From the IMG/VR virus record IMGVR_UViG_3300034283_002562: DNA of 64,000 bases. One strand, 5' to 3'. This document shows positions 1 through 64,000 of the stretch, piece by piece. Made by a program: the position numbers and the translations under genes. The notes beneath the pieces are model-generated. The model was not told where the DNA came from, did not search any database, and was given only the letters and a program-made list of their open reading frames with translations. Source of the DNA: an uncultured virus (IMG/VR IMGVR_UViG_3300034283_002562). Its lineage: Duplodnaviria > Heunggongvirae > Uroviricota > Caudoviricetes. Numbering within the stretch: the first letter of the stretch is position 1; each line of letters begins with the position of its first letter.

Positions 1-459
1 CACTGGTGCTGCCAATGCTGCGAAATCTTTATCTTTTTTAGCAGATGTACCTTCCAATAATTTACTAGCTTGTGTAACTTTCAATGCTTTTACGGCAGCA
101 CGAGCTTCATTTAATTTTTGTTGGATGATTTGTTTTTCACTTTCAGTGTACATATCACTATTTTCTAGTTTTTTTCCGTACTCACTGAATTTCATTTCAT
201 ATTCTAAATAATGATATACTGATGCAATATAATCAGCAGCTTTGGTAATTTTAGCTTGGATCCATGCTTCTAATTGATCTTCATCATTAATTTTTTTAAA
301 TAATTTATAACTATAATTTGATAGTTTGAATAAGTCGGCTTTTGCCATTGCGCCTTCTCGATCAACCGTGCCATCTGGCAAAAGACCTGCTGAAGGTTCA
401 ACGGTAGCTGAATTTGCAGGTGGCGCAAATTCGTCTAATTGTTGGTTTTTGTTTGTCAT
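1..459 (-). CDS. hypothetical phage protein (runs off the window edge)
   Basis: Open frame from ATG at 459 (MTNKNQQLDEF...EAWIQAKITKAADYIASVYHYLEYEMKF...) with GGAG upstream; absent from the ORF track because it is truncated. Confidence 0.75.
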   Translation of the reverse strand, partial: MTNKNQQLDEFAPPANSATVEPSAGLLPDGTVDREGAMAKADLFKLSNYSYKLFKKINDEDQLEAWIQAKITKAADYIASVYHYLEYEMKFSEYGKKLENSDMYTESEKQIIQQKLNEARAAVKALKVTQASKLLEGTSAKKDKDFAALAAPV

Positions 460-482
460 GATAAACTCCATTTATCCTGTAT

Positions 483-683
483 TTATACTCTTTTTGCGAT
501 ACTTCCACCAGTTAGTAGATTATCATTTACATCCAATGCGTTTTTTACAGTACCGTCTTTGTTTTTTCGTTGTTTAGGTGGTGCATCTTGATAAACTGCA
601 CCAACATTGACATTAGCTGCCATAGTGCTGCCAGATGTTGCAGTTTCCTGCAACGGATGCCCTAATAATTCCGATATTTTCAT
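483..683 (-). CDS. hypothetical protein
   Basis: ORF in a tightly packed minus-strand run; MKISELL-type start. Confidence 0.7.
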   Translation of the reverse strand: MKISELLGHPLQETATSGSTMAANVNVGAVYQDAPPKQRKNKDGTVKNALDVNDNLLTGGSIAKRV

Positions 684-943
684 TGATTATTCCTTCCAAA
701 CCAGTGCTTGAACCATTCGCTAGTGCCTGATTGTATGTTTTGTTCCCGTGCTATTTGACCTTTATCACTGCCTGTGATTATAGGAAGTGATGAATGGTTA
801 TATCTTGCTAATGCTGCTTCACTACCAATTCCACCGAGTTGGCTTGTTTTCATTAATTCATGAATTGGGTCATCCGGTGATAGATAACAATCGTCATCAC
901 TTTTTGGAACAAAATCAGCAGATGTTATCCTATATTGCTTCAT
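680..943 (-). CDS. hypothetical protein
   Basis: 4-nt overlaps with both neighbours. Confidence 0.7.
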   Translation of the reverse strand: MKQYRITSADFVPKSDDDCYLSPDDPIHELMKTSQLGGIGSEAALARYNHSSLPIITGSDKGQIAREQNIQSGTSEWFKHWFGRNNQ

Positions 944-1851
944 ATACCATACCTGTTTCTTTTTGGTGTGGCTATAACACTTTTTTTGTTAACATCCGGT
1001 AGTTCGACTGATGTATCAGTCCCTTGTTTTTTGGGAGAAACTCCCATATTACGAGCAGCTGCATCAATAATATTACGATCTTCGTCTGAATATCCAATCG
1101 TGACAAAATTACCACCAACAGGACCACCTTTATCAATAGAATCGTGTGGCGCACCAGCTAATGCAATGCCATACCGATAAGCGGCATATGGGCTGTTATT
1201 ATTATCTAACTGATCCCATGTTTCAATGCCAGGAACTGCCAATTCAGTACCTTTTCTCAATCTACCTTCTTTCATCATAATATTAACCATGTCTTGCATA
1301 GCTTCTTCTAAATTGAATGCTGACAGATTTTTTTGAAGAGTACCGGGTCCTACATCCTGGGTTGAGTTTTGTTTATTTACTATTCCAACACCTGCACATT
1401 CTTCCATACCATCTTCTTCACGTACACGTTTTCTTGTACGTGAAGAATATCCACGTCCACGTTTGTGTAATTGATTCCATGGATTATCTACTTGATTTCT
1501 ACCAGCACGTTTCCCAACATTTTTCCTGGAAAACATTTTTAATTCTTCATCAGCTACCAAATCTGGCTCACCCGATTCTTTTTTTACTTTTTTACTTTTT
1601 TTTACTTTATTTGGTAGACCTTTGTGTTTTGTTTTTGCAAAATCTTTGACATCTTTCTTTTTCATTGATTTAGCAATTTTCGCAACTGTTGGACTAGCAG
1701 CTTTTTCGCCTTGTTGAGCCGCATGTACCATGCCCATTAATCTTTGTTGGGCTTTACTTTCTGCTTTTTCATCTAATCGTTCGCCATTATTTTTAAGAAT
1801 GTCATACAATCCTTCCAATAATGCTTTTGGATTTAAACTATTATCACTCAT
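940..1851 (-). CDS. hypothetical protein with DUF3008-like segment
   Basis: KAESKAQQRLMGMVHA...KDVKDFAKTKHKGLP motif. Confidence 0.6.
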   Translation of the reverse strand: MSDNSLNPKALLEGLYDILKNNGERLDEKAESKAQQRLMGMVHAAQQGEKAASPTVAKIAKSMKKKDVKDFAKTKHKGLPNKVKKSKKVKKESGEPDLVADEELKMFSRKNVGKRAGRNQVDNPWNQLHKRGRGYSSRTRKRVREEDGMEECAGVGIVNKQNSTQDVGPGTLQKNLSAFNLEEAMQDMVNIMMKEGRLRKGTELAVPGIETWDQLDNNNSPYAAYRYGIALAGAPHDSIDKGGPVGGNFVTIGYSDEDRNIIDAAARNMGVSPKKQGTDTSVELPDVNKKSVIATPKRNRYGI

Positions 1852-1865
1852 TTTGTTATCCTTAA

Positions 1866-2396
1866 CTATTCGATAAATTCTCCTACAATATCGAAGAATT
1901 TAAATACTCTATTATTTATTTCAATTTCAGTATCAGCTGATATTCCAGCTGCATCACTGAATAATTCTTTATCACCATTTTTCACTGCTTCTCTTAATGT
2001 TGAAGCAGAACTCAATCTAGGTGTAATATGTTGGGTAATATTAGCAAATTTAAAAAACCCATGCGAACTACTGATGCCATTGTACCTTGATAAAGAATTA
2101 ATTATCCAATCTTCATCAGTGCATATTTTTAATTCTATATGTTCCCCAAATTCTTGATATATTTTAACTACTAAAGAAAATATATTATGGGATGGCACGA
2201 CATGCTGCACTACATCTGGGTATAAAGCGGACATTGCTTTTAATTTGATATCAAATGGGAGTGGATCTTTTGGACCGCGAGTACTAGCATTTGTACCAAC
2301 ATAATAAGCATCACATTTAGCAGCAGTTTCCCAAACTTCTCGGTGCCCTTTATGAGGGGGATTAAACCTACCAAAACATACACCTACGGTAACCAT
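1866..2396 (-). CDS. cytidyltransferase-like (HxGH) nucleotidyltransferase
   Basis: FGRFNPPHKGH and SSASTLR motifs. Confidence 0.8.
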   Translation of the reverse strand: MVTVGVCFGRFNPPHKGHREVWETAAKCDAYYVGTNASTRGPKDPLPFDIKLKAMSALYPDVVQHVVPSHNIFSLVVKIYQEFGEHIELKICTDEDWIINSLSRYNGISSSHGFFKFANITQHITPRLSSASTLREAVKNGDKELFSDAAGISADTEIEINNRVFKFFDIVGEFIE

Positions 2397-3457
2397 CGGT
2401 GCCTCGGAACAAATTTTACATTCCCAAATTTTTTATCATCCGCATATCTAACCCATCCTTCGGAATTAGAAGTTTTTATATCACCTGAATTTTTTTCCAA
2501 TTGATCAATAATTGAATTTTTCAAATGCATTATGTATTTAACTGTTTTAAACATATTTTCTATTGCATCGGGGAATTCTTCAATACGTTTTATAATTTTT
2601 TGTTGTTGATTTTTACTTATATTGCTATTTTTCAGCCATATAGTAAAATCATCACCCAATGTATCTAGTTCTTTTTGTTTAGCTTTAAAATTAGTATATC
2701 GATAGAAATAATCTTTATATGAACTGACTTTATCAATCGGTGATATTAACTCATCTAAATCGTTTTTAGTAATGATTATATGATGTTCTAATTCAGATAC
2801 ATCAATTTTAATAGAAGTAGACGCATAATATGGATTTATCACTATCAATTGATCATTGCCCAGAAATGAAAAATCTGTCATTGGTATCTGACTATCATCG
2901 GTTAACCCAAACTGTGGGAAATACGCATGTAGAACAACCATACATTCGGAATTTTGTATTTTAATCCCTAGTTCTGAATCATCATCAATATGATAACCAG
3001 TTTTGCCATTAGGGTATAAATTAAAGAACCCGTTAGATGAAATAGGGCGTGTTTTATACAATGCGTCGCCATATACAAATCCAACAAACTCTCTTGGAGT
3101 AGCTTTATCAAATATTTCATATAGACTTGCAAATTCCGATGCAAAGAAAATACGGTTCACCGATTCATCAACTGTTAAATTATTTTTACCAGAATGTTTT
3201 GTGATGAATTCAAATAATTCACTACCAGAAGTTGATTTAATACCACGTGACCATCCATTGTGCCCAGTAAAAATCAATGGGCCGTCTTCTGTTTCTCGAC
3301 CCCAGTAGATTTGAAGTCCACCATCCCATTTCATACGCATAGACGATGCATCATCATTAATTTCTTTTAAATGTTGAAGTGCTTCAAGCGCACCATCAGA
3401 ACCATAAAAGAAAGTTAAATCTTCTAAATGGTTAAATGCCCTACCGTATTTTTTCAT
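2384..3457 (-). CDS. conserved phage protein (DUF6267-like; KWDG/EGWV ligase-type motifs)
   Basis: HLEDL, MKWDGG, EGWV and VKFVPR motifs; adjacent to the cytidyltransferase as in T4-like phages. Confidence 0.55.
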   Translation of the reverse strand: MKKYGRAFNHLEDLTFFYGSDGALEALQHLKEINDDASSMRMKWDGGLQIYWGRETEDGPLIFTGHNGWSRGIKSTSGSELFEFITKHSGKNNLTVDESVNRIFFASEFASLYEIFDKATPREFVGFVYGDALYKTRPISSNGFFNLYPNGKTGYHIDDDSELGIKIQNSECMVVLHAYFPQFGLTDDSQIPMTDFSFLGNDQLIVINPYYASTSIKIDVSELEHHIIITKNDLDELISPIDKVSSYKDYFYRYTNFKAKQKELDTLGDDFTIWLKNSNISKNQQQKIIKRIEEFPDAIENMFKTVKYIMHLKNSIIDQLEKNSGDIKTSNSEGWVRYADDKKFGNVKFVPRHRWLP

Positions 3458-4107
3458 TGAAAATAGTTATTTTTTATGTGTTGATATTTAATTGGGTCAT
3501 GTATGACTGCTACTAGCAGTCTTGAAGGTGATCGCATATCATGCACTGTGGCATGAGGGCCTATGATGATTTTGGCAATTTTATCTGGATCAATTTCAAT
3601 AATTTGATTTGTTTCACGATTGACTAATCCTTTATATGGACTAATCTTCAATGAAGTTGAAGTAAGGTTAGCTAAATCACACCAGATACTAACAACGTCT
3701 TTTCCTTTCATAGTTTCATTTTCATACACGTGATCATGTAGGTACATCATATTGTATGCATCATCAACTGTTGTTAAATCGACTTGGACTATTTCATCAT
3801 AAATTGGTATTCCGACAAATACTGATACCCCAGAACGGATTGATTCAAGTCCTTGGTTAATGAAATGTTCTTGTAATAATTTTCTGCTTTCAGAAATGTT
3901 TGGAACTGGGTATTGTGCTGGTAAAATTGATAGCAATTCTGCTGAATCAATGAAGAAATCAGCATCGCCGCTGATTTCTTTTTTTCCAATACTACCATAT
4001 GGATAAATGTTGAGCCCATATGGTAGTACGTTTTTTAGATTGGTGATTAAAGTTGAATAGTCTTCTTTTTTAATTGGTTTGGAATTTTTAATTGCGTTTC
4101 CGCTCAT
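3454..4107 (-). CDS. Pol-beta superfamily nucleotidyltransferase-like protein
   Basis: GSIGKKEISGDAD motif and downstream VQVDL. Confidence 0.55.
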   Translation of the reverse strand: MSGNAIKNSKPIKKEDYSTLITNLKNVLPYGLNIYPYGSIGKKEISGDADFFIDSAELLSILPAQYPVPNISESRKLLQEHFINQGLESIRSGVSVFVGIPIYDEIVQVDLTTVDDAYNMMYLHDHVYENETMKGKDVVSIWCDLANLTSTSLKISPYKGLVNRETNQIIEIDPDKIAKIIIGPHATVHDMRSPSRLLVAVIHDPIKYQHIKNNYFQ

Positions 4108-4478
4108 TTGTATTTGCCATCTTCAATATGTTTATGAACCTCCTCGTGGAATTTTTCACAAATTTCTTTCAATGTTTTATTATCCAAAGAATCTGGTAGT
4201 TCACGAATTGGGTATTCTTCTAAATACGAATTATAGCATTCCTTCACTGCATTTGCAAATGCAGACGGATTAATTTCCATGTTGTCTTTTTTTCCGTTAA
4301 CGCATTTTGCAATGACTGGATGTACATGTTTTCGATAGACATCATCGTCATTATTCATGTAAAAAATTAAATCATCGGCCAGATCAAAATCTAGTTCTTT
4401 CTCACCAGAATCATTTTTTGTTTTTACAAAATCTAAATCGTTAAAGTTTTTTCCTTCTAATAATTCTTTGATACGCAT
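4104..4478 (-). CDS. hypothetical protein
   Basis: ORF, overlapping gene packing. Confidence 0.7.
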   Translation of the reverse strand: MRIKELLEGKNFNDLDFVKTKNDSGEKELDFDLADDLIFYMNNDDDVYRKHVHPVIAKCVNGKKDNMEINPSAFANAVKECYNSYLEEYPIRELPDSLDNKTLKEICEKFHEEVHKHIEDGKYK

Positions 4479-4530
4479 AATAAAGCCCAGTTAATAATAT
4501 GTATTTATCGATTAACTGGGCTTTTAATTG

Positions 4531-6807
4531 TTAAACTACTATTTCTTCCACTGATAATAATTTAACATCTTCTTCAACAAACTCTACCTGTTTTTGTTTT
4601 TTAGGTAAAGCAGCCAGGTTGATTTTGTTATCTTTTAGTTTGATATCTAAAACACCACCATCTTTCAAGTCGCCAAACAACATCATTTTTGCAAGGTCGC
4701 GTTTGATTTCTTTATCAATCACTCGTTGCAATGGTCTAGCGCCCATTTTAGGATCAAACCCTTTATCAATAAGCCAATTAATTGCATCTTTACTGATTTT
4801 AATACGAACTGCTTTGTCTTTCACTTGTGCACGTAATTCGTCAATAAATTTATTGACAACTTTGGTCATTGTAGGTTTACCAAGTTTGTTGAAGGTAATA
4901 ATACCGTCTAATCTGTTACGGAACTCAGGAGTAAAGAATTTCTTCAAATCACCATCATTATATACTTTTTCTTGTGTTCCAAACCCGATAGCATTTTTTT
5001 CAGCAGCTTGTGCACCGGCATTAGTTGTCAAGATCAACACAACATTTCTGCAATCGGCTTTCTTACCATTAGACCCAGTAATAAATCCGTTATCCATAAT
5101 TTGCAACAATACAGTAGACACATCTGGATGTGATTTTTCAACTTCATCAAACAGTAATACTGCATTTGGGTTTTCTTGAATTTGAGTGATTAATAACCCA
5201 GCATTTTCTTCAAAACCAACATATCCTGGAGGAGAGCCAATCAATTTACTGATACTATGTTTCTCTTGATATTCCGACATATCAAACCGCAACAGTTTAG
5301 AGCCAAGATGTTTAGCCAATGCTTTCGCAGTTTCTGTTTTACCGCAACCAGTTGGACCCATGAATACAAACGAACCGATTGGTTTATTTTCAGGTTTTAA
5401 CCCTGCTTGAGCTACCATGATTTTGTCAACAACTTCGGTCAATGCTGCATCTTGTCCATACACTTCACTCTCTAATTTTTCTTGCAGTGACACAAGTGAT
5501 GAGCTTTCAGTTTCCATGATTTGCTCAACAGGCATATTAATCATTTTTGCCAGCTCAAATTGAATTTCTGGTAATGACACAACACGTTGATTAACATCAA
5601 CCAAATTAAAACGTGAACAAGCACAATCAATAAGATCAATTGCTTTGTCTGGGAGTTTTTTATCAGCTTGATATTTTACTGATAATTTAACTGCCGCTTG
5701 TAATGCATCGTCTTTGATTTTTACGCTATGATGTTTTTCATAGTATTTTTTGATACCTTTAAGAATTTTCAACGCCATTTCTTGTGATGGTTCATCCACG
5801 GTAATGCGTTGGAACCGTCTCATTAGCGCACGATCTTTCTCAAAATGTTTGCGGTATTCATCCCAAGTAGTTGATGCAATAACTTTGATGTTACCTTTGC
5901 TCAATGCCGGTTTCATCATGTTTGCCAAATCGTTCGCGGAATTATTACCAGCACCAGCGCCACTGATCATGTGTGCTTCATCAATAAATAGAACAGTATC
6001 ACCCTTATGTTCAAGCGCTGCCAAAACTTGTTTAAACCGGTCTTCGAAATCACCACGATATTTTGATCCAGCTAACATGGCTGAAATATCGAGATTGTAT
6101 ACTGTATACCCAGCTAAAAATTCTGGTGCATTACCGTTAACGATATTGTGTGCAAGACCTTCTGCAATAGCAGTTTTACCAACACCTGGGTCACCAACTA
6201 AAATTACATTATTTTTGCTACGTCTGCCGAGTGCTAGTGCAATGTTTTCAAGTTCGTCAGTACGACCAATAACTGGATCAATTTTGTTTTTTGTTACTTG
6301 ATCGTTTAAATTTGTAGTGAATGCTTTTAATGCTTTGGTCGCTTTTGGATTTTCTTCTTGACTATCTTCAGTTGCACTACCGGTAACTGACACAAATTCA
6401 GCAAATTTTTCTTTTGAAATACCAACATTAGAAGCGTAATAAAACGCCCATCCTCTGGATTCATTTAAAATTATTAAAAATGCATCGATTAATTCAACAT
6501 CTTGGCGGTTATTAAATAAAACCTGTGTGAATGTTTTATTTAACACACGTTCAAATGCTGCAGTTTTTCTAGGAGAAACCTTGCCAGACACGGTAATATC
6601 ACTGCATTTGTTTGACAAATGATTGTATAAATCTGCTTTCAAAATATCAGCATTCGCACCGAATTCGTTAATGATATTAACGAATTCTTTATTCAGCATC
6701 ATGCTATACATTAAATGTTCTACTGTCACATATTCGTGATTAAGCTTAACTGCTGTATCAGCGGCCACTGTGATAGCTTCTTCTAATTCTCTGCTTGGGG
6801 TTACCAT
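4531..6807 (-). CDS. clpA: ATP-dependent Clp protease ATP-binding subunit, ClpA-like
   Basis: Clp N domain (HEYVTVEHL); two Walker A motifs, GDPGVGKT and GPTGCGKT; IGSPPGYVG; no ClpB middle domain. Confidence 0.92.
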   Translation of the reverse strand: MVTPSRELEEAITVAADTAVKLNHEYVTVEHLMYSMMLNKEFVNIINEFGANADILKADLYNHLSNKCSDITVSGKVSPRKTAAFERVLNKTFTQVLFNNRQDVELIDAFLIILNESRGWAFYYASNVGISKEKFAEFVSVTGSATEDSQEENPKATKALKAFTTNLNDQVTKNKIDPVIGRTDELENIALALGRRSKNNVILVGDPGVGKTAIAEGLAHNIVNGNAPEFLAGYTVYNLDISAMLAGSKYRGDFEDRFKQVLAALEHKGDTVLFIDEAHMISGAGAGNNSANDLANMMKPALSKGNIKVIASTTWDEYRKHFEKDRALMRRFQRITVDEPSQEMALKILKGIKKYYEKHHSVKIKDDALQAAVKLSVKYQADKKLPDKAIDLIDCACSRFNLVDVNQRVVSLPEIQFELAKMINMPVEQIMETESSSLVSLQEKLESEVYGQDAALTEVVDKIMVAQAGLKPENKPIGSFVFMGPTGCGKTETAKALAKHLGSKLLRFDMSEYQEKHSISKLIGSPPGYVGFEENAGLLITQIQENPNAVLLFDEVEKSHPDVSTVLLQIMDNGFITGSNGKKADCRNVVLILTTNAGAQAAEKNAIGFGTQEKVYNDGDLKKFFTPEFRNRLDGIITFNKLGKPTMTKVVNKFIDELRAQVKDKAVRIKISKDAINWLIDKGFDPKMGARPLQRVIDKEIKRDLAKMMLFGDLKDGGVLDIKLKDNKINLAALPKKQKQVEFVEEDVKLLSVEEIVV

Positions 6808-6819
6808 ATATTAGGTTCC

Positions 6820-7674
6820 TTAAAGATTGTTGATTTCAATGTTAAGTTGAGTCAGTTTATTAATCAACTCAATGTTTTTTATACTTGGTGTTTTTATTTT
6901 AATAACCGAAACAAATCGGCCAGTACGTCCCGTATGAATATTCTTAAATCCTGCACCTTGTTTTGCATATTCAACCCCGGTTTCAACTCCTGCTCTTATA
7001 TCTAGCATCATTGAATCACCAGTGATTGAATTTACAGTTTTTTTACATCCTATCATAGCTTCAATAGGATTAATTTCCACCGTTGTGAATATATCATCTC
7101 CACGTCTTTCAAAATTTTCAGCAGAGGATACATAAATGGTAACATGCAAATCACCACGTGTCAAGCCTTGGATAGTATCATCACCTAATCCTGGGTACTT
7201 GATAGTAACTCCATTTTCTACACCGGCTGGAATATCGATAACTACATTTTGTGGCTTCCCACTAGGTAATGTAAATTTTGCTTCTAGTTTCTTACCTACA
7301 AACGAGTCAAGTAATGAAATATTACAATTAAGATTTAAATCCCTATTTCTACGTTGTTGACGTCGGCCAAACATGCCACTAAACGGGTCAAAACCAAATT
7401 GAGAACCAAAAATATCTTCAAATGAGGTTTCATACGAATTTTCATAAAATGGCCGTGATGAGCTTGATGATCCACCAAATTTACGTTGCATGTCATAATC
7501 ATGTTTTTTTGTCTCGTCGCCTAACGTGTCGTAGGCAACTGATATTTCTTTAAATTTTGATTCATCACCACCTTTATCTGGATGATGTTTATTTGCAAGC
7601 TTCTTATATGCTTTTTTGATTTCTTCTGAGGAGGCGTCATCTGAAACGCCCAATATTTGATAGTAGTCAGTCAT
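6820..7674 (-). CDS. DnaJ-class co-chaperone (CbpA-like, no Zn finger)
   Basis: J domain DYYQILGV...HHPDKGG; C-terminal GDLHV domain. Confidence 0.9.
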   Translation of the reverse strand: MTDYYQILGVSDDASSEEIKKAYKKLANKHHPDKGGDESKFKEISVAYDTLGDETKKHDYDMQRKFGGSSSSSRPFYENSYETSFEDIFGSQFGFDPFSGMFGRRQQRRNRDLNLNCNISLLDSFVGKKLEAKFTLPSGKPQNVVIDIPAGVENGVTIKYPGLGDDTIQGLTRGDLHVTIYVSSAENFERRGDDIFTTVEINPIEAMIGCKKTVNSITGDSMMLDIRAGVETGVEYAKQGAGFKNIHTGRTGRFVSVIKIKTPSIKNIELINKLTQLNIEINNL

Positions 7675-7743
7675 AGTAAAATCAGGTTAAGTGAAAAATA
7701 TGTTGTTATTATACTATTTACCACTTAACCTGTCAAGTTTTAC

Positions 7744-7935
7744 TTATTTTTTAGCATCTGGGACTTTAGTGCCTTCGTATTTTTTATGTTTTTTCTTTTC
7801 CGGTTTTTCAGTAGTTGATTCTGCAATTTTCTTTTCTTCAACTTTCTTTTCAACGGGTATGCACCAAATAGCGTCAGCTGCTAATGATGGAGTTACTATT
7901 GAAAACGATAATAATAATGATAATGCTAATTTCAT
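7744..7935 (-). CDS. small secreted hypothetical protein
   Basis: Signal-peptide-like N terminus. Confidence 0.55.
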   Translation of the reverse strand: MKLALSLLLSFSIVTPSLAADAIWCIPVEKKVEEKKIAESTTEKPEKKKHKKYEGTKVPDAKK

Positions 7936-7944
7936 ATTTCTTCC

Positions 7945-8424
7945 TTATAATATTGGATCTTCTGCAGGTGGCACCATTTTACCAAATTTACCATCTATAA
8001 CTGGTGCTGAAAAACTCGGCGTTGGGAATGACGAACTTGCTGGTTGGCTGAATTGTTGGATTGGTTGTTGCACTTGTTCTGTCGAACCTATCATTCCGCC
8101 TAGATTTGGCAATGATGGTATTGGCAGTGAGTCCACACCATTAATTTTTTCTTGTGTTCTTCCATGTGCAGTAATACCTAACACAACACCCATTGCGATA
8201 TGATATAGACCACCGCCTTGTAAAGTCAATGGTTGCCACATATCCAAATGTTGTCCTGGATTGTAAAATTGCAACAGATTATATAAAATTGGACCAATAA
8301 CGAAATCAAACAAGCACGTTAGCATGTACGTCATTGCCATCATTGGTCGCCAATTTTTACTCATAAAATCTTCACCTGATTGTTCAGCAGCAGTCATATT
8401 GTTATATTGTTTTTTTGACATCAT
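7945..8424 (-). CDS. putative holin (3TM-type membrane protein)
   Basis: NWRP motif, hydrophobic segments, GRTQEKING; lies in the lysis cassette. Confidence 0.6.
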   Translation of the reverse strand: MMSKKQYNNMTAAEQSGEDFMSKNWRPMMAMTYMLTCLFDFVIGPILYNLLQFYNPGQHLDMWQPLTLQGGGLYHIAMGVVLGITAHGRTQEKINGVDSLPIPSLPNLGGMIGSTEQVQQPIQQFSQPASSSFPTPSFSAPVIDGKFGKMVPPAEDPIL

Positions 8425-8430
8425 TACTCC

Positions 8431-8703
8431 TTAAATTTTGTCATATATTGTTTTTTGTGTTTTGTACCATTCCTGCCAATTATTCAACTTTTCACGAATT
8501 TCATAATAAGTTCCATAATTTTCATTAACATTTTCCAATAAATCACTTAAATCATGTTTATCAACGGCCAATGGTGTTAATAATGGAGCAGGTTCTAATA
8601 AAATATTTGGCACTTCTGGAAATTTAACCGTGACAGGGACAGCTGTGGAACATCCAGTTATTCCTAACAGTAAGATAATCGAATATCTATTCATTAGACC
8701 CAC
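8431..8703 (-). CDS. putative o-spanin (Rz1-like lipoprotein)
   Basis: Lipobox ITGC, Pro-rich; follows the i-spanin-like gene. Confidence 0.65.
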   Translation of the reverse strand: MGLMNRYSIILLLGITGCSTAVPVTVKFPEVPNILLEPAPLLTPLAVDKHDLSDLLENVNENYGTYYEIREKLNNWQEWYKTQKTIYDKI

Positions 8704-9133
8704 CTTTTACAGCATTGTTATAAACATCAATTGCAACAGATGGTATCTTGCAGTCAGCGTTTATAATTTCTTTTTCTTTTTGAATTTTTATTTGATTAAC
8801 AAACACTTTTTCTTTTACTATTTTAACTTTTTCAACTATTTTTTCTTGAATTACGATGTTTGCTTCACGTGATTTTATTTCAGCTATTGCAACTTTATCT
8901 TCAACTTCTTTTACACGAGTTCTCCATACTAGTTCAGTCGAATAACTACCTTCCAAGTAGATTCCAGAAAATAATAGCATAGTAGATATTACTTTAATTG
9001 GTATACGGTATTGAACTATACCAGGAATATAATTTAAGAAAAATCCTAACACTGTACCAGCAATTCCAAATATTAAAATGAGATGAACTATCATTTCTAA
9101 AAAACTATCTGGTAGAAAGTGTAGGATAATCAT
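8687..9133 (-). CDS. putative i-spanin (Rz-like)
   Basis: N-terminal TM helices, coiled coil, C-terminal Cys; follows the endolysin. Confidence 0.6.
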   Translation of the reverse strand: MIILHFLPDSFLEMIVHLILIFGIAGTVLGFFLNYIPGIVQYRIPIKVISTMLLFSGIYLEGSYSTELVWRTRVKEVEDKVAIAEIKSREANIVIQEKIVEKVKIVKEKVFVNQIKIQKEKEIINADCKIPSVAIDVYNNAVKGGSNE

Positions 9134-9760
9134 TTAACCCTTCAGTACTGACAATGCATGATTGTAATGTTTAACTCTATCGTTAAGTCCAATTGTACCA
9201 CCATTTATGCGTTTGGTCAGTGTTAACATATCACTTTTATCAGCCCATATATTCAAATTATTTGTTTCCCAGTACCAACATGCTGATTGAATCGCCCCTT
9301 CAAATGTGGACAAATATTCTGGAATTTCTTCAACTGGAGTTTCTATCGATTCAGCAAACTTAACATAGTTGTTTTTTCCAGTTAATTGAATTAATCCTCT
9401 TCCACAATATCTGAACCCATCGCCACTTGATTCTGGTCCATTGCCCATTCGACCGCCATACACTTTATTTGCAATGGCTTCCTGGTTATGTGCATATCGT
9501 GCAGCAATCGCATCGGTTGGGAAATATTTAGGAAATACTTTTCTGAGAGTAACCGCTCGATAGTTTAAATTCTCTTTAAGGAATTTGTAATTACCACTTT
9601 CATGTGCAGTTTGCGCCATAAATGCAGCTACTCTTGGTAAAGTATTGATATCATAATCTGGTAATATCATATTAAGTGCATCAAACCAATAATCAATGTA
9701 TGGATTACCAGGTAATATTTTAGCTAATTTTTCCTTTGTAAACTCAAATTCAAATGACAT
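9134..9760 (-). CDS. glycoside hydrolase family 19 endolysin
   Basis: AQTAHES, GRGLIQLTGKNNY and RINGG motifs. Confidence 0.9.
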   Translation of the reverse strand: MSFEFEFTKEKLAKILPGNPYIDYWFDALNMILPDYDINTLPRVAAFMAQTAHESGNYKFLKENLNYRAVTLRKVFPKYFPTDAIAARYAHNQEAIANKVYGGRMGNGPESSGDGFRYCGRGLIQLTGKNNYVKFAESIETPVEEIPEYLSTFEGAIQSACWYWETNNLNIWADKSDMLTLTKRINGGTIGLNDRVKHYNHALSVLKG

Positions 9761-10478
9761 TCCGTTCCTCCAACGCTACCGCCCATCCGTTATTTTCAAA
9801 AATAAATGTCTTACCAATTTTATTAATATTGTAATTGCCAATATACTTCGTATAAAACATAATTTCTGAAATATCCCTACTTTCAATCATTATAGGCCCA
9901 TTGATTGAACCATACACCTCATTTATTGTTCCACTTGCAGCAATATCAAATGTGACAGGTTGTACCCAGTCTTTAGAAAACGTTATACTTTCATTAATAA
10001 CTTTAATATTATTTACAGGACTAGTAGAGAAGAAATTTTCATAATTATCTTCTTGGTATCGTTTAGTTGCTGCTATATATGATTTTTTGTCAGTTGGCAC
10101 GACTGTTGCTAAATTGGCGTGTGTAGCGTCCAAACTTTTAAAACTTTTGAAGTATCTGAACCGCATATCTGGCATCCCAGTAAGTCGTTCTATACCATCC
10201 AATAATTCAAGAATTTGAGCAGGGGCGTGGCGTGATCGTTCTATTTCAACAAAAACTTTATATGTTCCATCATCAGTTTCACCTGGACTTACATCAGCAT
10301 CTAAAACAAAATCAAAACCCATCTCAATGAAATTTTCCATATCTTTGGCTGGATCTTCTCTATCCACAGTGAATGTCAATACGATAACGTTTTCATCATC
10401 CCCAATTTTGCTTTGGTATGAGTCAATTTCAAATACTTTTTTAACCAGGTCTTGAAGATCGTTTGCTCTTAAACTCAT
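9750..10478 (-). CDS. hypothetical phage protein
   Basis: ORF; likely start MSLRANDL at 10478. Confidence 0.7.
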   Translation of the reverse strand: MSLRANDLQDLVKKVFEIDSYQSKIGDDENVIVLTFTVDREDPAKDMENFIEMGFDFVLDADVSPGETDDGTYKVFVEIERSRHAPAQILELLDGIERLTGMPDMRFRYFKSFKSLDATHANLATVVPTDKKSYIAATKRYQEDNYENFFSTSPVNNIKVINESITFSKDWVQPVTFDIAASGTINEVYGSINGPIMIESRDISEIMFYTKYIGNYNINKIGKTFIFENNGWAVALEERNVI

Positions 10479-10479
10479 A

Positions 10480-11067
10480 TTAAACTCCTGGAACTGGTGC
10501 TGGCATGCCTGTACCGGCAGGCGATCCACCTACAGGTGCCCCTGTGCCAGCTGGACTCATTGGGGGAACTCCAGTTGGAGCGGCTGCTGGTGGGGGGATT
10601 TGTGATTCTTGTTTAGATGTATTTGATGATTTATTCTCACTTTTCATTTTGTTCATGTACCCACGATACATATCAAATGCAACTTCTTTCGGCATTCTAA
10701 TTTCAACAATCCATATGGGGTGTTCATCTAGTTTGCCCTTTTTAGTACCTGGTCTAACATCATCTGGGTTTTTTATTGGTCTCGGTAATATTAATTGAGA
10801 TTTTTGATATTTCAATTTACAACCATTTTCTACTAACCGCTTTCCTCCAGTTGGATCTGGCATTTTATTTTCTGGCCACATAAACCCCGCAGTAATCCAA
10901 TGGCGGTCCACTTTGGGACCATACGCAATTTCACCATCTATCCAATTTTCGTATACATATAAATCTAATTCATCTAATACTCTTTCAAAATCTTTTAATA
11001 CAGCCAAGCTAGAATTATTTTCATATAAACTTTGTATATTTTTAATGACATCTAAAATATCATGCAT
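10480..11067 (-). CDS. hypothetical phage protein with Pro/Ala-rich tail
   Basis: ORF preceded by ATAAATA late-type motif. Confidence 0.7.
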   Translation of the reverse strand: MHDILDVIKNIQSLYENNSSLAVLKDFERVLDELDLYVYENWIDGEIAYGPKVDRHWITAGFMWPENKMPDPTGGKRLVENGCKLKYQKSQLILPRPIKNPDDVRPGTKKGKLDEHPIWIVEIRMPKEVAFDMYRGYMNKMKSENKSSNTSKQESQIPPPAAAPTGVPPMSPAGTGAPVGGSPAGTGMPAPVPGV

Positions 11068-11213
11068 GTTTATTCCTACTAATTATGTTCTATATTTATT
11101 TATCTATAATAAAGTTTATTTTTTTATAAAAGGTAAATACTATTACAGGACCAATATGGTTATCGAGCTGGTTACCACACGTCCTGATTTCTCACACAAG
11201 TAGGAGATACTGA

Positions 11214-11930
11214 ATGAGTAGAAAAGTAAAAAAACGTTTTACCTCAGAAGTTAACATAATAGATTTTCAACCTTACATGCCACAAAAACGCAGACAAGTT
11301 ACCCTGACACCACGCAATAAAAGTCAAAAAGAATACTTGAATAAATTGCAAGATGAATCAAATAGCATTGTTTTTGCTATTGGTCCAGCTGGTACTGGTA
11401 AAACCATGTTGGCTGTTCAAAACGGCATTAAATTGTTCCAAGAAGGGAAGATTGAAAAAATCGTTGTGACTAGACCAGCTGTAAGCGTTGACGAAGATTT
11501 GGGATTTTTACCAGGCACACTGGAGGAGAAAATGGCACCTTGGACTCGTCCAATTTTTGATGTATTTTCAGAATATTATCAAAAACGTGATATTACAAAA
11601 TATTTAGAAGAAGGTGTTATTGAAATTAGTCCGCTTGCCTATATGCGCGGCAGAACATTCAAAAATGCTTATATTGTGGCAGACGAAATGCAAAATGCAA
11701 CGATAAGTCAGATGAAGATGTTGTTAACCAGAATTGGTGAAGGTTCACAGATGGTTGTAACCGGTGATTTAGCACAGGCGGATCGTTTAAATGATAATGG
11801 GTTAATTGACTTTTGCAGATTGCTTGCAGACCGTCCAGAATTGACACATATTGATGTTGCTGAATTTACAGCAGCAGATATTGAACGACACGATGCGGTA
11901 AAAGAAGTATTATCTATATACGGTGAATGA
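11214..11930 (+). CDS. phoH: PhoH-family ATPase
   Basis: GPAGTGKT, LGFLPG, YMRGRTF, DEMQN and GDLAQAD motifs. Confidence 0.93.
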   Translation: MSRKVKKRFTSEVNIIDFQPYMPQKRRQVTLTPRNKSQKEYLNKLQDESNSIVFAIGPAGTGKTMLAVQNGIKLFQEGKIEKIVVTRPAVSVDEDLGFLPGTLEEKMAPWTRPIFDVFSEYYQKRDITKYLEEGVIEISPLAYMRGRTFKNAYIVADEMQNATISQMKMLLTRIGEGSQMVVTGDLAQADRLNDNGLIDFCRLLADRPELTHIDVAEFTAADIERHDAVKEVLSIYGE

Positions 11931-11958
11931 AAAAAGGGGGCTAAATGCCCCCTTTTTT
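11930..11958. terminator. bidirectional intrinsic terminator
   Basis: AAAAAAGGGGGC-taaat-GCCCCCTTTTTT between convergent genes. Confidence 0.85.
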
Positions 11959-12163
11959 ATTCAAATTTACCCCATTGTATTTTATTCCATATACGTTCAT
12001 GAATAACATATAAGAATGTATGCATTATTATCTGTGTTCCAGCAATTCCACTTGCAATAGAAACATCTTTTGAAACAATGTATGATACAAAAAAGGTAGC
12101 AAATGTGGCAATAATACGCCAACTAAACGTTTTCGCTACGGTTCGCTTGGGAGTGTCTGTCAT
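11957..12163 (-). CDS. DUF2061-like small membrane protein
   Basis: KRTVAKTFSWR...HERIW pattern. Confidence 0.75.
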   Translation of the reverse strand: MTDTPKRTVAKTFSWRIIATFATFFVSYIVSKDVSIASGIAGTQIIMHTFLYVIHERIWNKIQWGKFE

Positions 12164-13080
12164 AACCTAGCCAACCTAATCATACATGCAGCCAAATTTA
12201 TTTCTGGATCTATACATAACGTGTGATCAACAATTGCTTGTTTTATGATTAAAATTGCGTCATCCTGTTTAGACTCATCGCCAAATATAGCTATATTATT
12301 ATATAGCCATCTGTAAATTTCATCCATTTCTTCAGGTCTGGCTTGTTTACATATCAATTTCCTTGCTTCTGAAATTTTACCAGATTTAAACAGTTCGACC
12401 ATTTCTATTTTATAATCAGCCTCACCACTATCACCGTTGTGTGGTGTTACTAACATATTACCCAGACTGTTCATTTGTACTAGATTAATACATTTTCGTA
12501 GATCAGGATAGGTAGCTTTAACAAATGTATCTAATGTGTCTAAATCAAACTCGATATTTTCTTCAATCAATATAGTGGCAACCCTTGCAGTAAATTCGGT
12601 TTGATCAACTTTATCAATATGAAACCCCTGACATCTACTATGAATAGCTGTCATTATCTTGTTTGGGTAATTACAGGTAAGAATAAATCTAGAAAATTCA
12701 TGGTATTCTTCCATAACCCCACGTAATGCAGCTTGTGCATTTGGGGATAAATAATCAGCTTCATCTAATAATACCACTTTAAATGTACCAAATGGAATAA
12801 ATTCTAAATGGCTTACAATCTTATCTCTCACATCATCAACCGAATTAGTTCTAGATGCATTGATTTCTAAAATATCATATTGGTGGATGTTGAGTAAATT
12901 CAATAATAATTTAGCTAATGTAGTTTTACCAACTCCTGCACTGCCGCTTAATAATAAATGAGGGATCGAACCATCTTTAATCCATGATTCGATTTGATTT
13001 TTTTGATGTGAATCCCTAAAAACATATCCATCTAATGTTTTAGGTCTATATTTTTCGACCCAAAGTTCCTTCGTTGCCAT
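12160..13080 (-). CDS. sliding-clamp loader ATPase subunit (RFC small subunit / T4 gp44-like)
   Basis: LWVEKYRP, GSAGVGKT, DEAD and SRC motifs; start MATKE. Confidence 0.9.
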   Translation of the reverse strand: MATKELWVEKYRPKTLDGYVFRDSHQKNQIESWIKDGSIPHLLLSGSAGVGKTTLAKLLLNLLNIHQYDILEINASRTNSVDDVRDKIVSHLEFIPFGTFKVVLLDEADYLSPNAQAALRGVMEEYHEFSRFILTCNYPNKIMTAIHSRCQGFHIDKVDQTEFTARVATILIEENIEFDLDTLDTFVKATYPDLRKCINLVQMNSLGNMLVTPHNGDSGEADYKIEMVELFKSGKISEARKLICKQARPEEMDEIYRWLYNNIAIFGDESKQDDAILIIKQAIVDHTLCIDPEINLAACMIRLARL

Positions 13081-13154
13081 TAACCATTCCTTGGTTGTGT
13101 GTAAAATGAGTATTGTATAAGAAAAAGCAGGGCCTGTCAAGACCCTGCATAAGA

Positions 13155-13544
13155 TTAAAACATTGGTTTACTAAAATCAAAAGTTTGTGTTGTAGATTTA
13201 TTTGATTTACCCAAATAAACATCAGATGGTTTTGTATCGCCTTTCATTATGATAGATTTTGGTTCAACACGTCTAATTTCGTATTCATTACCCGTTTCAT
13301 CTTCGATTTTGACGTTACGGGTCCATCTACCATGCTCAACTAATATCCAATCCCCAATTTTAACGGAGGTTTGATCTTTGCCTATTGCAAAAACTTTAGC
13401 CCATCTAGGCTTTATTCCCTCACTTTTACCATCATCGCTGCCGACAATGATTCCAGTATCAGTTACTTGATTGTCAAAACTCATGTCAGTTACAATTATT
13501 CCATCATGAATTGGAATAACTTTATTACATTTTATAAGACTCAT
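13155..13544 (-). CDS. GroES-like co-chaperonin (divergent)
   Basis: PIHDGIIV...TDTGII...VFAIGKD...VKIGDWIL pattern. Confidence 0.7.
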   Translation of the reverse strand: MSLIKCNKVIPIHDGIIVTDMSFDNQVTDTGIIVGSDDGKSEGIKPRWAKVFAIGKDQTSVKIGDWILVEHGRWTRNVKIEDETGNEYEIRRVEPKSIIMKGDTKPSDVYLGKSNKSTTQTFDFSKPMF

Positions 13545-13837
13545 TGTTGTGTAGTTTCCTCAGAAGACTGACCTTTTCGTGATGGTTTGGCTGATTCTTC
13601 CACTTTTTGCTCTTCCAGTGAGGGAACTGGTTGATCTACACTTTTACTGATTTGATCGGGGATGGTGACACCATTTGTTGTATCTTTGACTATTTGTCCA
13701 CCAGCGCCGATCTTATCACCTCTGGCGTTTACTTTCATATTACCAACTGCCAGTGTTAACTCATTACGGTTAATAAGTTTATTTAAATCGATTTCTTTCC
13801 CTTGTGCTGTTCTATAAACAGTTCTAATATTTGCCAT
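13541..13837 (-). CDS. hypothetical phage protein
   Basis: AVGNMKVNARGD motif; ORF. Confidence 0.7.
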   Translation of the reverse strand: MANIRTVYRTAQGKEIDLNKLINRNELTLAVGNMKVNARGDKIGAGGQIVKDTTNGVTIPDQISKSVDQPVPSLEEQKVEESAKPSRKGQSSEETTQQ

Positions 13838-13848
13838 AATTATTCCTT

Positions 13849-14352
13849 TTATCTTAAGAATTCTTTCCAGTCTAACTTATATTTAATACTATTGATCCGG
13901 TGAACACCAATTAAATATAACACAAAACTAGATACACTAGACCCTCTTCCAACCCCCCAGAATACATTATTATTATTGCATGTATCAACAAAATATTTCA
14001 GCCATTGAAGTAAAAGAAGCATGCCATGTTTCTCAAACGCATGTAGTTCTTCCTCAACTCTGTTTTTTTCATCATCGGTTGTACATTTAGTCAAACAATA
14101 TTGTTTGATATCAAAATGATAATATTCTTCAGGCATGAACCAAATCGATTGCTGCTCTTTATCATAATCAGAAAGTTGGCGATTACTATTGATTGGTGGA
14201 ACGAATGCAAATTCTGATATTTCTTGTAATCGTTCAATATCATCACTCGGATCAACCATTAATGATGAAAGTTTTTCCATATGACCATGATAAATTGCAT
14301 CAAAAATGTCACACTCGTTAAAAATTGGGTTACTAAATTTATCTAATCTCAT
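13849..14352 (-). CDS. DNA polymerase III alpha (DnaE)-like fragment
   Basis: RVEEEL...WGVGRGSSVSSFVLYLIG motif; only 167 aa. Confidence 0.75.
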   Translation of the reverse strand: MRLDKFSNPIFNECDIFDAIYHGHMEKLSSLMVDPSDDIERLQEISEFAFVPPINSNRQLSDYDKEQQSIWFMPEEYYHFDIKQYCLTKCTTDDEKNRVEEELHAFEKHGMLLLLQWLKYFVDTCNNNNVFWGVGRGSSVSSFVLYLIGVHRINSIKYKLDWKEFLR

Positions 14353-14361
14353 TAAGAGATT

Positions 14362-14592
14362 TTACCCTACATTTATCAGTTTGTCAAGTCCTTTATTTTT
14401 ATTTTCCATGGTAGTTTGCCACAATTCTTTCTGGCGTTTTGCTTGTTCAGAGGTGTACGATTCGAGTACCATTGAAATTTGTGATCTCATGTTAACATTT
14501 GTTGTCATGAAATACTTTTTTGTTAAATCATAGATTCTAGATTCCAATTCGGAATCTTTTAATGTTGTCATGTCATTAATTAACGGATGCAT
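14362..14592 (-). CDS. hypothetical protein
   Basis: ORF, likely start MHPLIND. Confidence 0.65.
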   Translation of the reverse strand: MHPLINDMTTLKDSELESRIYDLTKKYFMTTNVNMRSQISMVLESYTSEQAKRQKELWQTTMENKNKGLDKLINVG

Positions 14593-14600
14593 AATATACC

Positions 14601-16592
14601 TCAATGATTGAATACGACATATTGTGGATTAATAAAATCATTAACAATATACCGGTCAACAGTATAATCGAATGATGATAAATTAATACCTGACAATTCA
14701 ATGTTTCGTAAAATCTGTGAAGAAGTACCAACTTTACAATAGCATAATGGAACTGCTAGTGTAAACCCAATTCTCGATCTATCTGATGGTTGAATACTTC
14801 TCATCCATAACGGAACAAATTCAATATTAGTTGATAATACAGTTCCACTATCTACATCAGTTACAGTGACTAATCGTTCTCTCCATAATGTCACACTACT
14901 TGGATAATATGTGCCAATATATTCATTATTAATACTCAATGGCAAATGTTCTCCATTTGGCTCTAATGGATCAAGCATGTTTATATAAACTACTTCATAT
15001 AATTCAGCAAATGTAGTTTGGTCAATAGCCTTCGCTGATGTAATACTACCAAATTGGAATCTTTTTTTGGCATTGTTAAGATTAGCAGCATTAACAAACG
15101 TTTCTATCGACGATGTATCGATACCAGGAAATATTAACATTTCTAATTGTTTCTGTATTCCAAAATTAGTGTCATATGGTCTATACATCATTGAAAGTGG
15201 AAATATTTCTTGGTTTGTAATGAACGAACCCCATCTTTCTCGTTGTTCTATTTCCAAATAAGGTTTTACAATGATATTGCTATACATTTTTTCAGATTGG
15301 ATAACAGTTATCGTAAATATTTTTTCAAAAACCCCATAATGAGTAATAGAATCAGAAAAAATTCCACTATATTGATTAGAAACTCTAACCGTAAACGTGT
15401 AATAATCAATAAAGTCATCAGAAGCTGAACTAAAATGTACACCTGTAATAATACCATCTGTTCCCATTGTAACGCCATTAGGTAATATCCCATCTATAAT
15501 TTCATATATAAGATTTGAATTTGATAACGAACTAACCGCAATAATGGAAAGATTAACCGGAATTCCTTCAGTAATAGTGCCAGCATTAGTCGGCGTTAAC
15601 CATTCCAAAGTATCATCAAACTTTCCAATTATATCTATTGAAAATGTTCTTTTATTAGTAATAGATTCACCTGAAACATTGTTAGTTCTAATAGCAGCAA
15701 TTTCAAAGTCATAAGCAGTATTATAGGTTGTTTGTGATGGTATATACCCAGATAAAATTCCATCGGTGAGTGTTGTACCAGGTGGAATAGGTTGATTTAT
15801 ATCCAATGAGTATAAGATAGAATCACTTTCATATGTTTCGAATTCCACAGTTAAATAATTATCGTAACGATATGGTCCTAAATATGGATTGGTTATCCAT
15901 TGTACAGGTCTAATATTAGTAACATCTGCAGTAAAAATACTGGTCCCAGTATGCATTAATGTATTGTCAGCAGTTAAATAATATGGTCCAACAACAATAA
16001 ATATAAAACTTTGTGTTATTGAATATGCTTGGTTGCTTGCCCGAATTATGAATTGTGATTCTTGATATTCATGATCCAGCTCGTCCGTTGATAGTTTTGA
16101 AAGAAATCCAGAAATAATTCCGTCAGTTGAAAGCGATAGGCCACCTGGCAATGAACCAGATTCCAACCTGAAAGTTACGATATCATTTGGAATGTCCGAT
16201 TCAACCAGTATTTGAAAATTAACATTAGTATTATCAATAGCAAAAAGTTGCTGATTTATTCCACAATGCAATCTACCAGACGGTGTAACGAATGATAATG
16301 GATTTTTGCTAGTAATGGTAAGATAGAAAGTTCTATCTGCCGTTTGACTATCGTGAGAAGCTCTTATACAAAATTTATAAATACTGTCGGTTTTGACAAT
16401 ATTAGCAATCCCAGTAATTTGATTCCCATTAATATACAATCCTTCTGGAAGTGCACCCGCAATTATCCCATACGTAACTCCGGTATCATTAGTCACTGGA
16501 AGATCTATGACTAATGTAATTTGATCATTAAATGATCCAATATCGTATCCAGAAGGCTTCGTCCATATATCAAGAGTCATTACGCTCTCCAA
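14601..16592 (-). CDS. putative virion protein with repeated Ig-like domains
   Basis: Repeated G-LP-GL-L..G.I.G motifs. Confidence 0.7.
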   Translation of the reverse strand: MESVMTLDIWTKPSGYDIGSFNDQITLVIDLPVTNDTGVTYGIIAGALPEGLYINGNQITGIANIVKTDSIYKFCIRASHDSQTADRTFYLTITSKNPLSFVTPSGRLHCGINQQLFAIDNTNVNFQILVESDIPNDIVTFRLESGSLPGGLSLSTDGIISGFLSKLSTDELDHEYQESQFIIRASNQAYSITQSFIFIVVGPYYLTADNTLMHTGTSIFTADVTNIRPVQWITNPYLGPYRYDNYLTVEFETYESDSILYSLDINQPIPPGTTLTDGILSGYIPSQTTYNTAYDFEIAAIRTNNVSGESITNKRTFSIDIIGKFDDTLEWLTPTNAGTITEGIPVNLSIIAVSSLSNSNLIYEIIDGILPNGVTMGTDGIITGVHFSSASDDFIDYYTFTVRVSNQYSGIFSDSITHYGVFEKIFTITVIQSEKMYSNIIVKPYLEIEQRERWGSFITNQEIFPLSMMYRPYDTNFGIQKQLEMLIFPGIDTSSIETFVNAANLNNAKKRFQFGSITSAKAIDQTTFAELYEVVYINMLDPLEPNGEHLPLSINNEYIGTYYPSSVTLWRERLVTVTDVDSGTVLSTNIEFVPLWMRSIQPSDRSRIGFTLAVPLCYCKVGTSSQILRNIELSGINLSSFDYTVDRYIVNDFINPQYVVFNH

Positions 16593-17899
16593 ACTGATAT
16601 TTCAATAATACCAGCCTCACCATATTCTTTATCTTCTAACGATTTTCCAACAATAGCACCTATTTTTGGATCTAATGCTTTAATCGCATGTCCAGATGAA
16701 TTAGATGTAGTCAATAAATCACCTTTTTTTGTTTTACCAATTACCTTACATGGTACACGTCCTGCTAGTGCTATGCAAATCTTAACACCTGATTGGTTAA
16801 TATTCATCACATATGCAGGATCTGTTGTAACAACTCCCGCTACTTTTGTATCATTCACTACCGATGAACTAGTGACTTCTTTAGATCCGCCAAATACAAG
16901 AACAGTACCAGGTTGGTAGACTACGTCCGATTCATAATATTCAGCCAAGTCAGCGTAGGTTGATTGAAGTGTACTACCAGCGGACAATTGCCAATCGCCA
17001 TGAAATAATCCCGGCCCGGTTGCACCATTACCATTGTATATATTTTTTACAGTAATATCATCAGTTGTTACACTATCTGCTAATGATAATTTTGAAACAT
17101 ATAATTCATCAACATAATGTTGAGTCACAGCCTGGCGTGAGCCGATTTCCCCTTCCAATGGATGCGGATGATCGGATAGTGTCAATACCCCGGTCATGGT
17201 GTCACCACCTCGATAAACAACATCTTTTCGTTGCATTACTTCTGTAGCAAGATAATTACTTGTTAATGTAGAATCATAATCTGGATCATCAGTTTGCTCA
17301 ATACTTGGTTGATCTCTTGTTTTTAATGCAGTCGATACAATATATGTAGCAATATCATTATGTGTAATAATTGGTTCACCATTAGATTGTCTAGGAACAC
17401 CAGCTACGTAGTTATGCAATCCGTGATGGACAGTTACTGGTAATTCCAAAATTGATGTTGTGTAATCTGGGTTTAAGACCGCCCATGTATCATTAAATGC
17501 ATTTACGGCATCTACACTCGGGTTACGAAGACGACCTATTGTGAAATAATTAGCATTCAATGGACCAAACAGTTCAGGCGATGTATCTGCTTCAACTGAT
17601 GCTACAGTAATATCTAATTCAGCATTATTTGATGCATCAATTTGTATGCTAGAGTCACTTGATTTAATAGTTCTAGCAGTTAAGGCTGATCCCGTAGTAT
17701 TGGCAATTATTACTTGATTTGCAGCATATGATGATGGGGCATCTCCAAGAGCAGTGAATCTAATAGCACCAGATGCACCAAAAACCCCATATAACACATC
17801 AAAATTGGCATTTACTTTTTCAAATGCAACTCTAATGCTATCACCAGTTCCATCATTACCTGGTCCGGTAGCACCAGTATTAATATGTTGTTGTTCCAT
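16580..17899 (-). CDS. putative tail/baseplate fibre protein with C-terminal chaperone/peptidase-like domain
   Basis: N-terminal NDGTGDSIRVAFEKVNANF; C-terminal YADLAEYY...IALAGRVPCKV. Confidence 0.7.
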   Translation of the reverse strand: MEQQHINTGATGPGNDGTGDSIRVAFEKVNANFDVLYGVFGASGAIRFTALGDAPSSYAANQVIIANTTGSALTARTIKSSDSSIQIDASNNAELDITVASVEADTSPELFGPLNANYFTIGRLRNPSVDAVNAFNDTWAVLNPDYTTSILELPVTVHHGLHNYVAGVPRQSNGEPIITHNDIATYIVSTALKTRDQPSIEQTDDPDYDSTLTSNYLATEVMQRKDVVYRGGDTMTGVLTLSDHPHPLEGEIGSRQAVTQHYVDELYVSKLSLADSVTTDDITVKNIYNGNGATGPGLFHGDWQLSAGSTLQSTYADLAEYYESDVVYQPGTVLVFGGSKEVTSSSVVNDTKVAGVVTTDPAYVMNINQSGVKICIALAGRVPCKVIGKTKKGDLLTTSNSSGHAIKALDPKIGAIVGKSLEDKEYGEAGIIEISVWRA

Positions 17900-17995
17900 G
17901 TTAAACGTTTCCTTAAATTTGATTATTGTTGTATTTATCAACAATTTTTTAATCTATTGTAATTCTGAATATAAATAATTAACAAAGGAGATTTT

Positions 17996-18364
17996 ATGTT
18001 TGATTTTATAAAAAAATTATTTGGGTTCAAGCCAACACAAATCGAAGAAACAGTCGAGATAGTTAAAACTGCATCAAAACGTGTAAAAAAGTTAGCTGAT
18101 GTAAATAAAGATGGTGTTGTTAATGTTGATGATGTTAAAGAAGCTAAAAAAAGACTTACAAAAAAACTTAAAGAAATTAAAAAACTTAAAGAAGTTGCAG
18201 ATGTGAATAATGATGATGTTGTTAATGTTGATGATGTTAAAGAAGCAGTAAAAGCTGTATCTAAAAAAATTAAAAAACCAGTCGCACCAAAATCAGTTGT
18301 CAAGCCAGAAATTGTAGAACCACCTCTACCTAAAAAACGTGGTAGAAAACCGAAAGCAAAATAA
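17996..18364 (+). CDS. basic protein with two DVNxDGVVNVDD (EF-hand/dockerin-like) repeats
   Basis: TATAAATA and AAGGAG upstream; internal repeat; KKRGRKPK tail. Confidence 0.7.
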   Translation: MFDFIKKLFGFKPTQIEETVEIVKTASKRVKKLADVNKDGVVNVDDVKEAKKRLTKKLKEIKKLKEVADVNNDDVVNVDDVKEAVKAVSKKIKKPVAPKSVVKPEIVEPPLPKKRGRKPKAK

Positions 18365-18367
18365 ATC

Positions 18368-18391
18368 AAAGGGGCTATACGCCCCTTTTTT
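18368..18391. terminator. bidirectional intrinsic terminator
   Basis: AAAGGGGC-tatac-GCCCCTTTTTT between convergent genes. Confidence 0.8.
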
Positions 18392-18641
18392 ATATCGTGC
18401 CTTTTATTTTACCAAAAATAAATTCTTGTTTTGTAATCCAACGTGTACCAATTACTAGGTGTTTATTCATACCCATATCTGCAGGCAAGTAATACGTACT
18501 TATACCTCGATATGCATATGTAAGCCACATTATTTTTTTCGATAAATCGCATCTGGTTGGAAACCAAACAAATTTAAGTTTCCATTTAGCATTATTATAA
18601 AACCACTGATTGGTCCAGATATTTTCTTGTTCTATAATCAT
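18390..18641 (-). CDS. hypothetical protein
   Basis: ORF. Confidence 0.55.
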   Translation of the reverse strand: MIIEQENIWTNQWFYNNAKWKLKFVWFPTRCDLSKKIMWLTYAYRGISTYYLPADMGMNKHLVIGTRWITKQEFIFGKIKGTI

Positions 18642-19629
18642 ATAATTTAAAACTCGCTAAATTTTTGGCTTTTGATTCACAAAGTATATCAAATTTATCT
18701 GAGAATGTCAATGCCCAGTTATTAACAGCATCGTTCCAGTAGAAATCAGAATGTGCGCGAAGTTTTTGTTTAGAATGTCCAGCTTCTAAAAGTAAGTTAA
18801 GATCTGGTTTAGTGCTGGCGCAATGATTGACCAAAACATCTTCCCTACTAATAGAATAATGTAAAGTAGGGCGAACACCTCGCCAACTTTGAATAACCAT
18901 TTCAACCCGTGGGTCATCGGGGTTGATGTATTCTCCAGTTTTGATAAAATGATGGTGAATATCGAGAACGACAGGAATCCTGTCAGCAATAGTAAGACAA
19001 GCATCAAGTCCATGGGTCATTTCCTCATTTTCAATTGTTATACAGTTTTTAGCAACATCACTTAATTTTTCATATGCTTCAAGCATTCCTGCAGGACCAC
19101 GTTTACCAGCAATGTGTACATTAATTTTCATATCTTGGAAGGTTTTACCATATCCCATCCAACGTGCCATATCAGCGTGGTATTCAAATTCTGCAATACT
19201 ATTTTCTACCACATCTGGTCGATCGCTTGCTAAACAACAAAATTGTCCAGGATGAAAAGATAATCGCACATCGTGGTGTCTTGCTAAATCACCAATTGCC
19301 GCAAATTTTTGCTGTAATAGTTGTTGAATAGATTCTGATTGATAAAAATATGTCCAGTCCGTATGAGTATAGACTGGTAAAATATCAGACGTTAATCTGA
19401 AAAGTCTCAATGATGGATTTTGTTTAGAAACATATTCTACTGCTTTACAAGTTGCTTCTAAATTATGCCGTAATAATAACATCAATTTAGTTTCAGCAGT
19501 TTTTTTAGTTTGTTTATTCAACCATGCAATAGTTGTTGTTTTTGTATTATATTTTGGGATAGAAACAATTTCATTTTTATCATTAACAGCAGAAATTTTA
19601 CAGGCAAATCCAATCTTATTAAAATTCAT
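18595..19629 (-). CDS. uvsE: UV damage endonuclease UvsE/UVDE
   Basis: RLSFHPGQF, INVHIAG, TIENEE, VLDIHHH and LRAHSD motifs. Confidence 0.9.
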   Translation of the reverse strand: MNFNKIGFACKISAVNDKNEIVSIPKYNTKTTTIAWLNKQTKKTAETKLMLLLRHNLEATCKAVEYVSKQNPSLRLFRLTSDILPVYTHTDWTYFYQSESIQQLLQQKFAAIGDLARHHDVRLSFHPGQFCCLASDRPDVVENSIAEFEYHADMARWMGYGKTFQDMKINVHIAGKRGPAGMLEAYEKLSDVAKNCITIENEEMTHGLDACLTIADRIPVVLDIHHHFIKTGEYINPDDPRVEMVIQSWRGVRPTLHYSISREDVLVNHCASTKPDLNLLLEAGHSKQKLRAHSDFYWNDAVNNWALTFSDKFDILCESKAKNLASFKLYDYRTRKYLDQSVVL

Positions 19630-19673
19630 AATTTTTATAAATAGGTAATAACTCAGTTAAAAGGAAAATAATT

Positions 19674-20441
19674 ATGTTTGTGGAAAATAAATATCATAAA
19701 TGGTATTTTAATATTATAGATAAAGCTAAAACTAGAAACACCAATGGATATACAGAATTGCATCACATTATACCGAAATCAATGGGCGGTGTCAATGATA
19801 AATCCAATTTAGTTAAATTAACAGCTAGAGAACATTTTATTTGTCATTTATTATTAGTCAAATTCGTTACAGGTACATTTAAAAGAAATATGGCGTTTGC
19901 GCTCAATGCGATGTCAACTTTATCAAATAAACATCAAGATAGGTATATCCCTACATCCAAACTTTATGCAATTTCCCGTAAATTATACTCTGAAGAACAA
20001 TCAAAATTCATGGCTGAAAGTGGGAATCCTATGTATGGAAAAACACATACAGAAGACGCTAGATTAAAGATGTCTAAATTTCATAAAGGAAGAATTCCTG
20101 CAAATAAAGGAAAACATCATACAGAAGACACTAAAATAAAAATTTCTAAAGCAACATCTGGTTCTAATAATCCGATGTATGGAAGAACTCACACAGAAGA
20201 AACAAAATTAAAACAATCAAAAGCTAAATTAGACAAACGAAATGTTAAATTACAAGGAAAACCTAAATCTGAATCGCACAGAAAAAAATTATCCGAAGCT
20301 AATGCAGGGAAATTATTTACTGAAGAACGAAAATTAAAATTAAAACAAATACCAAAAATTAGTTGCGTATATTGTGGGAAATTATCTAGCCCAGCTATGC
20401 ATAAGAGATGGCACGGCGAACAATGTAAACATAAAATATAA
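19674..20441 (+). CDS. HNH homing endonuclease with NUMOD3 repeats
   Basis: ELHHIIPKSMGG..NLVKLTAREHFICHLLL; NPMYGKTH repeats; TATAAATA upstream. Confidence 0.9.
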   Translation: MFVENKYHKWYFNIIDKAKTRNTNGYTELHHIIPKSMGGVNDKSNLVKLTAREHFICHLLLVKFVTGTFKRNMAFALNAMSTLSNKHQDRYIPTSKLYAISRKLYSEEQSKFMAESGNPMYGKTHTEDARLKMSKFHKGRIPANKGKHHTEDTKIKISKATSGSNNPMYGRTHTEETKLKQSKAKLDKRNVKLQGKPKSESHRKKLSEANAGKLFTEERKLKLKQIPKISCVYCGKLSSPAMHKRWHGEQCKHKI

Positions 20442-20477
20442 AATGCTAGATATAGAAACCGGTCTATAGACCGGTTT

Positions 20478-20657
20478 AATATTTTGTTTGATTAAAGACC
20501 AAAGCTTTGATTCAGCAGTTGATTTCGTTTGACGATTGAGCCATGCTACTGTAGTAGTACCAGTGTTATATTTTTTACAATCATCAGTTGCTTTAATACC
20601 ATTGACTTGGGCCGGTGTGTCAATCCATTTACAACAAAACCCGATTCTGTGTGTCAT
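20478..20657 (-). pseudogene. orphan N-terminal fragment of uvsE
   Basis: MTHRIGFCCK...KYNTGTTTVAWLNRQTK..AESKL resembles the N terminus of the intact UvsE (KIGFACK...KYNTKTTTIAWLNKQTKKTAETKL). Confidence 0.85.
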
Positions 20658-20705
20658 TTGAGCTCTCCGCAGTAAAATTATATTCAAAGACATAGAATAT
20701 GCTAA

Positions 20706-21068
20706 TTATTTTGTATTGTCAACGGTAAGTTCTTTCACAAGGATATTTAAATCTTTAATTTCGCGTAATAAATCATCTATCAGTTCATATTCAGTACGTT
20801 GATGATCCAATAACTGATTGATAAACTTCAATGTCCACAACCACCAGCTAATACATGTAATTGCTAGCAATGATACAATAGCCCACCAGATTGGAATATT
20901 GTGAAGACTGGTAAACCAGTCCCATTTAAGGATTATCCATATTACAGATGCAAACATCAATAAACTCACAATTAGCCACCATTGGCGTCGTTTGTTTATA
21001 GCATTCATCAAAGTATCATGTTGTTCAATTAAAATAGAAAATCGTATCATATAGTATTTAGGATACAT
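20706..21068 (-). CDS. membrane protein
   Basis: Two hydrophobic helices. Confidence 0.6.
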   Translation of the reverse strand: MYPKYYMIRFSILIEQHDTLMNAINKRRQWWLIVSLLMFASVIWIILKWDWFTSLHNIPIWWAIVSLLAITCISWWLWTLKFINQLLDHQRTEYELIDDLLREIKDLNILVKELTVDNTK

Positions 21069-21080
21069 GATACGAATATT

Positions 21081-22271
21081 TTATCCCATCTTTAATAGAA
21101 TGGTTTCTTCATTTATTCGGCCATTTAGTTTTGTATCAGTTGAATTAATATCATCAAGAAATTTTCTGAGTGCAATCTTTCCAGCTGCTTTAAACTCTTT
21201 AAGTTTTTCATCTGGTTTGCGAATTGTTTTTTGAATGCTTTTATGTTCGTCAAACCCTATAATGGTTGTACCTTTTACACTTAATGGCCCAGTTAACTCA
21301 TCTGCAATGTATTTTCCAAGTTTACGTAGCTTTGTATTATAAACCCACAATTCTTTTGACCCTATTATATCAGTCGGATTAATTGATACTAATTTCAATG
21401 GCTCGAATGTTTTCAAATATTTGAGTTTTTCTACTACTTTATCTTTTGGAACTGCTTTTTTAGCTTTAGGTTTTCGAGTTACTTTTGCTTCTTCCATGAT
21501 CATCGTACAGGCCGAATCAATTTCTTTATAGAATACTAATAGATTATTAATTTGCTTTTTAGATCGATGTTTATACCCTTCTTTTAAATCATCATCGGTT
21601 CCTTCCATTACCGCTGTCAATTCAACCAATCCAGATGAATAATAATCCTTAATTACTCGCGCATGTGCTGCTTTAACCTCTTTTCCCTTTAATAAATTAA
21701 GAATTTTGAACTGTTTGGGATCGAACTTATCGGGTTTTTCCATCCAAACTTCAATAGCATCCTCAATTTCTTCAGTCATTTTAAAGGTAGCCTCTCTAAC
21801 ACGCTCTTGGATACTGATAACAGGAGCACTCGGTTTTGATTCCGTCTCTTCCTCAACATCTATGTCGTTTTTACTATCATTTAACACAACATTAATTGCA
21901 TTAACTAGCCAATCTTTAGTGTTAGCACCATTATTAAAATCATCACGTTGTTCTGGCATTCCTCTTGAAAGACAACTTGCTACTGCACCCATTGTTGTAC
22001 TAACTCGCCAATCTTTAGATTTTTTAAATTCAGTGATTACATCTTTTTCATACCCATTCTCGCCCATCCATGTCAATACTGCTGGTTTAAGATCTTTGCC
22101 ACTGAATTGAAGATTATAATATTGCATAGCAGTATGGTAATGCTTTAGATATTCGGTGGCCGACAATGACTCAGTATCATCCCACCGAGGACTCCAATCT
22201 TTATTACGATTTTCGCGGATGGTAACACTAGTGATTTTAGCTTTTTTAGGTTTTTTAGTTACTTTTGCCAT
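21081..22271 (-). CDS. conserved hypothetical phage protein
   Basis: Long ORF with SD. Confidence 0.75.
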   Translation of the reverse strand: MAKVTKKPKKAKITSVTIRENRNKDWSPRWDDTESLSATEYLKHYHTAMQYYNLQFSGKDLKPAVLTWMGENGYEKDVITEFKKSKDWRVSTTMGAVASCLSRGMPEQRDDFNNGANTKDWLVNAINVVLNDSKNDIDVEEETESKPSAPVISIQERVREATFKMTEEIEDAIEVWMEKPDKFDPKQFKILNLLKGKEVKAAHARVIKDYYSSGLVELTAVMEGTDDDLKEGYKHRSKKQINNLLVFYKEIDSACTMIMEEAKVTRKPKAKKAVPKDKVVEKLKYLKTFEPLKLVSINPTDIIGSKELWVYNTKLRKLGKYIADELTGPLSVKGTTIIGFDEHKSIQKTIRKPDEKLKEFKAAGKIALRKFLDDINSTDTKLNGRINEETILLKMG

Positions 22272-22281
22272 AAAATTCCTT

Positions 22282-22467
22282 TTATTTGGTCGGTTGAGTA
22301 ATTATTTGACTTGGTTTTTCTGGTCTGGAATTACAAAAAACACAATCTGAGTCTTTACATTTTGGTTCCAACCATTTATTACATAATTCGCAGTAGTAAG
22401 CGTCATACTTATTACTGTATTGACGCTCACTACCACATTTACAAAAATTGTTAGATATTATGTCCAC
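22282..22467 (-). CDS. small Cys-rich protein
   Basis: Several CxC/CxxC motifs. Confidence 0.6.
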   Translation of the reverse strand: MDIISNNFCKCGSERQYSNKYDAYYCELCNKWLEPKCKDSDCVFCNSRPEKPSQIITQPTK

Positions 22468-23306
22468 AGTGATTTTCTTACTTTAATCAATCTGATGAGC
22501 ATATCATCTTCTTCTTGCTCATACTGTGCTTCGATCTCAGCTAAACGATTGTGTGAATTTGAACGTACAGCACGTTCATCTGGTGTTTCACTTTCGGTAT
22601 CAAACAAGTCCATTATATCTGATCCATCAGTACGTTTTTTTGCACAAACAGCAGACCAACCACTAATGTCATATGGATCTGGGCGATTTGGGTATACTTC
22701 TTTCCACCAAGTATATAGTTCTTTAATTTCAACTGCAATTAATGCTTGATGAGTTAATTTTCCATATTCTGGGTCAGTAGGTTTATAACCCCATGATTCA
22801 TCATTAACCAATGAAGCCGCCCAATCTAAATGTGCAACCCCAGCTTCTGCACATCGCCAAGTTCTCCATTTGAAAAAATTAGTCCTCCACCATGGTACAC
22901 AATATTTTTTTCTTTCCTCTTCATCCCACATGACATGATGCCATGCAGTTTCTACCTCAACAAAATCAACTAACTCATTAAATAAACATGGTAGAAAACG
23001 ATATCCAACATCTTGCCAATTACCTGGCTTAATATCGTTTGGATGTGCAGTTAATGAATGACTTTTCGTAACCCACCGATTATTAATGTAATATCTGATA
23101 GAGTGAAACCTATTGTATGGCCAATATACAAAATCTTGGAGATATGTCAATCCTTCTTCTGCCAACCAATATCGAACTGGGTGTTTTAATTGTGCTTCTT
23201 TTCGCCATTCTCGCCATTGTCGTGCAGTACCTGCTTCTGGTTTTGGTGTACCAGAAAGCCATTTCGCAAACGTAGAGCAAGACCAGTAATTTGCATATTG
23301 TGCCAT
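22458..23306 (-). CDS. hypothetical phage protein (Trp-rich)
   Basis: ORF with SD. Confidence 0.7.
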   Translation of the reverse strand: MAQYANYWSCSTFAKWLSGTPKPEAGTARQWREWRKEAQLKHPVRYWLAEEGLTYLQDFVYWPYNRFHSIRYYINNRWVTKSHSLTAHPNDIKPGNWQDVGYRFLPCLFNELVDFVEVETAWHHVMWDEEERKKYCVPWWRTNFFKWRTWRCAEAGVAHLDWAASLVNDESWGYKPTDPEYGKLTHQALIAVEIKELYTWWKEVYPNRPDPYDISGWSAVCAKKRTDGSDIMDLFDTESETPDERAVRSNSHNRLAEIEAQYEQEEDDMLIRLIKVRKSLWT

Positions 23307-23319
23307 ATTTTTCCTCTTA

Positions 23320-23691
23320 TTATTTTACTAAAAATGGTTCTAAATTTGGTGGTGAAAAACTGGCAGGTTTTAAAACTTTTCCATCTTCACGTTTTTTAAC
23401 CCTACCGGTCTCTGGATCGATTTTGCTCATATTAGAACGAATTACTTCATTCCATCCGCCTTCTCCATCGAATCCAGCTGAATGAATTGCGCCAGCAATA
23501 ACAACAATCATATCCAACAATGCATCTAACTGTTCAGTTTTATCATTGTCATCGATTGCAACTTGTAATTCATTAAATTCTTCTCTAATGAGGTTCAAGT
23601 ATAGATTATACTGTGCTTCATTGAATTTGTCAACTGTTTGATCACTCGCTTGCATAAACTTACGTTGATCTTCAAATATTGAATTGTTCAT
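23320..23691 (-). CDS. MazG-like nucleotide pyrophosphohydrolase
   Basis: LIREEFNEL...LDALLD...SNMSK...REDGKVLKP. Confidence 0.85.
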   Translation of the reverse strand: MNNSIFEDQRKFMQASDQTVDKFNEAQYNLYLNLIREEFNELQVAIDDNDKTEQLDALLDMIVVIAGAIHSAGFDGEGGWNEVIRSNMSKIDPETGRVKKREDGKVLKPASFSPPNLEPFLVK

Positions 23692-23714
23692 TTGTATTCC
23701 TTTTGTTTAAGTAG

Positions 23715-23781
23715 ATAAATAAGTGTGGTTCACGGAACTACCAATTCCCAACCACTTTAATGCTTTGAAGGAGCATCAACA
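23715..23781 (+). promoter_or_regulatory. late-type promoter plus conserved structured leader of an endonuclease gene
   Basis: ATAAATA, GTGGTT/AACCAC stem, then ATGCT/AGCAT hairpin over the SD. Confidence 0.6.
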
Positions 23782-24708
23782 ATGTTATTTAGTAAACATA
23801 TTTTACCACATGAAATCGATTCTGTCAATCAACCTCAAAATTTATTTGTAGAGGATATAAGTAATCTACCAGAAGATATAAAAAATTATCTAAATCCTAC
23901 ATTATTAACACATATCAAACAACTTTCTGGGTGTTGTGTATATGGGTATTTACGTGAACACGATGATGAATACGGCCCCTCTGGTAGTTTATATTATATT
24001 GGAGAAGGAAGATCTAATAGACCATCTGAAAAACATAATAATGTAAAAACACCAGACCCATCATTAATTGTAATTTTTTCTGATAATATTACAAAAGATA
24101 CTGCTACCAATTATGAAATTATTTTAATAAATCATTATGGTAGAATTGATATTCATACTGGAATATTGATGAATAAAACCAGTGGAGCAAATAATTGGGG
24201 ACCGCTTGGAAAAGTATATGAAACAACACAATGTAAATTTTGCGGAGAACATTTTGCAAAAAATAGTGCAATTTTGCTTCATGAAATGTTTTGCATTAAC
24301 AACCCTAATAAGAAAATTCATAAATATGCCGGGGAAAAATTTACAAAGGCTCCATGTAAATACTGTAATAAATTATTTTCAATTGGTAATGGTATCGTAT
24401 TTCACGAAACCTATTATTGTACTCACAATCCTAATAAAAAAACCCCATTAGTTAAATCAAAACCTGCAATTGTTAGTTGTAAGTTTTGTTCATCAAATAT
24501 TGCGACTAATAACATAAAGGCACACGAATCTAGATGTTTGCATAACCCAAATAAAATTGCGAATCCATTAACAGGTAAATTAATTGAAAAAGAATCATGT
24601 CCATTTTGTCATCAACTGTTTGGACAAGGTACAGGAATCACTAGACATGTTAAATCATGTAAAGAAAATCCAAAACGAATAACTAGAAAATATAAAAAGT
24701 TAAAATAA
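23782..24708 (+). CDS. GIY-YIG-like homing endonuclease with repeated Zn-finger (CxxC..H..C..NP) domains
   Basis: CVYGYLR...YYIGEG; four CKFC/CKYC/CPFC repeats. Confidence 0.75.
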   Translation: MLFSKHILPHEIDSVNQPQNLFVEDISNLPEDIKNYLNPTLLTHIKQLSGCCVYGYLREHDDEYGPSGSLYYIGEGRSNRPSEKHNNVKTPDPSLIVIFSDNITKDTATNYEIILINHYGRIDIHTGILMNKTSGANNWGPLGKVYETTQCKFCGEHFAKNSAILLHEMFCINNPNKKIHKYAGEKFTKAPCKYCNKLFSIGNGIVFHETYYCTHNPNKKTPLVKSKPAIVSCKFCSSNIATNNIKAHESRCLHNPNKIANPLTGKLIEKESCPFCHQLFGQGTGITRHVKSCKENPKRITRKYKKLK

Positions 24709-24749
24709 TTGTATAAAGTTATTATCGAGTATTATTCATTTTAATTTCC

Positions 24750-25103
24750 TTATTGTTGTTCTTCACTGAACCACCGTAGTGTAAACCACGTGGCATCTTC
24801 TGGTCGTTCAAACAGCCATTGTTCACGATAGCCGTTAAAATTACCTTTTAAATTTTCTGAACACCATGTTTTAATCACGTGTTCATTTAATGACCTAGCT
24901 ATTGGATATGGAAGTTTTATTTGTGTCCAATCTGGGAAAGCTGTTTTAAATAACTCCCAAAAGATTTCTCTATCCATTTCTTCTTGAATTTCTTTTGCAA
25001 GAGTTGCAGACATCAAATCTTGTGCTGGTTCAATAGCCCAAGAAGCTTTTAATTTTCTAGGCGTAGCGTTTATTGTTTTTGATGTTATTTGAATTGTAGA
25101 CAT
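24750..25103 (-). CDS. small protein containing a T4 gp23 major-capsid-like segment
   Basis: RKLKASWAIEPAQDL...LAKEIQEEMDREI. Confidence 0.55.
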   Translation of the reverse strand: MSTIQITSKTINATPRKLKASWAIEPAQDLMSATLAKEIQEEMDREIFWELFKTAFPDWTQIKLPYPIARSLNEHVIKTWCSENLKGNFNGYREQWLFERPEDATWFTLRWFSEEQQ

Positions 25104-25119
25104 CCTTGTCCTTAAATAT

Positions 25120-25530
25120 TTATTCTACTTTACCACCAAGGTCTCTTAACTTCCTAGTAAAGTCCTTTCGTTTTCGATAATCAATTATGATAACAGTACT
25201 TGTAGAAAAATCTGACTGATCAACCGCAATTTTCGAGTCTCTGAGACTATATCCAGTATACTCTCTAACGAGTTTTATAGCTGAAATAACTGAACCATTA
25301 GCCCGAATATTTCCTATTCTAAATTTTACTTCAGATGCAGACGAACCTTCAATCATTCTAAAGAACACCCGACCTTTTACTTCTGTACCAAGTGCCACAT
25401 TCATTGCTTCCCAAACTTCCATTGCTTTATCAGCCCCATAATGTCTGGTTAAACTTTTAACAAACATAACACCATCATTTACAACGTCTTCTAATGTCTC
25501 GCTCATATAATCCTCAACGTGTCTTTCCAA
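25120..25530 (-). CDS. protein with ribosomal L7/L12 C-terminal-like domain
   Basis: ISAIKLVREYTGYSLRDSKIAVD motif. Confidence 0.65.
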   Translation of the reverse strand: MERHVEDYMSETLEDVVNDGVMFVKSLTRHYGADKAMEVWEAMNVALGTEVKGRVFFRMIEGSSASEVKFRIGNIRANGSVISAIKLVREYTGYSLRDSKIAVDQSDFSTSTVIIIDYRKRKDFTRKLRDLGGKVE

Positions 25531-25754
25531 GTAAACTCACAATAATGTTCACAATTATCAGAACCATACTCATATCTTTCAGACTGCCATACGTATACGA
25601 CCCCATGTTCATCTAGTGAAATACCTTTCACTATTTTTACAACAATGCCTTTGTTTTTGTCAATATCAACGACTTCATCACCAACTTTCAACGTGTTAGA
25701 TTCATTTAATCGTCTAGTTTTTTCTAACCATTGTTGTCTTTCAATTTTTTTCAC
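25503..25754 (-). CDS. hypothetical protein
   Basis: ORF. Confidence 0.5.
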   Translation of the reverse strand: MKKIERQQWLEKTRRLNESNTLKVGDEVVDIDKNKGIVVKIVKGISLDEHGVVYVWQSERYEYGSDNCEHYCEFTWKDTLRII

Positions 25755-26011
25755 AGTGGATTACTCTTTAATAATAAAAATGTAAATTCAACTGGGTCAA
25801 CTACTGCTGTTTTTATATCTTCAGTGCGATGTTTTAAATATCGTAAATCATCACCGTCTTTCCTCCATATTCTTTCAGAGTGCATAACTAATTTCCAATC
25901 AGAAATTATTACTTTGTCAGTATGTGAAATAAGAGGTGAATAATTAGTAAAATATTTCCCATTATACCATGATACTAATGCATCTGAAATCTCGTAAAGA
26001 ACAATACTCAT
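25751..26011 (-). CDS. hypothetical protein
   Basis: ORF. Confidence 0.55.
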   Translation of the reverse strand: MSIVLYEISDALVSWYNGKYFTNYSPLISHTDKVIISDWKLVMHSERIWRKDGDDLRYLKHRTEDIKTAVVDPVEFTFLLLKSNPL

Positions 26012-26318
26012 CGTTGATGTTGTATAAGAGATGCTTGACCTTCTTTTAGATACCAGTCAAATTCAGTTCTACAATCTGAACAGCATTTTTTGTTCATTGA
26101 TCTAAAATGCAGTAATGCCCCATTACATTTAGGGCATCTTTCTAATGGCTCTGAATGGTTCATTGTGGATCTACTTTATTAAGTTCTACTACTGTAGTTT
26201 CCGATACTGGTGTTTCTTCCACTGGACCAATCTTTACATATGCAAAAACAATTACCATCATAGTGATTGTTATCATCACAAATAGTGATACCAGAACATT
26301 TCGAATTAGTTCCATTGT

Positions 26319-26615
26319 TTAGTCCTCGTCGTTGTTATCGTGGGTTTCGTTTACTTCTTTAACTGTAGATTCTATCCACAACATAGCTCGTAAAAAGCCT
26401 TCTGCCTCAACCGTATTGATAGTTAAGCCGTCAGCTTTAATACTTTCGTAAAAGTCTTTAGCACGTCTAACTTCCCACTCAATTGTTTCAGTTAAGTGTT
26501 CGTACTTTTCTTGGGCTATTCTATTTGGTTTTGAACGGTTATTTGCTTCGCGTTCGATTAAGCATTTAATCGTGTCTACAATTGTTTTATCGATATCTAT
26601 CATGTTGGATCTCAT
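26319..26615 (-). CDS. hypothetical protein
   Basis: ORF downstream of a TTGACA-16-TATAAT promoter. Confidence 0.6.
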   Translation of the reverse strand: MRSNMIDIDKTIVDTIKCLIEREANNRSKPNRIAQEKYEHLTETIEWEVRRAKDFYESIKADGLTINTVEAEGFLRAMLWIESTVKEVNETHDNNDED

Positions 26616-26683
26616 AAAAGTAAATGAAAACTTATTATATCAGATTTATCTGTGATGTCAAGATAAATTTTAAAAACGGACTA

Positions 26684-27739
26684 TCAGAGGTGTAAAATTT
26701 CACCAGTGAAGTTCAACTCATTTCGCAAAAACTGTTCTATCTCAGATTTATACAACACTGAAGTATTTACTACTACCGATGTTGTAATCATTTTTGGAAG
26801 TGTGATTGGAATAGTGCATCCAGGAATGAATTTACCACTTTTTCGCTGATCTTTATCAATAATAGCTACTATATTCTTGCGAATTTCAATTGGAATACTA
26901 CCAACAAACGTAGAGGCATGTGCCCCTGCTCCGTAAATCGTAAAATCAATATTCAACGCTGACAGAATGTTGTCATACGCCAGTTTAGAACGTGATATGG
27001 CGTTTGTAATCTGTTGCTTTTTGATAGGTGTAATTATAATTCCAATATGTGACTTGTTTAATAAATCTATTTGGTATGCAGTAGTAAACCCAGATAATGC
27101 GGAACACAAGTTTAAACTATTAATACTAAAATGTTGCACATGGTCATTAAAAAAATCTACTACCTGGTCATTCATAAGAGTAGAATCCAGATTTGGGACT
27201 TCAATATACACCTGGCCAGTGTCTGAAAGCCGTGATTTACAAAGTTTTAAAAATTCGATTGGGTTATCGATATGTTCTATTATATGTCTAGCAATTATCA
27301 AGTCATATTGGTTATCAGGGAATGATACATCAAAAAATTGCTGATAATGGGTGATTGCTGTGTTTTCGTATCCAGTAATACATGGATCAACAGTAGTGAC
27401 ATTGCAACCATGTTCAGAATAGTAATTTGCAATTTCACCAGACCCAGATCCTATTTCTAAAATAGATATGTTAGATACATTTAAAAAATTTATTATATTT
27501 GTTAAATTATTATTCATGGATACACTTATTGCTTTTTTTGTAACATAACTATCGGCAGTGTATATAGATGGCTGAAAGTTAAAATTAGTCACATGGTTAC
27601 AGTTATCACAGACACGCACATTCATTGATGTTGTTTGTACATTTGTAGCAGTATCAAACAATTGTGCCGAGGAAACCGGTACCGAATCAAAAACACTTAC
27701 AATTTCCATTGGTGATTGGCATATTGGGCATTTACTCAT
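26684..27739 (-). CDS. SAM-dependent methyltransferase (NDP-sugar C-methyltransferase-like)
   Basis: N-terminal CxxC, ILEIGSGSG, ARHIIEH and IYGAG motifs. Confidence 0.8.
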   Translation of the reverse strand: MSKCPICQSPMEIVSVFDSVPVSSAQLFDTATNVQTTSMNVRVCDNCNHVTNFNFQPSIYTADSYVTKKAISVSMNNNLTNIINFLNVSNISILEIGSGSGEIANYYSEHGCNVTTVDPCITGYENTAITHYQQFFDVSFPDNQYDLIIARHIIEHIDNPIEFLKLCKSRLSDTGQVYIEVPNLDSTLMNDQVVDFFNDHVQHFSINSLNLCSALSGFTTAYQIDLLNKSHIGIIITPIKKQQITNAISRSKLAYDNILSALNIDFTIYGAGAHASTFVGSIPIEIRKNIVAIIDKDQRKSGKFIPGCTIPITLPKMITTSVVVNTSVLYKSEIEQFLRNELNFTGEILHL

Positions 27740-28755
27740 ATAAAATCTCCTAAATTATCGGAATCCCGTGCTATATTAACAGCAATTGCTGTCGGGTATG
27801 GATTACTATTGGCATAGTCATTAATTACCACTCTTTTAGAATGATGAACTTCCATAATTAAATCACAATCTCCAAATCCCAATTCATCAAGCATATTCAT
27901 AGTCAAATTTTTGTATTGTTTTCCACGGGCAGTACAAAATATAATTTTACATCCCCTAGCCATTTCGGATTTCAGCTTATTGATATTGTTTGTTAATGGT
28001 ATATATGGTTCATAATAATTCATAGTTGATTTGATTATAGTTCCATCAATATCACAAAAATAGGTTGGCCTGTTATTATATTCAAACCACTCAGGCGCGG
28101 TTCCTATATCGATAAAATTTGTTACATACTGTTCAATAAATATAGTACCGTTTAAAATTAAATAATCAATAACATTAGATACATATATTTCTGATCTACT
28201 GTTACTGTATAACGCCTCAAATGATTTAATAAAATCACGTGCAGTACCAAATTGATACCCACCAACGCAAAAACTGCTGCTTACTATTTGTTTTTCTACA
28301 ATACTTGTTATGATTCCTTGATTATTTGATAGTGTATAACTTTTTCCGGCAGTATTATGCATATGCGGGTTATCCTTCAAGTCTGAAACATATACATTAT
28401 TACCAGGTTCTATCGTACAATCAAAATAACTATCACAATCTTTAATGAATATAGGAGATTCCTCATCAATTCCAGCTATTTTAAGTGCTTTGTAAACAGT
28501 TTCGGCTGGACCAGATGTTATCTCTGGTAATATAATAATATTAATATTGTCACCAAAAACTTCTTTTAATTTTTGGGATGCATTAAATTGTTTATCGTGA
28601 GTTTCTAATATAACAAGCGTTACATTATATTTACCAATGAATTGTTTTGCTGAATTTTCGACCATCATTAACCCTTTGTAATCGGTTAATAGATACTTTG
28701 GTCGTAGATTAGGAAATCTAGATGACATTCCGGCGCAGGGTATAATTATTTCCAT
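27736..28755 (-). CDS. sugar-phosphate nucleotidyltransferase fused to a HAD-like domain
   Basis: IIPCAGMSSRF..PKYLL; C-terminal CDIDGT. Confidence 0.8.
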   Translation of the reverse strand: MEIIIPCAGMSSRFPNLRPKYLLTDYKGLMMVENSAKQFIGKYNVTLVILETHDKQFNASQKLKEVFGDNINIIILPEITSGPAETVYKALKIAGIDEESPIFIKDCDSYFDCTIEPGNNVYVSDLKDNPHMHNTAGKSYTLSNNQGIITSIVEKQIVSSSFCVGGYQFGTARDFIKSFEALYSNSRSEIYVSNVIDYLILNGTIFIEQYVTNFIDIGTAPEWFEYNNRPTYFCDIDGTIIKSTMNYYEPYIPLTNNINKLKSEMARGCKIIFCTARGKQYKNLTMNMLDELGFGDCDLIMEVHHSKRVVINDYANSNPYPTAIAVNIARDSDNLGDFI

Positions 28756-29498
28756 AAGTTATTAATCTCGTTAATTAAGTAAGTCTCATCCATTAATGAT
28801 TTGGTATACGGTAGTATTCTCATTAACATTAATATCAATAGATAATCATTATTACAATTGAATTTGGATATTTCTTCATCTATATTTTTAAGTTTGGAAT
28901 TTATGTATAAGTCTGGCTCATTTCGAATAAACCATTTACATTTAAGATCCTGTCTTAATTTTGCTATATCAAACACATACGATGAATATTCGGTTGTTAT
29001 TGGATCTATTAAAATAAAATCATTTTTGTGTGTTGAATATAAAATATTCTCAAGTGTGAAATCACCATGATATTGTGATACAGGTATATTTTTTGGTAGT
29101 TTAAACAATAAAGATTCTTTATCAAACACAAATTTATATTTTTCAAAATCTATACTATCTAATTTCTGTTTATATATTTCAGTAAAATCAAACGTACCAG
29201 TAGTACTGGTTTTTAGTGTAGATAATACTTTTTTAATGAAAGAGTTTAGTATATTGTTATCATAATGAGTTATGAATGTTTTAATATCTAAATTTGGTAT
29301 ATATTCCATATCATAACTGTTAGATGTTATATTAAATATTTTTGGGAATTGCAAATCCAATTCGCTCAATTCGGAAAATCTAGCAATATTTCTTTCAATA
29401 TTGTTAATTTTTCTTACTATTGTATTCCCGTTGTCATTTATTAAATATAATTCACTTGTTGAATACCCATTTTTTAGTTTTTTTAAGATTTCGTCCAT
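28746..29498 (-). CDS. APH/choline-kinase-like phosphotransferase
   Basis: HGDFTLENIL...LIDP motif. Confidence 0.75.
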   Translation of the reverse strand: MDEILKKLKNGYSTSELYLINDNGNTIVRKINNIERNIARFSELSELDLQFPKIFNITSNSYDMEYIPNLDIKTFITHYDNNILNSFIKKVLSTLKTSTTGTFDFTEIYKQKLDSIDFEKYKFVFDKESLLFKLPKNIPVSQYHGDFTLENILYSTHKNDFILIDPITTEYSSYVFDIAKLRQDLKCKWFIRNEPDLYINSKLKNIDEEISKFNCNNDYLLILMLMRILPYTKSLMDETYLINEINNLWK

Positions 29499-30187
29499 GG
29501 AGTATTCTCTATTCCATACTTTCTGACATGTTCAGCTCTTTCTATATCCCTGCCTTTAGTGCACAAAGTATAGAACGAACTTTCATCACTTGGCTCTGGA
29601 ATATTTGATATAAAATGAATATTTTCATGACCAATGCTTAATGCCAATTTGTGTATCAATGGGTGTGTGTCTGCTGATTCTGGTCTTAAATTTCGATAAG
29701 TATAATGTAATGATTGATGGACTTGATTAGTTAAATGCATTGGCCACATATATACATTGTCAGTGGTCCAGCGTAATATATCCCACCAAAATCCACCAGT
29801 TTCTGGATATAAAAAATTAAATTTGGTGTAATCTATATTTTCATTAAATAACACTTTATGAAAATGTATATCAAAGCGTGTTAAGATAATGAAATCTAAA
29901 TTTTCATTTTGAAATGCATCAAATGCACCTTTACAAGTAAATGGATCAGATCCTTCAAATTCACAAAAATGAATCTTTTCTGGTTTCACAGTGGCATAGA
30001 ATTCTTGTTCTATATCTGGGTCAGAGAATGGATAGGTTGTGACATATATATTAGCCTCATGCCCATTATCAATGAATGGTTGGACGAGCATTTCATGAAT
30101 GTTTGTCCAACAATGTCTGTAATCTTTAAATCCTTTAGTTGATTGTGTACCGTAGGTTATCCCGTAAAAACAAAATCCAATTTTCAT
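29483..30187 (-). CDS. hypothetical protein, possibly glycosyltransferase-related
   Basis: MKIGFCFYG...IILTRFD; lies in the sugar-modification cluster. Confidence 0.5.
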   Translation of the reverse strand: MKIGFCFYGITYGTQSTKGFKDYRHCWTNIHEMLVQPFIDNGHEANIYVTTYPFSDPDIEQEFYATVKPEKIHFCEFEGSDPFTCKGAFDAFQNENLDFIILTRFDIHFHKVLFNENIDYTKFNFLYPETGGFWWDILRWTTDNVYMWPMHLTNQVHQSLHYTYRNLRPESADTHPLIHKLALSIGHENIHFISNIPEPSDESSFYTLCTKGRDIERAEHVRKYGIENTPWTKS

Positions 30188-30221
30188 ATACTTCCTTGTA
30201 ATATTTTATTTATATTAGGAT

Positions 30222-30653
30222 TTAATTACTATTATTTTCTTTGTCGTTCGCACTCAATGCTATTAATGCGCTAGCATGCTTCTGTGCATTTTCTGCAGTC
30301 AAATGAATCAACCCAGATTCAAGATACTTCATATCTTCTGAACAAGAACCCCACCATTTTGGTATATAAAATTCAGAGAATGATGGTATGTAATACACCT
30401 TATTTTTTGGTAATGGTTTTCTAACTGGGGCTGGAACTTCTACATCACCAATTTTAATAGTTTTCATTTTTATGGCCAATAAATTGAAGCTTGTTTTCAA
30501 TTCGGACGGCACCCATGTTTTACCATGATCTAGTGATCGGGTGAGGTTGTTATTAATGAGTTTGTATAAGATATGTTGATAATCATCAGTTCTCTTTAAT
30601 GTTTCTCCAGATAATAATGCTTCATAAACTTCTTTATCGTTATTAAATGACAT
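30222..30653 (-). CDS. hypothetical phage protein
   Basis: ORF downstream of a sigma70-like promoter. Confidence 0.65.
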   Translation of the reverse strand: MSFNNDKEVYEALLSGETLKRTDDYQHILYKLINNNLTRSLDHGKTWVPSELKTSFNLLAIKMKTIKIGDVEVPAPVRKPLPKNKVYYIPSFSEFYIPKWWGSCSEDMKYLESGLIHLTAENAQKHASALIALSANDKENNSN

Positions 30654-30705
30654 AATTGTTCCTATAAGTTAAGTTTAGTTTATTATAGCAGGTGATTTAA
30701 TTTTG

Positions 30706-30915
30706 TCAAGAGTTCTTAAAGAATTGTTTGAAAACACTTTCTAATGCATCATGTAATTCATCGTCTAGTTTTTTAAATTCATCTTCTGATAAGTCTAATG
30801 AAAATGGCAGCGTAACTGTTGAAATAACTTTTTTACCATGTATTTCAAATTTGTAATTTGCACCAGGAGTTTGGCATTTTGTTTTTGATTCTATTAAATC
30901 AATTAAATCTCTCAT
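30706..30915 (-). CDS. hypothetical protein
   Basis: Likely start MRDLIDLIES with SD. Confidence 0.55.
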   Translation of the reverse strand: MRDLIDLIESKTKCQTPGANYKFEIHGKKVISTVTLPFSLDLSEDEFKKLDDELHDALESVFKQFFKNS

Positions 30916-30985
30916 TGTAGTTCCTTGATAACTACAATATTTATTGTTTACAACAGTTAAGCGTTGTGATATAATCAATTAACGG

Positions 30986-31050
30986 ATAAATAAAGATGTA
31001 GTTCGCGGATGGCCGTCCCAACTACTCTAACATTAACAAGGAATGTCAGC
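30986..31050 (+). promoter_or_regulatory. late-type promoter plus conserved structured leader
   Basis: ATAAATA, GTAGTT/AACTAC stem, ACATT/AATGT hairpin over AAGGA. Confidence 0.6.
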
Positions 31051-31731
31051 ATGAATATTTATATTTTAGAATCAACTAGACAAAAATTTAAACCAACGTT
31101 TTTAATGATCAAACAGCACAATATTACGGGTTTAAAATACTTATGTAAAACTATGAGAAAAGATCCAATAAAATATAAAGGATCTGGAACACGCTGGCGG
31201 AGACATATCACAAAACACGGAAGTTGTCACGTAACAACCATATGGTATAAATTATATACAGATATCGATGCGTTAGTTAATACTGCAATTGCTCTGTCGG
31301 AATTATTTGATGTAACATCCTCGGAATATTGGGCCAATCTTAAACCAGAAACTGGTTTAGATGGTGGAAGTGGTGCAACATTTACTGATATCGAACGCAA
31401 AAAACGCAGCGAACGGGTATTTGGTGCAAATAATCCAATGTTTGGAACATCACGTGTTGGTACTACCAATCCATTTTATAATAAAGTGCATTCTAAAGAA
31501 TCGAAAGATAAAATGGGACCATATGGGCAAAATATGCCAGAATCTCAAAAAAATGCAACTAAAAAGAGAATGTTAGTCTACAATCCAATGAATAATCCAG
31601 AATCCATTCAAAAAATTAAAAATAGCATGGCATCTGCATGTTGTATTCTGTGCAGAGAAATTCGTGTTGGTGAACAAAATATGCACCAACACTATGATAG
31701 TAAAACATGCAGATCAAAAAGGAAAAACTAA
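31051..31731 (+). CDS. GIY-YIG-like homing endonuclease with NUMOD3-type repeats
   Basis: HNITGLKYLCKT..YKGSG..W; NPMFG/NPFYNK repeats; start MNIY follows the SD. Confidence 0.8.
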   Translation: MNIYILESTRQKFKPTFLMIKQHNITGLKYLCKTMRKDPIKYKGSGTRWRRHITKHGSCHVTTIWYKLYTDIDALVNTAIALSELFDVTSSEYWANLKPETGLDGGSGATFTDIERKKRSERVFGANNPMFGTSRVGTTNPFYNKVHSKESKDKMGPYGQNMPESQKNATKKRMLVYNPMNNPESIQKIKNSMASACCILCREIRVGEQNMHQHYDSKTCRSKRKN

Positions 31732-33047
31732 AGTTTTTCACCAGGGGTAAATCCTCTAAAACATTTGAATCTTGGAAACCGTAAGCTATAGGTACCGTCT
31801 CTGTTTTTAGTTATTGCATCAGCACGGATTTCAGCCAATTCACCAACAATTGTGTTACGGGACTGCCATATATCAAATCGAAGCTGGTCGCTAAACCCAC
31901 TGCCAACGTTAACCAAGATTTCTCTGCCATCGTCGATGCCTTTACATACCAGCGCACCTGTGGCTCCTTCATTTTTTCCAGTTCCTTCTTCGACACCTAC
32001 AATCTCCAAGGTTACTTCAATAAAAGGTTTTAATTTAAGCCATGCAACTGATCTTTTTAATTCATATGGCGCACTTGGGTCTTTTAACATAATCCCCTCA
32101 AACCCACCATCAATTGCTTGTTTGTTTATTTCTAAATATCGTTGTTTACCTTCAGTAGTATCCAAATCAACTAATTCTTGGCCAACTACCCTAACATTCA
32201 ATAATTTTAAAAATAAACCGTCATTCTCAAACCAGGTTTTTAATTGTTCTGATCTCGTCGATTGTGGTATATTACATACACCTTTTTCAAAATCTGCCAA
32301 TGGCAGCATATCGAAAAAATGAAGTACTGCATCGGATGTTTCCACATTATCTTTACGATACACTTGTTTCATCAAATCTTGAAACGATGAACTCATTATT
32401 TCGCCATCTAATACCATTGGCTCTGAGAATCGTTTAGCCAATGTAGACAATTGCATTTTAACAGTATCAAAATTATGCAATTCTTTTCCGTTTCTACTGA
32501 ACTGATCTACTTTCCCAGATGGATACATGATAGTAATTACCCGAACTCCATCAAGTTTTACTTCAATAAGTTTTTTACCAGTGACTTTTGTTTCATGATT
32601 AGCACTGTCATGTGCTAACTGACAACTGAAAACTGGTATTAAATATTTATTATATTTTTTTACAGCTTTGTTGATTGTTTTATCACTGACACCACACCGC
32701 AAATCTTTAATTAGAATTCTGCGATACCAATTATTCCACTGTTCTTTAGTGGCGGTATTCATCAGTTCGTTTACTGCATCTCTAGCAGCGTTGCCAGTGC
32801 ATGAACGATCAATAAAAGTAGAAACAGTGTTAAAAAAATCATCCCAAGCAAGTCCAGGTCCTGTTTCATCGGATTTCTCCCCAACTTGTTTAATACCAAA
32901 TGTAACAGTTGAATCTAACGCAAGTTTGCATCCAGTAAAGAATACATCATTAGATTCAATTGCTTCTTCATTGATAATTGATTCTTTTGCTAATCGGCTG
33001 TTGTCTGCTTCAAGCAAAGACATCACCATCCATGGTTCTCTCATCAT
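31728..33047 (-). CDS. lig: ATP-dependent DNA ligase
   Basis: EVKLDGVR, DGE, EGIMLK, WLKLK and SLRFPRF motifs. Confidence 0.93.
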   Translation of the reverse strand: MMREPWMVMSLLEADNSRLAKESIINEEAIESNDVFFTGCKLALDSTVTFGIKQVGEKSDETGPGLAWDDFFNTVSTFIDRSCTGNAARDAVNELMNTATKEQWNNWYRRILIKDLRCGVSDKTINKAVKKYNKYLIPVFSCQLAHDSANHETKVTGKKLIEVKLDGVRVITIMYPSGKVDQFSRNGKELHNFDTVKMQLSTLAKRFSEPMVLDGEIMSSSFQDLMKQVYRKDNVETSDAVLHFFDMLPLADFEKGVCNIPQSTRSEQLKTWFENDGLFLKLLNVRVVGQELVDLDTTEGKQRYLEINKQAIDGGFEGIMLKDPSAPYELKRSVAWLKLKPFIEVTLEIVGVEEGTGKNEGATGALVCKGIDDGREILVNVGSGFSDQLRFDIWQSRNTIVGELAEIRADAITKNRDGTYSLRFPRFKCFRGFTPGEKL

Positions 33048-33205
33048 TAATCCTTAATTGTCTGGTCTACCTAAAATCAACAGCATCAACGCCGCTATTA
33101 CTGGTGATAAAAATACACTAATTATAAACCACCATAATCCGCTGCGTCCACGGTTGTCAGCCCCGAATGCAACTATCACACTAAATAAAAGCCAAAGCAT
33201 CATAA

Positions 33206-33796
33206 TTATTTTCTCTTTGTAATAATTTCATCAATCAACCCATACGCAAGTGCTTCTTCGGCAGACATGAATTTATCACGTTCCATATCCAAAGAGAACT
33301 CGTCAAACGTTTTACCTTTACTGTTATGATCAACATAGATCTGGGTTAAGTTCTTTTTCATTTTCAAGATTTCTTCAACTTGAATTTGCATGTCAGTAGC
33401 TTGCCCACCAGCACCACCACTCGGTTGATGAATCATATGCCTAGCATTTGGAAGCATGAATCTTTTTCCAGGGGCACCAGCAGTTGCTAATAAAGATCCC
33501 ATTGAACATGCTTGACCCATGACAATTGTACTTACATCTGGTTTGATGAATTGCATTGTGTCGTAGATAGCCATACCTGCAGTAACCACACCACCTGGAC
33601 TGTTAATAAAGAAGTTAATGTCTTCATTCCCTTGACTTTCTAAAAATAAAAGTTGAGCAACAATCACACTAGCAGAATGCTCATTCACGCCTGTATCAAG
33701 CATGATGATCCGATCTTTCATCAATCTGCTGTACAGGTCATACGAACGTTCACCTCGGGCTTCTTGTTCTACTACCATTGGGATTAAACTAGGCAT
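33206..33796 (-). CDS. clpP: ATP-dependent Clp protease proteolytic subunit
   Basis: DLYSRL, INSPGG, ACSMGS and MIHQP motifs. Confidence 0.95.
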
Positions 33797-33809
33797 ATTT
33801 GTTCCTTTG

Positions 33810-34112
33810 TTATTGTATGTTAAAGTTAATAGTAAGTGATGTCAGCCTGTCCCATGAGAAAGATCTCCATGCAGAGTTATCCAAATCGTAGACCGGTAAA
33901 ACATTCTCATTAATTATACGCTCTTTCTTCGGTGTGTCAACTGATTTTTCAATTTGTGGAATCAATGATGTATCCAAGGTGCATTTCATTTCCCGACTAG
34001 TACCATCCAATTTCAAAAATGAAATATTAACAGTACCGTTTTCCAAACAATATTTTACGCATTCTTTGAATTGTTCTCTATCTTCTGATGTCATTTCATT
34101 TATGGTCATCAA
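33810..34112 (-). CDS. WYL-like SH3 beta-barrel protein
   Basis: F.K.DG..REMKCTL...[12 protein letters not shown]. Confidence 0.7.
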
Positions 34113-34266
34113 TTTCTTTCTCCGTGAGTTGTTTAAAATTTTCTAATTCTGATTCAAGATACCCAACTTTAGCTTCTAATTCATCAATATAAGTCGCAAT
34201 TAGCTCATAAAATGAAGTAGAATTTGAAGTTGTTTGTCGTAGTAATGCACTTATAGTGTTAGACAT

Positions 34267-35124
34267 TTAAATCTCCAATAAAATATTTGGGTCCCAACCA
34301 GTGTTTTCGTTGTATCTTTCGTTTTCATACCCCCTAGGATTGCATACCACTCTAGTTCCGCCAATCATATAATCGAACGGAGAGTGAGTATGCCCATGAG
34401 TAAATAAAATTATTTCTGGATTATCCAAAATGAATTCACTCAAGTCACTGTGATATCCACCATTCATTTCATGATCTGTGGCGTACCGTGGATGTATACT
34501 TAAATGACTTGGACTATGATGAGTTACCATCACAAATTTTTCAACGCCGTTATCTTTTAATTCTTTGATTGTTTTTTTAAAATAGTTTAGGGTTTCATTA
34601 TGCCTAGTCACGGTATCTTCCGGTCGTATTTTACGATACCCAGATCTATCATGTTTAATCATATGATAATCATTCATGCTAGCTTTCAACATGTACATGG
34701 TCATATGATCCATTTTGTTACAATCAGTCCACAATGTTCCACCAATAAATGCGATATTATCAATTATTGTATAATCTTTTTCCAAGAAAAAGATATTTGG
34801 ATATTGGCGACATTCTTCATAAAGATATTCAATACCTGCATAGAATTTCCCACCGTATAATTCGTGATTACCGGCTACATATACTACTTTAGGAAAATCA
34901 GAGCTAACCTGTTTTAAAAAAGTTCTAAATCGATCAGCTGCATCCATCCTATGACTATATTTTTCCATTGCGCCATATTCGTATGGATCAGGTGCTGGAA
35001 AATCATGTAGATATTCAGCAATCATTATATCACCAGAAAGAATCAATACATCATAATCTTTATCATTAGGAATGACAAGATTTGAGAATTCTAAATGGGC
35101 ATCACTTACTAGTTTTATTTTCAT
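34267..35124 (-). CDS. calcineurin-like metallophosphoesterase
   Basis: SDAHLE, GD, GNHE and HGHTH motifs. Confidence 0.88.
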   Translation of the reverse strand: MKIKLVSDAHLEFSNLVIPNDKDYDVLILSGDIMIAEYLHDFPAPDPYEYGAMEKYSHRMDAADRFRTFLKQVSSDFPKVVYVAGNHELYGGKFYAGIEYLYEECRQYPNIFFLEKDYTIIDNIAFIGGTLWTDCNKMDHMTMYMLKASMNDYHMIKHDRSGYRKIRPEDTVTRHNETLNYFKKTIKELKDNGVEKFVMVTHHSPSHLSIHPRYATDHEMNGGYHSDLSEFILDNPEIILFTHGHTHSPFDYMIGGTRVVCNPRGYENERYNENTGWDPNILLEI

Positions 35125-35255
35125 TAAGTATTTTCTCCCTGTATTCAAGCCAATTAGTCATCCAATCTATGTGAGCTTGAACCAAATCTGGCCTGGAAGC
35201 AAGTATAGGCGTCCATAATTTATAATACAATGAATAAACCCACCAATGATAAAAT

Positions 35256-35453
35256 CTAATTTTCATTATCGTCTTCCTCGTCATATGGTTCAACTGACAA
35301 CACATTTGCCGCATCAGCGGCAATTGTACTGTGTGATATAGCAACGTTCGCCAACTTATCAGCAATACCTTTAGGCTGGCAATCAACTGGTAATGATTCA
35401 ACATCATAGTTACCAAAATCAACTATTGCTTCTATTACAATTTTATATTTCAT
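35256..35453 (-). CDS. hypothetical protein
   Basis: ORF after a sigma70-like promoter. Confidence 0.5.
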   Translation of the reverse strand: MKYKIVIEAIVDFGNYDVESLPVDCQPKGIADKLANVAISHSTIAADAANVLSVEPYDEEDDNEN

Positions 35454-35495
35454 TGTTAATTATACTCGCATTATCGTGTTCTGTCAACATAAACT

Positions 35496-35732
35496 TCATA
35501 GACGGTATGTAATGCGACCTTTATTAAGGTCATATGGACTGGTTTCAAGTTTCACCTTATCACCTTGTATGACTCGGATTTTATGTTGTTTGAGTTTTCC
35601 ACCCAAATAGCATATTAAAATGTGATTTGTATTTTCAATTTGAACTTTAAACATATTACCTGGTAATACGTCGTTGACCATACCGGTCATTTCTATCATA
35701 TCTTCTTTACTCATGTGTTTGGATTTATCCAC
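35496..35732 (-). CDS. infA: translation initiation factor IF-1
   Basis: SKEDMIEMTG.V...LP..MF.V...IRVIQGDKV..E.SPYDL.KGRITYR. Confidence 0.92.
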   Translation of the reverse strand: MDKSKHMSKEDMIEMTGMVNDVLPGNMFKVQIENTNHILICYLGGKLKQHKIRVIQGDKVKLETSPYDLNKGRITYRL

Positions 35733-35739
35733 TTTTCTC

Positions 35740-36189
35740 CTAATTATCTTTGACTACTATCCACCCAAGTGAACGCAGATCATTTTTTATTTCGTCAGTA
35801 ACTCTGCCTTCTGGTACATAACCAATCGGCAGTGGAAATTCATCATCTTGATTTTCACTTCCTATACCAGAAGAATACCAATCCATATAATCACCGGTGC
35901 CGATAATGTCAGCAACAATGCTACCAGCAGATCGCCAGCTCACACTCCAAAATTTTGTTGCTAGCATATCCCAGGTATTATCGGATTGAATGAACCTATT
36001 GTTACAAAATGCAGCATATAAGTTTTGTGCGTAAACTTCTGAGTTACGAACTTTCTCTAGCATCCATTCAGAATGCAATATATGATGTTCTAAATCTTTG
36101 TCATTAAATTCTTCAGATGGAAGTATAAAATTTTCATCATCATTTAATGCGGAAAGTATATCCTGTAATCTTTGATTATCCTTATTCAT
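35740..36189 (-). CDS. hypothetical phage protein
   Basis: ORF. Confidence 0.7.
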   Translation of the reverse strand: MNKDNQRLQDILSALNDDENFILPSEEFNDKDLEHHILHSEWMLEKVRNSEVYAQNLYAAFCNNRFIQSDNTWDMLATKFWSVSWRSAGSIVADIIGTGDYMDWYSSGIGSENQDDEFPLPIGYVPEGRVTDEIKNDLRSLGWIVVKDN

Positions 36190-36191
36190 TA

Positions 36192-36518
36192 TTACTTATG
36201 AAATTCTCCCTGGAAACAATGGCGCATCTCATGCCCAATTGTCCACATATCAACAGTTTTAGATGTTATCACGTGACATACATACTGTTTACTTTTATTT
36301 TGAAATCTGAACGAACATGCATCAATTGCATATCCAAATCCAGCATTACCATACTCTTTACTTTTAGCTTCACATGCAGCTTGGATATTGTCTGCATAAT
36401 CCCAAACCATAATTGTTTGATTTGTAAAATTCTTTGATGCTGAGAACTTATCATATGGGGTCTCACAGTATGCAACCGATGAGAATAAAGCAATTAGCAA
36501 AGTGATTTGTAATTTCAT
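36192..36518 (-). CDS. secreted hypothetical protein with HExxH motif
   Basis: Signal peptide; GHEMRHC. Confidence 0.6.
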   Translation of the reverse strand: MKLQITLLIALFSSVAYCETPYDKFSASKNFTNQTIMVWDYADNIQAACEAKSKEYGNAGFGYAIDACSFRFQNKSKQYVCHVITSKTVDMWTIGHEMRHCFQGEFHK

Positions 36519-36575
36519 TGTGTATAGGTGTGTAAAATGACTGATATATAATTATATATCAGTCATTGAAGATTA

Positions 36576-37469
36576 TCAAGCAGTTTCTAAAAAATTTCTA
36601 ACCCACGCTAACCGTTCTTGCTCAGAAAGATTATAAAATTCTTCAATGTTAGCTTGAATGTGATCTATGAGTGGATAATATTCCTCATCGACTTTTTGTT
36701 TCACACCTGGTGACATTAATTTACCAGTAGTTGGATTTCGTGATACAAATTTTTTTACCAAGTAATATGGGCTTTTAATTTTAGCACTACGACCATCTTC
36801 TGTATAAAAAACAAATCCTTCATGCTTCACATGTTTAACCATGTTACGCAATGTACCAAACTGTAAATGATGGGACCCAATAGTATGGCATCCAAACTGG
36901 TTTGCTAAAATATAAAGAGTATCCAATTCATATTGTACATCACTTTCCCATGAATTTTCACGGTAACCCAAAAGATACATACCGATATCTTCTGGTATGA
37001 TGTGTGGATCATTTTGATGAACACATTCAAACATGAATGTGAACCCACTCCATCGTTTACAAATATCTCGATATCTATTTTTGTCAATTAATTCCAATGC
37101 CATTTTCACGTAATCAGAATCAGTTGAGCCGGTAGTAGACACTAGAATATCATTATCATACCATGTGATAGCCACCATGAATCCATTGACTTTACGAAAT
37201 GCAGTAACTAATGTTGATGGAGATATAATAGGCGCTCTATCTTCAATACCATAGTTATAAATCTTTGTGAATGATCTTGAAACAACATTATATTCATCAT
37301 CAACCAATGTACCACGACATTCTTCAAGATAATTATTCCACAAGTTATCGTAAAATACTCGTTTTTTGTATTTCAGTACATATACACCAGGATAAGATGT
37401 GGTTTTGCGTGAAACCAACTGTGAATTAGTTTCAACAAATTTTTTAATATCATCTTTCATTATTTCCAC
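36576..37469 (-). CDS. RNA ligase, T4 Rnl1-like
   Basis: ECRG, KVNG (motif I), TFMFE, EGFV and KIKSPYY motifs. Confidence 0.82.
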   Translation of the reverse strand: MEIMKDDIKKFVETNSQLVSRKTTSYPGVYVLKYKKRVFYDNLWNNYLEECRGTLVDDEYNVVSRSFTKIYNYGIEDRAPIISPSTLVTAFRKVNGFMVAITWYDNDILVSTTGSTDSDYVKMALELIDKNRYRDICKRWSGFTFMFECVHQNDPHIIPEDIGMYLLGYRENSWESDVQYELDTLYILANQFGCHTIGSHHLQFGTLRNMVKHVKHEGFVFYTEDGRSAKIKSPYYLVKKFVSRNPTTGKLMSPGVKQKVDEEYYPLIDHIQANIEEFYNLSEQERLAWVRNFLETA

Positions 37470-38008
37470 CCATGAGTTCTAATACCACTGGTTAATGCAT
37501 CATTTACAATGTCATCCAATAATGATACTACATTCCCAGTCGCGTCAAATCCAACATCGCGTACTCGACAATGTGTTAATCCACTAGGATTCCCATGTAA
37601 GTGGCCATGAAGCATGATTGATCCATGATGACATTGATTCCATTCAGAAATAGGATAATGCATCATACAAATTTTATGACCATTGTGTTTGATTTCATGG
37701 TATGTATAAACTGCTTCAAAACAATTCCTAAATTCATCATTTTCAACTAATCGACTATCATGATTTCCTTCAATAAGAATTTTACGACCATTCAGTGCAC
37801 GTACATGGGAAATTGCTTTTGATGGTTTGCAAAATGCAACATCCCCCAATATATAAACCAAGTCAGTAGGGGAAACTTTTTCATTCCATATGTTTTTCAT
37901 TTCTGAATTCATATGTTCGATATCATTAAATACACCCCGAGTAGCAGGATTATATTTCAGGATATTAGCATGATCGAAATGTAAATCAGATGTTATCCAA
38001 CTGTTCAT
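37460..38008 (-). CDS. metallophosphoesterase
   Basis: TSDLHFDH, LGD, GNHD and HGHLH; overlaps the RNA ligase gene. Confidence 0.88.
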   Translation of the reverse strand: MNSWITSDLHFDHANILKYNPATRGVFNDIEHMNSEMKNIWNEKVSPTDLVYILGDVAFCKPSKAISHVRALNGRKILIEGNHDSRLVENDEFRNCFEAVYTYHEIKHNGHKICMMHYPISEWNQCHHGSIMLHGHLHGNPSGLTHCRVRDVGFDATGNVVSLLDDIVNDALTSGIRTHGWK

Positions 38009-38057
38009 GAGAGTTCCATATGTAATTAAATAAAAAAATTATTGTATCACGCTATTT

Positions 38058-38294
38058 TTATTTGTCAATTACTTTCAAATTTAAAATTCGATCCATTGCA
38101 AATATGTAGCAGTGTTTAAATTCCTCGCCGGTTGGACAGGGTTTTGTCAATTCAGCTAAATTATTACACACATCTGCACACTCGTCAATTGTTTTGTTGC
38201 GAATTTCTGTTATTAGTTGATTAAGTTCTCGTGTATTAAATACGTAGCCATGTTCCCGCTCATTAAATGAATCTAGATTATCAAGTATGCTCAT
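38058..38294 (-). CDS. hypothetical protein
   Basis: Likely start MSILDNL. Confidence 0.5.
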   Translation of the reverse strand: MSILDNLDSFNEREHGYVFNTRELNQLITEIRNKTIDECADVCNNLAELTKPCPTGEEFKHCYIFAMDRILNLKVIDK

Positions 38295-38535
38295 AATTAC
38301 TCCACTTTTCCACAAATTGTGTAAATTGCTCATTTGTCATGAAATGCAACGTATTAACACCAGATCTGTACGCATATAAAGGGTTTAGCATTCCACCAAA
38401 TCGTTGCAATTCGTGGTAAGTTAATGAAACCATCGCCGAGTAATTGCTGTTTGTGCTTTTTAGTACATATGATTGGAAATTAGACCAGTAAATAGGCTGT
38501 GTTTTATCTGTGAATTCTACTTTAATACCGTACAT
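38281..38535 (-). CDS. hypothetical protein
   Basis: ORF. Confidence 0.55.
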   Translation of the reverse strand: MYGIKVEFTDKTQPIYWSNFQSYVLKSTNSNYSAMVSLTYHELQRFGGMLNPLYAYRSGVNTLHFMTNEQFTQFVEKWSNYEHT

Positions 38536-38543
38536 ACATCACC

Positions 38544-39344
38544 TTATCGAATTTTTAACATTGTTTCATATGAATAATTACATTCCATATATTTTGACGG
38601 TGTTTTTAGATATGTTTCTGCTAAATCACCATCACGTTTTGGAAGAATTTTCACATCAAACTCGGATTTATTAACTTTTTTATAAGTTTCTATAATTTGT
38701 TTAACAGATCGAGGGTCACCATATGCCAAATTTTCAATATTATTAGCCGGGTTACCTATTGCATTAATAATTCCGAGACAAATATCATTTACATGGATGT
38801 ATTCCCTAATACAAGTTCCATCAAAGGTATCATAATCATCCCCATACAAGTTGATATACCCACGTTCCTCTGCTTTAACCAAATTATAGAATAACCCATC
38901 TGGATTAGTTGGTTCAAAACCATCAGAACCAATGACATTATAAAATCTGAAGATTGTATAGTCAGTTTTATTAACTCTTGCATACTCCTTGACTATATCT
39001 TCCGCTGCTCGTTTAGACAACCCGTAAGGTGATCCTGGGTTTTCAGCAGCACCAGTACTTGCAAATATAAAATGCTTATATTTAACCTTACTCAAGACAT
39101 TATTCGTACCATTTATGTTGGTATTATAATATATTGTTGGTTTATCAACAGATTCACCCACTTTAACTAATGCAGCTAGGTGGATAACCGTATCCACCTC
39201 AATTTCCGGCACATTGTAGGTAATATCCACGATATTGTCAACTTTATCAATGCCTATAACCTCAATTCCACCAATTTGTTCCAGCATTTTACACAAATGC
39301 TGACCAATATATCCTTTATATCCTGTTACAAGTATCTTTCTCAT
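38544..39344 (-). CDS. NAD-dependent epimerase (GalE-like)
   Basis: LVTGYKGYIG, HLAA and YGLSK motifs. Confidence 0.88.
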   Translation of the reverse strand: MRKILVTGYKGYIGQHLCKMLEQIGGIEVIGIDKVDNIVDITYNVPEIEVDTVIHLAALVKVGESVDKPTIYYNTNINGTNNVLSKVKYKHFIFASTGAAENPGSPYGLSKRAAEDIVKEYARVNKTDYTIFRFYNVIGSDGFEPTNPDGLFYNLVKAEERGYINLYGDDYDTFDGTCIREYIHVNDICLGIINAIGNPANNIENLAYGDPRSVKQIIETYKKVNKSEFDVKILPKRDGDLAETYLKTPSKYMECNYSYETMLKIR

Positions 39345-39494
39345 TATTCCTCTTTTTTATGTTTATGTTCTACACTAATACATGTAAAAACCTTGTTACC
39401 AACATAGAATTTACCCAATTTTTCACATTCGGTTGCAATAATGTTGTGTGCATATATCCACCCAACGAACATACCTAGTAAAAATAGTATCATT

Positions 39495-39959
39495 TTACCC
39501 ACCATACCATATTTCATCAAATCCCTCCGCTAATGTAGGAATTTCCAAAGATGATTTCATTCTACACAATGTGTTATATGAAATGGATTTACCAGGACGC
39601 GAATTTAATCGTATGGTTAATTCAGCTTCATCCGGTACTTTAAAAAAAACTGCTATTTTATAATAATCAGTAAATTTTGCAAGTTTTTTCTTACGTACTT
39701 TTGCTGATGTATTGGTTTGATCCCAGATTACATCTTTATTGTTTGATATTGCATTAATTACATCTTGCTTTACCAATTTTTCGGCAATTTTGATGTATTT
39801 TCTATATACTTCGTCATGAGTTTTTCCAACACTGATGGCATACTTATCAATATGATTATCACTGCTGATATAAAATGCATCTTTAAGCCAATCTTGATTA
39901 TTAACCCAAGTACTTTTTCCAGAACCAGGTATACCTATCATCATGTACAGTTTTTTCAT
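39495..39959 (-). CDS. P-loop kinase (AAA_33 / polynucleotide-kinase-like)
   Basis: GIPGSGKST, ISSD and DQTN motifs. Confidence 0.8.
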   Translation of the reverse strand: MKKLYMMIGIPGSGKSTWVNNQDWLKDAFYISSDNHIDKYAISVGKTHDEVYRKYIKIAEKLVKQDVINAISNNKDVIWDQTNTSAKVRKKKLAKFTDYYKIAVFFKVPDEAELTIRLNSRPGKSISYNTLCRMKSSLEIPTLAEGFDEIWYGG

Positions 39960-39974
39960 TTATTTGGTACCTCA

Positions 39975-40352
39975 TCATGTTATCGATACCACCACACTGT
40001 TACGAATAACGATAGTGTAAGTATCTCGATTAATTTTTCCATTTTTCATAAACTTAATTGCGGCCTTTGTGTTAGCATCCATAATCTCAGTAACAATCGG
40101 GTCAATCTCAATACCTTTAACCCGTTCTAAATATCGGATGATAGCATGCTCAGAAACGATTGGTTCTTTTTCTGTTTGTTCTTCTAATAGAGTGTTGTAT
40201 TGAGTTTGTATTGCATTCAGTTTATTGCGAATTTTTGCTAATTCAGCTTGTTTTTCCGAAACTTCTTTCCCCATAACTTCAGATTCGGCGGTCAACTTAA
40301 CAATCTGTGTTTTTAAACTTTTTAATTCGGTTGAACTTTTGTAGTTGGTCAT
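39975..40352 (-). CDS. hypothetical coiled-coil protein
   Basis: VSEHAIIRYLERV motif; likely start MTNYK. Confidence 0.6.
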   Translation of the reverse strand: MTNYKSSTELKSLKTQIVKLTAESEVMGKEVSEKQAELAKIRNKLNAIQTQYNTLLEEQTEKEPIVSEHAIIRYLERVKGIEIDPIVTEIMDANTKAAIKFMKNGKINRDTYTIVIRNSVVVSIT

Positions 40353-40419
40353 TTTATTACACCGTTTATCGAAAATGTAATTATATATGGCCAAGTGTGG
40401 AATGTCAATAAATATTTCA

Positions 40420-40503
40420 ATGAGTACATTAATAAAACCATTAGAACCCAGAGAAATTTTGAAAAGATTGCGGTCATCTGCAAAAAAGAGAGGAATTGAG
40501 TAG
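40420..40503 (+). pseudogene. N-terminal remnant of a disrupted HNH-type endonuclease
   Basis: ATAAATA, then MSTLIKPLEPREILKRLRSSAKKRGIE*. Confidence 0.55.
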
Positions 40504-40553
40504 GTTCAATGAAGGCGATTAGAGTGACGGTTTACAAGTTTAGTTGAGTTTGC

Positions 40554-40633
40554 ATAAATACATCATACAGTGTTAGTCGCAGATTGCCGTCTCACTAACT
40601 CTAGTCATTCTTTCATTAATTACAGGAACTAAT
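40554..40633 (+). promoter_or_regulatory. late-type promoter plus conserved structured leader
   Basis: ATAAATA, GTTAGT/ACTAAC stem with inner AGA/TCT stem. Confidence 0.6.
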
Positions 40634-41344
40634 ATGACCAGCAATACTATTTATACCCCATTTACTTATTGTATTACATTTACAATAACTGGACAGAAAT
40701 ATTACGGTGTTCGATATGCAAAAAACTGTCATCCAATGCAATTATGGACAACATACTTTACGTCATCAGTTACTATTAAAAATTTAATTATTTTATATGG
40801 GAAGGATGTATTTTTGTACGAAATACGAAAAACATTTTCTTCTGCAGCTGATGCTCGTAATTATGAACATAAATTCTTATCAAAAATAAATGCTGCAAAG
40901 AATCCAAAATGGTTAAATTCATCAAATGGCAGTGGTAAGTTTCATTGTACTCCAGAAAGTTCGGCGAAAGCTGGATTTAAACATAGAGGAAGAACAATCT
41001 CGGTTGAAACAAGAGAAAAGATAAGAAATTCGTCTAAAGGAAGACAAAATGTAAGAAAGGGGAAATGTGGAGTAGTATCGAATGAAACTAAATTAAAAAT
41101 TTCTGCTTCTTCGAAAGGAATATCAAAACCCTCAAAAACAATATGTTGTCCATATTGTTTTTTAGAAATTAAAGGTGCATCAAATGCTAAAAGATGGCAT
41201 TTTGAAAATTGTAAAAAACATCCAGATTATATAAAGCCGGTTGCACTACAAAAACCAATGATTCATTGTCCATTTTGTAGTTCTTCCAGTTCTAATAGAT
41301 TAAATATGCAACGATGGCATTTTGAAAATTGTAAAAATAAGTAA
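40634..41344 (+). CDS. GIY-YIG-like homing endonuclease
   Basis: FTYCI..TGQKYYGVR..YFTSS; C-terminal CPxC...RWHFENCK repeats. Confidence 0.8.
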   Translation: MTSNTIYTPFTYCITFTITGQKYYGVRYAKNCHPMQLWTTYFTSSVTIKNLIILYGKDVFLYEIRKTFSSAADARNYEHKFLSKINAAKNPKWLNSSNGSGKFHCTPESSAKAGFKHRGRTISVETREKIRNSSKGRQNVRKGKCGVVSNETKLKISASSKGISKPSKTICCPYCFLEIKGASNAKRWHFENCKKHPDYIKPVALQKPMIHCPFCSSSSSNRLNMQRWHFENCKNK

Positions 41345-41355
41345 TTACTTATCTT

Positions 41356-41457
41356 TATTTAGCAGACAACATTGAAATTATATCTTTTAGAGCAAATAGG
41401 GCCAAGAATAATTTATCTGCTGATGAATTGAAAAAGTTTAGCCAATATTTTGGCTAA
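41356..41457 (+). pseudogene. C-terminal remnant of a disrupted HNH-type endonuclease
   Basis: YLADNIEIISFRANRAKNNLSADEL reads like the N...N..K end of HNH endonucleases. Confidence 0.6.
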
Positions 41458-41478
41458 ACTTTTCACAATGATGATACG

Positions 41479-43071
41479 TTATTTTGCACAAGTGTTAGAT
41501 TCACGTAATGTATTAAATAACAGTTTTATATCACCGGTTTCCATGTTAATTCGATTGAATAGCTCAGGATATTTCAAACTCAAAAGCGTATAAATCGATT
41601 CTTCTGTACCAATAGTATTATGGATTACTGAATTATTCAATTCTTCAGTATACAACTTGGTAATTTCATTAATTTGATCGGGTGTGCCACCGAAAAATGA
41701 GGCTCGGCATACGTAATTTTCATATCCACCTGCAAATTCTTTCAATTTAAAAATATTGTATCCATGAATTTCAGAATTTGTATAATAAGTAAATGACGGC
41801 ATGAAAAATTTATCTTTTGGAAGTTTCGTAAAATAAAATGTATCAAGCGGTTCAGTTATGTTAAAACTGCTGCATATTCCAGAATCAATCCAATAATAAT
41901 ACGAACTATGTGAGTACTTCATAGCCCGTTGCAATAATTCTTGTTTTGCAAGAGTTAATGGTACATACTCCGGTGTTGCCAACGCACTATCTTTAATCCA
42001 ATCAGATTGGGTCACCCACGTGCTTTGATTGGTTATTAGATTTACTACATCATAAAAATGCAGATTATGAATATCATTAATATCATATTTTATTAGTACA
42101 ATTGGTCGATGGGCACGAATTTCTCTAATTTTATCAAAGTATTTTTCCTCAGTATACAACACAATTGGGTGTCTACTGTGTAATAACTTTGTCAAACTAG
42201 GGAGATAATGCTCCTCAAAATCCCTATCAGAACGCCCGATATTCACCGCCATTGAAACCAACGTGATATCAGTAGGCGGTTTCCAATGGGTATCCCATTG
42301 CAAATAATCGAATTTAGGGAATGTTCTAGCATCTTGTAATTCTGCTGGGTAATAATCTTCGGGAGTTGTGCCGTCATTTGGTCTCTTCCCAGCCATTTTA
42401 CTACACGAGTCACCTAAATGAACAACATATTGACCATTTAGAAATACTGATTTAAGACCCAATCCTAAAAACCGTCTATCAATATTCCATTCGTTATGCC
42501 ATTTTTCAACACGCCCTAATAGGATTAAATCATCACGACGTTTCAAATTTGGACTACCAACCCATCCATACCAATGCAAATGATAGTCAGAAATCCGCCA
42601 CAATTTTTTATAATAGAACATTTCATCAATTAATTCCGGCTCATAACTATCAATTCCTTGCCAATCAAACGTTCTCCAGGAAATGTCGATAACACCAATG
42701 TGCCTATGTTTTTCTAGGATTGATTTTGATTGTTGCATGTACCCACCTTTTGTGAATTCCCAATCATCTTCAAGATAAAAAATATAATCAGTATCACAAT
42801 AGGAAACCATGAAATCCATGGCCCACCATTGACTGCGATTTGACGGAAAGCATACTACATCACAAAATGACCCATAGCGTTCAACAAGAGTTTCGAAAAC
42901 TCCATCAGCAGCACTATCATCAACGATCACCATTTTTGTAGGATAGTCATTAGTGTTAAGAAATGATCTCAGAGTCTTTTCTAATACATCTAATCGATCA
43001 CAACTTAATACAAAAGTTGTAATATCGGTTTCCGGCTGATCTACCGTGTGAATATGTAATTTGTTTAACAT
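41479..43071 (-). CDS. glycosyltransferase family 2-like domain fused to an HtrL/YibB-like domain
   Basis: IVDDS, LEDDW; C-terminal WIDSG and GTEESI. Confidence 0.7.
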   Translation of the reverse strand: MLNKLHIHTVDQPETDITTFVLSCDRLDVLEKTLRSFLNTNDYPTKMVIVDDSAADGVFETLVERYGSFCDVVCFPSNRSQWWAMDFMVSYCDTDYIFYLEDDWEFTKGGYMQQSKSILEKHRHIGVIDISWRTFDWQGIDSYEPELIDEMFYYKKLWRISDYHLHWYGWVGSPNLKRRDDLILLGRVEKWHNEWNIDRRFLGLGLKSVFLNGQYVVHLGDSCSKMAGKRPNDGTTPEDYYPAELQDARTFPKFDYLQWDTHWKPPTDITLVSMAVNIGRSDRDFEEHYLPSLTKLLHSRHPIVLYTEEKYFDKIREIRAHRPIVLIKYDINDIHNLHFYDVVNLITNQSTWVTQSDWIKDSALATPEYVPLTLAKQELLQRAMKYSHSSYYYWIDSGICSSFNITEPLDTFYFTKLPKDKFFMPSFTYYTNSEIHGYNIFKLKEFAGGYENYVCRASFFGGTPDQINEITKLYTEELNNSVIHNTIGTEESIYTLLSLKYPELFNRINMETGDIKLLFNTLRESNTCAK

Positions 43072-43074
43072 TAT

Positions 43075-43509
43075 TTAAATTGCCCATGATAAAATTAAGT
43101 TGTCAACAACCGTTGATGCAACTTTTCCATCATATTGTCCTGCATACGTTTCTTTTAAAGCCTTCATTGCGGATGGTTTACCACCTTCTCTCACAAATGG
43201 TATGACAAATGCTTCGATTTCCATCTCTGTTAATTGTTGCGGCAAGTATGCATTTAATATGTCGCGTTCTGCTTCATATTTTGAAACATCTACTTGTTTA
43301 GTTATCCCAACAGAGATGCATTCATTTAAATTTTTAATAAATTTTCTAATGACACTAACTTCTGCATCTGTCGATTCACGCTTACCATCATTCAAACCAA
43401 CATTTGCTGCTTCGCTATACAATGTAGTTAAAAGGTTTATTGACAATTTATCTGTTCCAGCTTTTCGTAATCCAAACAGGTCTGTTTTAATTTTTAATAA
43501 TAGTTCCAT
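43075..43509 (-). CDS. YqeY/GatB-like protein
   Basis: E..IL..YLPQQL.E.EI...YDGK pattern; start MELL. Confidence 0.75.
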   Translation of the reverse strand: MELLLKIKTDLFGLRKAGTDKLSINLLTTLYSEAANVGLNDGKRESTDAEVSVIRKFIKNLNECISVGITKQVDVSKYEAERDILNAYLPQQLTEMEIEAFVIPFVREGGKPSAMKALKETYAGQYDGKVASTVVDNLILSWAI

Positions 43510-43699
43510 GATTATACCCCTCGTGTGGTGTATTGAGCCACGCAGATGCTTCATCAGCTAACGATGCTTGTAAATTAGCAGAGATGATGACTTCTGCCAA
43601 AATATCACCAATATCATGCAAATCTGGTTGATAAAGTCCGCAGCCGTTTTCTAATAAAATTTCGTTAATACGATCTAATGTTTTTTCAATATAACTCAT
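43487..43699 (-). CDS. hypothetical protein
   Basis: ORF overlapping its neighbours. Confidence 0.5.
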   Translation of the reverse strand: MSYIEKTLDRINEILLENGCGLYQPDLHDIGDILAEVIISANLQASLADEASAWLNTPHEGYNHGTIIKN

Positions 43700-44142
43700 A
43701 AAAGTTTTAAATGTCCTGTTATTGGATCAATATTTTCTGGGTAATCCGGCCCAAGCGCTAAACAAGTAAGTGTCGGTATCCCATTAAATTCAGTTAAACC
43801 TGCATCTTTAATTAGTTTAACATTAACCTTATTGTCCAATGCTTTTTGGTAAATATCAAGTAATTCTTGCTCACTATCAACAGAAACACAAACTTTGGTA
43901 AATCTACCTTCTAACCATTCTTTAAGAGGCTGTTTATTTAATTGGATTACAGCACAATTTCCTAGCTGAGATGCATAATTGTGATAACCATCGTTATAAT
44001 CGATAGTTGCATCTAAATATATCTCGCTGTAGTTAAGAATAGCTCCTAATGATGCGTGGCTTGCTTGAGCTGCAATTTTGCCTTTTCTCATATTAAGGTC
44101 TTTTCTAACTACAATTACTTGTTTTGGTTCATTTTTTGACAT
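43696..44142 (-). CDS. pth2: peptidyl-tRNA hydrolase, Pth2 family
   Basis: KQVIVVRKDLNMRKGKIAAQASHA, DAGLTE, ITGHLKLL. Confidence 0.92.
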   Translation of the reverse strand: MSKNEPKQVIVVRKDLNMRKGKIAAQASHASLGAILNYSEIYLDATIDYNDGYHNYASQLGNCAVIQLNKQPLKEWLEGRFTKVCVSVDSEQELLDIYQKALDNKVNVKLIKDAGLTEFNGIPTLTCLALGPDYPENIDPITGHLKLL

Positions 44143-44155
44143 AATTATCCTAAAT

Positions 44156-44182
44156 AAAAAAGGTGCCGAAGCACCTTTTTTT
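44156..44182 (-). terminator. intrinsic terminator after the Ro-like gene
   Basis: AAAAAAGGTGC-cgaa-GCACCTTTTTT (UUCG loop on the minus strand). Confidence 0.85.
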
Positions 44183-44196
44183 GTTTTTACATTGAT

Positions 44197-45609
44197 TTAA
44201 ACAGCGTATCGATCGACCATAATGGTTTTTAACATGATTCCTTCTGGTGTGAATTCACTCATATCTGCCGCCAATAATGCTTTCATGATAGCTGGACTAA
44301 AACCAGATACCAATGCTGCACCAGACTTATCAGACTTAACCGGTACATTATCAGATGAATTAATATTCCAGAATACAATTTGTGGAGCTGTGTAACCAGC
44401 TGCCGCATATTTGCGTTCTACCATTTGCATCGCACTATCATCAAAACTAATGCAACGATCAAATTGCATATCAGACAGGATCAATAACATTTCTGGCATT
44501 TCTGTTTGTGGAACATTGTATTTTGTTGCAACATCAAGAATTAAATCAAACGCAGCATGTAAGTTAGTGCTCATACCCCAAGTTGATTTAACCATTTGGG
44601 TTGCTTTTTCAACAACATTACCGCGAAGAGTTAATAATTCCGGTCTTTCACTAAAAGTAATAAAAGTATCTTTAAATTTACCTTCATTTTTGTCAGCCAA
44701 GTACAAACCCAATGATACTGCAACATCCATACAGGTAATGTCCGATTTAGACATGTTACCACCAGCTCGACATGTCATCGAACCACTAACATCTACTAAT
44801 GGTAGTATATTAGCATCACCAACAAAGTTTGGCAAAGCGTCCCACTGTGCAATGATATGACCTTTTTCAGTTCTATCAAACCCATAGCCACCGATACCCT
44901 TTAATACGTCATAAGGATATACCGCACCTGCATTGACTTTAACATCAGGTTCACCCTTTACCAAAGCTTGAACGTATTCAGCAAATTTTGGAGTATGGCG
45001 ATTAAAAGCTTTTTTATACCGTGTACTAGCCAATGATGGAACATGGCTAAAGTTGATATTATCCCAATCATTCGCACACATTTGAGTTTCAACAACCTTG
45101 GTCAAAGACACTAATGTTTTGCGATATTGTTTTGGACTCCATCCTAGAAATTTACGGAATTCAATTGCAACATTACCTTTGCGCGGTGTCCATTTAGCAG
45201 CCAAGCCATTGCCATCAGTCAATGCATTTTTTAACATTGTGTAAGCTTCTGTTTTCATTTCTGGTGTTTTAAACACAAAGATATCATCCCAGCGACCTAA
45301 TTCAGGAACTTTAGATAACAATGCTTTTGCAGCATCGATATCAACCGTTTCCAAATGAGATAAAATATCTCTGAACAATTTACGTTCACCTGCACCGCCT
45401 CGAACATCTCGCGACCATAATGCAACACGCATTGCTAATTCTTTATCTTCAACATACGCCGCTGTAAAAGCAGGAATTACATCTTTACCTCTACTTGCAC
45501 CAATATTAAAGAACAAGTCAACAACTTTGTTTGTTGTTGACTTACGTGCTTTCATACCGTTTGAGGTATGAGATTCTTGATTTTCTACTGCTTCTACGAA
45601 TGTAGTCAT
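44197..45609 (-). CDS. DUF2828 + vWA protein (Ro60/TROVE-like RNA-binding protein, inferred)
   Basis: RDVRGGAGER, GRWDD, AAKWTPR; MIDAS motif DVSGSM, STN, SDMQFD, FWN, LVSGFS. Confidence 0.8.
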   Translation of the reverse strand: MTTFVEAVENQESHTSNGMKARKSTTNKVVDLFFNIGASRGKDVIPAFTAAYVEDKELAMRVALWSRDVRGGAGERKLFRDILSHLETVDIDAAKALLSKVPELGRWDDIFVFKTPEMKTEAYTMLKNALTDGNGLAAKWTPRKGNVAIEFRKFLGWSPKQYRKTLVSLTKVVETQMCANDWDNINFSHVPSLASTRYKKAFNRHTPKFAEYVQALVKGEPDVKVNAGAVYPYDVLKGIGGYGFDRTEKGHIIAQWDALPNFVGDANILPLVDVSGSMTCRAGGNMSKSDITCMDVAVSLGLYLADKNEGKFKDTFITFSERPELLTLRGNVVEKATQMVKSTWGMSTNLHAAFDLILDVATKYNVPQTEMPEMLLILSDMQFDRCISFDDSAMQMVERKYAAAGYTAPQIVFWNINSSDNVPVKSDKSGAALVSGFSPAIMKALLAADMSEFTPEGIMLKTIMVDRYAV

Positions 45610-45625
45610 TGTTGTATCTCCTATG

Positions 45626-45667
45626 TCAGGTTAGTGTGTTAATTTTGTTTTGCTGTTTACTAAACTA
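45626..45667 (-). ncRNA. CAGCA-stem module 1 (minimal copy in the 5' leader of the Ro-like gene)
   Basis: UAGUUUAGU-AAA-CAGCA...ACUAACCUGA just before SD UAGGAGA. Confidence 0.6.
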
Positions 45668-45676
45668 TAAGTGTGT

Positions 45677-45704
45677 ATTATAGCAGATTTAATTTGTTTG
45701 TCAA
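45677..45704 (-). promoter_or_regulatory. sigma70-like promoter for the Ro-like gene
   Basis: TTGACA-16-TATAAT. Confidence 0.75.
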
Positions 45705-45760
45705 TGTTTTTTTCAAGTGAACAAGGCTCAATTCAAAAAAACTAATGTATGATTTTTAAA

Positions 45761-45980
45761 ACAGGATGGCCGGAAGGATGTATTTTATTTTCTGGTTGTC
45801 ATCTACCACTTGGGGACTTAATCCACAACCATATCTGATTTAGTCTAATCAGTAAACATTCATTTTCTAATGACAATATCTATCTTTCGCGTTAGAAGCT
45901 ATCTAGATTTCTTCTAGAAATATCCGATTGATGTAAACATCACCGGAGAATAGGTTGTAATATGCAGAAACCATCCTAAA
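45761..45980 (-). ncRNA. CAGCA-stem module 2 (long, multi-hairpin)
   Basis: AGGAUGG/CCAUCCUGU terminal stem, CUGCA variant. Confidence 0.65.
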
Positions 45981-45986
45981 AAAGTA

Positions 45987-46097
45987 ACAGGCTAGTGTTT
46001 GTTGAAGGTTTATACTGGCTCTTCCTTCCAGTTCGACTAGCAGTATGTTCGCCAGTCCATCCATTATGATAAATTGGATTGCTGTATCTAGCCTAAA
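45987..46097 (-). ncRNA. CAGCA-stem module 3
   Basis: AGGCUAG/CUAGCCUGU stem plus AUACAGCA. Confidence 0.75.
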
Positions 46098-46102
46098 TAT
46101 TA

Positions 46103-46198
46103 GCGGAATAGATTATGCCATATGTTTTACTTCTAATAGCAAAGAAGTGTTTCTGAAGCGGGTATTAGCCGCGAAATTGTTGCTGTATCTATTCCTAA
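46103..46198 (-). ncRNA. CAGCA-stem module 4
   Basis: GGAAUAGA/UCUAUUCC stem plus UACAGCA. Confidence 0.7.
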
Positions 46199-46207
46199 TC
46201 TTTATAT

Positions 46208-46236
46208 ATTATATAGTAATTTTATTTCTTTGTCAA
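46208..46236 (-). promoter_or_regulatory. sigma70-like promoter upstream of modules 4-2
   Basis: TTGACA-17-TATAAT. Confidence 0.75.
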
Positions 46237-46461
46237 TAACTTTTTGATAAATAGTTATGGTAATCAAAATACTTCCAATATTTTGAAACCTAGTCTAGAG
46301 GATCTAGGCTGTCCCATAATACATTATTTATACTAGAGGAAACACTATGGCAACATTTTGTTCTTGCATCATATGCAAAAAAGAACTATCTATCAAGGGA
46401 TTTCATTCCCATTTTATTCGTTTACATACTATCGATGGTAATATAGCTACCAAACAGTATG
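46208..46461 (+). repeat. direct duplication, copy 1 (copy 2 at 48575-48828)
   Basis: Near-identical ~254 nt covering promoter, leader and the first 38 codons of two endonuclease genes. Confidence 0.9.
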
Positions 46462-47153
46462 CAGCATTATCGGTTAACAAAGTTAAACAAAACACGATTA
46501 TAAAAAATAATACAGCCAGGATTAACTATGCAAATGATCCAACACATTGTAAAGAATGTGATTGTTGTTTGCCATATAACAAACGATTTAATAATTTCTG
46601 CAACAGTTCGTGCTCTGCAAAATATAATAATCTAAAAAAAGATTATAATAAATTTAAACCAGGTCCTAAAAAAGTTATCACCGTTAAATCGAAACAACGT
46701 AAGGTAAAAGAAAAAAAAGTTATCGAAAATCAATTTACTAAAATATATCTTTGTAAATGTAAAATTTCCAATAAAGTTTGGTTCTCTCCAACTATTAAAA
46801 CTATTCATCCATCTATAACTGATACCAGAAAACAATATGCATATCAATGCAGATTTACATTTAGTATTTCTAAATATCCTCAGTGGTTTAACTATTCATC
46901 AAAGTTAATATTAACGTATGGGTGGTATAGTGCAGCAAATAAAGGGAATAACTTGTCTGGGTGTTCTAGAGATCATTTATTATCAGTATATGACGGTTTT
47001 ATCAATAATATTGATCCAATACTTATAAGTCATCCCGCTAATTGTGAAATAGTACCACATAAATTAAATCAATCTAAACATAAAAAATCTAAAATCTCAC
47101 TCGATGAATTATTACTGAGAATAGAATTATTTGATAAGATGCATGAGAGCTGA
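46347..47153 (+). CDS. putative HNH-type homing endonuclease with Zn-finger N terminus
   Basis: SRDH...HPANCEIVPHKLNQSK; FCNSSCSA. Confidence 0.75.
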   Translation: MATFCSCIICKKELSIKGFHSHFIRLHTIDGNIATKQYAALSVNKVKQNTIIKNNTARINYANDPTHCKECDCCLPYNKRFNNFCNSSCSAKYNNLKKDYNKFKPGPKKVITVKSKQRKVKEKKVIENQFTKIYLCKCKISNKVWFSPTIKTIHPSITDTRKQYAYQCRFTFSISKYPQWFNYSSKLILTYGWYSAANKGNNLSGCSRDHLLSVYDGFINNIDPILISHPANCEIVPHKLNQSKHKKSKISLDELLLRIELFDKMHES

Positions 47154-47219
47154 ACAGGAGAATCGAACTCCTCTAACATGATTTTGCAGACCATTCCATT
47201 ACCACTCTGGCAGTTCAGC
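47148..47219 (-). tRNA. tRNA-Cys(GCA); no encoded CCA, extended acceptor stem
   Basis: Cloverleaf with loop CUGCAAA and T loop UUCGAUU. Confidence 0.8.
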
Positions 47220-47241
47220 TCTCATGCATCTCTTGTTTTAT

Positions 47242-47330
47242 ACAGGTTAGCCATCTTTTTAGGGTTTTTCATGTCCCCGACCCGATGTCCGTTCTTAAGT
47301 GAAAAGTTTTGGATGCTGTAGCTAACCTTA
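47242..47330 (-). ncRNA. CAGCA-stem module 5
   Basis: AGGUUAGC/GCUAACCUGU stem plus UACAGCA. Confidence 0.75.
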
Positions 47331-47335
47331 AATCT

Positions 47336-47623
47336 TTATTCAATAATGCCGATAATTTCACTTTCACGTAGAACGATATATTCAACACCATCAATTTTTA
47401 CTTCTGTTCCCGATCCTTTAAGATACAAAGCAAGTTCCCCTACTTTCACTTCCATTGGTCGGGTAATTCCATTATCAAGTGGTTTTCCTTCACCTATTGC
47501 GACAATTTCGCCATCAATAGTTTTTTCACTTTTATCATCTGGTATTACTAAACCAAATGAGTTAGTTTTCACCACTTCTTTCTTTTTTATAAGAACTCGG
47601 TCTTCTAAAACTTGAAAATTCAT
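47336..47623 (-). CDS. groES: co-chaperonin GroES
   Basis: LEDRVLIKK...GLVIPD...GEIVAIGEG...LRESEIIGI. Confidence 0.9.
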   Translation of the reverse strand: MNFQVLEDRVLIKKKEVVKTNSFGLVIPDDKSEKTIDGEIVAIGEGKPLDNGITRPMEVKVGELALYLKGSGTEVKIDGVEYIVLRESEIIGIIE

Positions 47624-47630
47624 CGTTGTC

Positions 47631-47903
47631 CTACGCAGTTCTGTTAATCAAATGGTAGCCGAATTGGGTTTGGATTGGTGCACTTAACCCACCAACTTCT
47701 AAATCAAATGAAACATCTTCAAATGGTTGAACCATTTGTCCACGTCCAAATAGACCTAAATCACCACCACGCATTCCACTTGGGCATTTGCTAAATTGTT
47801 TGGCTAAATCACCAAATTCAGCACCTTCATTAATCTGTTTTGCTAAATCTTGCGCTTCCTCTAGTGTATCCACTAGAATATGTCTTGCTGCTACTTGTGT
47901 CAT
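47631..47903 (-). CDS. ppiC: parvulin-type peptidyl-prolyl isomerase
   Basis: ARHILV, SKCPSG.RGGDLG.F.RGQMV..F, TQFGYHLI; start MTQV. Confidence 0.9.
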   Translation of the reverse strand: MTQVAARHILVDTLEEAQDLAKQINEGAEFGDLAKQFSKCPSGMRGGDLGLFGRGQMVQPFEDVSFDLEVGGLSAPIQTQFGYHLINRTA

Positions 47904-47925
47904 AAATTCCTTTTTTAAAATTAGA

Positions 47926-48040
47926 ACAGGATACGTGTTTTTAGCCTGGCGCTCTCCCAACTGAGCTACATTTCTATTGAAATGGTAGGACTTGAACCTA
48001 CGACATCTAGGGTGTATTAAACTTGCTGAATGTATCCTAA
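47926..48040 (-). ncRNA. CAGCA-stem module 6, YrlA-like permuted tRNA mimic
   Basis: AGGAUAC/GUAUCCU stem enclosing T arm GUAGG-UUCAAGU-CCUAC, capped acceptor CAUUUC/GAAAUG and D arm UAGCUCAGUUGGGAGAGC. Confidence 0.85.
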
Positions 48041-48047
48041 AAAATTA

Positions 48048-48150
48048 GCAGGGTCACTGTATTATGCTGACATACAACCATTATACTTCTAGACGGAATC
48101 GAACCGTTCCTTCAGCTTGGCTTAATATAAAATGCTGAACTGACCCTAAA
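48048..48150 (-). ncRNA. CAGCA-stem module 7 with T arm followed by D-like arm
   Basis: AGGGUCA/UGACCCUG stem; ACGG-UUCGAUU-CCGU. Confidence 0.8.
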
Positions 48151-48152
48151 TT

Positions 48153-48227
48153 TGGAAGCGGGAGTTGGATTTGAACCAACGACCTCTGGGTTATGAGCCC
48201 AGCCATCTACCACTGATATACCCCGCG
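48153..48227 (-). tRNA. tRNA-Met(CAU), initiator-like
   Basis: Cloverleaf, 1:72 mismatch, GGG/CCC anticodon stem, CCA. Confidence 0.9.
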
Positions 48228-48357
48228 ATAATTCTTGTTATAACTGATACTATAGTTGATGTATATTTGATCTATGATCGTTATTATTAGTATATGATAT
48301 AGCATCAGTTATTTTTAGTAGTATACTTGATAATATTATAGTTGTCAAGTATTTAAA

Positions 48358-48415
48358 ACAGGCTCATTTTTTCTTGTTTGCAATAAGATTATGATATGCT
48401 GAATTGAGCCTAAAA
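48358..48415 (-). ncRNA. CAGCA-stem module 8 with Cys(GCA) anticodon-like hairpin
   Basis: AGGCUCA/UGAGCCUGU stem; UCUUA-UUGCAAA-CAAGA. Confidence 0.75.
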
Positions 48416-48417
48416 TT

Positions 48418-48491
48418 TGGAGCGGACTACGAGATTCGAACTCGTTTAGCTAGCTTGGAAGGCTAGAGCACAACCCATATGCCAAGTCCGC
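48418..48491 (-). tRNA. tRNA-Gly(UCC)
   Basis: Cloverleaf, CUAGC-CUUCCAA-GCUAG, CCA. Confidence 0.9.
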
Positions 48492-48499
48492 AATGTTTA

Positions 48500-48559
48500 A
48501 CAGGATACGTTTTATTTCACCAATTGAAAGTTTTTGTATTTGCTGAATGTATCCTAAAA
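48500..48559 (-). ncRNA. CAGCA-stem module 9
   Basis: AGGAUAC/GUAUCCUGU plus AUUCAGCA; promoter at 48575-48603. Confidence 0.75.
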
Positions 48560-48713
48560 CTGTTTATACTATACATTATATAGTAATTTTATTTCTTTGT
48601 CAATAACTTTTTGATAAATAGTTATGGTAATCAAAATATTGGGAGTATTTTGAAACCTAGTCTAGAGGATCTAGGCTGTCCCATAATACATTATTTATAC
48701 TAGAGGAAACACT

Positions 48714-49547
48714 ATGTCAACATTTTGTTCTTGCATCATATGCAAAAAAGAACTTTCTATCAAGGGATTTCATTCCCATTTTATTCGTTTACATACTATC
48801 GATGGTAATATAGCTACCAAACAGTATGGAAAACTATCTACATTTAAAAATAAACAAAATGCAGATTTAAAAAATAATTTTATTAGAATCCAATATGCTA
48901 ATATTCCTAGTCACTGTAAAGAATGTGACTGTTGCTTACCATATGAAAAACGTTCTAATAGTTTTTGTTCAAGTAGTTGCAGTGCAACTTACAATAACAA
49001 CTTGCGTTCAGTAGGTGGATATAAAATGTCAATTAATTCTAGACAAAAAATATCTGAAAAAAATACTGGGCACTTGAAACCGATTTATACCAAAATTGCA
49101 TGTTGTAAAATATGCAAAAAATGGTTTGCTGGTACAAATAAAACCTGCTCACTAACCTGTAGAAATATGAGCTTTTCATTAACCGCCAAAAAAACAAAAT
49201 TAGGCGGTAATAAAAATACCAGAGCTTATGGTTGGTATTATTCAAAATTTGCTGGTAAGGTTTGGCTAGAATCATCTTATGAATACAAAGTTGCAAAAGA
49301 ATTAGATGACAATAACATTAGATGGATACGTCCATCTTTCCTTTTTTATACCTTAAATAATATAAAAAAGAGATATTACCCAGATTTCTTTTTAGAAGAC
49401 TTCAATATCTTCCTAGATCCAAAAAATGATTACCTTATTATACAAGATCTTGAAAAAATAGAATGCGTTAGAAACCAAAATAATGTAAAAGTATTAGTTT
49501 TAACTAAATTTCAATTATCTTGGAAAATAATACATTCATTGTTGTAA
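48714..49547 (+). CDS. putative PD-(D/E)xK (TnsA-like) homing endonuclease
   Basis: ESSYE...RYYPDFFL..FLDPKN. Confidence 0.78.
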   Translation: MSTFCSCIICKKELSIKGFHSHFIRLHTIDGNIATKQYGKLSTFKNKQNADLKNNFIRIQYANIPSHCKECDCCLPYEKRSNSFCSSSCSATYNNNLRSVGGYKMSINSRQKISEKNTGHLKPIYTKIACCKICKKWFAGTNKTCSLTCRNMSFSLTAKKTKLGGNKNTRAYGWYYSKFAGKVWLESSYEYKVAKELDDNNIRWIRPSFLFYTLNNIKKRYYPDFFLEDFNIFLDPKNDYLIIQDLEKIECVRNQNNVKVLVLTKFQLSWKIIHSLL

Positions 49548-49633
49548 TGGAGCTGAGTGTGGGACTCGAACCCACGGTGGGTGTTAACCAACGGCTTACA
49601 AGACCGCTCTAATCGCCGCTATAGGAACTCAGC
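49548..49633 (-). tRNA. tRNA-Thr(UGU) with long variable arm
   Basis: GCGGU-CUUGUAA-GCCGU, extra arm, T arm, CCA. Confidence 0.75.
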
Positions 49634-50027
49634 ATAGTTAGTACTGTTATGTGGGACCGTTTTTAAGATCCCACATAACAGTGTTCTTTACAATTTAACC
49701 TTTGTACCACACACAGTGCAGGTGCCATTGAGTTTTTTGAAATCAAGATTAAAAACTCTCATACCGGTACCGTATGTTTTATCTTGAAACTCATGTTTAC
49801 AATTACATTTCTTTACTTCTACAGCCATTATGCACCTCTTTTAATAAGAATGTTAATACGATTTTGATATTTACGTTTATCACGTGGTCTAACAGTTTTT
49901 TCAACTAGTTCTTGTAATTTAGCTAAACTAAAATTACCAATTCTAACCTTACCATTTTTAGTTTGATTAGGGTTAGCTTTTCTGTTTCCTTTACTAATAG
50001 TTGCCATTTGATGTCCTTATTATACTA

Positions 50028-50333
50028 TTACTTATTATTGTTGTCAAGTGTTTTTATATTTTCTTCGATAAATTTAATTGCTTCATCGACTGGTAATTCA
50101 CCCACTTCTACATGAAATACATTTCTGTCTTGTGCATGAGCACCATGTGAATTAAATGCTACTGTTGGCAATTCTTTATCAAATTTAGATACCAATCGTT
50201 CATCATTGTATGTATCTAACACTTCTTCAACAACTTCCTTTTTCTTACTGAAAATTGCATCCCAGTTATCTGCAAACTTCTGCCTGTTAACTGGTCTAGC
50301 TGCACTTCCTTTGCCGCCATGCCATCCTGCCAT
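50028..50333 (-). CDS. hypothetical protein
   Basis: GGKGSAARP..NWDAIF motif; SD present. Confidence 0.65.
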   Translation of the reverse strand: MAGWHGGKGSAARPVNRQKFADNWDAIFSKKKEVVEEVLDTYNDERLVSKFDKELPTVAFNSHGAHAQDRNVFHVEVGELPVDEAIKFIEENIKTLDNNNK

Positions 50334-50545
50334 TGTATCTCCGTTACATTTTTGTTGCCAATATAGTTTTGGCTAATTCTTTTGTTGCGATTAAATCATT
50401 CTGACTAAATGAACTTTTAATCTTTTCTGAAAATTCAATTCTTTCTTCTATTGTCATTAATCTATAAATTATTTTTATCAATTCATAATCAAATTCAGTT
50501 GGTTCTTCTAAATTTTCAAACATAAAAGTATTCTTGTCAGTGTGT

Positions 50546-50878
50546 TTAAATTTCAGGTTGAGTTTTTATGAATCGATCAATGTTTTGAATCATCAATTGT
50601 TTCAACCTAACTTTATCATATCCTGGTTCTTCTAAACATTCTGGAAGTGTTAACCGGAATAAAGTTTCTTTTTCTTCATCATATATGGATAATGCCCATA
50701 TCTGTGTTCCACAGAATCCACTAGCAGCTAATAATATCATTTGCCACCCATCACCTTTAATAAAACTATGGGTACGTTGCAATTGTGGTCCAACATTTGT
50801 TTTAAGAAAATCAAAAGTATTAGCTAATCTTTTTTGATAATCTTCTCCATATGATTCGTTTCCGTGTATTACTAGCAT
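50546..50878 (-). CDS. hypothetical protein
   Basis: Start MLVIHG after GAGG; the upstream extension overlaps a tRNA. Confidence 0.6.
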   Translation of the reverse strand: MLVIHGNESYGEDYQKRLANTFDFLKTNVGPQLQRTHSFIKGDGWQMILLAASGFCGTQIWALSIYDEEKETLFRLTLPECLEEPGYDKVRLKQLMIQNIDRFIKTQPEI

Positions 50879-50898
50879 TTGTGCCTCTGTGTTAAAAT

Positions 50899-50972
50899 TG
50901 GTGGAGACTAGGAGAGTTGAACTCCTGATAACGCCGTGCAAGGGCGTGGTTATACCATTTAACTAAATCCCC
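50899..50972 (-). tRNA. tRNA-Ala(UGC)
   Basis: G3:U70, loop CUUGCAC, CCA. Confidence 0.92.
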
Positions 50973-50977
50973 GATAT

Positions 50978-51055
50978 TGGCTCCCATCGCTGGTAACGAT
51001 CCAGCCTCATTCTCGGTTAACAGCCGAGCGCATTCACCATGATTGCTAGATGGGA
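50978..51055 (-). tRNA. tRNA-Asn(GUU), atypical T loop
   Basis: CUCGG-CUGUUAA-CCGAG, T loop AUCGUUA, CCA. Confidence 0.85.
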
Positions 51056-51753
51056 TTTATTCTTTTTTTACCGTTTTGTGGTATAAATTCAGGAACTAAT
51101 TTAGAGAATGCTATTACTAAATTTGGTTTAGAATATTTATACCCAGTTATTCTTACAAACTCATCAAATCCAACATTTTTGTATATACTATACCATTCTA
51201 TATGTTGGTTAATTCGTTGATTTTGTTTTTCTTCTTTTTCTGTTTTTATTTTTGTAAGAAGATTTTCATTTTTAACCAGTCTGGTAGAATATTCATCGAA
51301 ATCTATAATTCGTTTTTTAATCCACCCATCTGGAATTATATCAGTTTTTTTAACTTTTTTGGTTTCACGTAAAGCAATATTACTTATCCATATTGATCCA
51401 TATTGTGAATTTTTTTTACCGGATTGTAATTCACTTTGGATTTTACTAAACTGATATCTTAATAGTTCATATTTCCTTGATGATACGTATCTACATTGAT
51501 TTCCAGATTTACAATATAACATCATAATAAATGCTTTTATCATTTTATTACCATTTGCAGTTCCTGGTTTATATATTTTCATCAATAAGTAATGACATAT
51601 ATAATGTTCTCTAGCAGATAATTTTACTAAATTCATAGGATTATCTGTTCCACCCAATGATTTAGGTATTATATGATGTGTCTCTGTGTATCCATTATAT
51701 TTTTCATTTTGTCTTTTATCAATAATTTGATTGTAAATTTTTCTGTAATTCAT
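51046..51753 (-). CDS. HNH homing endonuclease
   Basis: ETHHIIPKSLGG..NLVKLSAREHYICH; KNSQYGSIWI. Confidence 0.9.
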   Translation of the reverse strand: MNYRKIYNQIIDKRQNEKYNGYTETHHIIPKSLGGTDNPMNLVKLSAREHYICHYLLMKIYKPGTANGNKMIKAFIMMLYCKSGNQCRYVSSRKYELLRYQFSKIQSELQSGKKNSQYGSIWISNIALRETKKVKKTDIIPDGWIKKRIIDFDEYSTRLVKNENLLTKIKTEKEEKQNQRINQHIEWYSIYKNVGFDEFVRITGYKYSKPNLVIAFSKLVPEFIPQNGKKRINPI

Positions 51754-52023
51754 ACTGTTAATCCATTTAACAGTATTTATGCATTTAACAGTTTTATTTA
51801 AAATAGTTTTTGATACTGTTGAAAAAAATCAATCAGTACATCTAACTTTTCCATTGCTTCTTGCTCTGTCATGTTAAATATCCTTTTTGATATATCGACA
51901 ATTATTCTTTTTATAGTTTAGTATCAAGAGTGAGTTGTACCAAGATACCGATCATTCAAAATATTGTTATACAATATCTAAATCTCGCACCGCATGTTAT
52001 TGTAAACTATTTTTTATTTATAT

Positions 52024-52118
52024 TTTATCAGGATGCGTTTTAACATTTTCAATTTATCAGGATGCGTTTTAACATTTTCAATTTATCAGGATGCGTTTTA
52101 ACATTTTCAATTTATCAG
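52024..52118. repeat. 29-bp tandem repeat, 3.3 copies
   Basis: TTTATCAGGATGCGTTTTAACATTTTCAA at 52024, 52053 and 52082. Confidence 0.95.
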
Positions 52119-52153
52119 ATTGACGTTTAAAGTTTGCTGAATGCATCCTAAAA
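52086..52153 (-). ncRNA. CAGCA-stem module 10 with Ile(GAU) anticodon hairpin
   Basis: AGGAUGC/GCAUCCUGA; UCAAU-CUGAUAA-AUUGA. Confidence 0.8.
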
Positions 52154-52157
52154 CTTT

Positions 52158-52250
52158 ACAGGATCTTTTATTTAGTGGACTTGAACCACTTAACTTACGA
52201 TTTAGAGTCGTTTGTATTATCCAAAGGAAAGTTGCTGTAAAGATCCTAAA
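52158..52250 (-). ncRNA. CAGCA-stem module 11 with CUA anticodon hairpin and T arm
   Basis: AGGAUCUUU/AAAGAUCCUGU; ACGA-CUCUAAA-UCGU; AGUGG-UUCAAGU-CCACU. Confidence 0.8.
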
Positions 52251-52251
52251 T

Positions 52252-52866
52252 TTATTTTAAAATTCTACCTTTAGTCCATCCGGGTGGGATGTCAGAGATA
52301 GCATTTATTTTCTTATTCTGTTTAGTTATTATATTATATATCCAAATTGTCCCATATTGGGAGTTTTTACAAGGGTCTGATAGTCTTTCTTTAGCTATTT
52401 TTGACATTTTCTTTTTGGATTCATCAGAGTGTGTTTTTCCAAGAAAAGAACCGATGTTTCCAGAATTTTTTAAAGAAATTTTCCGTTTAGCTTCATCTGT
52501 GTGAGATTTTCCTGTAAAACCACTTGAATTTTTTCCACCTTTGCTGTTTTGGTTGGTTTTGTTATTCAAGTTCAAGGAATTTATATAATCAAATCCACCA
52601 AAACCACCTTTTTTAATGTTATATGTGTTACTTTCTGATATAAAGTCTTCATTTACTATTTCAGCTTCTTTTTTATACATATCACCATGATTATCAAATG
52701 AAAACAAAATTTCTTTTGTAAAATTTTCAATACCATGTTTATTAATGGCATTTTTTAGATATTTCCCTGAACCCATATAGTCATCATTTATATCTGTTGT
52801 TTTATGACTTCCAATATAAATTTTACCATTTATGATGTTTGTTATTTTATAAATCAAATAATACAT
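52252..52866 (-). CDS. GIY-YIG homing endonuclease (Seg-like) with NUMOD3
   Basis: LIYKITN.INGKIYIGSH..YMGSG; GKSHTDE repeats. Confidence 0.9.
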   Translation of the reverse strand: MYYLIYKITNIINGKIYIGSHKTTDINDDYMGSGKYLKNAINKHGIENFTKEILFSFDNHGDMYKKEAEIVNEDFISESNTYNIKKGGFGGFDYINSLNLNNKTNQNSKGGKNSSGFTGKSHTDEAKRKISLKNSGNIGSFLGKTHSDESKKKMSKIAKERLSDPCKNSQYGTIWIYNIITKQNKKINAISDIPPGWTKGRILK

Positions 52867-52938
52867 AAGTGTCCCTCCACGTTATTCTTATGTATTATTT
52901 ATCTTGGTTCAATGTTTACACTTAACATTGAACCCAAA

Positions 52939-53026
52939 GGCGGAAGATGTGAGATTCGAACTCACGCAACCCTTTCGAGGTTGACGGTTTAGCAAACCGC
53001 TCCATTAACCACTCTGGCAACCTTCC
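52939..53026 (-). tRNA. tRNA-Ser(GCU)
   Basis: Type II cloverleaf, loop UUGCUAA; ends in GCC without the final A. Confidence 0.9.
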
Positions 53027-53034
53027 TATATTCA

Positions 53035-53118
53035 TGGTACGTCTGGGCAGATTCGAACTGCCAACTCCGAAGAGTATGGGTTTTAAGCCCACTATGTATT
53101 CCGTTCCATCACAGACGC
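53035..53118 (-). tRNA. tRNA-Leu(UAA)
   Basis: Type II cloverleaf, loop CUUAAAA, CCA. Confidence 0.9.
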
Positions 53119-53134
53119 ATTATATACTTTATTA

Positions 53135-53216
53135 TCAGGTTAGTTGCTTACCAAAAGCAAATCGCATATAGCGACCGGAATCGAACCGACTGTTTATTTT
53201 GCTGTAGCTAACCTAG
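53135..53216 (-). ncRNA. CAGCA-stem module 12 with T-like arm and UGG hairpin
   Basis: AGGUUAG/CUAACCUGA; CGG-UUCGAUU-CCG; UUGCU-UUUGGUA-AGCAA. Confidence 0.75.
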
Positions 53217-53220
53217 AATT

Positions 53221-53295
53221 TGGAGGCAGAGGAAGGAATCGAACCTTCGGCCTTTGGGTTATGAGCCCAACAATCTACCGCTGATATACTCTGCA
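53221..53295 (-). tRNA. tRNA-Met(CAU), initiator-like (second copy)
   Basis: 1:72 mismatch, GGG/CCC anticodon stem, CCA. Confidence 0.88.
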
Positions 53296-53319
53296 TTAAT
53301 TCATTGTGTATATTATACA

Positions 53320-54840
53320 CTAATTTTTAATATTGTCAATCTTTTTAATGTATATTTCATTTCCGATAAACATTGCATCCAAACTTGATGATTGGAACAA
53401 TTCTACAGCATTATCAGGAAATCCAGCCAATGGTTTACCAGCAATGTTCAAACTGGTATTCAAAAGAACTGGACAGTCCGTTATTTTGTAAAATTCGTCA
53501 AGTAAAGTTTTAAATATTATGTTAGTATCATCAACCATTTGAATCCTACATGTCCCATCAACATGTGTAACACCTGGTAAATTATCATGTTTCACATATA
53601 CGGTATATAGCATATATGGATCATTTATGTTTACATGAAACCATTTTTTTGCGTGTTCCGTTAATACCGAAGCACCAAATGGTCTGTATTGTTCACGGTT
53701 TTTTATTTGATTAACAATCTGTCTACTTTGTTTCATCCTAGGATCACATAATATTGATCTATTTCCTAATGCACGTGGACCAACTTCGCCATTTCCTTGA
53801 TACCACCCAATAACCTTACCATCTGCTAACATTTTAGCAGCTATTTTGATCGTATCAATTTCAGGTGTAGTACTGGGTTTGATATCGGATTGACTATATG
53901 GAAAATTGTTTAGTACAAATTTAGGTAATTCATTTTTTATTCGTAACCATTCAATACCGCCTAAACTAGTTCCTTCATCAGATGAATGAGGAGGAATGAT
54001 AACATTTTTATAATGATTTCGTATCTCCGTATTCCAGATCACATTTTGAGCAACACCACCTGAATAAGTTATACAATCGTCAGGAGACGCATACTGTTTA
54101 AATAAATCAACTATAAGTTCACCAACCCTAAAATGAACGGTATGAATCCAATCCAGTAATGTATTTTGTGAAATGGATCTGTCATTCACAAAATTATGCC
54201 ATGTATCAGGAGAAAAGATTTTATTAATAGAATCTATTTCAAAATTACGTAAATATTCAAGAAAATTGGAATGTAACTTCCCATATGATTGGAGGGCCAT
54301 GACTTTTCCAGCAATATCATTGTAATGCCCAGCAGAGATACCTAAATACTTACCAGCATCTCGCATCCCCCACCCAATTGATCCATTAGCTATATTTCCA
54401 AATGCCACAAGAGAATTATCTTTATACACCGACCATGGTCTTGCATCACCCAACCCATCAATTACAATATGCGTAGAAGGAGTTAACGGTGTCATCATCC
54501 ATGAACTTAATGCATGTGAGTAGTGATGACCAATATACCAAATTTCTTTTTCATACGGAAATCCATTTATTTTCAATGTTGCGGCATCTTTATATTTTTG
54601 AGAAATATTGAGGATTTGGTATTTTGATATGTCCACATCTATTATTATTTCATCAATTTCAGATAACTCAAGATTCCATAGTTGATTTATTTCATTAACC
54701 CATGATAGTAAATCTTGATTTCTATATCGTTTTATCTGTTTAGTTCTTTCTAATTTATGATAATGAAGTCGTGTTCCATCATAGTAACATATATTATGGT
54801 CATGGTTCAATGCCGATATTGACAATAGTTTCATATTCAT
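53320..54840 (-). CDS. carbamoyltransferase (NodU/CmcH family)
   Basis: HHYSHA, GKVMAL, SGGVAQN, GPRALGNRS, RPFG and LNTSLN motifs. Confidence 0.9.
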   Translation of the reverse strand: MNMKLLSISALNHDHNICYYDGTRLHYHKLERTKQIKRYRNQDLLSWVNEINQLWNLELSEIDEIIIDVDISKYQILNISQKYKDAATLKINGFPYEKEIWYIGHHYSHALSSWMMTPLTPSTHIVIDGLGDARPWSVYKDNSLVAFGNIANGSIGWGMRDAGKYLGISAGHYNDIAGKVMALQSYGKLHSNFLEYLRNFEIDSINKIFSPDTWHNFVNDRSISQNTLLDWIHTVHFRVGELIVDLFKQYASPDDCITYSGGVAQNVIWNTEIRNHYKNVIIPPHSSDEGTSLGGIEWLRIKNELPKFVLNNFPYSQSDIKPSTTPEIDTIKIAAKMLADGKVIGWYQGNGEVGPRALGNRSILCDPRMKQSRQIVNQIKNREQYRPFGASVLTEHAKKWFHVNINDPYMLYTVYVKHDNLPGVTHVDGTCRIQMVDDTNIIFKTLLDEFYKITDCPVLLNTSLNIAGKPLAGFPDNAVELFQSSSLDAMFIGNEIYIKKIDNIKN

Positions 54841-55280
54841 CCTGTATAAATTGCTTCCCATCCATCTTTTTCAGTAAAAAATCTTACTGCCTTGATATTT
54901 GGATATTCACCAGCATCGAACCAATGTTTTACATTAGCAGGAACACTGATTAAATCATTTGGTCCCACATCAAGTTCATAAACAGTATCAGATACATTAA
55001 AAAAGAACTTTGCAGTACCATGAGTAAATAAACGCATTTCATAATCAGTATGATAATGCTCTTTTTTAAACTGCTCTCTTAATGATTGATAGTTTTTAGT
55101 TGAACTATCTAATACAATAGTATCATTGTAAGGAACATCATAATCATATTTTATTTGTTCTATAATGTTCTCATCTGTTGGAATTCGAACATATAATACA
55201 TGAATATTATCTAATTGTCTAGCAATTTCTTCATAATTCGTGTAAGTAGTAAAATCTTCTTTATCATAAATTTTTAACAT
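54837..55280 (-). CDS. acireductone dioxygenase-like cupin
   Basis: EHYHTDYEMRLF...DLISVPA.VKHWF..G...AVRFF...GW; start MLKIY. Confidence 0.8.
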   Translation of the reverse strand: MLKIYDKEDFTTYTNYEEIARQLDNIHVLYVRIPTDENIIEQIKYDYDVPYNDTIVLDSSTKNYQSLREQFKKEHYHTDYEMRLFTHGTAKFFFNVSDTVYELDVGPNDLISVPANVKHWFDAGEYPNIKAVRFFTEKDGWEAIYTG

Positions 55281-55318
55281 ATTACTACTTATCTTTAGCA
55301 CTATTATAATGCTAAATT

Positions 55319-55391
55319 TGACAGCGCGGGTTAGATTTGAACTCCCAAGAGCGAGTTTGGGCTCGTCATGATACCATTTCATCACCGGGCT
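55319..55391 (-). pseudogene. degenerate tRNA-Trp-like pseudogene
   Basis: D arm GAUGAAAUGGUAUCAU intact; 6-nt loop CCCAAA; broken T and acceptor stems. Confidence 0.55.
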
Positions 55392-55528
55392 AAAAAAATA
55401 AATTCCAGGATAGTTTAATCTCTATGAAACCTCTATCTTCCTATTGAAAGTTATCTGGAACGGGCTAACTCACTCTTGTTTATTTTAATAGGTTAAGAGC
55501 TTAACCGCCACAAAGGGCTCCTATTGTT

Positions 55529-55618
55529 TGGAGGAAGCGGTGAGATTCGAACTCACGGAACCTTGCGGTTCGCCAGTTTTCAAGACTGGTGCAATAGGCC
55601 ATGCTCTGCCACACTTCC
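55529..55618 (-). tRNA. tRNA-Ser(UGA)
   Basis: CCAGU-CUUGAAA-ACUGG, long variable arm, CCA. Confidence 0.9.
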
Positions 55619-55655
55619 ATAATTTGGAGGCCGGTCTATGACCTGCCTCAATAAT

Positions 55656-55733
55656 TGGTACCCTCTCTCAGATTCGAACTGAGACTATACGGTATCTAAA
55701 ACCGTCTCCTCTACCAGATTGGGATAAGAGGGC
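55656..55733 (-). tRNA. tRNA-Leu(UAG) with short variable loop
   Basis: ACGGU-UUUAGAU-ACCGU, A73, CCA. Confidence 0.8.
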
Positions 55734-55820
55734 AAAATTTATTTATTCTAGTTTGCATAAACTATAGAATGCTAGATGTCGGTTGTTTTTAATACAAATC
55801 ATGGATCTATATTAAGTGCT

Positions 55821-56426
55821 TTACTTTATAATTCTTTCAAAATGCACATCTGCCTCATTACCGGTATGACATTCGAGCTCTATAAAGCATCTAAATCCTC
55901 GCTCTTCTAACCATTTAACCACATCTTCAGTTCGGTTGTCTGTATTTTTATACAAATCTGCTTTATATGCGGTTTCACACTTTCCACGTTTAATATTGGT
56001 TATTTTATCACCTAAACTACGCAAAACATTAAAATCATTACCTTGTGCATCAATCCACAAATATTCTACTTCACCTATACCATACATTTCCATAAATGTA
56101 TCTAGCCGAAGAGTCATCACTCGTGCAATATCAGTGATTTGTAGATTCCTACCAGGCCAGTGCTCATAACGATCTTCTTTGAATTCAAATAATGAAGAAC
56201 AACCCCAATCTTCGACGCCTGCAATATTAAATTGTTTAAATCCATTTGTTAAATCAACAGCAGCTGGAATTAGATTCCAATTTGAATTGAATTTAAATTT
56301 ATTTTGTAAATTTACAACTAATGCTGGCGTTGGCTCGAATGAATACACTATATTCCCAGGATCTTGAAGAAAAGTAGCGGTATCATGCCCATCTTTTGCA
56401 CCTATTTCTATAATTGTTTTATTCAT
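55821..56426 (-). CDS. FkbM-family methyltransferase
   Basis: IEIGA, SFEP and LWIDAQG motifs; start MNKT. Confidence 0.85.
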   Translation of the reverse strand: MNKTIIEIGAKDGHDTATFLQDPGNIVYSFEPTPALVVNLQNKFKFNSNWNLIPAAVDLTNGFKQFNIAGVEDWGCSSLFEFKEDRYEHWPGRNLQITDIARVMTLRLDTFMEMYGIGEVEYLWIDAQGNDFNVLRSLGDKITNIKRGKCETAYKADLYKNTDNRTEDVVKWLEERGFRCFIELECHTGNEADVHFERIIK

Positions 56427-56444
56427 AATTCCCTTTTTTATGTT

Positions 56445-56523
56445 TGGCACCCTTGGAAGGACTTGAACCTCCGACAAACCCACGTTCGTAGCGTGGTGCT
56501 CTAATCCACTGAGCTACAAGGGC
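56445..56523 (-). tRNA. tRNA-Arg(ACG)
   Basis: CCACG-CUACGAA-CGUGG, CCA. Confidence 0.9.
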
Positions 56524-56532
56524 TTTATTTCA

Positions 56533-57326
56533 TCAGGATCTGCTTTTTACGGTTTCCTATCCACTAGAAGAACTCTTAAAGTTTGTGTTTGCAATTATCA
56601 AAGTGATATCGTTTCATATTTCCAATTCCACCTATTATATCACAATGAGGACAGCATACTTTAACTTGTGGTCCGCTTTTTATATCTTTGTTCCATGGAG
56701 TTTGCAATCCTGTTTTACCTTTATTCCATGGGGTTTGTCCAGTTTTTCCTTTCTTAATAGCAGACATTTTAGCTCTTTCTGCTGCTGTCCATATTTTTTT
56801 AGGTTTATTAGATCTTTGTTCTTTCAATATTGGCATTACTCTACCCAATCTCCAATTGTCAGGAATTGCAGTGTCAATATCAATAGATCTATTTTCATGT
56901 CCGTTTGTTATCCAGCGTCTTCCATACATCGAGTTGTTGTGACCAGTTCTAGTTTTGGCAGCCAGCTGCATCTTTCGACGTAACCAACCATATAACTTAT
57001 TATTTCTATTTTGATTATCACTGGTCACAGTCATCATAGTAGCAGCATATACTAGTGAGTAATTATCATATATTTTAACCAACAATAGATGTGCTACATA
57101 ATGTTCTTCTGGCGTTAATTTAACCACATTGTCCGGGTCATCTTTCCCGCCCATACATCGTGGAATAATATGATGTTTCTCAAAGTATTCATTATCGAGA
57201 AACGTTCTATTTTTTCCACGATGTATTAATTTTTCATATATAATTTTATAGTTCATATAGTATTTATACTTATGAACCTACGTTCCCGGCCTGGAATGCT
57301 AATTGTATGCGGTATAGATCCTAAAA
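56533..57326 (-). ncRNA. CAGCA-stem module 13, interrupted by an HNH gene
   Basis: 5' arm UAGGAUCUAUACCGCA (57308-57326) and 3' arm CAGAUCCUGA (56533-56542) flank the ORF. Confidence 0.65.
56576..57256 (-). CDS. HNH homing endonuclease
   Basis: EKHHIIPRCMGG..NVVKLTPEEHYVAHLLL; PWNKG repeats. Confidence 0.9.
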   Translation of the reverse strand: MNYKIIYEKLIHRGKNRTFLDNEYFEKHHIIPRCMGGKDDPDNVVKLTPEEHYVAHLLLVKIYDNYSLVYAATMMTVTSDNQNRNNKLYGWLRRKMQLAAKTRTGHNNSMYGRRWITNGHENRSIDIDTAIPDNWRLGRVMPILKEQRSNKPKKIWTAAERAKMSAIKKGKTGQTPWNKGKTGLQTPWNKDIKSGPQVKVCCPHCDIIGGIGNMKRYHFDNCKHKL

Positions 57327-57331
57327 TTGTT

Positions 57332-57607
57332 TTACTTCAATTGTGACTTTCTAAACATTCGGTCCAATTTAGTATTGATATCTTTGCAGAGTTGTTCAGA
57401 TCGTTCTGCTGCTTTTACTGCATTATCAACTTTTGAACTAACAGTTGATAGAGCGCGATTAGTATCTACTAATCCAGTACTCAATGTTTTTTGATTTGTA
57501 GTAATTACATCGATTTCACCTTGTAATTTGGCGATATCTGTGTTTGTTGCACATCCAGTAACCAATGCTAAAGCACCAACCATGAATAACATATTTAATT
57601 TTCTCAT
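57332..57607 (-). CDS. Lpp/OprI-like alanine-zipper lipoprotein
   Basis: Lipobox VTGC, coiled coil, KLDRMFRKSQLK end. Confidence 0.75.
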   Translation of the reverse strand: MRKLNMLFMVGALALVTGCATNTDIAKLQGEIDVITTNQKTLSTGLVDTNRALSTVSSKVDNAVKAAERSEQLCKDINTKLDRMFRKSQLK

Positions 57608-57631
57608 TTTACACCTTTGTTAATTAAAATC

Positions 57632-57725
57632 ACAGGATGATATATTGTTTCGGAGCCGGGAGATTCGAACTCCCAGAAGATACCCGCTTATCGGCTTCGG
57701 CATTTTTGTGCTGTAATCACCCTTA
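57632..57725 (-). ncRNA. CAGCA-stem module 14 with T arm
   Basis: AGGGUGAU/AUCAUCCUGU; GGGAG-UUCGAAU-CUCCC. Confidence 0.75.
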
Positions 57726-57733
57726 TTAATCAG

Positions 57734-58147
57734 TTAAGATAATCGTTCTTTTTCTGATTCCATAAAGCGTGTTCGTTTTACAAGTGATAAAACGAATTCT
57801 GACTCAGCGATTGATTTGGAATCAAGATCAACTCGCAAGTTCAAGAAGTAAGAAACATCATTATGAACCAGTTTAATGGAACTATAGTCTGTTACTTCCG
57901 CAGTGAATGATTTTGGAATTTGAATTACAACATCCATCAATCGTTCGAAATGTTTATCCGCATCAACAAAGTATTGTTCAACAAATGTTTTTAAGTGATG
58001 TGGTGTATTTCTTAATGTTTCGGATTTATAGTTTCTATAATTTCCGACTGAAACTGTTACCGCTTCAATAAGGTCAGTACCAGTGTATCTAGGATACTCA
58101 GGGATTAAGTTGTAAGGTTTTTTTACTTCTTGTTCAATTACTAGCAT
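57734..58147 (-). CDS. hypothetical protein
   Basis: Start MLVIEQ. Confidence 0.6.
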   Translation of the reverse strand: MLVIEQEVKKPYNLIPEYPRYTGTDLIEAVTVSVGNYRNYKSETLRNTPHHLKTFVEQYFVDADKHFERLMDVVIQIPKSFTAEVTDYSSIKLVHNDVSYFLNLRVDLDSKSIAESEFVLSLVKRTRFMESEKERLS

Positions 58148-58175
58148 TATATCATTCCGATAATAGTTAAAAAAT

Positions 58176-58249
58176 TGGCAGGGATACACGGATTCGAACC
58201 ATGGATGACTGGATCAAAACCAGTTGTGTTACCACTACACCATATCCCA
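58176..58249 (-). tRNA. tRNA-Gln(UUG)
   Basis: ACUGG-UUUUGAU-CCAGU, CCA. Confidence 0.9.
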
Positions 58250-58258
58250 ATTGTTATT

Positions 58259-58378
58259 ACAGGTTAGCATTTTAAGTTTTCCCAATTAAACTACATTAGT
58301 GACCAACCCTAACGCTGGGATTCGAACCCAGAACTTTCTTTTACAATAAGATTTAATAAAATTGCTGAAACTAACCTA
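58259..58378 (-). ncRNA. CAGCA-stem module 15, YrlA-like permuted tRNA mimic
   Basis: T arm CUGGG-UUCGAAU-CCCAG, capped stem CGUUAG/CUAAUG, D arm UAGUUUAAUUGGGAAAAC. Confidence 0.8.
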
Positions 58379-58416
58379 TTGGTCTTATTCGCTGGTGACT
58401 AGCCTCGAATATTCTG

Positions 58417-58482
58417 TCAGGATACACATTTTACGGGTTTGATTAGCTGTCAAATGTATGATTGTTGCTGTAGGTATCCTAG
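58417..58482 (-). ncRNA. CAGCA-stem module 16 with Ser(GCU)-like anticodon hairpin
   Basis: AGGAUAC/GUAUCCUGA; UUUGA-CAGCUAA-UCAAA; promoter at 58500-58527. Confidence 0.75.
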
Positions 58483-58536
58483 AACTGTTTATGCTATGTA
58501 TTATACATCATTTTTATTCATTGTCAATATTTATTT

Positions 58537-58611
58537 TGGAGCGGGTAATGAGATTCGAACTCACGACATTCAGGTTGGCAACTTGAAGCTCTACCACTGA
58601 GCTATACCCGC
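58537..58611 (-). tRNA. tRNA-Gly(GCC)
   Basis: Cloverleaf, loop UUGCCAA, U73, CCA. Confidence 0.9.
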
Positions 58612-58618
58612 TCAAAAT

Positions 58619-58693
58619 TGGCGGACTGTACGGAATTTGAATCCGTGATACCACCGTGACAGGGTGGCGTGATAACCGCTTCACTAACAGTCC
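58619..58693 (-). tRNA. tRNA-Asp(GUC)
   Basis: CCACC-CUGUCAC-GGUGG, CCA. Confidence 0.92.
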
Positions 58694-58815
58694 AAAATTG
58701 TTGAGTATCTAACATCATACAATACTCGGGAGACCTCTACCAGCCTCGTTTTTATTACTGAGCCTATCCGAAGATAGTGTTTAAAATGATATTAAGGTTG
58801 CCCAGCTCTAGAGTT

Positions 58816-58892
<77 letters not shown>

Positions 58893-59198
58893 ATAATTCT
58901 ATTTAAACGGAGTTTTTTCACAGGCTAATGCATGATGATATGCTATTTTCATAGACTCATATTTTTCCGTTGCTTCGCTTAATTGTTGCTGTAATTTTAG
59001 CATATCTTGTTCTACATAATCAAGATTTCTTTTAACGATATCCGATGTTCTTTTACCTGCCATATATAGACCTTTTAGAAATAAAAGAATCACCCCAGTC
59101 GGTAGCATGAAATACCGCATATTTTTTAGATTTTTCACCATGTTTTTCATGGAATTTTTTAGTAGCTTCTTCGTTTACTATTGCGGTTCTTTTCATAC

Positions 59199-59573
59199 TT
59201 ACCTCGCAAATCCACGATTTCTCAGTAATTGTGATAATTCATATTCGAATGTACCAAAATCAGACCTTTCACGCCCATAAATTGTATCAGGAACAATAAT
59301 ACCAATACTAGTCAATGCATTGTCAATCGATGGTTCATTAAAAATCGCCCATGGATATTCGTTTGTTTCATTGTTTAACAAATTGACAATGTTTGCCATC
59401 TGTTCACTAGTACCACCATTCAATACAATTGCAGTTTTGTGGTTTTCAGCCCAATCTACCAATAGTTCGTTAGTTGTACCATATTTGTTGTTGATCTCTT
59501 GCAGTGCATGCAAAGATTGTATACCGTGTTGTATAGAACTCAGGTACATGTTTGTTAAAAAATAAGCTCTCAT
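59199..59573 (-). CDS. Pth2-like phage protein
   Basis: NMYLSSIQHGIQSLHA..W...HKTAIVL..F.EP....ALTSI pattern. Confidence 0.55.
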   Translation of the reverse strand: MRAYFLTNMYLSSIQHGIQSLHALQEINNKYGTTNELLVDWAENHKTAIVLNGGTSEQMANIVNLLNNETNEYPWAIFNEPSIDNALTSIGIIVPDTIYGRERSDFGTFEYELSQLLRNRGFAR

Positions 59574-59646
59574 AGTTTTCCTATATGTTACTGAGTATTT
59601 ATTATTTGAGGTTATCAATCATCTGGGTAGTTACCAAAACTAATTA

Positions 59647-59722
59647 GGGGTGACCGATAGGACTTGAACCCATAAAATTCTGAATCACAATCAGGGTCGT
59701 CTACCAATTCCGACACGGCCAC
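59647..59722 (-). tRNA. tRNA-His(GUG); no encoded CCA, flanked by an extended stem
   Basis: CUGA-UUGUGAU-UCAG, C73. Confidence 0.85.
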
Positions 59723-59740
59723 ACCTAATTAGTCTAATTT

Positions 59741-60226
59741 TATAATAAACCACACTACGGAAGGATTCGAACCTTCGGTTGCCGTCGCACTCAACACGCC
59801 AGTGTACCTCGATACGAATCGAACGTATCTTACCACCATTTATAGTGTAGTTTATTATATAATCATATAGTAAAGTGCATTAAACGAGGGAACACGAATG
59901 CTACACATCCTCCTGTCTCCGGCCCTCAAGCTTAACATCCTTCTGGCCAGTGATGTTAAGGTGACTGATTAATACACTTTAATATAAAATTATATAGAAA
60001 CACATGCTGAAGGACGAACGGCGTATTTCCATCGAAGAACTATATCTTTCTCATCGCCGTATAGCTTCCCGCACGATATAGTCTGAGTTGCGCTTCAGGA
60101 TGTGTTTTTATATAATCATATAATAAAGCATACTACACGGAATTGAACCGTCTTCATTCAAGCCCGGAGCTCAAACTGTGATCCACACAACGCTGATCAG
60201 ACGCTAATATGCTTTATTATATGATT
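59741..60226. ncRNA. tandem array of four ~115-130 nt RNAs closed by long AT-rich terminal stems
   Basis: Inverted repeats at 59741-59859, 59866-59986, 59989-60116 and 60114-60226; T-arm motifs in two of them. Confidence 0.7.
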
Positions 60227-60302
60227 TGGTAGGACCGCCGAGACTCGAACTCGAATTCCCGGATTAAAAGTCCGGTGTTCTAACCAATTGAACTACGATC
60301 CC
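60227..60302 (-). tRNA. tRNA-Lys(UUU)
   Basis: CCGGA-CUUUUAA-UCCGG, CCA. Confidence 0.92.
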
Positions 60303-60367
60303 AAATTTTCTTGCCTTCTTTTTCTGTTTTTGTCTTTCGTTTCATAATTATTTCCTATGTTGTTATA

Positions 60368-60434
60368 GCAGGATACGTTTTTACTAGTTGAATTAAAAGT
60401 TCAGTGTAAATTGTTTGCTGAATGTATCCTAAAA
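60368..60434 (-). ncRNA. CAGCA-stem module 17 with Lys(UUU) anticodon hairpin
   Basis: AGGAUAC/GUAUCCUGC; UGAA-CUUUUAA-UUCA; promoter at 60450-60477. Confidence 0.8.
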
Positions 60435-60463
60435 CTGTTTATGCTGTTAATTATACAGCATTT

Positions 60464-60790
60464 TTATACGTTGTCAATTATTTTATCTGGATATTGTGCA
60501 TCACGGCGTTCAATTTCAGCATATGGACTGTAGCCAGGCTGTAATTCCGTGATATTAGTAAATCCATTGGTTTCTGTAATCAAACTATCATTAGAATCGA
60601 TAGAACCACGATATTTACTACCATAACTACCTTCTAATTTACCAGTACTCGGATTAAGATCACCCCATTTAGTGTGATTACCACCGATAACTTCAATATA
60701 GTAGGTTTTACCAGTTCGGTATGAATAAACAACATGTCTACCGGTATCTTCAGTTTTTGTAAAAAATTTCTTTCGGGTTTCTTCGTCCAT
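60464..60790 (-). CDS. hypothetical phage protein
   Basis: Start MDEET after AGGA. Confidence 0.65.
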   Translation of the reverse strand: MDEETRKKFFTKTEDTGRHVVYSYRTGKTYYIEVIGGNHTKWGDLNPSTGKLEGSYGSKYRGSIDSNDSLITETNGFTNITELQPGYSPYAEIERRDAQYPDKIIDNV

Positions 60791-60885
60791 AATAGTTTCC
60801 TTTGTGTTTGGTGCTTTAGAAATGAATCGAACCTCTGTCTGCAGTAAGTATAAATACAATAATATATTTATTAAAGGTTCGATTT

Positions 60886-61596
60886 ATGCCAACTAAAATT
60901 TGCCCAAAATGTCAAAACACCCATATAAAACCTGGAATATTTTGTTCTCGATCCTGTGCCAATTCAAGAGGACCAAGATCAGACGATTTTAAACAAAAAG
61001 TGTCAGATAAACTTAAAGGTACTCATTATCAAACAGAAGATGCTATAAGAAAACGAATTACATCTAGAGGATATACAGTAAGATTTGACAAACCTAATCT
61101 AGTGTGTAAAGTATGCAACACTGATACCCTATCAAAATATAAGAAAACATGTTCTAAAGAATGTTATGACCTATTAAATAAATCAAAATCACAACAACAT
61201 CCAAATTGTGGCGGACAAAAACATACCCATCGTTCTAAAATAGTAAATATTAAAAATGAAGTATTTACTGCTGAAAGTTCTTACGAAGTAAGATTATCTA
61301 CTATTTTAAACGAATTAGATATTTATTGGGTAAGACCGTCATTTATGTGGTATGTTGATGACAAACTCCAAAAACGTCGATATTATCCTGATTTCTTTTT
61401 ACCACAGTTTAATGTGTATCTTGATCCGAAAAACGAATACCTCATTAAATCCGATATACAAAAAATTATAAAAGTCTCCGATCAAAATAAATTAAACATT
61501 GTAGTAATTGGTGATCGACACATCAATGCTGCATCAATTCATCATTTAATTTATAATATGTTTTCAGATACTACCGGAGTTCTCCTCTACTATTAA
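60886..61596 (+). CDS. putative PD-(D/E)xK (TnsA-like) homing endonuclease
   Basis: FCSRSCAN; ESSYE...RYYPDFFL..YLDPKN; TATAAATA upstream. Confidence 0.78.
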   Translation: MPTKICPKCQNTHIKPGIFCSRSCANSRGPRSDDFKQKVSDKLKGTHYQTEDAIRKRITSRGYTVRFDKPNLVCKVCNTDTLSKYKKTCSKECYDLLNKSKSQQHPNCGGQKHTHRSKIVNIKNEVFTAESSYEVRLSTILNELDIYWVRPSFMWYVDDKLQKRRYYPDFFLPQFNVYLDPKNEYLIKSDIQKIIKVSDQNKLNIVVIGDRHINAASIHHLIYNMFSDTTGVLLYY

Positions 61597-61610
61597 CTAA
61601 ATCTGTAAAC

Positions 61611-61687
61611 TGGTAGGACCATTCAGATTCGAACCGAAGACATCCTGCGTGTAAGGCAGGTGCTCTAACCAACTGAGCTATGGTCCT
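61611..61687 (-). tRNA. tRNA-Val(UAC)
   Basis: CCUGC-CUUACAC-GCAGG, CCA. Confidence 0.92.
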
Positions 61688-61920
61688 GTTTATAGTTACA
61701 GTTAGTAGGGCTTAAATTGCCTACCATTAGACGACTAAAGCTATAATTGTTGCTTTCTTATTCCCGGCTATCACAGAGGTTGCCACTTGTACTTCATGGT
61801 TCTCAACTTGCAGGTTCTGGCGGAACAGAATTCTCGTATTGCCAACGTGCTTTTGGTTCAAAGCATACCACCCGTGTGTATCACCACACTTCTTATCCTC
61901 TGGGTCAGAGTATCCGTTGA

Positions 61921-62199
61921 TTAGACGGTTCGTTCTTCAAGTACTTGTTGTTCCCATTTACTTTTTAAATAGATTTTTTTACCATGCAACCAATATTCTT
62001 CTTCTGTGAAATTAGTAATAACAGCAGGGCCGTGTTCATTATGATATTTCCCATCTTGGCAATAACAAGTTCTGCGGCCATCATATCTAATAATTGCTGG
62101 TCCATCTGTGTTATGCGATCTTCCATTTTTCATAAAAACTGTTGTTGTATCAGATACGCTAATAGTGAGTTCAGGATTGTCTGGGTTAATATATTCCAT
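61921..62199 (-). CDS. hypothetical protein with H..GPA.I repeats
   Basis: HNTDGPAII / HNEHGPAVI repeats. Confidence 0.65.
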   Translation of the reverse strand: MEYINPDNPELTISVSDTTTVFMKNGRSHNTDGPAIIRYDGRRTCYCQDGKYHNEHGPAVITNFTEEEYWLHGKKIYLKSKWEQQVLEERTV

Positions 62200-62224
62200 A
62201 ATTACCAAATTGTAAAGTTAAAAT

Positions 62225-62300
62225 TGGTGCTACCGACTGGGATCGAACCAGTATAGCTGGATTTTCAGTCCAGTGCATGAACCATCACTGCCACAGTAGC
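62225..62300 (-). tRNA. tRNA-Phe(GAA)
   Basis: CUGGA-CUGAAAA-UCCAG, CCA. Confidence 0.9.
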
Positions 62301-62307
62301 AAAATTA

Positions 62308-62366
62308 TCAGGATACGCTTTTTCATTTTTCAAGAATGTTTTTTAATTGCTGCATGTATCCTAAAA
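62308..62366 (-). ncRNA. CAGCA-stem module 18 with Ser(UGA) anticodon hairpin
   Basis: AGGAUAC/GUAUCCUGA; CAUU-CUUGAAA-AAUG. Confidence 0.8.
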
Positions 62367-62385
62367 CTGTGTAAATTATAACGTA

Positions 62386-62916
62386 TTATTTGAACATTTG
62401 CAAGATATTTTTCATAGCATCTGTATTACTATCCCATGTTTGTCCGCCAAATCGTCCGTATTCTATACGGTTATCAGCAGACCATTTATTATAATAATCG
62501 GACAATTCACCATTGCATTCCAATAGTGTATCACCGTAATTGATTATCATTACATTAGGATTCATGCAATCACGAATTGAATAAACCTTCTCAAACGCTT
62601 CTTTAATACCCATGCCATGTTGTATTAGTACTAGAATAGCAGTTGCTGTACTTCTACTAACACCAGCATGACAATGAATTAAAACTTTATCAGTATCAGT
62701 AAATGTTTTACTGAATTCTAAAATATTTTCAATATTTTGTAAAGTAGGATGTTGATATCCTTCTAATGGTACTTCAATATCATGAAATCTTTCTACGTGA
62801 TGTTCCACATCACAATCAAATACTTTGGTATTTGGATCAACAATGCTAATGACTTTAGTATGGGTTGGTGCCCATAAACTTGCTTCGTATAATCCTGATA
62901 TAGTTATATCTAACAT
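62386..62916 (-). CDS. protein tyrosine/dual-specificity phosphatase
   Basis: HCHAGVSRS (CX5R) motif. Confidence 0.88.
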   Translation of the reverse strand: MLDITISGLYEASLWAPTHTKVISIVDPNTKVFDCDVEHHVERFHDIEVPLEGYQHPTLQNIENILEFSKTFTDTDKVLIHCHAGVSRSTATAILVLIQHGMGIKEAFEKVYSIRDCMNPNVMIINYGDTLLECNGELSDYYNKWSADNRIEYGRFGGQTWDSNTDAMKNILQMFK

Positions 62917-62996
62917 TTTTTACCTCAAAAATTGGCGGGGCTATGGTTGCTGTTAAAATCCACAACTGGATTTCATCTTTTTTGCCCCATTATATT

Positions 62997-63072
62997 TGGC
63001 GACCCTACCCGGTGACGATCCGGGTTTACTATCGTGAAAGGATAGTGTTCTACCAACGTAAACTATAGGGTC
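62997..63072 (-). tRNA. tRNA-Glu(UUC), atypical T loop
   Basis: CUAUC-CUUUCAC-GAUAG, T loop AUCGUCA, CCA. Confidence 0.85.
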
Positions 63073-63899
63073 TTATTTTTCGTATATTGGTTTCTACCCG
63101 TAATATTCCCAGGTGTTACCCGTTTTCCATTACAAGTTCTTGAACAATATACATTAATTGTTTTTAATTTTTTATCACGTGTAAAATTTTTACCACAATG
63201 TGAACATGTGTACTCGTATAAAGGTTTATACCCATCGTATAGTGTATAATATTTTTCAGTATTATAAGTTTCTTTTACATATGTAAAAGCATATTTCAAA
63301 TCATTAAATCGTAAAACATGTACATTATATCCAAAACTTTCAGCAACCTGTGTTTTTAAATCCACTGATTTTTGATTTTCATAACCTTTTGTTTCTATTA
63401 TAGTTTTATTATCCGATAAAATAAAATCAGGGTAATATTTAATACCATTTCTTTCCAAATAACCGTCAAATCTAGAAAATTTAATATTATGATCTAAATT
63501 GTATATTACCCAGCATAATTCATATGTTGATCCACAATAAATGCCATTATAATATCCTGATTTTGATCTACCAGAACCATTTCTATATCCACCTATGTGT
63601 TTGGAACTACATTCTTTTGAACAATATTTTTTATTACTCGTTTTTATTATTCTAAAATCTGTTCCACACTCTACACATTGTCTAATCTCACGAATAGCAA
63701 ATTCTTTGCCTTTTGTAGAGGCAGGTTTAATACCTAGCTTCTTAAATGTAAGAGATGTTTTTATCTTTTGTTCTTCACTTGGTTTCCATCCAGAGTCTTT
63801 CCGTTTTCTGTTATTATATTTCGCTGAACACGATCTATTACAAAACTTTTTTGCATCTTTACTGATTAAAGTGTTTCCACATTCTAAACAATTATTCAT
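63063..63899 (-). CDS. putative PD-(D/E)xK homing endonuclease with Zn-finger repeats
   Basis: FCNRSCSA, STYEL, YYPDF...IETKGY. Confidence 0.78.
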   Translation of the reverse strand: MNNCLECGNTLISKDAKKFCNRSCSAKYNNRKRKDSGWKPSEEQKIKTSLTFKKLGIKPASTKGKEFAIREIRQCVECGTDFRIIKTSNKKYCSKECSSKHIGGYRNGSGRSKSGYYNGIYCGSTYELCWVIYNLDHNIKFSRFDGYLERNGIKYYPDFILSDNKTIIETKGYENQKSVDLKTQVAESFGYNVHVLRFNDLKYAFTYVKETYNTEKYYTLYDGYKPLYEYTCSHCGKNFTRDKKLKTINVYCSRTCNGKRVTPGNITGRNQYTKNKTL

Positions 63900-63956
63900 C
63901 TGTAATCTCCATATAGAGTATTTATATGGAATTGAACTTTATTGCATTTTTTGATT

Positions 63957-63993
63957 ATAGTGTTCTAACCATTAAACTACCAGGATATAAACT
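63957..63993 (-). pseudogene. orphan 5' half of a tRNA-Glu-like gene
   Basis: AUCCUGGUAGUUUAAUGGUUAGAACACUAU shares UAGAACACUAU with tRNA-Glu. Confidence 0.6.
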
Positions 63994-64000
63994 TTTATAT

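What the first reader, a model, noticed from the sequence alone, without database searches (positions are those of the whole stretch)
48358..62366. Short modules display isolated tRNA anticodon stem-loops (Lys, Ile, Ser x2, Cys, Pro): candidate decoys for anticodon nucleases
Seen: the payload of several short modules is a hairpin with a 7-nt loop. These are CUUUUAA (Lys UUU, 60389-60403), CUGAUAA (Ile GAU, 52107-52123), CUUGAAA (Ser UGA, 62324-62338), CAGCUAA (Ser GCU-like, 58438-58454), UUGCAAA (Cys GCA, 48372-48388) and UUUGGUA (Pro UGG-like, 53144-53160). The first three are identical to the loops of this phage's own tRNA-Lys, tRNA-Ile and tRNA-Ser(UGA), but sit on different stems. Established: anti-phage anticodon nucleases such as PrrC (tRNA-Lys) cut anticodon loops. 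Inference: protein-stabilised anticodon mimics could titrate such nucleases, or synthetases and modifying enzymes, as a panel of RNA decoys. The stems are short and AT-rich, so any single match could be chance; the recurrence is the evidence.
Basis: partly seen in the sequence, partly recalled or inferred. Interest (0 to 1): 0.88.

Follow-up and report, generated by a model that had tools for sequence, protein, structure and literature searches.

The report
Phage Y-like RNAs displaying anticodon arms
A lake phage carries, among its tRNA genes and beside a Ro60-like protein gene, a family of about 55-nt RNAs on a common stem whose tip copies a tRNA anticodon arm with a fast-changing "anticodon", which points to tRNA mimicry in the phage-host conflict, though what they do is untested.

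Summary
All six hairpins are at the stated coordinates on the minus strand. Three loops equal the phage's own tRNA-Lys, tRNA-Ile and tRNA-Ser(UGA) anticodon loops: 3 of 7 short modules, while 0 of 20,000 shuffles gave 2 or more.

The modules share a scaffold: a covarying 7-bp terminal stem, an invariant CAGCAA motif and a CCUG end. They are co-oriented with the tRNAs and lie upstream of a DUF2828 protein whose predicted fold matches Ro60.

In 215 related phage loci plus the window I found 184 distinct short modules. Of these, 78 carry a hairpin whose 7-nt loop equals a genuine phage tRNA anticodon loop (0.54 expected). Positions 32, 33, 37 and 38 are nearly fixed. Positions 34-36 change about 28 times faster, avoid A34 and are almost only NNU or NNA.

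The "Pro" hairpin is better read as a D-arm analogue, and some short modules carry D-loop copies. The hairpins are thermodynamically marginal.

These are Y-RNA-like tRNA mimics that show the anticodon arm alone. A conserved phosphoesterase-kinase(-ligase) cassette follows the Ro-like gene. A decoy role against anticodon-directed nucleases is plausible but unproven.

The parts
62310..62362 (-). Short module with terminal stem P1, CAGCAA motif and CCUG end. Its payload hairpin at 62324-62338 has loop CUUGAAA, equal to the own tRNA-Ser(UGA) loop.
   Evidence: CM R1 59.2 bits; 10/12 sigma-70-like promoter at 62375-62403
60370..60430 (-). Short module. Its payload hairpin at 60389-60403 has loop CUUUUAA, equal to the own tRNA-Lys loop. 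It has an extra inner helix P2.
   Evidence: CM 63.5 bits; perfect 12/12 promoter at 60450-60477
58419..58480 (-). Short module. Its payload hairpin at 58438-58454 has loop CAGCUAA (A at position 33). Orthologues read CUGCUAA, a tRNA-Ser(GCU) loop.
   Evidence: CM 59.0 bits; perfect promoter at 58500-58527
52088..52149 (-). Short module. Its payload hairpin at 52107-52123 has loop CUGAUAA, equal to the own tRNA-Ile loop. Orthologues carry CUGAAAA and CUCAAAA on the same scaffold.
   Evidence: CM 65.1 bits
52024..52118 (-). Tandem repeat of 29 nt, 3.3 copies, 100% matches. It repeats the 3' half of module 52088-52149.
48502..48555 (-). Short module with a 4-bp stem and loop AAUUGGU. That loop equals a D-loop found in 15 distinct tRNAs of the related loci, so this is a D-arm analogue, not an anticodon mimic.
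   Evidence: CM 54.1 bits; perfect promoter at 48575-48603
48360..48411 (-). Short module with the CAGCAU variant of the motif. Its hairpin at 48372-48388 has 4 bp plus an A.C mismatch around UUGCAAA (Cys-type loop).
   Evidence: CM 38.0 bits
53137..53214 (-). Medium module: P1, then a T-arm-like hairpin, a closed hairpin, and the hairpin 53144-53160 (UUUGGUA) at the D-arm position.
   Evidence: CM 29.1 bits
52160..52247 (-). Medium module: P1 closing a near-complete tRNA-like body with a CUCUAAA loop (CUA triplet) and a T arm.
   Evidence: Rfam tRNA 27.9 bits against a cut-off of 29; CM 31.4 bits
47928..48038 (-). Long module with a YrlA-like core: T arm, loop-closed acceptor hairpin and D arm.
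   Evidence: Rfam YrlA RF02553 41.8 bits, E 2e-6, below the cut-off of 69
58261..58377 (-). Long module with a T-arm-like hairpin.
48050..48147 (-). Long module with a T-arm-like hairpin.
47244..47328 (-). Medium module with the CAGCAU variant of the motif.
   Evidence: CM 23.8 bits
45763..46196 (-). Three modules in a row directly upstream of the Ro-like gene: 46105-46196, 45989-46094 and 45763-45977. The last has CUGCAU in place of CAGCAA. They lie behind a perfect promoter at 46208-46236.
44197..45609 (-). Ro60-like protein gene, 470 aa, with DUF2828 and DUF7788 domains.
   Evidence: Pfam; phrog_850 'RNA-binding protein'; AF2 model with pLDDT 69.5; Foldseek top hits are Ro60 of Thermus phage phiLo, Xenopus Ro60 and Deinococcus Rsr
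36576..39959 (-). RNA end-healing and sealing genes: Rnl1-type RNA ligase 36576-37469, phosphoesterase 37460-38008 and AAA_33 PNK-like kinase 39495-39959.
   Evidence: conserved downstream of the Ro-like gene in relatives

Best explanation
The short modules are small RNAs of one phage family of Y-RNA-like partners of a Ro60-like (DUF2828) protein. They are transcribed with the tRNA operons.

Each has a constant scaffold: a 7-bp terminal stem that covaries, an adjoining single-stranded NNN-CAGCAA motif and a CCUG 3' end. By analogy with Y RNAs this is the likely protein-binding part. Each also has a variable tip. In about half of the short modules the tip is an anticodon-arm mimic: a stem of 4-5 bp, a 7-nt loop with C32, U33, A37 and A38 kept, and a hypervariable triplet that is almost always NNU or NNA with U or G at position 34. 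Other modules show a D-arm copy, or T-arm, acceptor and D-arm parts (YrlA-like).

Shown here: the architecture, the covariation, the linkage to the Ro60-like gene, the linkage of that gene to a phosphoesterase-kinase(-ligase) cassette, the conservation of the anticodon-loop frame, and the fast turnover of the triplet.

Inferred: the Ro-like ring holds the scaffold and stabilises the weak AU stems. The displayed arm then competes with real tRNAs for host factors that read anticodon arms, most likely defence nucleases that cut them. The neighbouring healing and sealing enzymes could re-join a cut mimic, whose two halves stay together through the terminal stem.
For: Window.
- 3 of 7 short modules carry own-tRNA loops; 0 of 20,000 shuffles gave 2 or more.
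- The scaffold motif occurs 10 times, all on the minus strand, against a shuffle mean of 2.21.

Family (215 loci plus the window).
- 357 distinct modules, of which 184 are short.
- The best payload hairpin has a 7-nt loop in 96 of 184 (12.4 in shuffles). In those 96, C32 is 68, U33 is 86, A37 is 84 and A38 is 83.
- 78 of 184 carry a loop identical to a genuine phage tRNA anticodon loop; shuffle mean 0.54, maximum 4 in 300 shuffles.

Structure.
- 183 of 250 scaffold seeds are closed by a perfect 7-nt complement (chance 1.4% per seed), with 17 arm variants.
- On 113 distinct CM-aligned modules 95.2% of cells pair, against 72.2% in shuffles (0 of 500 reach it) and 30-45% for slid partners. All 5 payload-stem pairs show compensatory changes.

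Turnover in 56 close pairs: per-site differences are 0.25 at positions 34-36, 0.009 at 32/33/37/38, 0.057 in the stem, 0.109 in the linkers and 0.005 in P1.

Triplets are not drifting to the local composition. Across 54 distinct units, position 34 is T25 G21 C6 A2 and position 36 is T26 A24 C2 G2. The linkers are 57% A and 5% G.

Linkage.
- Modules are co-oriented with the nearest tRNA 466 to 1.
- 42 of 45 Ro-like loci with at least 3 kb upstream have modules upstream: 220 upstream, 4 downstream, 1 on the opposite strand.
- 149 of 149 CM hits are co-oriented with the Ro-like gene.
- Contigs found by the RNA pattern alone encode the protein in 4 of 4 genomes at least 90% complete, and in 6 of 9 in all.

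Protein: Foldseek gives Ro60 of phage phiLo (E 7.5e-8, TM 0.56), Xenopus Ro60 and Deinococcus Rsr.

Context.
- The phosphoesterase occurs in 60 and the kinase in 48 of 80 loci, all co-oriented, with medians 1.4 and 1.9 kb after the Ro-like gene. 70 of the loci have at least 1.5 kb downstream. The Rnl1-type ligase occurs in 12.
- Perfect sigma-70 promoters sit 11-20 nt before four modules.

Literature (passages read).
- Y RNAs lie beside Ro60 and mimic tRNA, also in phages (PMC4201824).
- phiLo Ro60 binds two upstream Y-like RNAs (PMC12135203).
- The Ro60-like gp130 of Felixounavirus Bas63 counters the Ppl defence (bioRxiv 10.1101/2024.10.10.617714).
- AriB of PARIS cuts tRNA-Lys(UUU), Thr(UGU) and Asn(GUU) (PMC12409363). 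These are the first, second and joint-sixth most frequent module loops (16, 12 and 3).
Against: - No binding, cleavage or protection data exist.
- The hairpins are thermodynamically marginal: +1.7 to -0.2 kcal/mol for the five anticodon-type ones, and absent from the MFE folds of the four short modules folded in both calls.
- Stems are 22% GC against 61% in tRNAs. They are no closer to cognate tRNA stems than to non-cognate ones (5.74 against 5.91 of 10 positions). Nucleases that also read the stem, D loop or elbow, as the AriB paper reports for AriB, may therefore ignore them.
- Whether triplets are real anticodons beyond per-position composition is not significant.
- About half of the short modules are not canonical anticodon mimics.
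- Bas63 gp130 protects T7 from Ppl when expressed alone, so at least that activity needs no phage RNA. I did not test whether gp130 is an orthologue of this protein; Felixounavirus HY02 carries the family.
- RNA-run contigs cover the region evenly at low depth and cannot show transcription or RNA ends.
- Module rows are related, so the counts are not independent events. The CM alignment is fitted to the structure it tests.
Confidence: 0.45

Rival explanations
1. Tether or adaptor, not decoy. As in Deinococcus, where Y RNA tethers Ro60 to PNPase, the displayed tRNA arms are handles. They would bring tRNA-handling enzymes to the Ro-like ring: the phage's own kinase, phosphoesterase and ligase, or host RNases and modification enzymes. 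The purpose would be repair or quality control of tRNAs. The triplet is simply unconstrained.
For: - The heal-and-seal cassette is conserved next to the Ro-like gene.
- Y RNA tethering is established for Ro60 and PNPase, and phiLo Ro60, its Yrl RNAs and host PNPase form a complex (abstract and passages).
- Different modules show different tRNA parts: the anticodon arm, the D arm and a YrlA-like body.
- Triplet identity is not significantly anticodon-like beyond per-position composition.
- An earlier scan note on a bacterial Y RNA array found an anticodon-arm subclass whose triplet differs in every relative (e1-2660811).
Against: - The triplet changes 2.3 times faster than the linkers and is far from linker composition: A34 is avoided, G is enriched at positions 34 and 35, and position 36 is almost only U or A. 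An unconstrained site would not behave this way.
- A single handle would suffice, yet phages keep several modules with different triplets.
Confidence: 0.25
2. Mimics of substrates for anticodon-loop modification enzymes, or of other readers of the anticodon arm such as the ribosome or synthetases. The RNAs would sponge or redirect enzymes that build bulky A37 modifications (t6A on U36-A37, i6A on A36-A37-A38) or wobble modifications, and so change how host tRNAs decode.
For: In 85 of 96 seven-nt loops position 36 is U or A, together with A37 in 84 and A38 in 83. From recalled knowledge these are the determinants of the t6A and i6A classes. G or C at position 36 occurs in 4 of 54 distinct units, although G and C are common at positions 34 and 35.
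Against: - No tRNA-modification enzyme is linked to the modules. The carbamoyltransferase in the window's tRNA region is absent from all 80 related loci.
- Ser-type loops are frequent, and from recalled knowledge SerRS ignores the anticodon, which argues against a synthetase target.
- The same U36/A36 plus A37 pattern would also suit nucleases that read modified or U-rich loops.
Confidence: 0.12
3. No function of their own. The modules would be decayed tRNA fragments, processing signals of the tRNA transcripts, or inverted-repeat mobile elements that spread in tRNA clusters.
For: - They lie 5-6 nt after tRNA 3' ends or just behind promoters.
- The region is full of homing endonuclease genes.
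- One module has its 3' half tandemly triplicated.
Against: - Orientation is strict: 466 to 1 with tRNAs, and 149 of 149 with the Ro-like gene.
- The terminal stem covaries with 17 variants.
- The loop frame is kept while neighbouring linkers drift.
- The adjacent tRNA shares the triplet in only 1 of 46 cases downstream and 2 of 46 upstream. Stems are unrelated to cognate tRNAs, so these are not local copies of tRNA arms.
- The scaffold recurs in a cultured cyanophage, in KVP40 and in a Felixounavirus.
Confidence: 0.05

Closest known systems
YrlA-type bacterial and phage Y RNAs with Ro60/Rsr (Chen et al. 2014, PMC4201824; Rfam RF02553)
   Same: - Encoded next to, and co-oriented with, a Ro60-fold protein gene.
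- The 5' and 3' ends form a stem.
- The variable part mimics tRNA.
- The window's long module 47928-48038 aligns to the YrlA T arm, closed acceptor and D arm.
   Different: - The protein is DUF2828/DUF7788 and is not hit by a TROVE model in Pfam.
- The stem-adjacent motif is CAGCAA.
- The YrlA model scores 41.8 bits against a cut-off of 69, and its outer stems do not fit.
- The short modules are half the size and show only an anticodon arm, the very part that YrlA lacks.
Deinococcus radiodurans Yrn1
   Same: Chen et al. model it with a possible 'anticodon arm' with a 5-bp stem (passage read).
   Different: That loop has 6 nt and belongs to a larger RNA. Here the loop has 7 nt with the full C32-U33...A37-A38 frame. 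It is the only payload of the module, recurs in several modules per phage and carries different triplets.
Thermus phage phiLo Ro60 with Yrl1 and Yrl2 (PMC12135203; PDB 9L5Y, 9KOP)
   Same: It is the best structural match of the window's protein. Two Y-like RNAs lie upstream of the gene, and an anti-defence role is proposed through host PNPase.
   Different: - Sequence identity in the structural alignment is only 14-17%.
- The Yrl RNAs are described with a CGAA motif in a large bulge.
- The word 'anticodon' does not occur in that paper's main text (term search).
Bas63 gp130 (Felixounavirus), a Ro60-like counter of the Ppl defence (bioRxiv 10.1101/2024.10.10.617714)
   Same: It is a Ro60-like phage protein encoded beside the tRNA genes. 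The authors guess that some 'tRNAs' there are Y RNAs. The related Felixounavirus HY02 has this protein family and two scaffold matches just after the gene.
   Different: The protein alone protects T7 from Ppl. No RNAs were defined in that work. I did not test whether gp130 is an orthologue of the window's protein.
Phage answers to anticodon nucleases: T4 Pnk and Rnl1 against PrrC (recalled), and T5 tRNAs against PARIS AriB (PMC12409363)
   Same: Same conflict and the same kinds of neighbouring genes (kinase, phosphoesterase, Rnl1-type ligase). The AriB targets Lys(UUU), Thr(UGU) and Asn(GUU) are among the commoner module loops (16, 12 and 3 of 96).
   Different: Those systems repair or replace whole tRNAs. 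No isolated anticodon-arm RNA is known as a counter-measure; literature searches found none.
Class I RNAs of Dictyostelia (Rfam RF01414; PMC7919456)
   Same: - Length of about 42-65 nt.
- A short stem joins the two ends.
- A conserved single-stranded motif ending in ACAGCAA follows the 5' strand of the stem.
- The middle is variable.
- The 3' end reads CUG(U), with its C paired to the 5' G.
- Four window modules align over the full model.
   Different: - Scores are 20.6-29.9 bits against a cut-off of 41.5; the best E-value is 0.04 for the 17.7-kb search.
- They come from eukaryotic genes with their own promoter element.
- The known binder is an RRM protein.
- They are reported as unique to Dictyostelia.
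- Homology is unproven.

Membership tests
Y RNA / YrlA (Rfam RF02553) | Encoded adjacent to a Ro60 (TROVE plus vWA ring) protein gene | tested here: met
   Fold match to Ro60 structures. Modules lie upstream of the gene in 42 of 45 loci. The Pfam TROVE model itself does not hit; only DUF2828, DUF7788 and a weak VWA_2 match do.
Y RNA / YrlA (Rfam RF02553) | A stem formed by the 5' and 3' ends that carries the Ro60 binding site | tested here: inconclusive
   The terminal stem is present and covaries. The conserved motif is CAGCAA, not the described Ro-binding helix. Binding cannot be tested with these tools.
Y RNA / YrlA (Rfam RF02553) | A tRNA-like domain with T arm, D arm and loop-closed acceptor stem | tested here: not met
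   Met only by long modules such as 47928-48038. The short modules of this finding have a single hairpin.
Y RNA / YrlA (Rfam RF02553) | Score at or above the Rfam gathering cut-off | tested here: not met
   The best window match scores 41.8 bits against 69. No short module matches at all.
tRNA | Cloverleaf with acceptor stem, D arm and T arm | tested here: not met
   ARAGORN and the Rfam tRNA model call none of the short modules.
tRNA anticodon arm (mimicry, not membership) | A stem of about 5 bp and a 7-nt loop with Y32, U33, a variable 34-36, R37 and A38 | tested here: met
   96 of 184 best hairpins have 7-nt loops, with U33 in 86 of 96 and A37 in 84 of 96. 78 of 184 equal a genuine tRNA loop against 0.54 expected.
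Dictyostelid Class I RNA (Rfam RF01414) | Score at or above the gathering cut-off, plus stem, 11-nt motif and CUGU end | tested here: not met
   Scores of 29.9, 29.2, 23.1 and 20.6 bits against 41.5. The architecture is alike. A wider gathering-level scan printed only its top 150 rows, all tRNA, so it gave no answer.
RNA decoy of anticodon nucleases | Binds or is cut by the nuclease and protects tRNA or the phage | not testable with these tools
   No such family is described in the papers found. Bench work is needed.

The most novel reading that the evidence does not exclude
Many large phages carry a panel of Ro60-held mini-RNAs, each presenting one isolated tRNA limb, most often an anticodon arm whose triplet evolves under an arms race. 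These RNAs would act as renewable bait for host anticodon nucleases. A cut mimic stays clamped by its terminal stem and the Ro-like ring, and the co-encoded phosphoesterase, kinase and ligase re-seal it.

A bolder extension is that the same scaffold (stem, ACAGCAA, CUGU end) is the ancestor or cousin of the enigmatic Class I RNAs of social amoebae. That would give those RNAs a candidate Ro-like partner.
Probability: 0.25. Interest if true: 0.92.

Novelty: new variant of a known kind. Interest (0 to 1): 0.8.

Why it matters
tRNA cleavage is now recognised as a common anti-phage strategy. The known viral answers are whole replacement tRNAs and repair enzymes. A widespread class of small RNAs that shows only the anticodon arm on a Ro60-type scaffold would be a third answer.

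It would also suggest a role for the DUF2828 Ro-like proteins found in 711 phage records, and for the "pseudo-tRNA" features next to the gene in KVP40.

The family is testable in culture. The scaffold was found in Synechococcus phage BUCT-ZZ01, Vibrio phage KVP40 and E. coli Felixounavirus HY02.

It also extends the idea of Y RNAs as tRNA mimics from the elbow and acceptor half to the anticodon half.

Tried and rejected
- Nearest-neighbour folding of whole modules and of the isolated hairpins does not recover the claimed stem-loops. The structure therefore rests on comparative evidence only.
- Megablast of the 18-kb region against the phage collection found only tRNA-sized matches.
- The window's own assembly is not held, and the nearest record is a 99% identical fragment.
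- Sequence search of the Ro-like protein against PDB chains found nothing. Only the fold search worked.
- The idea that the 513-aa ORF inside the tRNA region was the Ro-like protein was wrong. It is a carbamoyltransferase and is absent from all 80 related loci, so I dropped a t6A-type link.
- I tested whether a module copies the anticodon of the neighbouring tRNA. It does not: 1 of 46 downstream and 2 of 46 upstream.
- I tested whether module stems copy cognate tRNA stems. They do not.
- An inner helix P2 occurs in 40 of 97 modules against 21.7 expected. This is a modest enrichment and holds for the 60-64-nt subclass only.
- Expression: two metatranscriptome runs of one sample hold 73-79% of the stretch as contigs. 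The depth is flat and low, and DNA carry-over cannot be excluded, so this is no evidence of transcription or of RNA ends.
- The gathering-level Rfam scan of eight loci returned only tRNA rows in the visible part.
- Two window CM matches are doubtful and were not counted: 50554-50609 (16.3 bits, no CAGCA motif) and 57633-57724 (16.8 bits).
- Earlier-findings look-ups by place and by sequence returned nothing.
- Literature searches for DUF2828 and DDB_G0281243 gave nothing useful.

Full report
**Setting**

The window is part of a T4-like phage from lake-water metagenomes. Between 47.1 and 63.1 kb it carries 21 tRNA genes, all on the minus strand. They are interspersed with homing-endonuclease genes and small ORFs.

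**The observation**

Read on the minus strand, each of the six stated intervals is a small hairpin. Three loops are CUUUUAA, CUGAUAA and CUUGAAA. They are identical to the anticodon loops of the phage's own tRNA-Lys(UUU), tRNA-Ile(GAU) and tRNA-Ser(UGA), on unrelated stems.

The fourth loop, CAGCUAA, has A at position 33. Its orthologues in relatives read CUGCUAA, a genuine tRNA-Ser(GCU) loop. The fifth has an A.C mismatch closing UUGCAAA, the commonest Cys loop of related phages. The sixth, UUUGGUA, has U at position 37.

Within the window, 3 of 7 short modules carry an own-tRNA loop on a stem of at least 4 bp. In 20,000 shuffles of the payloads none gave two or more.

**What the modules are**

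All modules share one scaffold: (U)AGG plus 4 or more variable stem bases, then 2-4 nt, then CAGCAA, then the payload, then the complementary strand ending in CCUG. The motif occurs 10 times in the window and only on the minus strand (shuffle mean 2.21).

I count six clear short modules (52-62 nt) and nine medium or long ones. The stem covaries. Variants include GGAUAC/GUAUCC, GGCUCA/UGAGCC, GGUUAG/CUAACC, GGCUAG/CUAGCC and GGAUCUUU/AAAGAUCC.

The long modules hold T-arm-like hairpins. Module 47928-48038 aligns to Rfam YrlA across the T arm, loop-closed acceptor hairpin and D arm. It scores 41.8 bits (E 2e-6), below the cut-off of 69, and the outer stems do not fit the model.

Three modules lie directly upstream of a 470-aa gene (44197-45609) with DUF2828 and DUF7788 domains. 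An AlphaFold model built from 20 homologues has pLDDT 69.5 and shows helical repeats followed by an alpha/beta domain. Its best Foldseek hits in the PDB are Ro60 of Thermus phage phiLo (E 7.5e-8, TM 0.56), Xenopus Ro60 and Deinococcus Rsr.

**Relatives**

The protein has at least 222 relatives in IMG/VR. It matches 711 cultured-phage records, including KVP40-like vibriophages, Felixounaviruses, Listeria, Staphylococcus and Campylobacter phages, and mycobacteriophages annotated 'Ro-like RNA binding protein'.

From 215 loci plus the window I harvested 357 distinct modules, 184 of them 72 nt or shorter.

The link to the protein gene is tight:

- 42 of 45 loci with at least 3 kb upstream of the gene have co-oriented modules there: 220 upstream, 4 downstream and 1 on the opposite strand. 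The nearest module often ends about 80 nt before the start codon.
- All 149 covariance-model hits in 55 sources are co-oriented with the gene.
- Contigs found by the RNA pattern alone encode the protein in 4 of 4 genomes at least 90% complete, and in 6 of 9 overall.
- Modules share the strand of the nearest tRNA 466 times to 1.

The scaffold, scored with the model built here, is also present in Synechococcus phage BUCT-ZZ01 (53.2, 45.3 and 38.9 bits), in KVP40 (34.6 bits) and in E. coli phage HY02 (28.8 bits).

**Structure support**

Of 250 distinct scaffold seeds in the protein-anchored loci, 183 are closed by a perfect 7-nt complement, where 1.4% would be expected by chance. There are 17 arm variants.

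On 113 distinct model-aligned modules 95.2% of cells pair. Shuffles give 72.2% (0 of 500 reach the observed value) and slid partners give 30-45%. Eleven of 12 pairs show changes on both sides, including all five pairs of the payload stem. This alignment is fitted to the model, so the count leans towards the structure.

**The anticodon-arm signal**

The best payload hairpin has a 7-nt loop in 96 of 184 short modules, against 12.4 in shuffles. In those 96 loops C32 is 68, U33 is 86, A37 is 84 and A38 is 83, while positions 34-36 vary.

ARAGORN finds 2051 tRNAs (1371 distinct) in the same loci. In 78 of 184 modules a hairpin carries a 7-nt loop identical to one of their anticodon loops. Shuffles give a mean of 0.54 and a maximum of 4 in 300. 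The commonest loops are Lys UUU (16), Thr UGU (12), Ser UGA (6), Tyr GUA (6), Cys GCA (4), and Arg UCU, Ile GAU and Asn GUU (3 each).

The same stem carries different triplets. For example, UUAGA/UCUAA occurs with GAU, UCU, UGU and UUU. The window's Ile module has orthologues that read GAA and CAA.

In 56 close pairs of modules the per-site difference is:

| Region | Per-site difference |
|---|---|
| Triplet, positions 34-36 | 0.25 |
| Loop positions 32, 33, 37, 38 | 0.009 |
| Payload stem | 0.057 |
| Linkers | 0.109 |
| Terminal stem P1 | 0.005 |

The pairs are not independent of one another.

The triplet is not drifting to the local composition. Across 54 distinct units, position 34 is T25 G21 C6 A2 and position 36 is T26 A24 C2 G2. 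The linkers are 57% A and 5% G. The mimic therefore keeps the U-turn frame, avoids A34 as real tRNAs do, and is confined to NNU and NNA triplets.

One caution applies. Given this frame, a match to some tRNA is nearly automatic. 43 of 54 triplets are common anticodons against 38.8 after column permutation, and 369 of 5000 permutations reach that number. The named specificities add little on their own.

**What is not an anticodon mimic**

Nine of 184 short modules carry a 4-bp stem with a loop identical to a genuine D-loop, such as AAUUGGU, against 0.18 expected. The window's module 48502-48555 is one of them.

The 'Pro' hairpin at 53144-53160 follows a T-arm-like hairpin and a closed hairpin. 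That is the place the D arm occupies in the YrlA-like module, and its GG fits a D-loop.

The module that sits just before the ribosome-binding site of the Ro-like gene in many relatives has an 8-9-nt loop around CAUA.

Module 52160-52247 encloses an almost complete tRNA-like body with a CUA triplet. The Rfam tRNA model scores it 27.9 bits against a cut-off of 29.

Overall, the scaffold displays different pieces of tRNA, and the anticodon arm is the commonest tip among short modules.

**Weak points**

- The hairpins are AU-rich: 22% GC against 61% in tRNA anticodon stems.
- Their calculated energies are +1.7 to -0.2 kcal/mol, and they are absent from the MFE folds of the four short modules folded in both calls.
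- Their stems are no closer to cognate than to non-cognate tRNA stems (5.74 against 5.91 of 10 positions).
- A subclass of 60-64 nt has a further helix, UAC...GUA or a covarying AAC...GUU, separated from the arm by 1 nt on the 5' side and 3 nt on the 3' side. It occurs in 40 of 97 modules against 21.7 expected.

**Expression**

Seven perfect 12/12 sigma-70 consensus promoters lie in the region, all on the minus strand. Four sit 11-20 nt before a module, and a fifth sits before the Ro-like gene. Other modules start 5-6 nt after the CCA end of a tRNA.

Two metatranscriptome runs of one sample contain contigs across modules 58261-58480 and 60370-60430 with no differences. Depth is flat and low, and DNA carry-over cannot be excluded.

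**Context**

In the relatives the Ro-like gene is followed, on the same strand, by several genes:

- a phosphoesterase (phrog_547) in 60 of 80 loci, median 1.4 kb downstream;
- a PNK-like AAA_33 kinase in 48 of 80 loci, median 1.9 kb downstream;
- an Rnl1-type RNA ligase in 12 of 80 loci.

Seventy of the 80 loci have at least 1.5 kb of sequence downstream. In the window the same three genes lie 4-9 kb further on, with PTH2 and a YqeY-like gene directly after the Ro-like gene.

Healing and sealing enzymes of this kind are, from recalled knowledge, what T4 uses to undo PrrC cleavage of tRNA-Lys.

From papers of which I read passages:

- Y RNAs lie beside Ro60 and mimic tRNA in more than 250 bacteria and phages (PMC4201824).
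- phiLo Ro60 binds two upstream Y-like RNAs and joins host PNPase (PMC12135203).
- Bas63 gp130, a Ro60-like protein next to the tRNA genes of a Felixounavirus, counters the Ppl defence. It does so even when moved alone into T7 (bioRxiv 10.1101/2024.10.10.617714).
- AriB of PARIS cuts tRNA-Lys(UUU), Thr(UGU) and Asn(GUU), but also contacts the stem and the D loop (PMC12409363).

**Interpretation**

The safest reading is that these are Y-RNA-like partners of a Ro60-like protein whose variable tip mimics a tRNA limb. That makes them a new variant of a known kind.

The conserved loop frame, the constrained but fast-changing triplet, the several differently 'addressed' copies per phage and the RNA-repair neighbourhood together favour a role in the conflict over tRNA anticodon arms. 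A competitive mimic, or decoy, is the most economical mechanism. A tether for repair or processing enzymes, or a sponge for modification enzymes, remains open. None of these can be settled without experiments.

**Prior description**

I found no description of such anticodon-arm-only Y-like RNAs in full-text searches.

**A side observation**

The scaffold resembles dictyostelid Class I RNAs, which have a stem, a motif ending in ACAGCAA, a variable middle and a CUGU end. Four window modules align over the full Rfam model at 20.6-29.9 bits against a cut-off of 41.5. This is a lead, not a finding.

Noticed in passing
window 48501-48554, 62309-62361, 60369-60429, 52087-52148 (minus strand): The short modules give full-length, sub-threshold matches to Rfam Dicty_Class_I_RNA: 29.9, 29.2, 23.1 and 20.6 bits against a cut-off of 41.5. 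Both share a stem, a motif ending in ACAGCAA, a variable AU-rich middle and a CUG(U) end. Class I RNAs are reported as unique to Dictyostelia and of unknown mechanism.
   Followed up: partly
L039:9933-9988, L082:9930-9985, L079:9931-9987 and about 20 further loci: In many relatives the module that ends 13-20 nt before the start codon of the Ro-like gene, just ahead of its AAAGGA ribosome-binding site, has a distinct 8-9-nt loop around CAUA instead of an anticodon-type loop. It may be an autoregulatory site or the 'core' partner RNA.
   Followed up: partly
window 52024-52118: A perfect tandem repeat of 29 nt (3.3 copies) triplicates the 3' half of module 52088-52149. This gives three alternative closing strands for one 5' strand.
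   Followed up: no
window 45677-45704, 46208-46236, 48575-48603, 50019-50047, 53312-53339, 58500-58527, 60450-60477 (minus strand): Seven perfect 12/12 TTGACA-N16/17-TATAAT promoters lie here, all on the minus strand. The total count of promoter-like sites is not above shuffles.
   Followed up: partly
window 52253-52939 and 53021-55527: Contigs of a lake DNA run join across these intervals. Natural variants therefore lack the GIY-YIG endonuclease ORF and, separately, the carbamoyltransferase and ARD genes between tRNA-Ser(GCU) and tRNA-Ser(UGA).
   Followed up: no
window 52160-52247 (minus strand): This module encloses a near-complete tRNA-like body with a CUCUAAA loop (CUA, the amber-reading triplet) and a T arm, closed by the scaffold stem instead of an acceptor end. 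The Rfam tRNA model scores it 27.9 bits against 29.
   Followed up: partly
L218 (KVP40) 3507-3753, 5304-5419, 7201-7282, 9065-9139: KVP40's record annotates five 'tRNA-Pseudo' features of 75-124 nt in the tRNA cluster upstream of its Ro-like gene. They may be long modules of this family. One short scaffold match lies at 7997-8056.
   Followed up: partly
L094 (contig labelled as a giant-virus MAG), 3001-3150: Two tandem 74-nt scaffold copies with non-anticodon payloads lie next to a Ro-like protein match inside the same 3.2-kb stretch.
   Followed up: partly
window 53320-54861 (minus strand): A 513-aa carbamoyltransferase (Carbam_trans_N and Carbam_trans_C) sits inside the tRNA region. It is absent from all 80 related loci, so it is probably an unrelated accessory gene.
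   Followed up: yes
window 4531-7674, 33206-33796, 47336-47960: The phage encodes its own ClpB-like ATPase, DnaJ, ClpP, GroES and a PPIase.
   Followed up: no
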